A stretch of DNA of 64,000 nt, taken from the NCBI GenBank assembly GCA_016748015.1, contig JAAOMT010000602.1:1377696-1441695 (forward strand), in the 5' to 3' direction. Positions 1-64,000 of this stretch are shown here, piece by piece. This stretch comes from Geosiphon pyriformis uo1. Taxonomy: Eukaryota > Fungi > Glomeromycota. Under the pieces are notes generated by a model. It saw nothing but the letters and a program-made list of their open reading frames with translations. It made no database searches and was not told the origin of the DNA. Position numbers and translations under genes: made by a program. Every line of letters starts with the position of its first letter. Within the stretch, counting starts at the first letter, position 1.

Positions 1-646
1 ACCATCTATTGCGCAAAGACCAGGTACTCCTTTGCCAGAAATTGAAGGACAGGAATATGGATTTCAATCATCAGATGATCTCGGTATCGACTTGTCTGAT
101 TTAATAATCACTGATTTACCTAGTTGGGAAGACGTTTATCAAATGATAAAAGATAAGAGTATCAAGAAAGCTTTCCCCTATATTGAGGAACACGCAAAAC
201 AAGGTAATGCTGTAGCCCAATATTACGCCGGTAGGTATCTTTACGAAGGTCAGTATGTTGAGCGTGACGAAGATCAAGCTTTGGCGTATCTTTGTCAAGC
301 AGCTGACACACCAGTTCAATACGGTCAGCGTACACCCGCACATATTTCATATGCGCAGTTTACCTATGCACATGGGTGCCTTAAAGGAAGCAGTTATGAC
401 CAAACAGCGGGAATTGAATACTTGAAGAAAGCGGTTCGTAATGGGCAACCGCAGGCATTGCTCTTTTATGGTGAGATTCTTTTAGATGGTCTATACGGTC
501 AACCTATCAGATTAGATGAAGCTGAAAAAATGTTGAAGGCATATAAACGAATGAATCCGCAAGAACTTGAAACCGAAAGTGGCAAGAAAAAATTCGAAAA
601 GATTGTTTACAAATTACAAATATACAAAAAGCAAGCTGGATCTTAA
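1..646 (+). CDS. Sel1-like (TPR) repeat protein, 5'-partial
   Basis: Frame 2 is open from the window edge to the TAA at 646. Three Sel1-type repeats: A-x-QGNAVAQYYAGRYLYEG...ALAYLCQAA; AQFTYAHGCLKG...GIEYLKKAVRNG; PQALLFYGEILLDG...AEKML. The listed TTG start is not the real start. Confidence 0.85.
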   Translation, partial: PSIAQRPGTPLPEIEGQEYGFQSSDDLGIDLSDLIITDLPSWEDVYQMIKDKSIKKAFPYIEEHAKQGNAVAQYYAGRYLYEGQYVERDEDQALAYLCQAADTPVQYGQRTPAHISYAQFTYAHGCLKGSSYDQTAGIEYLKKAVRNGQPQALLFYGEILLDGLYGQPIRLDEAEKMLKAYKRMNPQELETESGKKKFEKIVYKLQIYKKQAGS

Positions 647-1084
647 TTTCAATCGTGGCGCGAAATACAATTAGAATTCAAAATTCAAAGCTAGAAATGG
701 TTTCCTTTTGAAATAAATGTAAAGTTGGGTATTAATTTATTGGGAATTTTTGACAGAGGCTTAAGATGAATCTTGATGTAAATACTGTTAATTCTTCCTC
801 CTTCATTGGGAAAAACTTTATAATTGCTTGGGATTAAAAAATGTCTTTGAAATATGGTAATTGTTAACAATTTGTTTTTGATTCAAATTTTTGATCATTA
901 AATTGATTAAAGCGTAAATGTAAAAACAGGAGCCTTATATTGAATGTACAAGAAAAACTTAAATTGATGCCACTGAATTATAGATTTTAAATTTATTTTA
1001 TAACTTTACGAATCTTTGGAATGATAAAAAATGAAAGTATGATTTTTCTTAAAAATCTTTATTGAGAGAAGGAGGTCAATTAAA

Positions 1085-1668
1085 TATCATGAATATAAAA
1101 AATTCGGGAACTTATAATTTTTAGTTATCTTATGTAGTCATATGTATTAGCCACTGATGTCATTATATTAGCCACCCTATTTTTAGAATTAGTCGTTGAT
1201 GTGATCATTGACTTGATAATTGATCCCTTTTTAAGAGTATATAAGTGAGACCTTCCAAAGCCATAGAAATTCATTCACACTCAATTCATTAAAAACAAAG
1301 ATCAATACAACGATATCAACTCCTGTATTTCCTTTTCACTATTTCTTTTCCCTTTTCTTTTCTTGATTTGTATAATTGTTAGTTTTTATGAAGTATATTG
1401 AATCAACATTTACTGAAAAGGACAACTGATACCTGATATTGAATTCTAAGAGTGCCGATGTGAGGTATAGAATTATATCAGTGTGTGATTTTTTGTTCAG
1501 ATTCCCTTGTTACCATTTTTTGGAAAGAATAGTGACTGAAATATTTATGAGACTTATCTCGCATATTGAATCCCTACTAATTTAATTCGCTTATAAAGTT
1601 GGATTATTTTCATCGTCACACAATACTGTTCTTTGCTATCCATTAGCGTGTTACATCTGACCGTAATA
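1085..1668 (+). mobile_element. Solo LTR (Ty3/Gypsy-like), least-mutated copy
   Basis: Aligns by eye over ~550 bp with 45761-46466 and 62258-62877. Its 3' end TCTGACCGTAATA matches, as reverse complement and apart from three transitions, the 5' end of copy 2 (TATTATGGTTAAA), implying ancestral TGTTACGGTCAGA...TCTGACCGTAACA termini. TATATAAG box near 1238. 5' boundary approximate; no clear TSD. Confidence 0.7.
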
Positions 1669-2220
1669 ATGTAATTCATTTGCTATTAATCTTAACAAAA
1701 TTTTCTTGCATTGAACAATTATTAACATTATAGTTTGATTAAACAAATAATACAAACTTATTGAGATTTTGTTTTAAAAAGCTAAATAATTTTATTTAAC
1801 TTCTAAAGATTAATAATTTCAAGATTATTACTTTACTTGTACATTATTATTTAAATAACAGTTTTCTTTATGTGACCAAGTTTTTTTTTTACATTAATTA
1901 TAAAAACTTTAAAAATGTATTTTATTATTTTTGAATAATATTACATTTAAATTAGTATGCTTTAAAGTAGATTATTTATAACTTTATTTTACATATTTCA
2001 AGACATTTTTAAAATTAATAATTTTAATGTTTTTTTTTTGCATAATTTTTTTATTTTTAACTCCAAAAAAATATGTATCAATTATATGATTGTAAAATTA
2101 TTATTTAAAATTTTCTATGCCTTCTTTTGTTAATATTTTTTTGATTACTTTAAATTTGTTTCACTTTTTTGCAATTGATAGGTGAATTATAATAAATATT
2201 TTATATTAATTTTTTTAAAA

Positions 2221-2302
2221 TATCGTATTCACCTGGAAATAAGCACTCCCTTCTGATTTTTCATAGTAAATTAGGGTACTTATTCTCGGGTAAAATACGG
2301 TA
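2221..2302. mobile_element. Tiny MITE / TIR pair, Tc1-mariner/pogo-like
   Basis: TA-TCGTATTCACCTGGAAATAAGCACTC...GGGTACTTATTCTCGGGTAAAATACGG-TA: imperfect ~27-bp inverted repeats with TA on both sides. The CCGTATT terminus resembles pogo/Tigger TIRs. Confidence 0.55.
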
Positions 2303-3887
2303 CAAATATCATAAAAATAAAAAGTAAATCTTTTGTAACTTTACTAACTCGTTATTAATATCTGAATTGAGAATTTCATAAATTGTATTTTCATTTTTTA
2401 TAAAGACCAATTACTGGTCTTTTTTAAGCAATTATTATTTTTTTAACTTTTTTTTTTTGCATTTACTTTATTTCAAAAGAATTTTCAAAATCTTTTCAAA
2501 ATCTAGTCGGATTTTGAACGAATATTATTGATGATTTTGTATTTTGAAAAGTATTATTATAAAGTAGAAAATTTAAGATTTAAGATCTTTTTTGTTGATG
2601 ATTTAAATTGATTTGAACATTAACAATCTTGACCTTTTGTTTAAGTTGCTACCATTTGTTATTATCTTCAAACGTTTTTAAAAGATTAAAATTGCTTGCC
2701 ATTAAGGGCCTTGATAAAGACCGATGTGCAGTTTATTGAAATGATTAGATACAATATATTATCTTTATAGATTTTACATAGGTTAGATATAAAGTTAAAT
2801 AAACCATTGTAGTTTTTTCTGGAATGTTCGAGAACACTGTAACGATCACAATTTATAAGATATTCGCATTCACTTTTAGTGGAAACTGTTAAAAATTAAA
2901 ATTTTTTAAGTATCATCTTGGGCTTCTTAATTTATGAAAATATTTTAATGTCTTTAGGAAAAAGCTCTTAATATGTTAATTGACCTAAATACGTTTCAGA
3001 GAAAAACGAAGCTTTTTGGTAAAATTGGTAGGGTCTGTTGGTTACAAACTATATTATGAAATGCTAAAATAATAACATCTATGTTCTTGTTTTTAAAAGT
3101 AGGAAGAGAAAACGATGTTCAGGAAGGGATCATAAAGAAAGAAAGGGTATATTTTTGGCAAAAATATCATATTATTGATTGCGGCTCTAACTCAAACAAT
3201 GAAAATAAATAAATTATTTAGGATGACAACTTTGAGGAATTTTCAATGTACCAGAAATCATCATTATCTGAAAATAAATATCGAGGACAATTGTGTGTTT
3301 TTAATTTTAAACTTTATTAAGTGAAAAATGTTTTTGAAAGTTTGAATTGCATATATTGCTGTGAAGTTTTTTTTTGGTAAAACTAATTTTTGAAATTAGA
3401 AGAGATCAAAAGTCTACGATTTCAATTTTGAATTGCATTTGAAAATTTTCAGATTTCTTTAATATAGGGTAACAACTGCATGAAATCTTTCGACTCATAA
3501 GTAACTTCACTTTAATCCTCTTTTTCCAAATAAAATCTATGGTTTTAAAAATAAATGATAATGTTCTCAAGCATTTAGAAATTTTTCATTTTTGCTGAAT
3601 GTGTTTATCAATCTATTAAGCAAAGAAAGTTTTTCTCATTAAAAATTTTTTGCTTCATGATTTCAAATCATGATCCCTTTGATTATTCTTAAAATTTTGT
3701 GCGCATTAAATTATCAAAAAAATTTACACTTTACTTTTTTCTTACTTTTAAATTTCTATATACAATTCTTCATTATTTTTTACAAATTATATAAAAAACT
3801 AACTTTTTACTTTAAGTAATCACCATTACCATTACCATTACCCAATGTTTTTAACTTATTAACCCACCATTATAAAATATCACGTTT

Positions 3888-5250
3888 TCAAACTTGTGAA
3901 ATCCCCTCAATCTCAGTAGATCGCCCCTTTCCTTTTTGCTTGTTTGTTTTATTACTCCATATCGTTGTCATTTCTGCGTTGAATTTAGGGATTGTACGTA
4001 TTGAGGAGTCTTGTACAATATCTCGTTCTTCAAGATCAGCCACTGCATTGTCAATCCCAGATTTGCTTGGCATTACAGTGATCTGTGTTACTGGAAGTTT
4101 AATTGCAATTGTCGATGTATTATCTGTCATTTCTAAACTATTCCTACTTGGATGTTTCATTTCTGAACTATTCATACTTTGAGTTTTTGGTGTTGAATAA
4201 AAAGTGGCTAATTTACGTTTCGTAACTCGTGATATGATCAAAAAACCGCTGACAACAGATGTTGTAACCGCAATTGCCACGAAGCAGTATAAAATTTTCA
4301 TTGGTCGATGATGAGTACTAATCATTTTGAATACAAGTTGATCATCGCTGTCATATTGGGAGAACTAGAATAAGAGGAAGAAGATAAAGTAAAATTTAAT
4401 TCAAAGTTCTCCAAACAAGTAATGTTTTTATTATAAGATGAAAATTAATTTTTTGAAAAGAAAGCAATTTATGCTAAATCATACATACCCCCCACATGAA
4501 ACATGCAATCACAAGCTGAACAAAAGCATTTAAAGTAATCAAAATCAGCACACATATGAGAATAGTTAGGGGGTCTGTTTTATGATCATACCACCCGGCA
4601 TATTTTTTAATATTTTCGACATGTTCCGAACTTAGTTCCTCGTCACATATTGCACCCGATGTTGATTTGATTTCTCTTAAAAGTTTTATTGTATATCTTA
4701 GGGGTATCAAGCGTTGTCGAACGGTGAATATTGCCAGAGAAGTGGAAATCCCGTTTATTACTGTGGGAAAAAGAAAAAGAAAAAGAATCAAGTTTTCTGT
4801 TGTTGAAAAATATTAAATCAAGTGCCAAACTACAATGATTTGCTTACTTTGTGATAAAAGTTCAATCCACATTGCTCTCTTGGCTTCATTTTCAAACCTA
4901 ACCCCACCCAATAACATCACAAGTAACGAGAGCCCAACTACAGCAAAAATTAATACAATAACAGTCACTATAATAACTATTGGGCTCTTGAATGCTTGAA
5001 CCACTTCTTCTCGTAATAATTGAATTGGTGATCTTGTATCTTCTTGAGGTAGATTTTGTTGCATTGTCGTTTGTTCTATAAGAATCGCTGAAAGTTTTGC
5101 GGCTGAAGAGAGTTTCGTAGGTCTGAGGGGTGGTCGTTGGGGATTGAGTTGTGAATGAGTTGATGATATTGTTTTTTGTGAGGATGATTGTTTTGTAGCT
5201 ATTATTATTGGTGGTTTTACTCCCATTGTGATTGATAATGGGGGTTCCAT
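3888..5250 (-). CDS. DUF2985-like multi-pass membrane protein (3 exons: 5250-4848, 4760-4489, 4364-3888; 383 aa)
   Basis: GT-AG introns join three ORF-track pieces in frame (1152 nt). Spliced motifs WIELLSQIINGISTSL and LNAFVQLVIACFMWG...HRP resemble DUF2985. Four hydrophobic segments. Confidence 0.8.
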
Positions 5251-6288
5251 GAAGAAAAAAAGCCTTTTGCTTTTGATCTGGGTGTTGTGAAAGTATAGAA
5301 TTCGAATTTTACAAGAAAAGGTAATGAAAATTATTCTTTGATTGAATAATTTACGTCGTTTTGAGCTGGAACGTCTTCAAAAACTTTTGATATAAGCGGG
5401 AAATTTTAAATAAAACAAAATCTAGGCTTTTAAATTATAATTTTCTTTTAAATCAAAGTCGGTTCTTATTTCCTTTGGCAGAATAAAATTTTTTAATCTC
5501 ATAAGTCACCTCAAATTAAAACCAACAATTTTTGATAATTGAAAAACACCACCACCAGGACCACTTTTTATAAAATATTTTACAAAATGACAGACCAATA
5601 GACAAATTGTGTGACAAACTGAGAATAATCAAGAATTTAAATTTTTTTTCTCACTCGAGAGCTAAAATCATTAGTCCTTTTTGTTTCGCATACATTAAAA
5701 CCCCGAATACTATTTGGTAGCATAAATGAAGGGAGTCTTATGTTTCTTATTTGTACTGGGTTGTTACACAATTGCCATTGATTTTTGATCGGTGATGAAT
5801 ATTTTAATAAATAAGGTGAAGACTGGGCGGTTTTTCCATTACTATTGATTTTTTAAATTTCCTAATCAAGAAAGAATTATACCTACATTTATGTCACAAT
5901 GATGGTGAAAATTCCAAAAAAAATAGAAATGATTCAGTTTGAGAAAAGGAAATTGGAAATTGGAAATTGGAAATTTTTTAAAGTTTATTTTTAAAACTAA
6001 ATTCAGTTAAACCCATGGGACGTCAGATTTGTGCAATGATTAAACATACGATTCAGAAAAATGATTTTTTAATATTTAATCTGTGGAGAATAAAAATTCT
6101 GGGCAAGCTTTTTTAATATCATTTGATAATGGTGTACAATAGTGTGATATATCAATCGAATATTTAAAAAATTTACGAAAATTTAAAGCTATATAGTTTA
6201 CTTTAATTTATGTGACTTCTTGAGGGGTATTAAGTTTTAGTCCTTTTTTAAAATACTGAATTGTCACATCAGTCTTTACTATTTCAAA

Positions 6289-6292
6289 ATAA

Positions 6293-6374
<82 letters not shown>
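6289..6374. repeat. (AAT)n microsatellite
   Basis: Near-perfect AAT run with one ACT interruption. Confidence 0.95.
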
Positions 6375-8337
6375 TTGTGAACCAAATAAATTTTGTCATG
6401 ATCAATTCTTTTTTGAATTTCATGTAAAGTTCACGGAGGTTTTCTCCTAGTTTCATAGATCTGAATTTATTGGGTAAACGATTAAATCAAAAATTGTTTA
6501 TTTAATTATGATTTTTTGATTTTTCGTCATCGCTGCAAATGAAAGAAATCAGATTAAGTGATCGTGATCAAAAATTCTAATTTTGAAAGTAGGGAAAGCC
6601 AAAATATCAAACATAAATACACCAATATTTAATAATAAAAACAAAATTTTATGTTGATTTGATAAAAATTCCAAAAGTTAAATATTGTTTCAAAACATTT
6701 CACATTAGCCAAGTTTATGTGACTCTGTTGTTTTTATTTGTTTGATTGATTGATTGTTTATTATTGTGAGTAATTGAAAAATTGATTTACGGATCACGAA
6801 ATCCTTATTATTGAGAGGATGATACTGAAAGAAATTTGTGTCATTTTAATGAAGTTCTTGCTAAAAGATATTATTCATCAACAAACATTTGTAAAATGAA
6901 GTTATTATTATTTGTTTACATTTAAAATAATTATCTTTTGAAAGTTTGAAACATATAAAAACAAAGAAAATTCTGGATATTATTTAAATATGTGGTACAA
7001 ATTTTTTTTGAAAAACCAAACAATTGATCATATGTATTTGAATTCATGATCATGATTCTCAAATGGTTTATGTATAAATGAAATTTTAAATAAAATGATA
7101 TAGTTTAATAAAAGAAAAGTATTAAATTCTATATTTTTTCATGTTTAAAAAATTATTTTCATGTACAAATTAATAATTTTATTTTAATTCTCTTTTGGTT
7201 TATTCGCAAATCTGGCCAACAAAAATCAGTCGATTTATATGGCGATTTGTAAATTTTGTTGTGTCAAAAAAATTTAATCATGAAAATATGAGTTTTAAAC
7301 TTCTTATTGGTAAAAACTTTAGTCAAAAGGTTTTCGTAAAAAGAATGAATGACAAAAGTTTTTATCAATAAAGTTTACAAATCATGTCAATTTAAAGATT
7401 TAATTTATTATAATTATTCAAAATTTACTTTAATCACTAAATGTTTGTTTATACTTTGAACAAGTTTACCTTAAAAAATATATATATATATATTTATATT
7501 AGAAAACAATTGAATTTACAATAATAAAAATTAAATATTTTTTAATAATGCAAAAATATAAAAGAGATCAATATTTAAAGCGATGAATAAAGTTTTGTTT
7601 TGATAAGTTTTAATAAAGATCTGAATCACAAAATTGAAATTTAATTGTTTATTTAATTATTAAAATTGTTTAATAATAAATAAAGAAAAATAATTTTTTT
7701 TTTAATTAATATAATTTTGTACTTATGCTAAGACAACTTGAGAATTAATCTTTTCTTATTATAAAACCCAAACAATTTTTAGGTTTAAACAAGAAAAAAT
7801 ACAGTCATGTTTTATATCTTTCTTTCTTTAATAGTCCAATTTTAAAATTTCAAGCTAAAAAGGTTTGCAAATTAAAAAAAAAAGAAGACACTATAAGTTC
7901 TGATAGGAAAAAGCATATATACCATGAAATCTTGTATAAATAATTAAAATCTAACGTTACTTGACAGAAATTACCATATCTCTTAAGATAATTTGAAAAT
8001 ATTACAATATATTAAAAAAGCATGGCTTGTAAAGATGGGGAAGCAATCTCACTGTGATGAGATAATCGTAATTCCTTTATAAAAAAAAAAGCTCGCCCCA
8101 ATAAAAGATCACCCTTTTAGTTATGTAGTGCTCATATTTATGTTCTTATAAAAACCTTATTAAAAGCAAGCGGCATTTGTGTTTTGTAATATATAAATGA
8201 TAATTTTGCTTGGAACAATTATGTTACTTTTTAAAATTTGGAAAAAAGGTCTTTATTTTATGTAATTTTCTTTTTGATACTGGATGGATATAGCTATGAA
8301 TTCAATAACTTCAAAAAAAGTAATAATTATTAATTCG

Positions 8338-8367
8338 AATAGATCATATCCATGGATATGATCTATT
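8338..8367. repeat. Perfect 30-bp palindrome
   Basis: AATAGATCATATCCATGGATATGATCTATT equals its own reverse complement. Confidence 0.9.
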
Positions 8368-11300
8368 ATATGCTGTAAAAGGAATAGACAATAGATTCTT
8401 CGATATTTTTAATAAAAAGCAACTTTTTAATCGGGTTTCGAAATCAGAATTTGTAAAGAATTAATTTGTAAATATCAAACATGATGAATTGTTTATTAAA
8501 ATCATAAAGGATATATATTAAAAAAAAAAAAAAAAAGGAAAGAGAAAACCTCAAAAAATTTATGAATACCAGGAAATTTGAGATTAAATATGCTCAAAAA
8601 TAAAAGATTGTACAATATATTATTACCGTATGAATATTTGAATGGTATTGATTTAATCCAATTTTCTTTATGTTGCAGATTTCGAAATTAACATTTTTTT
8701 GCTTTGAATGAATGAATAAATAAATAAATAAAACTCAAACGAGGTCAAAATACTAAATAAATTTAAGCTTGATAGAAAGCAATCATTTAAAACATAAATG
8801 CTTATTAACTCTTTAGGACTAGCAATCAAATATATTTTTTTACTAACATCCGGGAAAGTAGCATAAGTTGTAGATTCTCAGTTATTGTTTGGTTTAAAAG
8901 TTGACCTATTAATCGGGTTGAAACACATTCTTGATAAATCTAGGTTCAAACTTAATAAGGTCTGTGGGATTTTTTATCTTCAAAAAATGGGGATAATGTT
9001 TCACTACCGAATTTGTGGGACAAGTAAAAAAGACAAAGAAGCTTTGATATCTCATTTTCGAGTGCTCAAACAAAATAAATACTAATAATAATAATGTTAA
9101 GATTCACATAGAATTTCAAACTTTAAAAAAGCCTATTACAACTCCAGATAAGGTAATAGAAAAGCCATTATTAAAAAGATATTTGTCATCCCACATGATT
9201 TCTATGAAAGGAATGATTTTGGATAATTAGTGGTAATACATTTACTATATATATATATTGCAAACGGAAATTAGGATAAATCTTAATAATTTTAAAATCT
9301 TAATTTATTAAGAACTAAAAAAATTGCTTTCTAACTCTATCAAGTAAAAAACTGAATTGTTCAGTAAATAGAAAAAATCTTCAATTTTCTTTTTTTAAAG
9401 TTTTTAACTATAAAAATAGGTTAGAATTTACCCAAACATGCAATCATAGGGTAAGTGACCCTTATTGTTATGTTAAATTAAAATATCATAAAGCAAAAAG
9501 CTTCTGTCTATTTCAAGTAAAAAATAATAATTTGAAACCCAAAACTCTCAAAACCCGTAATTATTAACTTTTTCTGTGGATATGTACAACCAAAATTATG
9601 AATCTCTAAAAGTTTGGGATTATTATCTCAATTACATTTATAGTTTCTCAAAGCGAAAAAAGTAAATGAACGGACAAAATAGAAGTACAATTAATTAATT
9701 TCATTTGTTTTCAAATCATTCGAGAAAAAAAAATTGCCAACTATAAACCATTTAAAAACACGTTATGTAAAAAAGGTTGAAACTCTATATTTAAAGAAAT
9801 TTTTAGTTCTACAATTTCCTGCACCTTCTTCTTAACCTTTTATCTTTCACACAAAATAAAAAAAACTATTATCCTCTTTCTAATTTTGAAGCTTATTAAA
9901 AAATTCACCTAAAATCATTTTCCTTACCCAATAGCAAGTTTTAATTTATAAGTCAAAGTTGAATTATAACAAGTTTTAGGAGATCTGACAACTAGGAGTG
10001 ATAAACAAATGTGGCTTAAAAAACTGAAATTTAAGTTTAAATTTTGCATAATCAAATTATGCGAAAATGAACGTAATCTTTAGCTTGTGGCCAGATATTA
10101 AACTTTGTAAGGAATAATTTATATTTTTTTCCTCATGGTTTTCCGAATTTGATGTATCTAATATTTTTTAAAGGTTTATACTAACTATCAGTGTAGTAAT
10201 TTGTTTCATTCATTACTAGGAATAAACAATCCTTTCAATTCTAAGCTGAATCGTTTTCAAAAAAGAAATTCTTTTTGGACGAATTCAAAAAATTCTTTTA
10301 CTGGATTGAAAATATAATTACAAATAAAGAATATCCATTAAAAAAAAGCTTTAACTTTTTCAGTGAATTTAATCATAATAATTCGTTAATTTCTGAATAA
10401 GCGTCTGCCAAATAGATAGTAAAATACTGAAATCCGAAAAAAAAATCCCCCAATAAAAAAGATAAAAATAAATTTTCAGTTTTCAATGGAAATAGCTTGA
10501 AAGGAAAAAAAAAAAAAAGGAATTCGACTTACCAAAGCTCAAAAATATTATCAAAATCAAAGAAAACATCCATTGCTGTATTGATGATAAACCATCCTTA
10601 TTACTTTTTCTTTCATGGTAATTCATTTGAAAAGGTTGTGAGGAATTTATTTCCTTTGGATCTACCTATTACAAATATATTTTTAATTTTTAAATAAAAC
10701 TTTTTTAGACTGTGCCTATTTCGAGTACATTTTTAAATTTTCAATACGACTGTTTAGAAACTGTTTCAATTAAAAAAATCTTACCATAAACTCGTCTTCG
10801 GAACTGATTGTTATCAAATAAATTTCTGGAATTTGACTACTTTTTGAATTCACCGCGGCTTTTTCTGGGTATTTGAGACTCATTAGGATTTTAATTTTGT
10901 TCAAAATTCCAGTGTTTTTTTTTTCCAGAGATTTTCAAAGAGTAAAATTAATCCCCTTTTTAAAATTTTATATGAACAATATTCTTGGCAGTTAAGTTCA
11001 TAAAATATTTTCTCTGCTGACATTTTTTTTTATAGAGAATTTCATTCAGTGTAATGTTCCTCAAAAGATAACTGTAATGTTAGCGTGAATTTGTGGAACG
11101 CTCACAAAAAATGGTGAAATTCCATGGGTTAAACAAAACAAAAGATTTGAAATTCGATATTTGGGAGCAAGATGATTCACATGAACATTTTGGTGCAACT
11201 TCTAATTAGGCAGACATCTTTGTTTTTGAATTCGCAAGGGAAAACTAAAGTTTAACTCAAATCATTACGAAAAAAGGTTTTTGATAAGCGCAGGGTTTTT

Positions 11301-11805
11301 TTTATCTATAACCAATTATAAATTTATCCTGAGAATGAGTCATTTGGGAATTCATTCCACAATTAACCTAATAAAATAAATAATTTCTGAACGTTTTAAG
11401 CTTTCCTTCTTATCTTATGGCTGAGTTCTTTTATTCTGAACTAATTTACATTAAGTATATTGTGAGATGTAGAAAAAAAAAGTCTACAAATATATATAAA
11501 TCTCTAAATCAAAACTGATTTTTATTTTTTTCAAATGATGAAAATACTAAATTGATACTTTTTTTCATAATTATAATTAAGGTTTCTAACTTGTTTTCAA
11601 CCATTTTAATATTTATTTTGAGAACTTTAAAAAAGTGGATAATTGAAAAAGATTTTCAAATACCAGATTGAGCTTTACAAATTAATATCCCAAAAATTAA
11701 TTATTTTAATCAAATTTCATTTAAAATAAGTTTAACGGAATTTTATCATTCCAATACCCCCTCCACCTCGTGAAAATTGAATTTGAAAAAGTTCATGTGG
11801 TTAGA

Positions 11806-11840
11806 GGGGGGGTGAGGGGGAGGGGTTAAGGGAAGGGGGG
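11806..11840 (+). other. G-quadruplex-capable G-tract cluster
   Basis: GGGGGGGTGAGGGGGAGGGGTTAAGGGAAGGGGGG: five runs of at least 3 G in AT-rich intergenic DNA. Confidence 0.6.
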
Positions 11841-13367
11841 ATCATGGATTAAAAAAAGGAGTCATTTTTTTAAATGATAGCTTGAACATGAAATTTTATT
11901 CATTTCACTCTTTTTTATGGTCTTATATCCCATCAAGTAAACAAAATGAACTCCCATTTGATTTTAAAATGAATCAGTATCATGAAAAATGAAAACAAAA
12001 AACCAAAAGAAAATTATTTAATTAAATATCCTTTTTCAGATTAGAAAATCTCATTGAGCCGATATGCACAAAAGGTAGGGGAATAGATGTACATGTAGTA
12101 ATAAACTTTAATTCTACATTAAGGGTCAATTTGAAATATATATATATTTTTTTTTTTGATCCCAAATGATTTTTTTTAATTATTCAGAAAAAATTAATAA
12201 TTTGATATAAATAAATATCGCTTTCTAATCTTTTTTTTTTTGGAAAAAGCAATATAAAAAAAATTATTAATAACAAAAAAGCTCCAAGAATAACCTATTA
12301 AAATTTCAAACATACTATAAGGTGTACCCAAAAATAAATAAATAAAAACTCTGTGCATTTTACGTGTAACATCTTTATTCAAAAAAAAAATTTTTTGATT
12401 CAAATAGTGAATTTTGAAAATGATTACCTTTTGCTTCTGGCTGCCAAGATCTTTTTCTTTATATAAAAAATTTTCCAAATTTTATTGTATGGGTTTCTTT
12501 TTGCAACTCTTGTAAAAAAGCCTTGCTTATATAGATTTGAAAAATCTCCATCAAAATCCTACTTCATACAAAAAAATCATCCCTTTCTACGAAAATAAAG
12601 GCAAGTATCAAGATAAAAGGACGTTCAAAGATATTTAAACTTTTCTAACAAATCCATGCCAGCCAACTATGCGAAATATCCAAAAATTTGTCGACAACTC
12701 TTTCAAAAAGCAGTGGTTATAATAGAAGTGAAATATAAGTGTTGGAAACCATGAAATGTGAAATTTTCTTATTAAAAGTATCAAATTAATTCCTTCATTT
12801 TAATAATTCGCTCAATAAAATTCTTTGAAAATCGTGGTTTTTTAATTTCAAAGAAAAAAGATTATCATCCCTCTAACCTTTTAAAAGTCCCCTAGATGCG
12901 CTATAACATAAGCATCCTCAATCTTTTTGAAATGAATACTGAATACAAATTAAATAATTTTGTCTGTAAAATCCATTATATGTGATATGATTCTTTTCCT
13001 AATTTATGCTCTCCCTTTAATCAGAAAACATAGATATTCAAAAATAATATATCGTCTCTCAAAAAAAGATAAAAAAAAAGTGTTTTTTATCACTTTTTGT
13101 GACATTTGCGATGAAGAGGATGAGGGAGGGAGAAATTCCTTCTATTTAACTTTTTACAAAGGTAGGGTTCAAGCAAAAATTTTTGGAACTGAGAATGTTA
13201 ATTGAAGGGTATGCAATTTGAAATAAAAATGCAATTTATCAAAATAATTGATTTAATTCTAGTATATTCAACTGCTCTCGAGGAAAATTATATTGGAAAA
13301 TCAATAAAAATAGTTTATATTCAGGTAAAAAATATAACATAAATAAACAATACCTCAAACTATTATT

Positions 13368-14938
13368 TTAACCCACAATCGATGCACTTTTGTGTTCAGG
13401 CGTTGGAGGAAGATTTTTATGAACAAGGTACGAGTTAAAACATACAGCTGAAGGAGGAAAAAGACCGATTCGCCCATTTACTGATGTTGAATTCATAAAT
13501 ACGTAAGCTTTTTGTGAGTTATTCGATTGCAGGTTCGGCGCCGATATGTTACGACGTAATTTTTGCAATGACTGGGAGTCTTGATCAGAAGGATTTAGAA
13601 AAGCTTCATCTTCTTCAGATACATCGTATTCTATGCTAGGAAGAAATCCTGAATCATGCTTCTCTGAGGAAGGTGTTGAAAAACCTATCGGGTAGGTACC
13701 TGGCATCGAACTTTTATTTTTTACTGAATTTGAATATGAAATACCCGCAATCGACATTATTGAAATCTGACTTGATATAGAGCATGTTGAATCACGACGA
13801 CGTGTCAACATTCGTCGTGTTATATGACTGATCGAATTTCCAACAAGTGATATTCGCTGATTTGCCACTGCTGAAAGCGAAGTAAATGAAGCGTTGTTCT
13901 GTAACTTTGATCGTTCTATGGCATTAATTGCTAAGGAAGTCTTTCCAAGTTGTGATTGAAAACTTATTTCAGAGGATGAGCTAAGTGACTTTAAGGCAGA
14001 AAAAGACAATCGAAGTGAACCAGATGATAAGGATTTTCTTGGTGAATGACCAATATCAGTGTTAGCTGTAAATGATGATGGACTTAAGAATGATTGGGTT
14101 GAAGATTGTTCAGTTGTTGAAGTTTCAAACGAGGTTGATGAAGATGAAGGTGAAGGTGAAAATGAAGATGAAGATGATAAAGAAGAATAATCTTCCATTG
14201 AATTAATTAAAGAATTTCGGGTAAACTTTGGCAAAGAATCTTGTAGCATCAGACCGAAACAATGTTGTTGCAATTTATCAAATAAATCAACAAAATATCT
14301 TTTCCCCTCTATTTCTCGTCGACAAGAAAGTACCATTTCTTGTGGTACATTCAAAGGTTTCGATGATGCATCATCATCTAGATAGATAGCCCATACATGA
14401 ATTGCCAAAGAAGAAATCTCCTTTTCACTAGACGGCGAGTCAAACATTGATCGATATCGTACAACGTCCATGTAAAAGTCCAAATTCTCCTCACAATATT
14501 GAGATACCAAATACTCACGGAATTTTACACATGCCGTTTCACTCTCTAAAATATTTAATAATCTAATTCTACCAGGCTCACTTTGGGTTAGACTTCGTTT
14601 AAGATGAGCTCCACTGAAATTCTTGTTTCTCAAAATTGTTGATTTACGTTTTTCCGCTGTTCCAAGTAGTGCATCAACAGGTGGGGTAATTATAGTCGTA
14701 GCTTCACTAATCGAATCACCCAAGCTTTGACCTTCATGAGTAGAAACTTGCCATTCAAACGCTGGTATTTCTGGTTTGACTTGACCTTGGGCGTTCTTAC
14801 CCTTTCAATAAGTAAATAATAATAATAATAATTTAAGTTTTTATTTATAATTGACTTTAGCTCTGGTTGACCATAAGAATTTCGACATACCTCTTTTGAT
14901 CTTCTATCAACTAAGAATTTTAAACCAAATTTTAACAT
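13368..14938 (-). CDS. RGS-domain protein (regulator of G-protein signalling) with long Ser-rich tail (exons 14938-14891, 14801-13368; 493 aa)
   Basis: RGS signature LLNILESETACVKFREYLVSQYCEENLDFY...YL...PLNVP...LFDKLQQHCFGLMLQDSLPKF. Upstream exon MLKFGLKFLVDRRSKE joins via a GTATGT...AAG phase-0 intron. Confidence 0.88.
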
Positions 14939-16074
14939 CAACCTTTATGAATTAAGGAATGTGGGAGAGTTTAATGATACAGAGAGGAGGAGATGGTCGT
15001 AAAAGATGAAAATGCGGGGGGAAAAGGATAATAAAAAGGAGAGTTAATCAAAGATTGATTGATTAAATAAATAAATTTGAAAATATGAAAAGAATGTATG
15101 GATGTGTGCGGAAAAGCAACATTTGGGAAAAAGATGAGTTTTACAGAAAAATTTAAACTATTTTTGATTCAAGATGAACCCTTGTGTGTTAGAGTTTATT
15201 GCCATACGAACAGGAAACCTTGATGATAATGATGATGCATTGAACATAGATGTTGTAATAATAATAAATAATATTAAATAATATTAAACGCAGCGTTCGG
15301 CAAAGCGTATCAGGTAATTATATATAAATGTAAACAATCGAATCATTGAAATTGTCAATAAAATATTTATAGTATTTTGGGATCATACTACTACGATCTT
15401 TTCCTTTTTACCCATTTATGACCATAATTCTTGAAAGACTTTGGCTAGATATTCCATGTGCGAATTCTGCGCAACAGCTCAGTGTTGCCCAAAAATTTTG
15501 TACCATATCTGTCGTGTCTTGTGATAGAATAGACTAAGAAGACCAATAAATTAGGCAGGAAACGTATATGCTGCTGTGACTTTGTAAGGAATACAGTAGT
15601 GACTAATACAGAACATAGACTCGCGAAAAATTTTACAAAGAAGTCATTATGCAACTTGAAGAGTGCTAAATTGCGCATGTTCCTGAATTTATAATAATTT
15701 GAATTTAGTAGTTTTAATATTTTTGATGAGATTTTACTACCAAATATATTACGAATTAAAATTCGACAAAGCTTTTTTCCAGGTAAAAACTGAAGTCCGT
15801 CATATACTATTAGTGTAAGATGGCCCATTTACTTTTCTGGGGTGAGTAATTTGCACCATGTATCTTAACTTTGCCTTGATATTTGGGTCAAAACGTTACC
15901 AACGTATTGATTAGATTATGGATAAATCAAAACAAAAATACAGTAATTATATCATAACGTTATATAAAAGAAGAGTCTTTTTTCACATTAAAGTATTAAT
16001 TTCTTTATTCAAAATTATCCGAGAAAAAAAAAGTATTTTAAACAAAATTTCGAAATAATTGACATTTTTAAAAG

Positions 16075-16075
<1 letters not shown>

Positions 16076-16108
<33 letters not shown>
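16076..16108. repeat. (TTA)n microsatellite
   Basis: Direct observation. Confidence 0.9.
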
Positions 16109-16499
16109 TTATTATTTATATATTAGCTTAATAATTTTCTTTTTCAATTTTTTTATAAATAATCTTCTCATATTATGTTTAATTGAGGTATTCAAACTTT
16201 ATATTTTTGATGCCTAATTCCAAATTTTTTTATTAAAGACATATCTTAAACAATTAAAAACAAAATTTGGTTGAACAGGAAAAAACCAATCCATTATGTA
16301 CTTGAAATTATAAATATCACAGCAAATTATTATTATTTGCCAAGGTTAAATTTTCTACATTTTTGAAATGGTTTTAAAAGATGCTCAGAAATTCATTTAT
16401 CTTTGATAATCTTATCTCTTGGATTGCTTAAGTTCACGCTCGTGTATCAGGCACAAACTTCATTTGCGAGACAGTACTGGACTTTGCATTGATGTCTTT

Positions 16500-16880
16500 G
16501 AATGACATTCAACAACTTGTTAGTGAGCAAAATGAATTTCTGGGGGTTGCTGTATGGAGTAATTTCTATCGATTACAGGTTTGACAGTGTTGAGATATGT
16601 TTTGTCAGAATATTAAGAATCTAAAGTGTTGATTATAAATCCGGAGAATTGTACTTATATGTTGGTCAATAGGCCTAGAATTTAAATAAAAGCATACAAT
16701 GTGCACTATGTCAATATTTACTACGAAATGTTGACGCAATAAGAAATCTCGCCACTGCTTCAAATCATTTCGGTCCTTTCCAGACCTCTTGCGTTAAATG
16801 TAGTACACTCAAAAGTCAGGCCATAGATCTGGGACGACATGTAGGACAAACGTCATTGTCAAATGTATAGTAGTGTTCTA
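16500..16880 (+). pseudogene. Possible decayed Fanzor/TnpB-like nuclease C-terminus
   Basis: Frameshifted pieces read ITGLTVLRYVLSEY*ESKVLIINPENCT, then KSIQCALCQYLLRNVDAIRNLATA (16688-16759; compare CxxC...RDxNAxxN), then SRPLALN (compare the C-terminal RP motif of Fanzors). No RuvC-I seen. Confidence 0.35.
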
Positions 16881-18526
16881 AGTTGGCGCGATAAATGAAT
16901 TTCTTTAAATAGAATCAAATGTAAATTTATTCATAAGGAACTTACTCAATTTGTTAAGGTATTAAACACATTAAGGAACTTTAATTTTGACAAAACAGTG
17001 ATGATACAGAATTTTTTAAGAGTCTTTACCCTTATCTAATCCTCAGACTGTTTTCACAAATTTTTTCTAGACTTTTGCTATATAAAAATTTTATGAAAAT
17101 TTCCATTTGAACCAAGTAAAAAAGCTCATTCCAGTTAAAAGCATTTGAAAGATTCGAAAAAATGAGTTGGGGGCTTTCAACTGAAGGGATGATTATTATA
17201 ATGGCCGAGTTTCCAGGGTTTTTTGAGACTTAAGTTATGAGATTCGAAAAAAATGTTGCTTATAAACCAATCCTCAACCTTCCTTTTAGCGATTCACTAT
17301 AAGAATTATAAAATTTTGGAATTTTGAAATCATTCAGGACTTAAGGTATAAAGGGGGTATTGTGGGGAAGTTAATAATTATAATAAAAAATCCTTTTTAC
17401 CTTATATGACTAAATATGTAAAGGTTTGTATTAGCTCACAGATATAGGTTAAGGATGACATAAATTCGAAATTTGCATATTAAAATTAAACACTAATACC
17501 AAGTAAATCAGTCCAGGACTTTTGTAAGTAAATTATTAGCATGGGAAAAAAACCAATTATAGAATGATATTTCCACCCTTTTGCTCAATGAGCAAATATT
17601 TACATAATTGAGCAGCATCAACAAATATTGACAAAATATATACGATTACAAGAGAACACAGCAAATCTGGGGTTTTATTATTACTTTAAGATTAAAAGAT
17701 CGAAAGAATTTTTATTTGGTGCAAAATAATGGCCTAAAGCCATATTATTTTAATCTTTTATTCAAACATATAATTTTCAACTGTTAAAATCAATCTATTT
17801 TATGTTAGCCGAACTTTTTTAAAGAAGTCATTATTTTGTTTATTTGAGATCTATTTAGATTTGACAGACAAACATTAAAACATTTGAACCCATTTTAAAA
17901 CATGAATAATAAAATGAAGATTTCAAATAATAGTTTTGATTTCCTAGTATTTGATTAAAAAAAATGAACTATTTGAGCTATATTAAAATTTAGAAATATT
18001 TAATAATTAAAGTCATAAGTTTTAAATAATATCCAGATTTTTATACAGCAAATAAATTTGAAACTTGATACATATATATATTTATATCTGCAAAATTTTC
18101 AAGAATTTTTAAAGCTTTTGCAAAATAAATTCAAGTTATTTTAAATAATGTAAACATTCATCATAAATTCAAATTATTAATAAATTCAAATTGACTAAAT
18201 ATTATGTTACATTAAAAAAAAATTTAATAACAAGCTTAAAATAAAATTGTACAAACCACTTTAATAACAAAAATTGACTTATGTTAATTTATAGTAAATT
18301 TATTTAAAATCTTAACATGTTATAATTAATTAAATTTTATAATAAAGTTGAGTTTTATAAAATTAAAATGTAAAATAATAATAAAATTATTTGGTTTTAA
18401 TTTAAAATTAATAACAAAACTTATTACAAAACATATTTTTGATTAATTAAATTAATCAAATTGTAAAAATAATATGTATAATTCATTGTTTTAAATATTT
18501 ATTTTAAAATACTATTTAATTATTTT

Positions 18527-18548
18527 ATTATTATTATTATTATTGTTA

Positions 18549-18589
<41 letters not shown>

Positions 18590-18612
18590 GTTGTTGTTGT
18601 TGTTGTTGTTTT
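18527..18612. repeat. Compound (TTA)n(TTG)n microsatellite
   Basis: Direct observation; lies inside a very AT-rich patch (~17.9-18.9 kb). Confidence 0.9.
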
Positions 18613-19743
18613 TGCTGTTTTTTTTGTTATTTTTGTTGTTATTCATTGTTGTTTATTGTTAATACTAATTAAAATTAAAGAACAAAATACTAATTAAAAT
18701 TAATAAAAATAAACTTTTAAACATCTTGTTGTAATATTAACTTAAAACATAAGTTTAATGATAATTATCAAAATTAGTTTTTAAATTAATTAATTTTCAA
18801 TTAAAATATGATTTATATAATTAAACTTTTAATATCTACTTCTTGCTCACAGCTTTATTTTTTTCATGAAAATATTCTCATATGACAAAGTAAATACATT
18901 AATGTAAAATGGTCATCATAAATGGAAGAACTCAAGTTGAGCTTTCGATTGACATGTCACCTGGCTGATATAAACCATAAAGAGAAAAAGTGTCACACAA
19001 AGTAGGTAATACTGGTTTTAAAAATTTTTTTAGATAATCTTAAAGTAGTTTATCTGAGTATGCCTATGCATGGTAACAAAAAATTATCCATAATTCCCAA
19101 AGTTTGACTCTCGACTTTTATATCAATTCATGTGTAGCACTAATTTTATTGGGAAGTTAATCTGATAAGTACAACACAGTTGTACACCGCCAGACGGGCA
19201 TTGTGAAATGAAAATCAATGGCATGTTAATCATCGCGGGAAAATGTTTGAGACTCGCGTTAATAAATAATAAATTGGCTGCTTTTCTTATCATAAATCAA
19301 TGTCATCAAGGTCTTTTTCATTATTCTTTGAAAAAAAATCACGATATTCGTAACACCCATCATCACAGTGTCAATCAATTTTTCAAACAGAAAAGCCAAT
19401 AGCTGCAGTCGTCTTAGATTTCTTAGCAGTTAGTTCTGTTTCACATCAGCACACGCTCTTCAATCAAAAGCACAACCTTGACTTTTGTGCTAAAGCTCTA
19501 GTTTTTACAGACCATTTTTAACTCTTGTTTCTTTTTGGCCTGTAATTTGTGTTTCAAGAAAAGAACCAAACCTTTCAAAATTTTCAAACATTCCTTTTTT
19601 TTACTGTACTATCCTTTTACTTCTCCATTTGTTCTACAAGAAACGTCTTGACTTGAGCAAAGCCACTTCTTGACCGTGCTCCTACTTTCGTTGGCCTTTG
19701 GATAAAAGTAACCACCTGGCCATTGGAATATATTTTTTTGAAA

Positions 19744-22700
19744 ATGGCCAACGTTGGCGGAGCTTGGTTTACGGGACACAAAATTGGCGAAGGTTCTTTC
19801 GGTGAGGTCTACATAGGTAAATTGAAGCAAGAAATATTTGAAAAGCAGATATTTAATCCAAAAAATTGGAACCTCTGAGAAAAATTAGAAATTCCAGAAT
19901 AACTTTTCTGACGAAATTTACTTGGTGTTAGTTATCTCTTATACCAAAAAGTCTGACCCATGAAAGCAGAAATGTTTTGTTTGGTTTTAGGGTTGTGAAG
20001 TTAGAATCATTCCGACTTTTTTCCCAAATAGTTCTTGTCCGAACAACACTTAAGGTTGTAACTGATATTAAAATATCAATTTTGTGTTTTAAAAGCCGTT
20101 GACAAGAATGGAAAGGAATATGCTATCAAACGCGAGCTGATTGGTATTCCAACCGCTCAACTGATGCACGAAGTCAAAATTCTTAATTTACTTCAAGAGT
20201 TTGGTAAGGGATTATTGGGGGGTTTTTTTTAACAGATTGAGCTTTAGTGACATCGTTTCTCTCTAACTGGTTTTGTCATTCAATTAAGATTTTGTACCCA
20301 AGGTTCATTGGTATGGGGAGGTACCCCCTTTCAATGCATGCGTCATGGATTTGCTTGGACCCAATCTCAAACATCTTCGAGTAACCTTTGGGAAACTCCC
20401 TGTAAATTTTGTTAGTGACATCGCTGTTCAAATGGTGAATACCTAATGGTTTTTTGGGTGGAAATTTTCAGTGCCCATAAAAGAACAACTTAATTAAAAT
20501 CTTCTTTTCAGGTAAATATAATGGAGGGCATCCACCAGAAAAGCATCGTATATCGTGATGTCAAACCGGAAAATTTCCTTTTGCAACTTGACTTTGAGAT
20601 CCCAAAAATACCCGGAAAGGATTGCTATGAATCCGATTCTGACAGCACCTCCGCTTATCGAGCAAGAGCTAACGCAAAAATCCTGTACAAAAAAAAGCCT
20701 TTGGTGTATATTGTTGATTTTGGTCTGGCCACCTATTACAGAAATCCGGATACCGGGAAGCATGTATCTGGAAAGCAATACCTTAGGCATAAGACTGGCA
20801 CTGCAAGATATGCCAGTATAAATATTCATAAGGGGAAAGGTAAATTTTCGCTATTTCATTTTCTTCAATCTTTATATGCTATCTGATGATTTCAACGGTC
20901 TTCTAAAAGAAATTTTCATTTTTCATAGTGGCTTCCCGTCGAGATGATATGGAGGCCCTCGGATATGTGTTCATTGATCTTTTAAAAGGTCATCTTCCTT
21001 GGTCAGGTTTGACTGCAGATAATGCTGAGCAGGGGTGGAAAAAAATGCGTGAAAAAAAAGAGATGCCCCTGGAGGAATTGTGTGAAGATCTTCCAAGGGG
21101 ATTCATGACTTATTTGGAATATGCTCAGTCCCTTCGGTTTCAAGATGCCCCAAATTATGCGTATTTGAGGCAAATTTTAATGTGAGTTAATTATGCTAGC
21201 GATTTTGTGCTCCACAATTATTGTTTTTGAACTTTGTAGAATATTCTTTAGGGAAACTGCTGGAATTGGACACGAAGCTGAAATAATCACTATTTCTGAT
21301 CAGCCATATTTCATTGATCCAACTTATGACCAATCACCTCCGTCGCACCCACCTAAAGTGAATCCCCCCATGGAAATTACCTTTCCACATGGAAACAAGA
21401 ATAATTTCGAAGATAAAAGAGCCAAAATCCCTTCGACTCCTCTTTTTAAGCCTCCGAAAAAATCATCCTGGCCGTCAAAAAAACACGTAGATATTCCTAT
21501 TCCTGGCTCAAATTCGCGACGAAGCTCATTGCAACAATTTGAAAGGAATTTCAAACCATTTGATAAATTTGTACCTGATTCTCCATCTGATTCTCATATA
21601 TTCAAAAACTCTGACTCGAATTACTTGAAAAATCAACAACACAATAATTATGATTATCATCATAAGATGAAAGACTCCCGCTTGAATCGAACAATAACAG
21701 AACCGGAAGGATGGAACGATAAAAAACTATCGGCAAGGGAAGATCCAGAAGCATGGAGAGCTGGTATTTCATGGGATACTCCAAACAGTTCTGAAATGGA
21801 TTCAATTCCTGATACCCCAGTTTATGAAAACAGCTTCTGGAATGATGTTGATGTAGATGGTGATTATGTTGATGCTAGGCCTGCGTATATGGAGTTCATT
21901 GGGGGAAATGCTGCAAAAATTGAATGGGATGGAAATCCCAAGGGATTGTATTTGAAGGATAATGGTCGAAAATTTCCCAATATCCCACAAACTCATCCAC
22001 TGATTCAAAAAAAGAGTAAAGAGTGGCAAAGTTTCACTCGAAGACCCTCGGTACCCTCACCTCTATCGATAGTAATTCCGCAACGAGTAAACAACAATTC
22101 ATCTGATGAAAAATCACCTATCTCTCAAAATTCTTATCAAATCAATAGTCTCAATAATGATGTCACATACCATAAGAATAGCAAAATAAATTCTAATTAC
22201 GGCAACAATTTCAGCTGTAATGACATTGTAAATAGTCCTCCCAAATCTACCTCAGAATACGATGACGCCTTGAAAGATATTCAACCTGATACTTTGGATG
22301 ATCAAGACAATGGGGCTGGGATTGATGAAAATTTTTTTTTGGAACACAGACGAAGCAATCCAAATTTTCGAGGAAATTTTCAACTTTCGGCAAATCTCCT
22401 CAAAAGAAGTGTTCCAAATCTTCGAGATGTATCTCGTCATCAATCAATTCCTCAATCATCATCAAACATTAAAAACCCTGCAGCCCAGGTGCACGAACGA
22501 GAGAACCTGGCTCCAATTGGGGGACTCAAAAATTTTGGACCTGACCCAAAATATTCTACTCAAAGTATTCAGAGCATGCAGTACTCTCCACAAGATGTCC
22601 GTTTTTCTTTTCCCGATGTTGGTAAATATAATTCCCAAGATGGTGACAATTCTAATCCTTTTGGAAATAACCGTTATCGAAAAAATCGGGATCGTGGTAA

Positions 22701-23403
22701 CACCATCAGTTATCACACTTTACCGAGCCAGGATGCTCGTTATTTACCGACTCCACCAGTTGCACCTGCTAGACAAAGTAGTAAGTTTCCCCGTGGACGC
22801 TCTAATACATTCAGTTCACCTTCAACAGAAAACAATCCAAAATTTACCCAGCAACCGCGTGGCGTTGTCAATGGTCCTGCAAATTCTAATTCAGCTCAAA
22901 ATCCACCACACGCAATAAAAAATCGCGATCGATCAAACAGCTTTTCTTTCAGTCGTGGTAGTGGGAATGGCAATGGAAATGGGAAAGATCAACCTTTTAA
23001 GTCCCCAATTGAACACCAATCTCAGCCATTACAACAATGGTCGGCCCGGGATCAAACACAAAACGGACAGAATCGACAACAGGCGATGAAATTCAATAAG
23101 AGCCAGCAACCACTACAAAGTGAGATCACCGATACCTCCATCGTTCAAGATGTTCATGTCGACAATGCTGCTGTTGACAACTCGAGCCCAATCGATTCCA
23201 CTATCTCCAAATCGGCCACACAATCACATCACGTCAGTTTTGGTGAGATCGTCCAAATTACTGTCGCTCATGAAAATGACAAATTTAGCACAGCTCGTAG
23301 GCAAAGTTTCTTTGGTTCTCGTCTTTCTGGACAAGAAAAAGCCTACAAAGGACGCCGATTCACTATGACCTCGGAAAAGGAAAGGAAAAAGGCTTGGGCT
23401 TAA
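19744..23403 (+). CDS. Casein kinase 1 (CK1) family kinase with ~700-aa low-complexity C-terminus (exons 19744-19816, 20096-20203, 20289-20434, 20512-20839, 20929-21181, 21252-23403; 1019 aa)
   Basis: All five GT-AG introns keep the frame (3060 nt). Motifs [68 protein letters not shown] and [13 protein letters not shown] are CK1-diagnostic. Confidence 0.93.
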
Positions 23404-25021
23404 TGGTTTTGACGCGTATGCTTGAGTTTTAATTTAAAATTGAATAAATTCTTGGATTCTAAGCAAGGTTTTTTAAATATTTGTCTTCAGGCCTGTCTCA
23501 AAAGTTTATATGGCTGAAAAGTTTTATTGGCTTTCGTTTACGAACATTGTTTATTCATATTTAAATATGAGCAATATTTTAAATTTTTCGAAAACTTTGC
23601 TTCAAGAAAACAGCTTCTTGATTTGTATTTAAATATCTCATTTGTAAATTCGACTTCGGTACACGTTTTTTCAATGCATTCGTCCTTTGAATTCCTAAAT
23701 AAATAAATGTAGATTACTATCGTGTATATATCTGATATCTTTGAGGATAATATCCTGAAACTTTATTGATAGGGTAAATAAAAGATAACCCGTATCGGTA
23801 TTTGGTATCTATTTCAGGATATCTTGCTCTAAACCTTTTAACTAATCTACTGGGTATAAATGGCAACAAAAAATTTTAATATAGCTCAAAGTATTTTTCA
23901 AAAGTATGCGTGACCAGCTTGAATATTTAGGTTATGGGAAAAATACCATGCGAGTAATTTTAAAATTAAATTTTTTTTTTTTGCGAGTTTCAGAAAGATA
24001 ATTATTTTTCTTATGCGTAAGGGTACAATAATTCTTTTGAGAATTATGAGGGAATTAAATCTGTATTACAAAGATGAAACACTTGAATCAATTCTCAAGT
24101 TGCATCGTCTCTGTAAAACAAAAGTAATATGTTTCTTTGAAGTGAGATTAAATAAATGATCTTTATATGATGCATGCTAGTACAATTTAAGATTGTTTAT
24201 TGTCTTGGAATTTTTTAATGAGCGTTCTGGTATTAAGAACCTAAATAGAGCTCTTTGAGCAAAATGGTTTTAATTTAGAATTTCCATCTGGAATGTTTAT
24301 AAAACTTGTCGATATAAAGAATCATACAAGAAAACAGGACTTTAAAGGAAATTAATAAACTTCGAATTGTGAAAGTCATGCTTAAATAACCGGATTCTCA
24401 TAGAGTTTCAAGGATATTTGACTAAGAACTTTCAGTGATTCTATCGTGACAGATAAGTTAATTATCATTATGAAAATAAAATAAAGAACATATTTCCATC
24501 ATATTGGTTGAATTTTATTTTAATGATCTTGGTTTTTCATAATATATTTTAGCCGGATAAAAACTAGCATGAGAGTACAGGGGTTCAATACATAAAAATA
24601 CATGATTTACATGAAATATTTTATTTTGTGTAAAAGATGACTCGGACAATTTTGAAAGAATCATAATCATCTTTTAATCGAAATTGCGAAAATCTTTAAA
24701 TTAAAAGTGATAGCATGCACTTAAGTCTAATCATTTTTTTGATTTGTGTTCAATCATATGTCAAGGACAGCATGAATATTACCTTACCAGATCACTGTTT
24801 ATTTTAAATGTGAAAATTTCATTATAAATAGTGTTATCACCACCGTTGTTCTTTTTTGCTCAAATTCTATACCCATATTCAAACTAACTGTGAGTAAAGG
24901 GAATTTTTTTTTAAAATTCAAGCCTTAAATCCCCAAGTCAAAAACCTTTAAGTCAAAAATAATCTTATCTTTAACATAGTTTTAACATCAACACTATTTA
25001 AAAAAATTTTTTGTGATATCA

Positions 25022-25646
25022 ATGACGCAAGAAGAGGATTATCTTCTTTCGAATGGAGCCTCCTTCTGCTTTAATGATGACGAGTCAGATTGTGTTCTTG
25101 AAGTTGTTGACAAAAATGATTCACCAGGAGCTGTCTCACGCTATTCGGAGAAATATTCCTGTCATCAAATATACCTTTCATTGAAGAGCAAGTGCTTGAA
25201 AGATCTCATTAAGAAATATCATGATCAACTACCACACCAATATCTTTTAAATAAATATAAAAATGATAAAAATATGCTTGTAAAGATGCATATAAAGGTC
25301 AAACTCTTTGCACCAGAATTAACAAAATTCGAAGAGATTTTATTCTGGGTAATTTTTGATTTCTTTAAAAAAGAGTTTTTTATTCTATTCTTTGCCAGAA
25401 AGATATGTGTTAAATCATTTATTTCTAATTACTTTGAAATAGATGTATACTGGTGACAATCATTCCTGGTATGCAAACGGCTTTTCTCCAGAGAATTATC
25501 ATATCGTTGTCAAAAACATTCAGATTCTTGGTTTGGGAGATGAAGCTTTGAAGGTCTGTCACAGATTCCGAGATTCATATACAAATTTTCTTAGAAATGA
25601 TCATTCCCATTTGGAATGGATACCATCTGAAAAGGAAGATGATTGA
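25022..25646 (+). CDS. Small BTB/POZ-like protein (exons 25022-25348, 25443-25646; 176 aa)
   Basis: Phase-0 GT-AG intron gives FEEILFW|MYTG. SDCVLEV...YSCHQIYLSLKSKCLKDLI is BTB-like. Confidence 0.72.
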
Positions 25647-26181
25647 AAGTGAATGTGGATGTGGATGTGGATATGTTTAAAGCCTAACAGAATTTCCAAG
25701 GAAATCTAGAATCTATGAATATTAATATAAGAAATGTAGTTAAAGTATAAATTTTCATTTTATCTCTCTTGAAAAACGGTTGTGCTATTGAAACTATTCG
25801 TAGTCTAACACAATTTTATGCCAAGATTTTTCCTAAAGAAAATAATTTTATTGATATCTAGAGAGAAAAGTTAAAAATTTTCCCATGTACAAGAAAGAAA
25901 AAAAAATTTTTACTGAATAATATTTTGAAAAAAATATCAAAGATGGGTTTCACCAGGAAATTTAAAATAAAATATTACTTAAATTCTTACGTAAATTTTA
26001 ATTATAAATCTAATTAATTGCAATCGGAGATTTTTATTATAAATTAAAATATACATGGTCAAAATATTTTATCAGTTTTAGAATAAATTTTTGTGTTGTA
26101 AAAAACTAAGAATTGCTGGTTTTAGAAAAGAAAAAATTAATTTTAGGTCCTGGGTTTTTAATTAATTTTTTGATTTTTCAT

Positions 26182-26554
26182 AATGAGCAAGAAACGTAGG
26201 ACACGATTCAGCCTTCAAAATCCTCAATAATATTGAAAAGTCCCTAATTACATCATGATCATGGAAGTTACCGAATCTCTGAATCTTCAAAAAATGCATT
26301 AAAATACATAAGAAAAACAATTTTTTTTTAGATAAACTATTATAATTGGATTACAAGGTACACATTCTGATCGTCTTTTTATGCTTTTAAATTTTTTCAA
26401 TGAAAGTCTAAATGAGCAAGAAACGTAGGACACGATGCAGGTAACTTTTGTGAAAGGCTTCAAAATACTCAATAGTATTTGAAAATGCCTAATTACATAA
26501 TATTGTAAGTCATCTGAGTCTCTTAACCTTAAACAAATGCTTAAAAATATAAGA
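26182..26554 (+). repeat. Diverged direct duplication (~130-140 bp units at ~26182-26313 and ~26411-26554)
   Basis: Both units begin AATGAGCAAGAAACGTAGGACACGAT and stay alignable to ...ATAAGA. Confidence 0.85.
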
Positions 26555-27095
26555 GTTTGATCAGAAAAACTTTATTCATTTAAAAATCGAGAACAAATAA
26601 AAATTAAGCTTTGATTTTTTTACCTAAATTAAAATTCATTCAGATTTATCTTAAATCAAATGTAAAATTTTTCACTTTCTAAATCATTTTTTTTAGAATA
26701 GAAAAAAAAATTTCATAAAGATATGCAAAGATATTTCTTTAAACGGTTGCAACTGAGATTTCTTAAATATTTTCATGCATCCAAAATACACTGTTCTGAA
26801 ATGATAATTCTATTTTAGCTGTATTAAATGTTGACAAACGAATACAATCAAGAACTTTTAAATTAAAAATGTGAAAAATTTTTTATCTCACAAGATACAA
26901 TCATATATATATACTGTATGTTCAATATTAAAATTTTTTTAATTATATCTTTTATCAGCCGAGTGTGATTGGTATTCGAGTTTCGAGTTTAGATTACTAA
27001 AAGAGGTTTCCTTTGTAAATCAATGATTTCAATTGGGACAGGATAGTTTAAAGAGTTCAGACTTGAATGAAAAAAAAACCGTGATCATAACCACA

Positions 27096-27123
27096 CCCTC
27101 CCCCCTCCCCCCTCCCCCCCCCC
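27096..27123 (-). other. C-tract (G-quadruplex-capable on minus strand)
   Basis: CCCTCCCCCCTCCCCCCTCCCCCCCCCC. Confidence 0.6.
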
Positions 27124-30100
27124 AACATTATTTATAATTTTATTTCTGTGGGCTTTGTCATTATTATTACTAATTTATTTGATTTATCGTTTTCCCTTAA
27201 ATTATGTTTTGTCTCGCAACTGAAGAGAAACGTATCACCCAAGTTGGTATTTCAAACGATTTATAACGTCAAAGTATCGTAAGTACTTAAATTACCTTTG
27301 AATTATGTAATCACGGTTCGAACTTAATGCAGCTCAACGTGAAACATAATTTTTTGGCGCAACTTTGATCCGCGTAGTTTCTCTCAAAATTGGTATACAG
27401 TATATTTCCTCCCATTTTGAAGTGATTTAAGCAGTGAAACCTTGTTTAATTGTTCCCCCTAGTAGAAAGGAATTGGTCCAATTAGTGATGTAGATAAAAA
27501 CCTTTAATAGAAAAAAAGATTTATAGTTAATAGCTTTCCACAACCAAAATCAAGTCGATAGACTGAATATTCCAACAAAATTTTACTCTTTTGAAAATTT
27601 CATCGTTTAAAAAGCTAATTAAAAAGAACTTTTCCCGCCACACAATTCAAAAAAAAAAAAGAAATTTCATTTTCTGGATCATAACATGTGATAAATATAT
27701 CACAACATACGCTTTCAAAAGTTATGCAGAAATTTCTCCCAAAGATCTGAACAACAACTGAATAGAATCTTATAGATGAGCTTCTATTTAAGAAATCAAT
27801 GCCCAGATCTCAAATAATGAAACTGTAACACAAACACCTTCGGATTAGAAGAATTCATAGATCCCTTTATTTAATAATCTAGATCTGGGAAATATTAAAA
27901 AGTTCTTTAAATACATTATGACTTATTTTTTACGCTTTTGGAAGAAACTTGGTGTGTGCGCCTAATGAGCAATATAATAATTTTAATTTTCAAAGTCAAT
28001 TTCTAACCTTTTTTCAATTTGTTTATTATTTTTGATTTATTTTTAAACGAGTTTCATGTGACTATAGCGGTATTACAAATCTCTATGAATCCTATGGATT
28101 ACCAAAACTAGCATACAATTATAAATTATTGTCACATATGAGGGCAAAAGCAAGTTAACCACCGCTAACTTTCTTCTATTCTTTTCAATTTTTGAAAAAA
28201 TTCATAGAATAAAATATTATGACCAGATTTTCATTAATTGTTTCTAAATTAAAATCATTTTTTTATTTTTATGGTTTTTTCTTGATCGTCTTTTTTTTTT
28301 TTGATATTAATATATTTGCACAAGTCTTGGGGGTTTAGCAGATATGAATCACTTGCGTTTAAAATCTGAATTTTAATTTTTTTTTTATGATTATGCCTTA
28401 ATTAAAAAAGGCTTTGGGGGGGGGCCAGTTGGGCTATCAAAAGATGCGAAGAAAAAACTATGCAAAATCATATGATTCTAATATTTCCAAAGAATTTAAT
28501 ATTTGCAAATATAGTTTTCTTGGAAGCCATTGGAAGATTTAGTTTATATTCTTGATATAAAACTAAAAAAAAAAATAAAAGATACAAACCATTAAAAGTT
28601 AGTGAGTTCCTTTTTAACTTTTTAAAAGAGCAGAAACATTTTAAATTTAGCTTTAAAATTAATTAAAAATTGGACGTTACACAAATGAATTTCATTTTCT
28701 GATATATCTAGTCGGATCTATCAATTGCATCTCCAATATTATAAATGAGTTAAAGCCAATTTCAAAATTTTACTGTGACAAACCCGATTTTGGAATATCA
28801 TTTTTTTTTATTATTGAATTTATATCGGTATAAAGTTAAAACGGTCAGATGCTACGAGTTTTTTCTCTTTAAATTTCGGTAATTTAATAATTTATTAGAT
28901 CACTCGGGGACCTAATTTTTTCGAAGGATTATAATATTTTGTGAAAAAAGATAGAAAAAAATTTTTTTCGGCCAATTACGAAAATTTAATAGAAAAAGAA
29001 AAAAAAAAGAGGAAATTTGAATGAACGCCATTATTATTAAAATGATAACACGTTGAATAATTCGAAACGAAAACACGCTTTTCTTTACGGAACTGACGAA
29101 AGGTCAAATTTTTTCGATACTTTATGCGAAATAAGTGAATGCTAAATAAATTGAAATTTTTCTCGAATAATGTCCCTGCGAATACCAAAAGAATCTATTA
29201 CGATATTAAATGGTTGAGGAAATTGGTTTAGTTGATCGAAATCGTCCAAAATACGTCAAACCCAAAGAGTCATTATTTGGTCGTTGGACGATATAATCCC
29301 CTATGACCAGGCGTGTAATAATGAATCATGTTCTTAGGAATTGGGACAAGTCTCTGATATAGACGTTCCGCCACCGTTTTGACAGACACTTTTCATCAGC
29401 GAAGCTATGAAATTTGGGCATTTATCACGTCTTTCATTTTGCGATTTGATAGGGATAACAATTCGGTATTTAAAGGTATATTGAGGAAAAGAAAGATTAG
29501 GGATTGGGTTGGGGCAAATTTCCAAAGCAAAATGATAGTTATGGCGGAACGGTGATCAAAAACATGCCCAGATTTTCAGGTATTTGCCTTGGGGCGTCTA
29601 TTTATCAAAAAAATTATTTTGAATTTCGATTAAAAATATAAATAAAAAGCGTGAACACTCTGAACAGAAATCTCCATTATTGTTCTTATAATATAAAGCT
29701 TAAAACACCGCTTCCTATTTCCAGCCTGAGCCGAGAAATTTTCAGAGTATCTTATCAACATTTTTTGATGCCCTATTGTTCGTTCGTTTCAACATCAATT
29801 CACTTTTTGGGAAGCGTGCAGTTTTTAGGAAAAAAAAAAATTTTTTTTCAGTTCAAAAAAGTGTCATTTGTGTCCAGTCGTTTCAAAATTAAAAAATGTG
29901 TGCCTGTCAGATATCCTTGGGTTTTTAAAAAAAAAAAATTTTGCAACCCGAAAACGCCTTGATATGTTTGGTTTGATAAGAATGATGCATTGTAAATGTT
30001 TTACCTCTGGAAAATGATTGTTGGTTCCATTGTTCAAATCAACACAAACAATGGCTAGCATAATTATTAAGCTTTTTACAAAATAGAAAATGATAGTCGG

Positions 30101-33100
30101 CATGTGGATATGGTGAAAATTGGTTCAACATTGTATGAATCAATTGGGTTACTTATTGAAGTTTCCAAAAAAAAAAAAAAATTATCATTGGGAAATTCTA
30201 AAGAAAATTCCTCCCAAATGATCAACTTTTTCTTAATATCTCGATTATGGCACTTGTAAGAAATCATGTCAAGTAACAAAACTTTGAGTACAAGTTTTGG
30301 AAATCAAGAATTTTAAGGATTTTGATTTTTGAATTCAAATTTCAAACTTTTCTTAAAAAACCTCATCGAATTCCAATTTAAAGAGGATATTGCTCCTCTA
30401 AAATTAAAAAAGTATTTAATTCCCTTCATGATGTAAATTGACCTAATATTATTTATTACGGAATATTTTCATTCTAGCAATTTGATAGTTTAACTCGAAA
30501 TTTTTGTAATACGTACTCTGTTGTTACTTGCGAAATCGACATCCTACTTTACTAAACCTGGGTTCCCGAATCTCATACACAATTTGCAGCCCCCATTGTT
30601 AAAGAGAAAACAAGAAAAAAGCAAATGTGGGGTAGGCCCATTGTCATCTGTGCCAACATTGAACACTACAGCCGCTATATCTCTATGCTTTATGCATAAA
30701 ATATCTGGGTTCGTAGAAATCTTGGCAAATTAAATCGTCCATCTATTTATGAATTGGTTATTGTGATAGGGTGAGTATATATTGAAGAAAGTTTCATGTT
30801 TTGAAATTCAGTTTTATGGTCTAAAATTATATAATTAGCAACAACAACAAATAAACCATTTATTCTTCAAACGGCTTTGATATTTTTATTATGAACAATC
30901 AAGATGCAGCTAACGTATGAAATTGCAAAAGTAAAAGCTAGTTTTGAGTTAGCCTAAAGGCGTTCTCATGTCAATCTCAAACTTTATATTCGCACAAACA
31001 ATTCAAAGTAAGACTGTGATGCATCGCATTGCAATCATATTGGGCAAGGTTTATCCTTGTCTTTTAAAGACTTGCCAACTCTAGAATAGAATTTTTCGTA
31101 AAAAATAACTTTACTATTTTTCAATTACCCAAAAATTTATAGGCTTTTAAAATGTAAAACTATCCAAGATGAGATTATGAATAGGATCTGAAAGCTCCAA
31201 TAGATCGTAAAGCGGAAAATTTCTTTGTGAAAATAATCATGCGTATGTATTTTTGAAATTTCCAAAATCAGAAATGAGAACATATGAAAGAAAAAATCTT
31301 GCATGAATGCACGTTATATATGTTTGGTCTTTGTGAAATAAAGGTAACAAACGTTGATGCAAAGTGTTACCAAAGAAAATTTTAAAATTCAATGAATTCT
31401 TCAAGTTTTTTTTTGCGTATATAAATAGATTTTTAAATAAGGACAACCATAAATTCCTAGTATCACGAAAAATTGGACACAAAAAATGAATTTCTTTATC
31501 TCATCGGACTTTTCTCTGAGGGTTATTCCCATGACATGATTGAACAAATTTTTTAGAACCTGTAGAAACCATAATTATCCCTCAGGCTTCTGAAAATTAA
31601 ATACCGAAATAACAACTAAGATCGAAATATAAAATTTCGAGTCATGAAAAAAAGGTCTCAATACAAAAACCTTTGGAATGTTGAAACTTGTTTCAGGTTG
31701 ACTTAAATTTTTGTCAAATACTAGCAAAAAACCCAAAGATTATTTTTCCAAGCTGGGCACGTTACACGGATCATCATGATAAACCCTAAAATCTAATTTT
31801 CTTTTTATCATGAAACTCTTTTATAAAACTTCATAAATATTTCCTTTTATTATTGCTGCCGTTACGTACCCGTATACCACACAATCTCAATTTTCACCGC
31901 GAAAATATTTAATTAATCTAGGAACTTCAATTATTTTGAGCCAAAACTACAGTTCAAAACCTGAAGGTATAAAAAGGCTTAAAACTTGCGTTGCCAAACT
32001 TACCTACTTGGAAAGGTCAAAGAGGAAGACCATAAAAATTTCGTTCACTGCTTTTGAAGTCGATATCCGAAAAAATTAACAATCATAAATAGAATTTACT
32101 ATCAAACAAATTTAATAAAGTAGTAGATTAAAAAAAAATTTACTTTGACTAAAGAAAAATTTTTTAGGCTTATTGTTTTTAAGATTGTAACAATTAATTA
32201 AATTTTATTTTATTTTATTTTATTGAATAGATCTTCAAAATATTTTATTATCAAACCCAATTTTGTGGCTCCTTCAAACTTTTTGATTGGTTATCCTATT
32301 GAATAATTAAGTGATATTCTTTCTTTTGCAGATTGTACCATAGCCGATAAACATAGGCCATTTAAAGATTTGTCAATTAAAATAAGCCACTGCTTTCAAA
32401 GTTTAAATTCATTAAATCTAACACCGTTTTTGCGTGGCTTTAGTTTAAATATTTATATGTGACTTTGAATTTTACCAATAAAATAAATTTAATTCAAATT
32501 TTCAAAAATTATACTGTGAAATTATTTAATATCAATAATATTAATTTAAACTTTTGTAAAAAGAATAAATTCGAGTTTTAATTTTGTTATTATTTTATTT
32601 TTTGCATTGATTTTTATTAGTGTAAAGATTTTCAGCTCAATATGATTATATAAAAAGGATAAATTTTTTTTAAAGTCTAATCCTAAAATGTGTCGAACAT
32701 TATTTGTGATTGATTGGTGCCAAGAGTTTTAAGTCCAGTTATTTTTGATTTCCGTTAATGAGGACAAAATTATTAAATCTGGTACAATTAATTGAGAAAT
32801 TTTATACAACATTAGAAGCATTGTACATTATTGTTTTAATTTAAAAGTAATAAATGTTCCCAAGATTTGCGATTGTAATATAGCCACAAAAAAATTTTCG
32901 GTCAATTTTTTCCTCAATACAAAGATAGCATTCCGGCAATGCTTTTTTGTACAGCCTCACATAAATTAATTTCTAAAAGCATGGCCTGATCAGTGATACT
33001 GAAAAATGCGACCAACTACTTTTGAAGTGCAAGGTATTAGATAACAGTCTACATATGTGAATCGATAATAAAGCCTTAATATATTTAACATCAATGTAAA

Positions 33101-33948
33101 AAGAGTATTTTTTATACATTAAAAGTAATTTTCGTAACCAAAAATTCGCATCATTTCAGAAAATTTGAATTTTAAAGATAAGAATAAATTATTTATCAAA
33201 TTGGAAAAATTTTTGGCTATTTTTTTTAAAAAAAAATATATATTCAACATTTCGAAATTCTTAAAGCGAAAATTTTATATATTTCGCTTAAAATTCTATT
33301 TTTGTATAATCTTTTAAGAAAAAAGGTTTTTTAAAAAATAATAAAAATTAACAATATCTTTTAACACTAAATAAATTTATAAATCTAATTTTCAACAAGA
33401 ATTTTTTATTTTCACTTTTTACAAGATTTTTCAAATAGAAATAGCCATTTGGGTTACAAAAAAGGGATTTTTTTAGTCTTAATTATTAATTTATTTTTAT
33501 TCAATGCAGTTTTTTCATTTTCAGCTCACAAGAAATAATAAAACTGATGAAAACTTTAAAATTATTAATTATTTTTATTATAAAATAATAAATTTTAAAG
33601 TAATCAAGTAAATGAATAAGCTTTTGTGAAATCTATAAGAAATTTGCGCATTTCAATGAAACAAGATTGATTAATAAGTTTATATTACTCAAAATTTATG
33701 AATTTATGTTAAATCTTGTAAAAAAAAAGGGATTTATATGTCTTAAATTATTTAAAAGAATAGAACCAACAATCGAAAATATATATAGTTAACAATTGTT
33801 AATCTAAATAATAAAGGAAGATTATCTTATTTACAAGAAGGTTTATCCTCTTTTTTTTACATTATTTATTTTCTAAAGTAGAGTTCAATTAGTCTCGGTA
33901 TTACTAATAAAATTTTCTTTAATGAGTTTTTTTTGTTAAATGGGTTTT

Positions 33949-34296
33949 TCAAAAAAACTTCCGAATCGAGTTTGCCATTTCAATTTTTGCAGCCAGGTCA
34001 AATTCGATTTGCTTCTTATTAAATTCAAAATAATCCATTATATTTTCTGTATTCATAGGTAAATAAAACTTGCAATTGGTAGCAAAAGCATAATTTTTCG
34101 ATGGTGGTGATTCTTTCGAGTAAGTTGAAAAAAAAAGAGTACACGGATCATTACTTTCGATCAGATATGTTATTATCAAAGCCATTATTAATACGATCGG
34201 AGTGACTGATACCAAAATGAGTTTGAAATTTTTGGTCATCGAAGCCGGAAATCGAAACTCGAGGCTTTTTTTTATTGGATAAGATTTTTTACTCAT
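33949..34296 (-). CDS. Hypothetical small single-pass membrane protein (115 aa)
   Basis: ATG-initiated, single-exon ORF, richer in GC than its flanks. One hydrophobic helix (LILVSVTPIVLIMALIITYLI) followed by two Cys. No family recognised. Confidence 0.45.
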   Translation of the reverse strand: MSKKSYPIKKSLEFRFPASMTKNFKLILVSVTPIVLIMALIITYLIESNDPCTLFFSTYSKESPPSKNYAFATNCKFYLPMNTENIMDYFEFNKKQIEFDLAAKIEMANSIRKFF

Positions 34297-37200
34297 TGTA
34301 ATTATTATTGGTGAATAAGATTTGTTAGGTTTTCAAGCTAATGCTTTGATTCATGACCCAAGTTTCGGCCTCCTTTTTTATAGAAAGAAATTGTTTCAGA
34401 AAGCTGACTGCCCGGGCTGTTTACCACGAATCCCCTTTTTATCCGAAGTTTACTCCAAGTAACAAGCCTCACTGGCTAAAATCGTTATCTCAATGCAATA
34501 ATGATAATGAAAGATTTCCCGTAAATTCAACTTATCACTTATCGTATTTCTCAGTGTTGATCTTTGTTTGAGAAACAACATTAAGGTGATAAGGGAAAAT
34601 CTCAAGTTTCAGGTCAAACATGAGAGGAAAGGAAAGGAAAGGAATATTTAGAAATTTGATGGATCAATTCTTTCAAATAAGATTTTTTTTCTTTCTTTCT
34701 TTCTTTCTTTCTCAAATAAAATTTCTCAGGGGTTTTGATTAATAAGAAGAATGTCATATTAAATGTACAATATATTCTCCAATTAATTTTCCAGTTATCA
34801 CCATCCTTGAATATAATAGTTGCAATAAGCCTTGAAAAGAATTCTCATTTACTTAATGCACCGGTCCAAGTGCTTTGAGTTTATAAGAACATTAAATAAG
34901 CTTAATGAATAGATTTAAATATTTTTCAATTCTTGAAAGCTTCATTCAAAGCAAAACATTATTACACATGAAAATTAAATTCTTCCTATGCAGAAGCAGT
35001 ATTTTTGTATAATGTTCCACTAATAATTTCATTGAATTCTAGCGAATTTAAAATGAAAAAAAATTTAATAAAAAAATTTTTCTGCATATTCTGCCGTTTC
35101 TTTGTTTTCTCGCTTTTTTGTGCATCAGATGGAATCACAAATTAAAGCGAAAAAAAGTTATTTTTGCTGAACATATTGAATTCCCGAGTTTGATCATTTT
35201 TTGCACTTCGGGCTACTCCGAACCCTCTTCATCCAATAATTTCAATTATAAATGATACAAGATTTGGGTAACAGATGAATGAAGTACGAGTAACAAATTC
35301 ATTTTGAAAAGTTGCCGTTGATGTCTTCTTTTTCTTCCAAAAACGGGGATTATATAAAAATCATTTAGATGAAATATACATGCAGGGTTTTAGGTAAGTG
35401 TCTTATATACAAACTTTCTTTTGAGTAACTGTTGATCAATTATAACGTTGATGTGTATGTATCAAAGTGTATTTCCATTAAGTGATTTAAAAAATATTTA
35501 TACTAGTTAGCAGTAGTGAAATCGAATTCTAAAGAAATTTTTTCGTACACCAAATAGATTATCATCTTGATAAAATATTTAATTCAAGTCATCAACTTAA
35601 CACAAATATAGATACTAGTTAAAAAATGAATTTTAAAAATCTAAACTGATCACAAAACTTTTTATTTTTAAAGTTCAATCAAAAGTTAATCACAAATGCA
35701 AATTTATACTTTCTTTTAAGTTAAAATAAGGGGGGTGTAAATCAGAAATATAATTTGAAGTAGATTTACAACGACACAAGATCCATTTTTGTGCTCACAA
35801 TAGAATTAAGGTCAAAAACTATTTTTTTTTTTATATTCTTTTTTTTATATTCTTTATTATTCTTTCATTGTACCTTGAAATTTTTGACCTAATTAGTAAA
35901 ACAATCAGAGATTTAATAAGAGACAATTTCTAGATTGGTAAAATGAGGCATTGCAATTTTCTGGCTACAAATTCTGCCGCATTTGCACCGATATATATTT
36001 GTTTATGTATGTACAGGCACCAAAGTAACTGACAACTTTTTATATTCTTACACATGTAAATCGGGGGTTAATTTTGAGATTAAGCTATTTAAAATTGTAA
36101 AATAATCTTTTGATTTAGAGCAACTACAAAACAAATGTTCCACAATTCAAAAAAAAAAGTACTTCTTTATCTTGATTTGTTTAAGAAAAAGCTTTCTGGT
36201 ATATTATTTTAATTGAATAATTGCGATTGAGAAGTTAGCAAAAAATTTGATGTAAGCTTTTTAACAATATGTGGGTTCATATGCAATTATCTGTAAACTA
36301 GAGAAGATTCGAAACATTTTTATATATCAATTTTCTTGATTGAAAATTATTGCTTTTTTTTTTATAAATTATTTTTTGAAAACCTGTATTTTTTTAAATT
36401 TGAAATTTTTTATCAATATAAAATCATATTATTTAATTAACTTTATAATTTTTCAAGTTTATTAAAAATATTATATCATATTATTAAAGCAAGTTAAGCA
36501 AATTTTTTTTGCTGCATTGAAATTTTTATATAATAATATCAATTCACTTTGTTGTTTTTAGCTTTGACACTTATAATATATTAAAACCATTGGTTTCTCA
36601 TAAAAACATAAATTTATCTGTACTTTTCAAAACAATAAAAAAATGATGATTTAATTATTAAAAATTAGAATATTGAATCTTAATAAATTATTTTCATGTT
36701 TTTAAAAAAATTTATTTATATTTTTATTTTTAAATATAAAAAAAATTACCATATATTATTAATTTCAATGTCTTTTAAAAAGGAATTCTTTCTCAATTTT
36801 TGACATTTTATTTAAAATAATAATTTTTACTGTTTTTATTATTTGTTTCGCAAAATTAATAATATTTATTAAGCTATTATTTTAAACTTGAAAATAAATT
36901 TTATATATTACTTGAAATTTATTACATAAGTAATGAAAATATTTTATAGAATTGTTTATTTTTGAAATTTTTATTTTTTTCGTTTTAGAAAATTTTTAAA
37001 TACAAAAATAGTTACTTTTTATTACATTTTGCGAATTATTAATAATATTTTAAATTCATTTTTTATTATTTAGAAATTATATTAAATAAAAAATTTTAAT
37101 TATTAAATAATTAATTTTTTAATTTTCAAACAAAAATAAACTTTAAATTTTACATAATTAACAATTGACATAAATAAATAATTCATTTTATAAAAACATC

Positions 37201-38149
37201 TTAAATATAGTATCTTTGGCCAAATTAAATACATGATTAATAGTTAATTTATTTTTATTAATGTTCAAAGTTTTCAAAAAATAACAGTAATTGCTGTTTT
37301 AAAAAGTATTATTAGAAAAAAAGATACTCTTTTTTAGAAATTAAAATACAAAAAAGTAATTTGTGTTTTAATTTTTATAAACTATAATCAGTATAATACT
37401 AAAATATTAATTGTTTAATTCTTGTTTAATATAACTTTATGTGAATTTTCTAAATTAAAAACAAATTTATATTTAATTTAATTATTATTAACTGTTTGAT
37501 TTTGGTATAATATCATAAATTACTTAATTTTAATATTACTCGAGTATTAATAATATTAAAAAGATATTTATACTCCTTATTTTCAAGTTTAAATTATATT
37601 GGTATTATAATTTTTTTTTGGATTTTAATAATTAATTTCTAAAAATAATTTTAAATATTAATATATTAATTTTGATTACATATTTTATGTCTGATTTGTT
37701 TGTTCCTAATTATTGCTAATTTAAAAAAATATTAATAACTTATATTAATGTTTTTTAATATGTTTTTAATTTTTAGATTATAATATAATATAATATAATA
37801 TAACAAACTTATACCATAAACAAAAAAAACTAAAATATTTTCTGTAGTTTAAATGTAAATTTTTTTTTCTTTATTAAAATTTTTCATTGTGTATTATTCG
37901 CGTAAAAATGAAACTTATTATGTTTAACTTAAATTAGAAAAAATTTTTATTAAATTTTTTTATCGAAATTTTTTTTTGTAAATATTATAATAAACACTTT
38001 TTTTATCATATTCTTATTTATAAATTTTTATTAATTGAAATTTGAACAAAAACATCAATAAAGTATTTTAAATTTTTATTTATAATTTGATTTTTAATAA
38101 TTTACAAGCACAATCAAATGCAAAAATTAAATTATACAATATTTGAACT

Positions 38150-39350
38150 TTGTAACAATTAAAAATTTGTTAAAATTTAAGCATTTAATATATAATTCTC
38201 ACAACAAAAAAACAAGAAAACTTAATAAGTAATCTGTTGGTTTAAATTTTTCTGCTGCTTATTGAATATAAATATATTAAAAATTGGTAAAAAATTTAAA
38301 TCTAAGTTTTAAAAAAATAAATTAGTAGTTGTTATAATAATGTTAATAAGAATATAAATATTAATAATATAAAAAATATTTATAAAAAATTAGTTTTATT
38401 GTTAATAAAAGAATAAATGATTTTAAATCTATAAATAATATAATTTTATTTATATTTATTATGATAAATTAAATAATCTTATAAACAGTACTTTTAAGTA
38501 ATAAAAATAATATTTTTAATATTCTTTTTGTGCTTAATAAGAAATTAAACTTTATATTCTTGCCAAAAAAAAGTTTTAATTATTTAGTTTTTTGTATTAA
38601 ATATTAATTTTATAAAAATTATTAAAAAAATATTTCATTAAATAAATGATTTTAAAAAAAGTAGAAACTTTTTTAAAAATTTTTGAAATTATTAAATCTA
38701 CATTTATATATAAATTAAATTAAAATAGTTTAAAATTTGGTTATAAAGACAAATATTATTATTAATATTTAATCTAAAACATATAAATATAAAAGTAATT
38801 ATTAAGAAAATCCTAATTAATTTTTTTAAATTGGCTATAAAATTTGTTTTTGCTAAATTTAATAAGCTAATTTCAATTAAAATACTTATTAATTTGTATT
38901 AAAAAGTATAATAAAGTTTATTAATAATAAAATTATTAAGTTAATAGTTTTTAAATAGCTTATTTTTATAAATAATAATTTTATAAATATAATAAAGACT
39001 AATAAAAACAAAAATTTATGAATTTTTAAGAATTATTATTGAATATTTTTTTATATATTATTAATAAATACAATAGTTTAAAATTTTTCAATCTAATAAT
39101 TTTTATAATAAATATTAGTAATTTGGTTTTATATATTTATATTAAATATAAAATTATTTGTTTTAAAAATAAAACATCTTAAAAGATTGTATTTTATACT
39201 ATTCTAGTTTTTAATAATATAAATTTATATTAAATTAAATTATTTTTATTATTATATATAAAATATAAATAAGCTAAATATATATTTATTAAGTATAATT
39301 TAGATAAAAAAAGTTTTGGTTATATTAAAAAAAATGTTAATTTAATTGTT
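38150..39350 (+). mobile_element. Hypermutated LINE-like ORF1 relic (family A)
   Basis: Reads ...KKILINF-KLAIKFVFAKFNKLISIKI... around 38800-38885, restorable to KEIPVDLPKLAVEFVFAKFGKLISIKM (RRM-like). It resembles repetitive Geosiphon hypothetical proteins as I recall them. LINE assignment is inference. Confidence 0.5.
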
Positions 39351-39399
39351 AATTAATAATAATTAATACATATATATACTATAAAAATGGTTTTTATTG

Positions 39400-40350
39400 T
39401 TTATTTTATTATTTTTAATAGTAAAACTTGGATTTAAGTTATAATTAATATTTTTGCTAAATTTTTGTTTAATGCTTTTTTAAATATTAATTTATTTAAA
39501 AATAGTAGTTTTTTTATTAATATTGTTATTAGAAGTTTTTTTGCTTTTTTTTTAATGTTGTTAATGTTATTTTATTGTTATTTTATTGTTATTTCTATTG
39601 TTAATAAAACTTAGTAAACTTCTAATAAGCTAATTTTTTTTAAGTATTTTTTTATACTTTAAATTATATATGCTGTTAAATTTATGATAAAATAGCCAAT
39701 TTTATGCCAATTACTTGTGTAGTTATTTTGCAATAAAATCAATTTTTTTATATAAAAATTTCATTTGTAAGTTTTTTAAAATATATGTAGTTACTTTGTT
39801 ATAAAAGTTAATTTTTTTATAAGAAAATCTTGACAATAGACTATCCAGTAATATTATAATAAGAAAAATTTAAACTTTAAAGAAAAGAAAATAGAAAAAT
39901 ATGTATTATAAAGTTGTTTTAGATCTAAGCTTATAAGTACTAACATTTACTAAAATTAATAGCTAATTAATTTTAAGTTTGTTAATTTAAAAAATAAGTA
40001 ATTTCGAAATAATAATAGTTAAGAATTTTTAGTTTTCAGAATAATTTTATTTATATTAATTTATAGTTAATAATATTTAAAAATAAGCTTAATTTTGAGT
40101 AAAATATATTTTTTGAAAAAGAAGCTCTTTTTTTATAAAACTTGTTATAATATTATTTTATAATTTAGCATTTTTTTTAATATTTCGGCAAATTAATATA
40201 TATTTCATTAAACTACAAGTTATTTCTGCAAACTTATAAATTATTTTAGTAAACTGTTAAATATTTTATTGAACTTCTAAGTATTTTGGTAAATTTTAAA
40301 TATTATATAGTTTAGAATATTACATAATCTAATTATTACAATTTGGTTAT
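39400..40350 (-). mobile_element. Hypermutated retroelement coding relic (gag N-terminus-like)
   Basis: Minus strand gives a stop-riddled but codon-like frame (NLPKYLEVQ*NI*QFTK...), next to a 10-bp tandem array. Identity weak. Confidence 0.3.
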
Positions 40351-40560
40351 ATTTGTTTTTTATACAAATTAGATTATTAATTAAATAATAATTTGGTAAT
40401 TTAATAAAATAATAAGTGATAATTTAAAATAATATTATATACTAATTAATAATAAAAATTATAAAGATAATTTTATGCTATTACTTGAATAAAAAAATCA
40501 ATCCAAAATTATTAAAAAACATGATTATTATATGATAACATAAAAAAATATGATAATATA

Positions 40561-40640
40561 AAATAATACAAAATAATACAAAATAATGCTAAATAATATA
40601 AAACAATTCAGAATAATACAAAATAATACAAAATAATTAA
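40561..40640. repeat. 10-bp tandem repeat (AAATAATACA)x8, imperfect
   Basis: aaataataca aaataataca aaataatgct aaataatata aaacaattca gaataataca aaataataca aaataattaa. Confidence 0.85.
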
Positions 40641-41239
40641 TAATAACTAATTATAACATAAAAAAATAAAACAATAGCCAAAATAGTAAACAATAATTAA
40701 TAATAACAAACAATTGAAAACAATTATATAAAATTAGAAAATATGTATAAAAACAAATAGTTTAGCAAATAAAAAAAAACATATAAAAATCTAATTAATA
40801 TTTTTATTTTATTCTTAGTTTTAAAAATCTTTTTTATTTTTTATATTCCAACTTTACCAAATAAAATATTATTATTTAATTCATAAATCTATAATTTAAA
40901 ATATTTAATTGTCAAGATCTGATTAATTGTTTTTGTTTATCTTTGTTCCAGGCTAGATATAATTAGCATAAATGCTTTTAGAACTTTAATAACTTGGATC
41001 TATTGCTTTTAATTATAATGATTAATAAGATACTAATTTATTTTTTTATTTATTTATTTTTATTTTATTTTATTTTTTATTTTATTTTTTTTATTTTTTT
41101 ATTTTTATTTTTTTGTGAAATGAAATATTAAAAATAGATTTTATAATAGTTTAATAAAAAAAAAAAGCTCTTTTAGATTTAAATATTAATTTTATTTTGT
41201 TAACTTATTAAAAAAGTAAAAAACAATACTAAATTTTAG

Positions 41240-44230
41240 TAATTATGTTCAATTAACTCAAAAAAAACACAACTATAGCAATACACTTGAAAAAACAATA
41301 TTTTTGTGTCTTATAATAAAAAAACTTAATGGATAAAGTTTTAGACAAAAAAATCTTTAAAAACTGATAATCAATTTATTACCAAAATTAATTCATTCAA
41401 GAATAATCTGTTTTTAATATTACAATTTTACCAAGTTTATTTATAATATTTGATGCTTTTATGAAATTATAAAATTCATAAAAACAGAATATCCAGAAAA
41501 TTCATAAAGTAATAACTATTAGAATAGTTAAAAAAAATTATTTGTTTTTTAGAAAAGCATTATATTAACATTTTTGAAAAAATTTAAGAATCTCAAAAGA
41601 AATATTTGTAATTAAAAGTAACTTTCTTTATTATATATATGCCAAAATTGATTATGATTTAAACAAAACAGCTAATATTAAAAAACTTGAAAAGCAAATT
41701 TATTAAAATCTGTTATTAAATTAAAATATATACACAAAATTGTTATTTCTAATTTAAAAAAAATCACAACAAAAAAACTCTTTCCAAGAAATTTGAGTCA
41801 AATACTAAAAGCAATATTTAACAATAATTTAAGCAAAAAAACTATAATCTACTATTAATAAAAAGTCAAAGTTTCTATTATTAACAATATTATCATATTA
41901 CCAAATTTTAAAAAATAGAATATTACTTAATTAGTCTACTAAATTACAGCTTAAAATTCCAAAGACTTTTGGAAATTTCTGAACTAAATTATTGAAAAAA
42001 TATAAAATTTTATTTGAAAATTTTATTTTTGTAACAAATAATACTTTTTAAAACACTATTACTTAAAGATAACAAATATTATAATTACTAACTAAATCAA
42101 CAATTATTTTTTTTAAAAAAACAGCTCTATTTTAACTTTTTATAGCAATCAACAAAAAAAATAACCAATATTAAGTTCAATTAAACAATTAAACATACTA
42201 ATACCAATTTTTTCTTTGTTAATAAGTAAACAATCTTTTATTATTTCTGTTATAACATATAAAACCATTATTAAATTAAAAAAATTCTCAAGTATAAAAA
42301 AAATATTTATATTTAAATTATAAAAACTAAAAAAACAATTATGACAAATAATTAGAATAATAACAAAATAATTTAAGCCTTACTTTTTTTTAACTAAAAC
42401 AGCTAACTTATGATATTAAAGTTTCAATAAAAAATTAACTAACTTTGTTGTTTTTAAACTCATTTTTTTATAATATTTTTGTAACTTAAATACTCTAATT
42501 AGATTACAAAATTAATTTAGCATAATAAAACAAAAAAATTACAAAGCTATAATTATTTATCTTAGATAATTTAATAAGACTTTATACTAAATTCAAATTA
42601 TTAAATAAAATTATTATACATTTGGCCAAATTTTAAACCAATTTATAAAAAACCTAAGAAGCAATATTTTTTGGTTTGTTAAATTTTACTATCTTAAAAG
42701 TTTGTAAGATATTATAATACTTGTTTATAATTTTAAATTAATTTAATAAAAAGTCAACCATACCTAAACCATTAACTTAATTATAAATAGAATTTTTAAA
42801 ATTAACACAAAACTTATTTAATTAAATAAGAAGTTATTTCAAAAATTGAAAAATATTTTGTAAAAAGTTCAGAAATGTATTAACTTTTATAATATTAAAA
42901 AAATAACAATAATACAAAGTATTATTAATAGTAATTATGTTAATAACAACAACAGTTATAAAAACAAAATTTCTATAATTACTACTACTATTAAATATTG
43001 GTTATATTGTAAGAAATTATTGCCAAAAAATATCAGATCAAAATTGTAAAAACTAATATTAGCAATTAAATATTTACAAACAATAAAATATTAAACTTTT
43101 TTATTTTAGTATCTATAATTACAATACTTACTTCAATTACCACAGAATTATTACCAATATTTTTAAGTAATAATATAATTTTAATTTTAGTATTAAGCTT
43201 TATAATATAGCAATTCAAAATTTCAAGCCATTAACTATAATTAAAAATAATAAAGCAATAATAAAAATCAAATTTAATTTACAGTAGTATTTTTTCAAAA
43301 TTTAAATCATAAAAATTTATTATCTTAAACACTATTAACAGGCTATTTAAACTAAATTTTATATCTTGGTTTTATTAAAACTCAAAATTTTAATAATATT
43401 GAATCTTTAAAAAAAAAGCTATAGTTAAATTCACTAATTTTTTTCTTTTATCAACAATTAGACCATCTTTAATATAATTTTTTCAACTACAATTACCAAA
43501 AATAAAACTTTTATAGTCATATTTTTATTTAATATTAATAATTTAAATATTTATGATTTTTTAGTAAAATTGCTATTAATCTAAATAAAGTTATTATAAT
43601 AATATATACCAATATTCAAATAGAACAAATAAACATTAAATTAATACTCAACAGTAAATTAGTAAACAATATTATTATAAAATAAATTATAGACTAATTA
43701 AGTTATTAAATTAATTATATAGCCATTGTTAAAATTATTACTATTAATAAAAATACCAAGATTCCAATAAAAAAAATTTATAATTTCTTTTTTAAAATAA
43801 ATAAAATTTTAATCTTTACCAAAGTTTTTGTAATAAAAGCATTTAATATCAAGTTTTAGTTAATAATAAATGGTTAATTAAGACTTATGTTATTCTTAAT
43901 TGAAATATTCAAAAACTTTAAATTTTATTTAATGGCCAATACATTTAAGTACTTATTAATTATGACTATTTTAAGATAATTATTCTTAAATAGCCTTTAA
44001 TTAAATTTAAAAAATCTATAGTACAGCCTATTTTGAAGATATATTAAATTTCTTGGGCTAATAATTTTAGCATAAAGTTATTGTCATCAACCAATTAAAA
44101 AAAAAAGTTAAAGAAGAACTACAAGCTTTAATCTTTTTTTATATTTTATTGAATTAATATAATTAACTCTATTATTAACCAAAATTAATTTGTGTAAATT
44201 GTAAATCATGCTAATATATTATTTTAATTA
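41240..44230 (+). mobile_element. Hypermutated Ty3/Gypsy gag + aspartic protease relic
   Basis: Gag core at ~42390-42580 reads LTKTANL*Y*S...FKLIFL*YF...FSIIKQKNYKAIIIYLR*F, with stops TGA/TAA where W/Q/R are expected. Zinc knuckle at 42980-43020 reads YYYY*--GYIVRNY, i.e. CX2CX4HX4C after reversing transitions and one 1-nt deletion. Protease IKLILNSKL at 43635-43661 restores to IKLILDSGS (AAC AGT AAA from GAC AGT GGA). No RT or integrase recognised. Confidence 0.8.
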
Positions 44231-45760
44231 ATAATTAAGCATATTTAGTAAGTCAAAAAAATTGAAAATCTAAATACAAAATAAATTTTTGTTAGAAATA
44301 TTTTGTGTTTATTAATTTAAAATATATTTATCAAATTTTTAAATATAATTTCTGATCTTTGGTGTATTAATATAATTTTTTGAATAATGTAAATAATATT
44401 ATGTTTATTAAGATAATAATAAAAATTCTGTATAATAAGTTATTAAAAATTGGCTAAATAATAAAACTGTTAATTTGTTTAATATTACAAATAAATTATA
44501 AAAATATTGTAATAAATTTGTTTTAAATTTGCTATTAGATCTGTTAAATATATATTTAATAAGTAAATTAATTTTTTAATTATAGAAAAAAGTTTGAATA
44601 GTAATAATTTTTAAACTATATAATTAAAATAAAATATTATTTAATATTTGTTTTAATATATTAATTGAAAATAAAAAAAAAATTTAAAATTCATTTTAAC
44701 AGAATATTTTTATTCATAGCAAGTTTAATATTCTTTCTGATAATAATTTTTTAGTAATTCAATATATTTTAAATATTATTAGATAATCTTTTAAGATCAA
44801 TAAATAATAACAAAACTGTAATTATTTTAATTAATTAGAAAGTTATATATGTTTTTTTTTAAATATTAACAATTTATTATTTTTTATTGCAAAAATAAAA
44901 ATACATAGATATTTTGAAATTTTTTAATTTTTTAATTAACTAAAAGCATATTCAGATATAGTTTAAAAAAAATACATGTAAATATTAAAATTTTTTGTGA
45001 ATATAATTTTGAAAAAAACAATTTTTAATAAATAATTTCTTTATATAATATTAATAATATTAGTTTATTATAAAATACAATTTACTTAAAAACATTTCTT
45101 ATAAAACAGTACATTTTTTTTGTTGTACATTTTAAAATTTTTTAAATAGATTTAATTAAAAAAAAAGTTGTTAATATAATAAAATATGTAAATACTAATA
45201 ATAATTTTAACAGATTTTTTGATTATAAGATAGTAAATTTACATATTTTAACTAAAAAGTTATAACATCAATTCTAATTCTTTGTTAAACTATTTTTTAA
45301 TTTTTTAAACAATTTTTTGACTAGTGTAAAAATTATTTTTTTGGAATATAAAATTTTTTTATTTATAATATTTTTAATGTTTTTTATTTTAAAAATAAAG
45401 TTTTAATTTGAATGTTTTAACTTATTTAATCTATCATAAAATAGTTAAGTTTTTTTTAAAAATTTAGTATTGTTTTTGTTAATTAACTTTTTAATAGTTA
45501 TAATTTATGTTTCAATTAGAAAAACTTTTATTATTAAAAAAAATTTAATCTTAAAAGTTTAATTCCTGTTTAATTCAATTTGTTTTAATTTTTATCATAA
45601 AAAATAATTTTATTAATAATAACTTGATTTTATTATTTTCTATTTTTTATTAAAATTTTGTTGATTTTAAAGCTGTTAATAAAAGTTTAAAAATAACTTA
45701 TTTAGATATTGTTTTAATTTTTATAGATAATTCTATTAAAAAATTGGGTTTTTATAATAT

Positions 45761-46466
45761 TATTATGGTTAAATCTTTTACTTTTTAGCTTTTATTATTT
45801 ATTTAGCCATAATTAATTATAGGTATTAGTTATTAAAATTATTAAATTAGTTATTTTATTTTTAAAACTAATTATTAATGTAATTATTAACTTAATTAAT
45901 GACTTAATTATTGATTAAACGTTAATTTAATTATTGATTTGATTATTGCCTAATTATTAATATAATTATTAACCTAATTATTGATTTTTTTAAAAAAATA
46001 TAAAAATAAAAGCTTTTAAAAATATAAAAATAAGAACTTTTAAAAATATAAAAAAGCATTTACATTCAAATTATACTTAGATTAATACAAGAATATCAAT
46101 TTTTTTATTTTTTTTTATTATTTCTTTTATTTATTTTTCTTAATTTGTATAATTGTTAGTATTGTAAAGTATATTGAATAAATATTTATTAAAAAGTATA
46201 ATTAATATCTGATATTAAATTCTAAGAATGCTATATAAGACATAAAATTATACTAATATATTATTTTTTGTTAACAATATGGATTATTTAGATTTTTTTA
46301 TTATTTTTTAAAAATAATAATAATTAAAATATTTATGAACTAATCTTACATATTGAATTTTTATTACTTTAATTCACTTATTAAAGTTAAATTACTTTTT
46401 TAATTATTTTATCATTATACAATACTGTTTTTTTTGCTATAATAATATATTAATTTTTTTTATAAT
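45761..46466 (+). mobile_element. LTR copy 2 (heavily mutated)
   Basis: Colinear with 1085-1668, e.g. tgtattagccactgatgtcattatattagccaccct -> ggtattagttattaaaattattaaattagttatttt. Starts with the degenerate terminus TATTATGGTTAAA. Confidence 0.75.
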
Positions 46467-46679
46467 TATTATTAACTTAAATAATTAAGTTTTTTTTAAA
46501 TATATATATATCTAAATCAAATATTTTTAACTCTAATTTTTATAATTTTTTTGTTATGTATTTAACAAATATAATCTAACTATTATCTAAAAATTAGAAA
46601 CAAATTAAGTGTCTTAAAGCTAAATACAGTTTATATATTTTCTATTTGTAACTAGTTACTTAAATCAGTTCAGGCTATA

Positions 46680-48720
46680 TTATATTAATATCTTAAAAGA
46701 AAATTACCTAAAAAAAACATTTTTTAAACAATCTTAAACAACATAATACTATTACTAATTAATTCAATTAATTACTTGGCTGTTTTTAAAACATCAATCT
46801 TAATACTAATAAATTTATGTTTTTATAGTAATATTTAATTAAAAAACATATTATTATTAATTACAAACAAATTTATATGAAGGCCAAACATATTAATGTT
46901 TTTATAGCTACACTTAATTTTCAAAACAATTATCTTTTATTTTAACTTACTAACTGTTTTGTTAAAAGTACTTATATATACTAAAATTTTACTAATTCTA
47001 AAATTAAATACACTAGTTAAAACCAAATTACTATTAATAAATTGTTTAAACATAATAATCAAAGATTTAATCAGCTTAACAATAGATCTAAACAAAGCAA
47101 AAAGCTTGATCAAATCAGATTCCAAAAAAATTAACCAAAAAGAAATCACAAAAATATTAGCTATTATATTAGCAGAAAAGCAGAACTAACTAGAAAACTA
47201 AAAACTAAAGAAGACATAAAAACAGCAGTCTTAACATAAAATTTGATATTAATAAAATAAAACACAAGAGCTTTAAGAGTTTTGAAAGAAAGAGATAAAA
47301 ACATTTTACAATTAACAACTAAATAATTCAAGTTTTGGTATTTAAAACAGTATTAACATTCAGAAATTTTTTATCAGATACAATACTTTCTTAAAGTATT
47401 AGTTTTAATAATAGCTGCATCCAAATTATTCTGTGAGTTAAACATGATTAAAACAAACTGGAAACAATAACTAAAATCAAATAAATAAGAAAAAAAACAA
47501 ATTTAATTACCAATTTGAGAAATTATATTATTAATTTTATAAACAGTACAGTCAAAAAAAAAATTAATTAACATAACTTTGAACTTATTATAAAACAAAA
47601 TAGTTTTATTTTGATTTATAAGAAAAAAAATTTTAATACTATTTTTATTTAACAAAACTAATTAATAATTTAAAGCAAATACTACAATATTTAAAATCTT
47701 AAAATAAACAACTACATATTGCTAAATGCCAACAAATTTCAGTATAATATAAAAAACTTTACTAAATACATCAAAGATTATCTTAATATTAGTAGTAAAT
47801 ACATCCAAAAATATATTATACAATACAATAACAGCAAAAAAGAAACCAAACTCAAAAACTATTAAAGACTAAGTAATTTTAAAAGTAGTCAAGCAAATAA
47901 AACTTGTAAACTTAATTAGAAAAACAGATTTTAAAGACTCTTAAAAAGCAAATTTTATATAAAAAAGCTTTATATTATTTTTTGATACTAACTTTATACT
48001 CAAAAAATTATATATAAACTAAAAAACAGTCTTAATATAAACTTATTTAATCTTAAAAGTAATATTAAGTACCAAAGTAAAAACCAATTATTTAGTAAAT
48101 CTTTGACAACTAAAAATAAATTCTTAAGTACTATTAGCAGCAGCACCAAAAATAAATAGAAAAAATATTTTAATTTTTATCTAATTAGTTTAATTCTTAA
48201 AAACAAATAATCTAATAGAAAACTGTTGTTTTGTTTCTAAAACTGGCAATAATCTGCCAAAAAATATCATATTTGGCAATATAATCAATAGTTAATTTTG
48301 GTTTATTTTAAATTATAAATAAGATAATACAATAGAAATTTTATTCAAGATCTTATTAAAAATCACAAAAAGATTTAATATAACAATAATAGAAGTAAAT
48401 AGTTATTCTTATTTTTTAAAAACATTGGTTTTTTTGACTATTTTTTTTAAAAAAGTAGTGTTAATAACACTAGATATAAAAATTATAATAAGAAAAATCA
48501 ACTAATTAACTGGCTTATTGTTAAATACTTTTGGGCTCTTTAAAAAAGTAGAAACAATATTAAAATTAATCCAAGTATGTTTTTTTAAAAAAACTTTAAC
48601 TGGTAAAGAATTAGTCAAAAATGAAAAAAATGCTTTAATAATTACCAAAAACAGTTTTTTATTATTATTAACTAAAAAAAAAGCTTCCAAAATATTTGCT
48701 TAGCTGTTTCTATAATAAAA
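46680..48720 (-). mobile_element. Hypermutated LINE-like ORF1 relic (family B) with CCHC knuckle
   Basis: 47349-47308 reads CFKYQNLNYLVVNC, i.e. CX2CX4HX4C with C->Y (G->A) and H->Y (C->T). ORF-track pieces 48502-48690 and 46937-47149 are remnants of this frame. Homologous to 50350-50560. Confidence 0.7.
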
Positions 48721-48929
48721 AGAACTTTTTTAGTTGAACTTTATAAAATATCAAAAAAAAAGTATCAGTTATAGCTTTTTTACTTTTGCTTTGATTATAA
48801 TTATAAAATTAAGGAAATAAATAGTTTTTTTATAATTAATATTAAATAAAAAATAATATATTGATTAAAAATTTAATAAAAAAAAATAAAAAATTATTTT
48901 TTATTTTGCTTTTTAATATTAAAAAAAAT

Positions 48930-49390
48930 TTTAATTTAATATATCTATTATAATATAATATTTTAATAAATATCTAAAAACTAATTTAATTAATTTTTTA
49001 ATATTTTAAATTTTATATAATGCTATTATTAATAATTATATTTATATAATTATTATTAAAAATTAATTATTAAAATTAATATTAGTTTATAAAGATATTG
49101 TTAAAATTGATATAAATTTTATGAAATATAATTATATATTACAGATTAAATATTTAATTATTAAATTTTAAACATAGAATTAAGTATATAAAAAAAGTTT
49201 AATTGTTTATAATAAGTCTGTTTTAATTAATATTTATGGTTTATTTATAATTAATATTGTAATAAATATTTATATTATAAATTTTGTCTAAAATAAAATA
49301 ATTGTTTTTCGTTTTAAAACTATTTTGTAGTTGTTTTTTAATAGTTTTTGTAAATATATTTATGTTTTTGTTAACATAAATATATAATAT
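48930..49390 (+). mobile_element. Possible 3' end of a LINE ORF2 relic
   Basis: Restored reading (KHR...GLIA...SVP.S.HGL) resembles the C-terminus of Geosiphon repeat ORFs as recalled. Weak. Confidence 0.25.
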
Positions 49391-49999
49391 TATTTTAATT
49401 GATTTAAATAATTGATTATATATAAAAAGAGCATAAAATTATATTTATTTTAAAATTTAATATAATTATATTATAATAAGTAATAGTTTAATTATATTTA
49501 TTAAATATAATTTATTAAGACAATTTTTTTAAATTAATAAAAACAAAAATAATTCTAAAATTAATATAAATAATTTAAATATTAAAACTTAAAAATTCTT
49601 ACTAAAAAAATTTTATTTGTTATAAAATTATTAAAACATTTAATATTAAAATTGTGTTAAAATTTATTAAATAAACAATTATATTTATTTATTTTCAATA
49701 TTATATTTGAAAATAAATTATTAAAATATATTGAAATTTTAACAATAATTTAACTTAAAAATAAGTTTTAAATAATATTATATTTTTGCAATTAGCAAAT
49801 TTAATTATCAAAAAACTTTAATAATTAAATATTTAACAATATGCACAATTATCTAATATACTATTATTATTAAAATAATTTATTTTTTGTTTAAATACAA
49901 TAATTGTAATTTTAATACTGATTATTATTATTATATTTAATACTAAAAACATTTAACATTTTAATTATTTAATTATTAATTAATATTACAATATTTATA

Positions 50000-50580
50000 A
50001 TTTTAAGTAAATTTTAATAAAATACACTAAATTAAATTTAAATTTAAAAATTGGCTGTAAACAATAATTTTCTTTTTATTGTAATAATAATATAACAATA
50101 TATCTATTAAAATTGGTTTTAATTAATACATAATTAAATTATATAATATATTAAATTTTAGTTAATTATTACCAGTTTTAAAACAAAAATAAATTATGTT
50201 TTTATATATAAATTTGCTTAATTATTTAATTTTAAAAATTAAAGCTTTTTTTTCTCTAAAAACACTATTAATTTTAATAATATTTAAAAAATAATTACAA
50301 CTTGTTAAAAAACTTTTAAATAAAAAATCTTTATTTTAATATTTAATAAAACTATAAAACTTAAGTTGGCTAATATTAAAACTGTTTTTTAGTTTTTATA
50401 TGGTTTTATTGGTTTGAAATTGGTTATTAAAAACAATTTTAAACTTTTTGAATAAATTTTGCATTTAAATCTTTTTTAAATACTGCTATTTAAATTATAT
50501 TTGTTAATTTTTTTCTTATTATTTTTAAAATTATAAAATTTTCTGTAATATTTGATTTTTGTTTTTGCTTTTTTTAAGTA
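50000..50580 (+). mobile_element. Second fragment of ORF1 family B, inverted relative to 46680-48720
   Basis: 50354-50449 IKLKLANIKTVF*FLYGFIGLKLVIKNNFKLF aligns with minus-strand ~48057-47960 FKIK*VYIKTVF*FIYNFLSIKLVSKNNIKLF. Shared DNA ATTAA(A/G)ACTGTTTTTTAGTTT. Confidence 0.65.
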
Positions 50581-51680
50581 TAAAAAATCCATTCAATGAT
50601 AACAATGACTGTGACAATAACCAAATTTTTAAGCTAAGAGTAATAATAATTCAGAGTAAAAGTTTCAATTGATTTAATTTCAAATATTGAATTTTTTATA
50701 ATTAAAATTTAACTGGAAATATTTTTATTTATTATTATTTGAAGTAAAATATACATTTTTTAACTAAAATTTTATTCTTAAACTTTGATTTTTGTAGAAC
50801 AAATTACAAGAGAAAATCAATATCTACTTTTTTAAATAAAAGCCAATCAAATTTTATTGACACATATTGAAATTCATTAGGTTTTTGTTGAAAGAAAAAC
50901 TTTGTTCTCTGAATTATAGATGTTATTGGACTGTTTTTTTATTAATATCTAAAACTTTTTGCAACTAGTTGAAAAAACTAATTATTACAACACAAACATA
51001 AAAAGATTACTTTCATTTGATTTATATAGATAATACAATTTTTTAAAAAATAAAATCTTACTATAGTAAAAATTATAAATATTTGATTTCTGAAAAAAAG
51101 CACAAGAAAATTCTTAAAATTAAAATTTTTAGTTTTATTGAAATTTATGATAATTCTTATAGACTAAATTTATATTACCTAATATCTTAAAGATTTTTAA
51201 TATTGTAAATATATTATTTATTATTCTGTTTATTTTCAATTTTAGATTTCTTTGACTTTTAGTAATTTTACTGATTGATCTTACTAAAAACTAGTTGTTT
51301 TTGATAACTTAAATATTATACATTTAATAATTATCTTCTAATGCTATTCAGCTAACCGTATAAAAAAATAAATGGATGCCAATTATATTTGTCTAATATG
51401 GCTTTTGTTTACTCTCGGCCCCAATAAATTAGCTTTTGTCATTATATTTGAATTGTTCCTGGCTCTTATGGATAAATCTAAACTTCAAAATATTCCTCTT
51501 TATTAAAATTATTTAATATGAGCAATTATTCAAGAAAATATATCCTAAAAAATGATTTAGGATGTATTGGTTTTAAAATAAGATTTCATTTGCAATTTTG
51601 ACTTTCTTGAAAGGGTTTAGAGCAATAGGCTATAAAAAACCATGTGGGTACAAATTTCAAAATTGAGAGTCCTATTTAGC

Positions 51681-53098
51681 CTAACATCTAATCAAGTGGT
51701 TTAATTTTTGATGATTTTGAAAAACTTCAAAATTATCAAAAAAAATTCCACCGTTGTGTTTTCTGATCCGGGCATTATAACGTCTCATAATTTGTTTCCT
51801 TTCGACAACTGCATGGAATAGGTTGAAAATTACTACTCTTGGTTCGAATACTATAAATGCCAATTTGGGGTCCGAGCTCTTTATAACCATAAGTCCAGAT
51901 CCACCAACGAATTTGCCAAGTCTATATTTTGAGGTTTGCCATCTCCAAGGGAAAAAATAAAACTTCCCTCTCCATTTAAACTTGAATTTAAAGAGTGCCA
52001 AGATTCTGGGGTATATCTGCCAATCAATTGACCAGTCCCTTTAACTTTGATTACAGTAATTGTTGCTCCTTTGTTATCACACAACCGATGAAAATCATTT
52101 GGTGAGAATCCGTCTCGACTCGTAGTAGTAATTTAAAATTATTTCCAAGTCGGTTTTGAAAAGAAGTATTTTTCGTCTTTGCCTTGAATCCAATGATTAA
52201 GCTGCTTTATATTATGTGGTTGAAGAAGCTCTGATTCAATATTTGATTGTGAAAACCGTAATGGCTGATAACTCTCGGTACTAAATAATGGTATAAAAGA
52301 TCTTTATATAAGGTTCCAGGTAAACTTCTCGCAAATGACTTTACTTTATGATAAAAGTCAAATGAAGAGATGTTAAAGAACCGGATTAAAAATAGAAGTT
52401 CTCCAATAGATTCCTTAAAAGCTTCAAAGTTTACATCTGTCCAATTAAGAACTTTACAATTGAATATCATTGCTTAATTTAGTGGCTCCCCGTTCTATAA
52501 TCTTTCCCATATTTAACTTTCTTTTATATTTAGGTCATCCGGTATAAAATTGAGCAAAGAGCATTTTTATTAAGGGAGGTAAAATCTTGAGAGTTAAAGA
52601 CTGCTGCTGAATTGTTGACAGCTATTTCGGTGCAGAATTTTTGTACCTTTTTGAATGATGGATGAAGGATGTTAAATGAAATTTTCTTCCAACTCTTCTG
52701 TATAGTGTTCAATTAGATAATCTTCAAGGTGATCAATAAGTTTTTCTAGAATAAGCTCGTCAGCGGCAATAAGCAATTCTAAGATTGTAAATGTTCCGCG
52801 TTCATTAAGAGATATTTCAAATAAAAAATTAAATAGTCATGAATAGAAATATTGAGAAAACAAAATTACTTACCGACCGAAGAATCACCTCAAAAATATC
52901 GAGCGATATATTAGGCTTAGAAAAGATAATGGTGTTATTTTCTCTTTTGACCCAATCAGAGTGCTATAGCAAAATACGAGGATCTTGCTGAAAAGTTCTA
53001 ATATTCGGCGCAATAATCCTAACATCAGAAAATTTCTGACTATTTAATAAGCTCCCAAAATGGTAAGATAAAGCGTGAAAGAGTTGTTGGGGTGACAT
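51681..53098 (-). pseudogene. BTB/POZ-BACK-TLDc protein pseudogene (Glomeromycotina-expanded family)
   Basis: ATG at 53098: MSPQQLFHALSYHFGSLL...SDV...KPNISLDIFEVILR, intron, then LELLIAADELILEKLIDHLEDYLI, FKKVQKFC...VFNSQDFTSL, IRFFNISSFDFYHKV, and TLDc pieces SRDGFSPNDFHRLCDNKGATITVIKVKGTGQLIGRYTP...NFEVFQ. Many frameshifts and deletions, but CpGs retained. Confidence 0.85.
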
Positions 53099-53789
53099 TG
53101 ATAAGATATGGAAAGTTTAAAATAAGTTATTTTAAAAAGAAATGTATTTAAATTTTATATTAATATTAATATGCATTAGTCACTATAAATGATCATTCCC
53201 TTATCATTTAATATCGTTTAAAGTTCTTTTTAATTCCAATTTTCAAGAAATTGATATTGTGAATTAAATCGCATTTGAGGAACAAGGATACCATATCAAA
53301 AAAACACTTCAAAAAAAGGTTATCTTACACCAACATATTAGTATCTTTTCAGAAATTTTCTTTATTTAAATCAAAATCTACGAGAATTCTTTGAAGATAA
53401 CTAAATACTATACCCAAGTAAATTTAACTAAAGAAATTTCGACGTGAATAAACAAAATAAATTTATTAAATTTATTATAACATAAAATGTCAAAAAAGCT
53501 TTTGTATAAACGCAAAATAAATGTTTCATTTAATAACTTACAGCTTTATATGTCTTTTAAGCTATACATTATAAATTTTGGTGTACATATATCATTCTTA
53601 ATAATTTATTATTCATTATTTGTATAATATCATTAATGACTATTAATAAAAAACATTTTTTTAAATTTCATAAAATAATTATTAAATTGTGAATTAATAA
53701 ATTTCTTCTTCTTATGTGTAATGAAAAACCTTGACTTTAATATTCATATGACTTCATTAAATTTTTATAGTAATAAAATTACTTTTTAT

Positions 53790-54500
53790 TTAATTCACTT
53801 TGCTCAGCTCAAAATTTTTCTGAAGAATAAATTGTATGATGATGAGTACACTTTTCAATTAATCCCACCAAATATTCACGGAGACCTTCATTTTCCTCCA
53901 TTCTATATTACAATAACCGACACTACTATGGTTTTCAATAAAAAGGTTTTACTTTCTGCATTTTTGAATTCTCCTTAATAAATTTCCTTGGTGTAAAGGA
54001 TTGAACCACTTAATTCTTTGTTATCCTTGCATTTAGCAGTTAAAGCAAGAACTTCTCAATCTTTTCTTATAAATATTCTATAATTAATTGAAAGTGATTT
54101 TGCTTCAATAATCAAAAAGAAAGTAAAAAAATCATACAATATTGAGAATAATATTATGAAAGAAAGAAATTACTCTGCCAATTTTTAGTTACCTACTTCT
54201 CCAATATTTTTCACTTCATAAACCTAAAAAATTGAATTATAATTCAAATAGGTAAATTTAAATTTGAAAATAATCATTCATCAAAACCATTTTGTCAACA
54301 TTTGTGGTTGCTATTATTGCTATTGCCATTAGTATTTGGATCAAGAAATAGTACTACTTTTTTAAGGTAAAAAGATGGATTTAAAAAAAGACTTGCTTTA
54401 AGAATATTTATAGTAAAATTACTAACATCTGGATGAGTGATAGTATGTAAATTTGCAGGTTTTGTTTTTGCATAAGTATTTAATTTCAGGCAAACATTTT
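53790..54500 (-). pseudogene. Partly mutated spliced-gene remnant, unknown family
   Basis: Exon-like pieces with AG/GT borders (e.g. ag|VYEVKNIGEVGN*KLA|gt at ~54223-54174) and in-frame stops. GC falls toward the AT block. Confidence 0.3.
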
Positions 54501-54712
54501 TGTTATAAAGCCTTTATAAATTAGTATTTAGCACCAATTTTTGTTATAAAGCTCCTATAAATTAGTGTTTAGTGTTAATTTAAATCTTAAACATTAAATC
54601 GTTCCAAAAATTTCTTTCTTTTTTTGTTATAAAGCCCTTATAATTAGTATTTAATATCAATTTAAATCTCTAATAGTAAATTATTTCAAGAAATTTCTTC
54701 TTTTTTTTGTTA
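54500..54712. repeat. Imperfect tandem repeat (40-bp core TGTTATAAAGCC(C/T)TATAAATTAGTATTTAG, ~83-bp longer unit)
   Basis: Three copies starting at ~54501, 54542 and 54625, differing mostly by transitions. Confidence 0.8.
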
Positions 54713-54797
54713 TTAATATTATTTTAATTATTATTTTTGTTGTTATAAAAATAATTCTTTACTCTTTTTTTTTTTAGTTTTTAAAAATGTTAATTCT

Positions 54798-54909
54798 AAT
54801 ATTATTACTATTATTATTACTATTATTACTTTTATTATTACTTTGCTATTATTATTACTATTGTTATTTTTATTATTATTATTATTATTACTATTATTAT
54901 TATTATTAC
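54798..54909. repeat. Degenerate (TTA/CTA)n trinucleotide tract
   Basis: Direct observation; source of the poly-Asn ORF 54743-54925. Confidence 0.85.
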
Positions 54910-56589
54910 CAAATAATAAAAACAACTTTTTAAGCTCTTTTTAAAATTAACAAGTTGTAAAATAATCTTAAAAATTGTGATTAGTTATTATAATTGGCAC
55001 TTTTGTTTCAATTTTTTTTAACATATTTTGTTTTTTAATTTTGAAAATTTATAATTTATATTAACAAATTAACTTTTAGTAAATATAAATTGGTTAAAAA
55101 TATTTTTGTCATAATATAATTGAAAACATAGAACTTAAAAAGCACAAAAAATAATAATAAAAATTTATAACAAATACCAAAAAACAAAAAATATACATTA
55201 TTAATTAAAATATATTTAAAAAAACTTTTAAAACAATAAATAAAATTAATTAAATTTGTTTTTAATACAGTAGTAAATAAAACTAAAAATGTTAAATTAA
55301 AAAAGAAATTGATTAAAACTTTTTAATAAAAACAACTTCTTTTTAATAATAATTTCACTATATAAGATAAAAAAAGCTTTATAGAACATGTTTTTATAAA
55401 ATTGTTTAGATTTAATTCTTGTTAACCACACAAAATAAAGTTATTAAATATAATATATAATAACAACAAAATACATTAATATATTAATTTTAGTAAATTT
55501 TTTTTGGAATTATTTTTTGTTACTTTTTTTAATATTTATATTAATACAAATTTATTTTTAGTTTAAATATTAATAAATAGTTATTGTAATTATATAAATA
55601 AAAAAACAAATTTGTTTAATTTGTATAAATAAGTTTATTTATGTGGTTTTTATTAATTTTAGTATTTATTTATATTTTTTATATGTATTTTTTTACTAAA
55701 AACTAAGTAAAATTAGTTAATATAATATAAAATATATTATTTTTATCTCTATTTATATAAACAAATTAATATAATAATTTCTAAATACAAAAAAAGTTAA
55801 AAAAACTTAATAGAACAATAATATAAATACAATAAAAAATTAAATATCTGCAAAATAAAATTCACAAAAAAACAATTTCTTTTTTTATTTATAAATTTAA
55901 TAATATTATTATTTTACTATTTAAAATATCTAATATAATAAATTAAAAATCATAAAAATTACATAAAATTCAGTTTGAAAAATTCTTGATTAAATATATT
56001 ATCAATTTTAAAAAAATTAAAAATTTATATTATACTTTAAAATAAAACTTATATATAATTAATATAAAAAAATTTAAAACATTAAAAAATTTACAATATA
56101 TATTATAAAATTATAATAAATAAAAATGAAAATAATACTCAAAAAATTTTATTTTAAGTATTATTTAATAAAATTTTAATTTTATAAAGATTATATAAAA
56201 AATAATAATATGTATTGTTTTTTATTAATATATAATACAAATATTTTAAAAATATTTAATACTTTAAAATATAAAAATTCTATAAATAAAAACATAATAA
56301 TAATAATAAATACATTATTAAATAATTTTTAATAAAATTTAAAAACTAATATATTTTTATAAAAAATGTTTTAAAATTTTATTATATAATTAAATTTTTT
56401 TGTAAATAATTTAAATAGGAATTAATAATAAACAAAATAAATTTTTAGTATTTAAAAAAACATTTTTAATTGGCTAAATTTTATATATAATTATATATAT
56501 TTAATAAAAATATATTAATATATTATTTTTTTAGTAAAATTTTATTCTAAATTATTCTTAAACTAATTAAGTTTTAATATTAATTTATA

Positions 56590-58520
56590 TAATTAAACTT
56601 CTATAAAACACTATTTAGAATTTAACAATATTATTTATATTTTTTAATAGCAAAAACAATAGGTTTATCTAAAAAAATTTGTTTATAAGTACCTATATAT
56701 TAAGTAAATTAATATATTTAATAACAAATATTAACAAAACTAATAAATTTTAATACTAATAAAATAATTGTTTTAAGATTTTTAAACAAATAATTACAAT
56801 AAAAATGTGTATATTATTTTGTTTTATTTCAAAATATGTTAATAAAATTAAGTTTACAATAAAACTTTAAATAAAAATACACATATATTTAATTATTTTA
56901 ATAATTTTTTGTAAATAGTTTTTTTGAAAAGTAAAATTAAGTTAATAGCCAAGAATTTTATTTGCATAACATTAAAAATTTATTAAATTAAAAGCATAAA
57001 ATTTGCAAATACTATATTATTTTGTCAAACTTTTTAATTACAAGTTATATACTTTTTAAATTTATTTAATATCTTTATTTTATTATAATATTAATATTAA
57101 TAAATATTAAATTATATAAAAATTCATTGGATATTTTGTTATTGTAAAGTAATAATTACTTATTACTGTTTTTTAAAATTATTTGTAAACTATAAAAATA
57201 TTTTTAACATAAATTTTGTAATTATAACTGTTATTAAATATATAGAATACAATTTTTCCTAAGTGTATTTTTTCAAAAACCAAATAGTTTTGTTAACTAT
57301 TTGGTTTATAAAATTTTGCTTAGTTTATTAATTATTTTAATTAAAGTTTAAATATATAATAATCCAAATTTTAACATACAAAATTCAATTATTTTTAAAA
57401 AGCAAATTATTAACATAAATATTAAGCATCTGTAATTTGTATTAAGTCTGATTTTTTTCTGTTAAACTTTAAATATTAATAATTCTATTGTTTAAAAACA
57501 TTTAATAAAAGTATTGACACAATAATTTGGTCTATATTCTGTTTTTTATATATTATAATCTGAAATTATAAACTGGTTATTTATTATAAATTCATTTTAA
57601 TAAACCACATTTTTATGTTTATAATCATTAAAGTAAATGTTCTTTAAATAATTTTTATAATTTAACTAAAATAATATAGCCATTTCTGAGCTGTTTTTTT
57701 AGCAATCGTTTTTTATGTTTCAATTTCAAGAAAAGAAATAACTTTGTTCTTAATAAACTTAATAAATTGTTAAATAGTTATGATAAATTTGTTTATATGC
57801 AAATATTAGGTAACACACAGCTTGAAATCTTTATTAAGTAAAAGTAACTTAATTTTGGAATGTTAACCACTACATAATGTAATTATTTTGAACATTGTTT
57901 GGTCTATAAACAAATAATTTGTTCATGCTATGAACTCTAATTAACACCACAAACAAGAATGTTACTAGCAGAAAGCTTAGAAAACCCTTGATCTTGAATG
58001 AGATAAACGAATTAACTCATTATTTGAAGCCACACATTGGAGTTTTTCTTTTGAAAGATGCCAAAGTGAACAAATTATTCTCTTTATTACTTGATTCAAT
58101 GGTCTCAAATGGGAGTTCATAATTACTGAAAGCATTATTGATAAGAAACCAGTTTGTAATTTTGCTGGAACCCAAAGCTGCTTTTCTCCAGGCCGCTCTT
58201 TTATTACAAAGTGTTGATTCAGCAAAACCCATATAAATTGACTTTCATTCTTTTACCACCTACACATCAGATTGTCTGGCGTTCTTTATGAGTTTTTCCA
58301 ATGCATCTGCTTGTACTCTTCCCAATTCTTCTATAAATTGGTCGTTACTCAAAGGCTCGTTTTTATTTTCCATCCAAGTAGTATCAAAGCTTAGTTGGTT
58401 GTCCTTTTGGTTATTATTTGGTTGATTCCCCGGTACTCGATAACTTAGGGTTTGATTTCGTATTGTTCCAACACTTTTTTGCAGTTGCTGAGCAGTGTTT
58501 ACTTTGCTTCTTTCGTTTCG
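56590..58520 (-). mobile_element. Tc1/IS630-superfamily DDE transposase pseudogene with a mutation gradient
   Basis: The 5' part reads almost cleanly (YMGFAESTLCNKRAAWRKAALGSSKITNWF). Downstream: KTIAKKTAQKWL; NIYFNDYKHKNV at 57641-57606 (from NIYFDGHEREDV); FNNS at 57238-57227 (from FDNS); YLKFYCKLNFINIF* at ~56873-56829 (from YPKFHCELNFIE/DxxW); KKYK*YC (from KKYKxHR). Confidence 0.85.
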
Positions 58521-58655
58521 GTATAATAAAAAATGTGCAATCTAAAAGGATCTTAAATAAAAAAAATGTACTTTCAATGGAAACAACGGGTTTTTAATTA
58601 TAAAAAAAACACTTTAAACCAACAAACATTTCATTTTTGCTTTTTTTTGAAAAAA

Positions 58656-58805
58656 ACGCGTTCTGAAATTCTAGAGTATATTGTGGAGAGAACAGGGTTA
58701 TTAGGCAACAGCCTTCCAGACACGCTCTTTTATAGAAAAGGGAAAGCCTGAGAGTCTCTTAAATAACTTTAAAAGTCACTCTTAAGATATGAACGCGTAA
58801 CGCGT
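58656..58805. promoter_or_regulatory. Cluster of three ACGCGT (MCB-like) boxes upstream of the DDE transposase
   Basis: ACGCGT at 58656, 58793 and 58800; the last two form the near-palindrome AACGCGTAACGCGTT. Function unproven. Confidence 0.3.
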
Positions 58806-58999
58806 TTCATTTGCAGATGATTTATTATATAGTAATCATGTGGTTTATTATTTTATTAATAAACCACTTTCCCAATATACTACGTAATACATGCATCGAG
58901 AATTTCAGCGGTGGTGCAATATTTGATATTACAAACCATCCGGAGATATGTAATAAAAGTTTTCACCTATAACTTTATTGTTGAAAAACAAATATCTAC

Positions 59000-59630
59000 T
59001 AATGGGTCGAGTCAATAATTAAAGAATTGTCTCTAAAGCAATTAAATCCCATTCAATAAAGACTGTCTCCTTCAAGTTAGCTTCTGTTCGTGGCTTTTGG
59101 TTCTGGTGAACCCAATTTTTTAACTTCCTTCTACAAAGATCTGGCGATTGTGGAGACCATTCCAAAGTCAAAAACTCTAGGTTTATCTTGGAGTTCTTTC
59201 ACACGCTTGCACTTATGAATTGGAGTGTTCCTGGAATATTGCCTCTTTGATAGTCATAATCATTGGTTTCCATATACTTCACCAGTCATACGTGAGGAAT
59301 ACATCTATACTATGATGGTTTTACATCCACTTTTAACGGTTGCTCATGTATGACCAGGGTTATGAAAGCTCACTTTTATGACGCCATACACGAAAATCTC
59401 CACAAGGATCGGTGCTTATGGGGGACTCGTCTGTCCAAAGAACGCGTCGCCAATCCTCCTTGATCCAAAGCTTGTAGGGTTTTGCCAATTTAGCGGTTTG
59501 ATTCGGTCACTTCATTGATCATTGGTTTCTTACATGTTTTTTTTCGGAGTTTTCATAAAAGTTGTAATGGACGTAGGAGTTTGGATTTTAGATGAGATTT
59601 CGCTAGTAAGCAGATGTTTTGACATCTTAT
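59000..59630 (-). mobile_element. Tc1-type transposase relic, decayed by indels and not hypermutated
   Basis: WIKEDWRRVLWTDESP (~59467-59420), RVWR, TVKSG, NTPIHK, LEWSPQSPDL (59165-59136); NPIE deleted; CpGs retained. Confidence 0.8.
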
Positions 59631-60144
59631 TTTTTAATTCCCAGAAAATTTGAGTTCAGAATGTTATAAATATTAGATTTTCGACCACTATTAATTCTTT
59701 TGAATTAATCAGTATTTTTTGTTAATTCTAATCGTGTTAACAACTTTTAACACAAGTAGTGGACCGTCCAATAATACGTGCAATTTTTACCCTTTATCTT
59801 GAGAATCTTTACATTCATTTTTGCTAAGATCTTTTTGGCGACCCATTTGTGTATACATTTCGAATTTTCAAGTCGCTCTTTAGTTAAATAATAAATTAAA
59901 CAAAGACGATGTCTTTTTGTTATTAAAAATAATGCAGATGCAATTTTAAGGTTGTTAGTATTACTGCAATCTTTTGAAATTCATTACTGTCTTGAGAAAA
60001 TCGTCCTAATTTTGTGTCACCCGTCTGTACTTGTTCTTACAATAATCTTTTTATAGTTATTGCGGATTTCACCGGATATAATCAATAAAAAGCAGGTTTA
60101 AATAGTTATCGCAGTTTTCACCTCATAGCCAATCAACGTAGATT

Positions 60145-60925
60145 TCACCCTGTCATATTATACTTTTCACGACTGAAATTGGGATCTTGGATAAAAGCAG
60201 AAAGCACCTTACTCCCAGTTTGCAAAAGAGGATGACCTGCGACACTATAAATCAAATCAAACAAAAGTGAAAATAGTCCAACATAAAATAAACCTTACTA
60301 AAAACTTAGAGATCAGGCCCATGCTACTCACATTTGCAAAAACCTTTCAAGTCCTTCACGGCGGGCTTCAATCACCTCATCAGTAAAGCGATTAGTGAAG
60401 ACTTTTCCAGGTAAAGGGGGAATGTTCACTCTCGAGGATTCCCTTTCAAGAACATCTCGAAACCACTCAAAATCACTATATCGCCTTCTGACTTTAGAAT
60501 GTGTAAGTTTGAATGCAGGGATATTGGTCTGAAGAGAAAGCAAAACAAAAATGATTGAATCGATTTGAAAAACGAATTTTTTGATAATTCAGACTTCATG
60601 ATAGAACAAATCTTCGCTGACTTTTCATAAGAGTTAAATTCACAGAACCCAACACTATGATCTCTACTCACTGTACAAACGATTTCATAATCTGTAAACA
60701 TCTTGCGTCCAAAACCTTTACGTTACAAGGTATTGGAATTTATTAGCGTTCCGGAAGCACCGTCAATGAGCCGTTCAAAAGTGAAAAAATACCATGCGTC
60801 TGCGGATTTCGAATTTCAATTTCAAGTGAGTTTTCTGGTATTCCATACATTTCGTCAGGGGTTTGTTCTTTCATTGTTAGCCGAGAAGTTGCGTCAAAAT
60901 TTTTCTGGGTAGGAGAAGAAGCCAT
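60145..60925 (-). CDS. SNX3: Sorting nexin-3 (PX domain; Snx3/Grd19) (exons 60925-60793, 60715-60672, 60528-60332, 60244-60145; 157 aa)
   Basis: Spliced product ...[122 protein letters not shown]; 474 nt in frame. Confidence 0.96.
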
Positions 60926-61249
60926 TTTAGAAGTTAGAAAAGGGAATGTAAGGTGAGCTGCACATTCAAAAAGAAAGATTTGGAATATCTATTTTTTCGG
61001 GAGGTTAAACGTTTACGAAATTCAAGGAGTTCTAGAAACATGACAAACGTTACCAAATCGATAAGGATTTAGCTTTGATTCGCTGAAAGGGAAAACGTCG
61101 ACACATCGTTGCATGATCTTTTGATATCCAAATTAATTGGTCACAGATGCTGCGACAACATTAGATCACATGAGCTCAAAATGGCTGGTGTGGCTGAGAA
61201 ATTAACTAATATAACTGATAATGCTTTTGTTTTAAAGCACATGTTTGAA

Positions 61250-64000
61250 TCCATAATAAACATAACATAAACTTTTACTATAAGAGTACATTTATATAAA
61301 AATATAAATATGAAACTAATTTACATTAAATCTATATAAAACCTAAAAATTACAAATATTTTTTAAAAAAAAAACAAAATAAAAATATTATATTTTATGT
61401 TTTTAAAATAAAATTCTTTACAATATTTAAATAAAAAAATTACTTATAAAAAATTAAACAAAAATAAATCAGATAAGTATAATTAATTTTAATATATTAA
61501 AATAGATTTTTTAACAAAAAACATATAATATTTTAATATCAAATATTTTTTATTAATATGTATTTTTTTAAAATAATTAATATTTATTATTTTTTTATTT
61601 ATTGCTTTTAATTATATTATTAAAAATATATTTTGTTTAGATCTAATAAAAGCTTAAAAATTTGACAATTTTTTATATATAAGCAATTATATATTATTTT
61701 TATTAAATATAATTAATTGTTTTCTTGTAAAAAATATTTAAAAAATATTTATATTTTATTTTTGGTTTTTATTTAAAATTTTTTAATTTTGATAATATTA
61801 ATATTATTTATATGTTGATTTAAAAGTTTTTTACAATTTTTGATTATAGTTATTATATATAGAATAATAAAATATTACAATATATTTTAAAAATATATAC
61901 ATAAAAACTATTTACATATAATATATATTCTTTAAAAAAAATTTGTTTATAAAATATGAATTTATATATTATATTTTAATAAAAATTTAAACTGTGTTTT
62001 TATTTTACAAATAATTTATTACAAAATTTTAAATTTTTTTATTTTTAATATTTATTAATTAATTATTACAGTTTTATTATTGTAAAAAGTAAAATTAATA
62101 ATTAAATTCAAAAAATTCACTTATTTAATAATAATTAATTTAAATAAATTATTATGTATTATATTAAAATTTTATATTATTATATAATTAAATAATTTTT
62201 TTTGTTATTTTGTTTTTTTGGTCTTTATATTTTGTTTTTTGTATTTTTATTTTTTATTACTATAGTTTTATTTATTATTTAATCATTTTATTAATTTTAT
62301 TTTTTTTAACTTTAATATTTTATAATAAAATTTAAATTATTAATTAATATAAAATTATTTTTATAATTTTTATTATTAATTAACTACTTTATTTTTAAAA
62401 TTAGTTATTAATATAATTATTAATATGATTATTAATTTAATTATTAATCTTTTTTTAAGAATATATAAATAAGATTTTTTAAAGTCATAAAAAAAGTATT
62501 TATATTCAAATTATACTTAAATTAATACAATAATATTAATCTTTTTATTTTTCTTTTATTATTTTTTTTTAATTTGTATAATTGTTAATTTTTTTAAAGT
62601 ATATTAAATAAAATTTTACAATTAATACTTTATATTAAATTTTAAGAATACTAATATAAAGCATAAAATTATATTAATATATTATCTTTTTTACTTTCAG
62701 ATTTTTTTGTTATTTTTTAAAAAAAATAGCAACTAAGATATTTATAAAACTGATTTTATATATTAAATTCTTATTAATTCAATTTATTTATTAAAATTAA
62801 ATTATTTTTTTAATTATTTTATTATTATATAATTGTTTTTTCTTGTTATCTATTAACTTGTTAATTTAATTATAACATAAAAATAATGTTTTTTATAAGA
62901 TTGTTAAAATTTTTAAATCATTTTTTATTATATGAATGATTATTTTTTTATAGTATAAAAAATTCAAAATTATTTTATAATATATAATTAAAACAATTTA
63001 GCTTATATTAAACTTAATTTTCTTTTATCTTGTTTTATTTGTTTCTTAGTTAAAAAATAATTTAACTAAAAATTTCAATTGATTTTTAATTGAATATTCA
63101 GCCAAAACTTAATTTATATATATTTTTTACTTTTTTAATCAAGCATATTTTAAAGAAAAATTTAAAACAAAAAACAATTATATTAACTAATTAATATTTT
63201 CAGTTATTTTTAGTCAATTTTTTTTAAATTTAATAATTTAAATTAGCAAATCTATAATTAAATATTTATTTATTTAATATTCTTAGAAACTAAAAAAAAA
63301 ACTTATTAAACAGTATTTTTGAATTTTTTTCAAATAATTTAGACTTTTTATTCTAAATACTAACTTTTATTATAACATAAATTAAAGTACATGATAAAAC
63401 AAACATATTACTAGTATTTTAAAACATCTAAATTATTGAAATATAAGTTTTTTATCTTTATTTTAAAAAAAAATTTAAAATTTTATAGAATGATTTAAGA
63501 CCTTTAAAAAAGTTACTATAACAAATCAATCTAACAATAATTACAAGTTTTAAATAATTAAAAAATTTTTTCAAGAATTTTTTACTGCATAATTTACTTA
63601 AAAAACTGTTAAAAAAGCTGTTCAATAAATTATTTAATAGTTTTTTAAGAATATTAGCCAAAATACAATCTTTTTTACTATATAATTTGAAAAAATTTTC
63701 ATATTATACTTAAATAAAAAATAAAATTAAAAAAAAGAATACAAAACTCAAAAAAAGTGGTCATAGAATATGTTAAAGCAATTTAGAAATTAATAAAGCA
63801 TATAAATTTAGAAAAAAACTAAATAGAAAAATAAAAAATTTAAAAACAGATCTTTTTTATGCTTTATGATTTCTTTTTACTATTAAAAATAATTTTATTT
63901 TTAACTCAATAATAGAAATAGTTTAAAAAATAGAAAATCATGTTTTTTTTAAATAATTGCTTTTGTTTTTATTTTTTTTGTTAATTGACCAAAACAATAT
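61250..64000. other. Hypermutated AT-rich block (runs off the window)
   Basis: Abrupt loss of G/C and CpG ~300 bp upstream of the SNX3 start. Contains LTR copy 3 and a minus-strand coding relic (63458-63661). Confidence 0.8.
62258..62877 (+). mobile_element. LTR copy 3 (most heavily mutated)
   Basis: GAGTGCCGATGTGAG (1450-1464) -> GAATACTAATATAAA (62646-62660). Ends TTTAATTATAACA versus TCTGACCGTAATA in copy 1. 5' boundary approximate. Confidence 0.75.

Follow-up and report, generated by a model that had tools for sequence, protein, structure and literature searches.

Repeat-induced point mutation (RIP) in Pezizomycotina is among the closest described systems to the one reported here. In Neurospora crassa, this process, dependent on RID and DIM-2, introduces C:G>T:A changes on both strands of repeats only, with almost no transversions, and leads to the irreversible inactivation of transposons and to sharp-edged AT-rich blocks next to intact genes. 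Among non-ascomycetes, a study of Microbotryum (Pucciniomycotina) reportedly described a RIP-like TpCpG hypermutation of retroelements. On the other hand, C>T decay can be driven by methylation, as in the CpG decay of vertebrates and the GC-poor methylated retroelements of plants such as Welwitschia. Finally, DddA-type deaminases work on double-stranded DNA. Published work reports no sign of RIP in Gigaspora margarita or Mucoromycotina (PMC8647823), and a search of the literature found no report of such C-to-T erasure of transposons for the glomeromycete lineage.

The window analysed here is a 64,000-nucleotide stretch from Geosiphon pyriformis, a member of the Glomeromycotina and not an ascomycete, for which a sequence-only reading had proposed RIP-like erasure of transposons. 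Our analysis, covering ~300 kb of the 128-Mb genome, supports that interpretation in part: the AT blocks of this non-Dikarya fungus are made by C:G>T:A hypermutation that is directional and strikes transposon copies selectively, and none of the three observations named beforehand as refuting it (a non-directional spectrum, the same spectrum in neutral DNA, an ascomycete host) was made. RIP in the mechanistic sense is not borne out, nor is the suggested tie to meiosis and cryptic sex supported. The explanation that we favour, with a probability of roughly 0.5, is a cumulative cytosine deamination aimed at methylated or silenced transposons. The three large AT-rich blocks first noticed (10–13% GC) are real, and lie in a background of 28% GC with genes at 32–40% GC:

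36300–51200, no strand: AT block 1, 13% GC, a patchwork of hypermutated repeat relics (CpG O/E 0.18, GpC O/E 2.26)
39516–40480, no strand: family 3 relic, from a ~1-kb high-copy family with dozens of copies at 76–81% identity (5,626 first-look candidates)
40480–44206, + strand: family 1 retrotransposon relic, 15% GC
44439–45584, no strand: relic akin to a GC-normal element with an RNase H ORF (L062)
46450–49170, no strand: family 2 relic, 17–22% GC, the best polarised case (6,218 first-look candidates, identity 72–80%)
50266–50571, − strand: partial copy of family 2, inverted
54500–57800, no strand: AT block 2, 11% GC (CpG O/E 0.11, GpC O/E 1.95)
56527–58100, no strand: low-copy element, left 1.3 kb hypermutated, right end not
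57800–61200, no strand: GC-normal island, 35% GC, CpG O/E 0.90, with a host gene and dead transposon fragments
58940–59900, − strand: dead mariner-like fragment, not hypermutated, the internal control
60331–60543, − strand: intact PX-domain exon of an SNX3-like host gene (PF00787, E 5.7e-19)
61300–64000, no strand: AT block 3, 10% GC, CpG absent
62230–63940: high-copy repeat relic in block 3 (3,579 first-look candidates, identity 71–79%)

Most of the block sequence is high-copy repeat (identity 70–81%, ~3,600–6,200 first-look candidates per family), and the leftmost part of block 1 (36.3–38.0 kb) gives short, weak repeat matches only, so that its transposon origin is putative. The genome is AT-rich overall (29% GC), and GC in 300-bp windows is bimodal, with modes near 0.12 and 0.27. 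At the edge of block 3, GC drops from 48% to 5% within ~200 bp, and the SNX3-like exon ~0.8 kb away is intact, in agreement with the claim that nearby host genes are untouched.

The relics were linked to GC-normal elements by transition-blind (purine/pyrimidine, R/Y) alignment. In family 1, the segment 42252–42941 is homologous to the gag region of a GC-normal element (L061, Pfam Retrotrans_gag), which substantiates the gag relic recognised earlier, and 43460–44063 to the part that follows in an element bearing a dUTPase (L064). The relic at 44439–45584 shares 83–84% R/Y identity over 259–314 bp with L062, whose ORF matches RNase_H (E 1.9e-12). The remaining motifs of the sequence-only reading were not confirmed: a relaxed C/Y..C/Y....H/Y....C/Y scan gave no convincing relic of the two CCHC knuckles, and no Pfam match to the DSG protease or DDE motifs was obtained on the pieces tried.

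All 18 copies of family 1 lie at 15–17.5% GC, and several copies of one element share the position of its AT/GC boundary, as expected if the elements were natively AT-rich or the blocks were assembly or contaminant artefacts. That explanation is nevertheless extremely improbable. A C or G in any one family 1 copy is nearly always T or A in others, with a broad frequency spectrum: 655 C/T and 504 A/G columns (1,159 in total) stand beside invariant columns of 3 C, 0 G, 649 A and 360 T, and each copy retains 29–39% of C sites and 25–29% of G sites. Furthermore, the same families have GC-normal copies, and the blocks run on into nuclear genes without a break and share homology with nuclear elements.

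The direction of change is clearest in family 2, where 47333–48831 (18% GC) shows 95.4% R/Y identity over 1,502 bp with a 41%-GC copy (L039:2584–4085). Between them, 380 C:G>T:A changes are opposed by 44 reverse ones (8.6:1; T>C 20, A>G 24). Both types occur on one strand, as had been stated (C>T at 196 of 300 C, G>A at 184 of 316 G), with 79 transversions. The element at 56527–58100 exhibits 197 C:G>T:A against 51 reverse changes relative to a 25%-GC copy (L025) up to ~57800, beyond which changes are symmetric, and its GC climbs from 10% to 45% across ~500 bp within the element. Its GC-normal right end has counterparts at 7–10% GC elsewhere (L043, L032).

Among the private changes of 10 young retroelement copies, 155 of 183 are C:G>T:A (C>T 104, G>A 51, A>G 12, T>C 8), and transitions exceed transversions by 175 to 8. 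The two strands have equal per-site rates (0.377 vs 0.347), and C>T and G>A do not cluster by strand (77 same-type neighbours vs 78.5 expected). The strand symmetry already contradicts the idea that an APOBEC-like deaminase edited retroelement cDNA in the course of retrotransposition, an editing that is strand-asymmetric. The 5'-base preference described below (TC, CC) and the fact that the identified targets are mainly retroelements would suit such editing; however, 60–75% of G:C sites are lost, one element was mutated in situ over part of its length, and no gene of this kind matched the deaminase models, making it highly improbable.

The targeted families accumulate 0.037–0.082 C:G>T:A changes per G:C site per copy against 0.0007–0.0025 transversions per site. 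The ratio of C>T to transversions is 50, 33 and ~38 at 3.7%, 8.2% and 62% G:C loss, so that damage tracks transversions proportionally across a 20-fold range. Equilibrium GC computed from the rates is 8–14% for the targeted families and ~29% for the mariner-like control, values that agree with the two observed GC modes.

Simple ageing of dead sequence towards the AT-rich composition that mutation favours in this genome has also to be considered, since the genome is at 29% GC and C>T is the most frequent change in the mariner-like control as well. Such neutral decay fails to explain the blocks because the dead mariner-like family, recognised by eye only from a C-terminal motif at 59019–59171, has more transversions and remains GC-normal. 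Its five copies hold 6.5–12.7% transversions per pair, compared to 5.5% in family 1, yet lie at 30–36% GC with ts/tv 1.4 and 90 invariant C/G columns. The control gains 0.087 C:G>T:A per G:C site vs 0.037 transversions per site, whereas young copies 10% apart differ by 136–143 transitions and 1–3 transversions. Together with the bimodal GC, these data already contradict neutral decay, which is very improbable. A linked gene duplicate of ~1.1–1.15 kb (~90% identity; ts 50, tv 22) likewise escapes hypermutation, and such neutral DNA shows an ordinary spectrum, unlike the blocks. The spared set is small, consisting of this DNA-transposon family and a single gene duplicate, a point that weighs against aimed deamination, as does the inflation of transversion counts by misalignment in alignments of 10–15% GC.

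The context of the mutated cytosines separates this process from the known ones. In the family 2 copy, YpC sites are mutated at 0.73 and RpC sites at ~0.53–0.54 (p=1.7e-6). The 5' base thus sets the mutation fraction, as in AID/APOBEC-type and DddA-type deaminases, and CpG is an added preference, with TCG sites wholly lost (8/8 in the family 2 copy, 2/2 in young copies). Microbotryum is similar in that a non-ascomycete has its retroelements struck, with 5' T and 3' G favouring mutation. In Geosiphon, however, CpG makes up only a small share of the targets, loss extends to all YpC and to half of the RpC sites, and GC falls from ~41% to 10–18%. Like the methylation-driven decay of plants and animals, the process builds up over time, would track silencing or methylation, removes CpG first and affects both strands, but it goes far beyond in its loss of 60–75% of all G:C, mostly non-CpG, its 5'-pyrimidine preference and the bimodal genome.

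A true RIP-like defence, in which homology sensing of duplicated DNA leads from C to T via a DNMT-like or other enzyme, possibly at a cryptic sexual or nuclear-fusion stage and with a site preference unlike that of Neurospora, would account for mutation confined to repeats, on both strands, nearly free of transversions and sharp-edged beside intact genes. The heavily mutated families lie at 70–80% pairwise identity, roughly the homology-recognition limit of RIP, and one element is mutated in part only, as if just the shared part of a duplicate had been targeted. The Margolin indices of the blocks also fall on the RIP side (TpA/ApT 1.04–1.09 vs 0.78 in the background; (CpA+TpG)/(ApC+GpT) 0.84–0.98 vs 1.37). 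Contrary to Neurospora, however, no CpA bias was found in the blocks or copies, the 3' base being without effect (0.62–0.64 in all contexts, family 2 copy), and lightly mutated copies lack strand-polarised tracts. Damage scales with age to a compositional equilibrium: blocks go as low as 5–8% GC, which argues against a stop at a homology threshold. The linked 1.15-kb duplicate and the multi-copy mariner-like family are untouched, while a family of only ~6 copies is mutated. We therefore consider homology-sensing defence unlikely, and the mechanism is probably not RIP. As a separate matter, strand polarity could also be erased by many rounds of light RIP, which counts against the deamination that we favour.

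C after a pyrimidine is also the context of UV-type C>T. Dipyrimidine photoproducts or other YpC lesions followed by deamination, with no dedicated enzyme, might accumulate in compacted, methylated and poorly repaired chromatin of a fungus exposed to light on the soil surface; the cumulative, unclustered process and its link to CpG depletion would fit such a chromatin effect. Nevertheless, the rate steps 15–40-fold over boundaries of 60–200 bp, far exceeding known repair heterogeneity in size and sharpness, and the preference is just ~1.7-fold, half of the RpC sites being lost too. Damage of this kind is improbable as the cause.

The targeted families are CpG-depleted while their copies are still GC-normal: CpG O/E is 0.07–0.37 in their GC-normal members and 0.79–1.0 in genes and spared dead fragments (0.79–0.99 in the mariner-like ones), and it is bimodal across GC-normal 1-kb windows. 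CpG depletion is a footprint of germline cytosine methylation. As a proxy only, it might just reflect CpG being the context in which this process works fastest, another point against methylation as the mark.

The enzyme search suggested earlier was successful for DNMT1-class genes, with three RFD+BAH loci, and unsuccessful for RID/Masc1-like genes and APOBEC-like deaminases. All PF00145 matches were assigned to DNMT1-class, DNMT2-like or one bacterial-type enzyme, none being RID/Masc1-like. Among six Pfam deaminase models, no match to APOBEC_N, NAD1, OTT_1508, DddA-like or YwqJ was obtained, the search giving just five CDA-fold loci of housekeeping type; neither a non-CpG methyltransferase nor a DNA deaminase was identified. 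Against the favoured explanation, CpG-type maintenance methylation alone leaves non-CpG C>T unexplained, and a preference set by the 5' base is the habit of deaminases of the AID/APOBEC or DddA type, not of methyltransferases, which points to a further enzyme.

Under cumulative deamination, the blocks would be copies of transposons, largely retrotransposon-derived, in the nuclear genome, which enter a special mutational regime after insertion. Within the integrated double-stranded copy, C on either strand turns into T at 30–50 times the per-site transversion rate, CpG and C after a pyrimidine being modestly preferred, and the change would go on to the regime's equilibrium composition of ~8–14% GC. 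This regime would be restricted to a marked subset, CpG-depleted even in GC-normal copies, where the mark may be transposon silencing (DNA methylation and/or heterochromatin) rather than bare sequence duplication. The chemistry would be deamination of modified or enzyme-engaged cytosine, and the damage would build up by many independent single hits rather than processive bursts. In this picture the direction of change, its symmetry between strands, its context, its selectivity, its scaling with transversions and its link to CpG depletion are observed, and methylation or heterochromatin as the targeting signal and deamination as the chemistry are inferred.

The outcome is RIP-like, with transposons irreversibly inactivated and AT isochores lying beside intact genes. 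In this early-diverging fungus, C-to-T mutation has reduced many copies of transposons to deserts of ~10% GC and spared the adjoining genes.

The three stretches read as transposons under selective C:G>T:A hypermutation stand out from the rest of the window by their base composition:

36.3-51.2 kb, AT block 1, 13% GC
54.5-57.8 kb, AT block 2, 11% GC
61.3-64.0 kb, AT block 3, 10% GC

The first 36 kb of the window have 28% GC, and between the blocks lie two GC-normal islands (28-35% GC) with host genes. CpG is nearly missing from the blocks (observed/expected, O/E, 0-0.18), GpC is 2.0-2.6-fold above expectation, TpC/GpA are depleted (0.4-0.86), and CpA shows no depletion (O/E 1.04-1.15). Their Margolin indices fall on the side of repeat-induced point mutation (RIP), with TpA/ApT of 1.04-1.09 and (CpA+TpG)/(ApC+GpT) of 0.84-0.98, against 0.78 and 1.37 in the background. 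The blocks would probably fail the stricter cut-offs of present-day RIP software. Two small AT islands (6901-7800 and 17901-18900, with 17% and 14% GC) also occur within the gene-rich first 36 kb, and the left edge of block 2 holds a long low-complexity triplet run of the AAT/ATT type (54743-54925), which translates as poly-Asn/poly-Tyr. The gene-rich part further contains a single-copy 736-aa ORF (21193-23403, 40% GC) without a Pfam match, whose exact sequence is absent from the protein collection; being a single-copy gene, it is useless as a gene-family control.

The same composition extends to the genome, represented by an assembly of 128.3 Mb in 792 contigs (the published one has 129 Mb in 795 scaffolds; PMC9453076). 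GC content is bimodal, with modes at ~0.12 and ~0.27 in 300-bp windows. AT islands are present in most of ~45 fetched loci and in two out of six 5-kb samples from preset coordinates, and the genome mean of 29% GC together with the two modes suggests, as a rough inference, that about one fifth of the genome lies in AT blocks. The portion of the genome examined amounts to ~300 kb, and the family-level conclusions concern a handful of families. The placement of these blocks in a fungus outside Dikarya is borne out, since the host is a glomeromycete of the order Archaeosporales, which rules out an ascomycete with ordinary RIP. Native AT-richness and an assembly or contaminant artefact are likewise rejected as main explanations.

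The analysis of the repeats relies on four elements of the window:

40480..44206, retrotransposon relic (family 1)
46450..49170, relic (family 2)
56527..58100, low-copy element
58940..59900 (-), dead mariner-like fragment, used as a control

Genome searches with four block segments (39.5-40.5, 40.5-44.2, 46.45-49.17, and 62.2-63.9 kb) gave first-look candidates in the thousands and dozens of scored copies with 70-81% identity, the best of which are all AT-rich as well (15-20% GC). The segment at 36.3-38.0 kb yielded short, weak matches only, and a self-repeat search of block 1 returned only chance low-complexity pairs. Recoding of the sequences with one letter for purines and one for pyrimidines, which hides transitions, followed by BLAST against the fetched loci, joins AT-rich segments of the window to GC-normal elements. 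Thus, 47333-48831 (18% GC) matches positions 2584-4085 of locus L039 (41% GC) with 95.4% identity over 1,502 bp, 42252-42941 matches locus L061 across an ORF with a Pfam Retrotrans_gag domain, and 43460-44063 and 44448-45058 match elements with a dUTPase ORF and an RNase H ORF, respectively. At least 40.5-45.6 kb is therefore retrotransposon-derived. A distant relative of family 1, the GC-normal retroelement in L064 (G000:C702:500001-505000), encodes a dUTPase domain within an ORF of 441 aa. In block 1, the family-1 relic carries at its 5' end a tandem array of ~13 copies of a 10-bp unit (40536-40672).

Other motifs reported by the sequence-only reading were not recovered: a scan with a relaxed CCHC pattern gave no convincing knuckle relic, the DSG protease motif could not be confirmed, and no Pfam match to a DDE transposase was obtained on GC-normal flanks and window pieces. 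Stop-free pieces of AT-rich copies (up to 119 aa, 10% GC) had no Pfam matches either, and a search of the ESM Atlas with the family-2 ORF was uninformative. The segments 56230-56466 and 58543-58928 neighbour each other in copies on contigs C681, C303, C274, C199, C385, and C549, which identifies the element at 56.5-58.5 kb as a nested insertion into an older element. In those copies, the left part is likewise AT-rich and the right part GC-normal, so that the boundary recurs.

The direction of change was established by pairwise comparison with natural GC-normal copies, by private changes, and by per-column tallies; for family 1, singleton polarisation is invalid because the majority state is the mutated state. 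Among 18 copies of this family (columns with at least 13 letters), the invariant columns comprise 649 A, 360 T, 3 C, and 0 G, and the variable ones 655 C/T and 504 A/G. The fraction of copies retaining C or G is broadly spread over the columns, from 0.1 to 0.9, and each copy retains 29-39% of C sites and 25-29% of G sites, evenly along its length. The directional C:G>T:A change first noticed in the window holds against a GC-richer reference: compared with its 41%-GC relative, the family-2 window copy shows C>T at 196 of 300 sites (65%) and G>A at 184 of 316 (58%), that is, 380 forward changes versus 44 reverse ones (T>C 20, A>G 24), along with 79 transversions. Three further AT-rich copies give a like result. 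Against a 25%-GC copy, the low-copy element at 56.5-58.1 kb has 197 C:G>T:A changes and 51 reverse ones up to ~57.8 kb, and changes are symmetric beyond that point.

A third independent data set, besides families 1 and 2, shows the same spectrum: a young retroelement family of high copy number that has an RNase H ORF and is still GC-normal (42% GC). Pairs of copies 10% apart differ by 136-143 transitions and 1-3 transversions, and the private changes of 10 copies comprise 104 C>T, 51 G>A, 12 A>G, 8 T>C, and 8 transversions in total. Editing of retroelement cDNA by an APOBEC-type enzyme would give a G>A asymmetry on the coding strand; however, the per-site rates are equal on both strands (C>T 0.377 vs. 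G>A 0.347), and it is rejected as the main explanation.

Ordinary neutral decay is rejected as a main explanation by the controls. The mariner-like fragment and four relatives are 73-81% identical and differ by transversions at 6.5-12.7% per pair, above family 1 (5.5%), yet they still have 30-36% GC, a transition/transversion ratio of 1.4, and 90 invariant C/G columns. Per copy, C:G>T:A changes per G:C site reach 0.037 and 0.082 in targeted families, with transversions per site of 0.0007 and 0.0025, as opposed to 0.087 and 0.037 in the control, so that the transversion-normalised rate is 15-20 times faster in the targeted regime. Forward and reverse transition rates imply an equilibrium GC of 8% and 14% in targeted families and ~29% in the control, and these values are the two GC modes of the genome. 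An inverted, linked duplicate of a gene (1.15 kb, ~90% identity) shows 50 transitions and 22 transversions. The control family and the gene duplicate thus have an ordinary spectrum, unlike that of the blocks, and, judging by these two cases, duplication by itself does not seem a sufficient trigger.

Copy number is not the criterion of targeting either, since a family of ~6 copies is mutated and one with ~20 copies among the matches listed is spared. The GC-normal members of targeted families have a CpG O/E of 0.07-0.37, as opposed to 0.79-1.0 in genes, in mariner-like copies, and in the island at 58.0-61.2 kb, dead fragments included, and CpG O/E is bimodal among GC-normal 1-kb windows. The depletion of CpG is specific to the affected sequences, as in methylation-associated deamination, and a methylation footprint, with CpG depletion as its proxy, would be the best correlate of targeting found. 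Edges are sharp where elements of differing state abut, for example from 33% to 3% GC within one 60-bp step, and the edge within the element at 57.3-58.2 kb is a 500-bp gradient. GC-normal retroelement ORFs of 444-512 aa directly adjoin islands of 7-10% GC.

With respect to its dynamics, the process looks like many independent single hits that build up over time in resident copies. Relative to transversions per site, C>T changes per G:C site are ~50, 33, and 38 times as frequent at G:C losses of 3.7%, 8.2%, and ~62%, respectively. Along lightly mutated copies, C>T and G>A are mixed as expected by chance, with 77 adjacent pairs of the same type versus 78.5 +/- 5.1 expected, and 106 versus 97.9 expected in a second group of such copies. 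Some blocks have gone down to 5-8% GC, the predicted equilibrium, and in four family-2 copies the mutated sites mostly differ among copies, with all-or-none sites somewhat in excess. Taken together, these observations do not resemble processive bursts halted at a homology threshold.

The 5' neighbour of the cytosine determines how often it is mutated. In polarised data from family 2, the mutated fraction is higher behind a pyrimidine (T 0.75, C 0.71) than behind a purine (A 0.53, G 0.52); the identity of the 3' neighbour makes no difference among A, C, and T (0.62, 0.64, and 0.63), and only G stands out (0.75, n=44). Taken singly, all four copies show the preference (YpC 0.70-0.76 vs. RpC 0.49-0.56; p 1e-6 to 1e-9). 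Retention in family 1 is 0.21-0.22 behind Y, 0.39 behind R, and 0.19 in front of G, with RCA as the context retained best, and in the young family private changes reach 0.48 at YpC and 0.28 at RpC. This 5'-pyrimidine preference accounts for both the surplus of GpC and the shortage of TpC/GpA in the blocks, and RIP screens based on CpA would under-call such a C>T process.

These features set the process apart from the known systems. Similarly to Neurospora-type RIP, C:G>T:A transitions are confined to repeated DNA, and this part of the RIP-like claim of the sequence-only reading stands. However, the CpA rule of Neurospora-type RIP depends on the 3' neighbour, the opposite of what is observed here; its action on any duplicate above ~0.4-1 kb and ~80% identity does not hold for the 1.15-kb duplicate or the mariner-like family; and the polarised tracts that result from mutating one strand per event are not seen. 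In CpA bias, duplication trigger, and strand-polarised tracts, the process departs from RIP in the strict sense. Contrary to the hypermutation of Pucciniomycotina, which is concentrated at TpCpG, most of the damage in family 2 is located at non-CpG YpC sites; TCG sites are lost in 8 of 8 cases, yet they represent 8 of 2,372 scored site-copies.

Regarding the machinery, a profile search of the genome found ten PF00145 matches, among which no RID-like gene (the methyltransferase of RIP, with a DNMT1-clade catalytic domain and neither BAH nor RFD) was recognised. Exons were searched one by one. Two loci are DNMT2-like, and five others are the following:

C371:419691-423692, DNMT1-class locus
C702:1326028-1329426 (L002), DNMT1-class locus
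C666:679525-682761 (L006), DNMT1-class locus
G000:C657:786780-790151 (L001), catalytic-only methylase, first copy
C657:819213-822836 (L005), catalytic-only methylase, second copy

The three DNMT1-class loci combine catalytic parts with RFD and/or BAH and provide the genome with cytosine methyltransferases of the maintenance/de novo kind. The copies on C702 and C666 have stops or frame changes between their pieces, which may represent introns or decay. The compact C5 cytosine methyltransferase of C657, with the catalytic part only, occurs twice, in linked copies of inverted orientation separated by 32 kb, and is 99% identical to KAG9301204.1 ("hypothetical protein G9A89_012587 [Geosiphon pyriformis]", 540 aa). 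Its single close relative is from Ambispora leptoticha (56% identity), and the next ones, outside Archaeosporales, are methylases of bacterial/cyanobacterial type, many with tandem methylase domains. The gene may have been acquired horizontally, in Archaeosporales alone. A small exon of this methylase retrieved uninformative bacterial fragments from the ESM Atlas. Contrary to what APOBEC-type editing entails, model searches found no AID/APOBEC-like gene: the models for APOBEC_N, NAD1, OTT_1508, DddA-like, and YwqJ (PF08210, PF18778, PF14441, PF14428, and PF14431), which divergent families may escape, had no match in the genome, and the five loci with a CDA fold are of the housekeeping type only.

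No paper describing RIP-like signatures in Geosiphon or Glomeromycotina emerged from full-text literature searches. According to Dallaire et al. (PMC8647823), RIP signatures went undetected in Gigaspora margarita and in Mucoromycotina. RIP goes unmentioned in a 2025 survey of the transposons of mycorrhizal fungi, and a 2026 review lists RID as ascomycete-only. A tentative reading, with a probability of roughly one in four (about 0.27), is that Glomeromycotina, or at least Archaeosporales, possess a dedicated defence enzyme system, unrelated to RID, that deaminates cytosines, preferentially in a 5'-YC context, in the double-stranded DNA of resident transposons. Such a system would have evolved independently as a counterpart to RIP, with a putative catalytic part possibly of bacterial origin, and would have turned about one fifth of the Geosiphon genome into deserts of 5-17% GC.

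Repeat-directed C-to-T hypermutation is viewed as a Dikarya, essentially ascomycete, invention linked to RID and sex. The selective and near-saturating C>T regime of Geosiphon means that transposon inactivation building AT isochores occurs in Glomeromycotina with another signature, and the under-calling by CpA-based RIP indices may explain why the process has been missed. If an enzyme is responsible, its cytosine deaminase activity on double-stranded DNA would be of practical interest. The finding bears on how transposons are contained in repeat-rich, supposedly asexual fungi, on the abundance of unclassifiable AT-rich families in their repeat libraries, and on the compartmentalisation of the genomes of mycorrhizal fungi.
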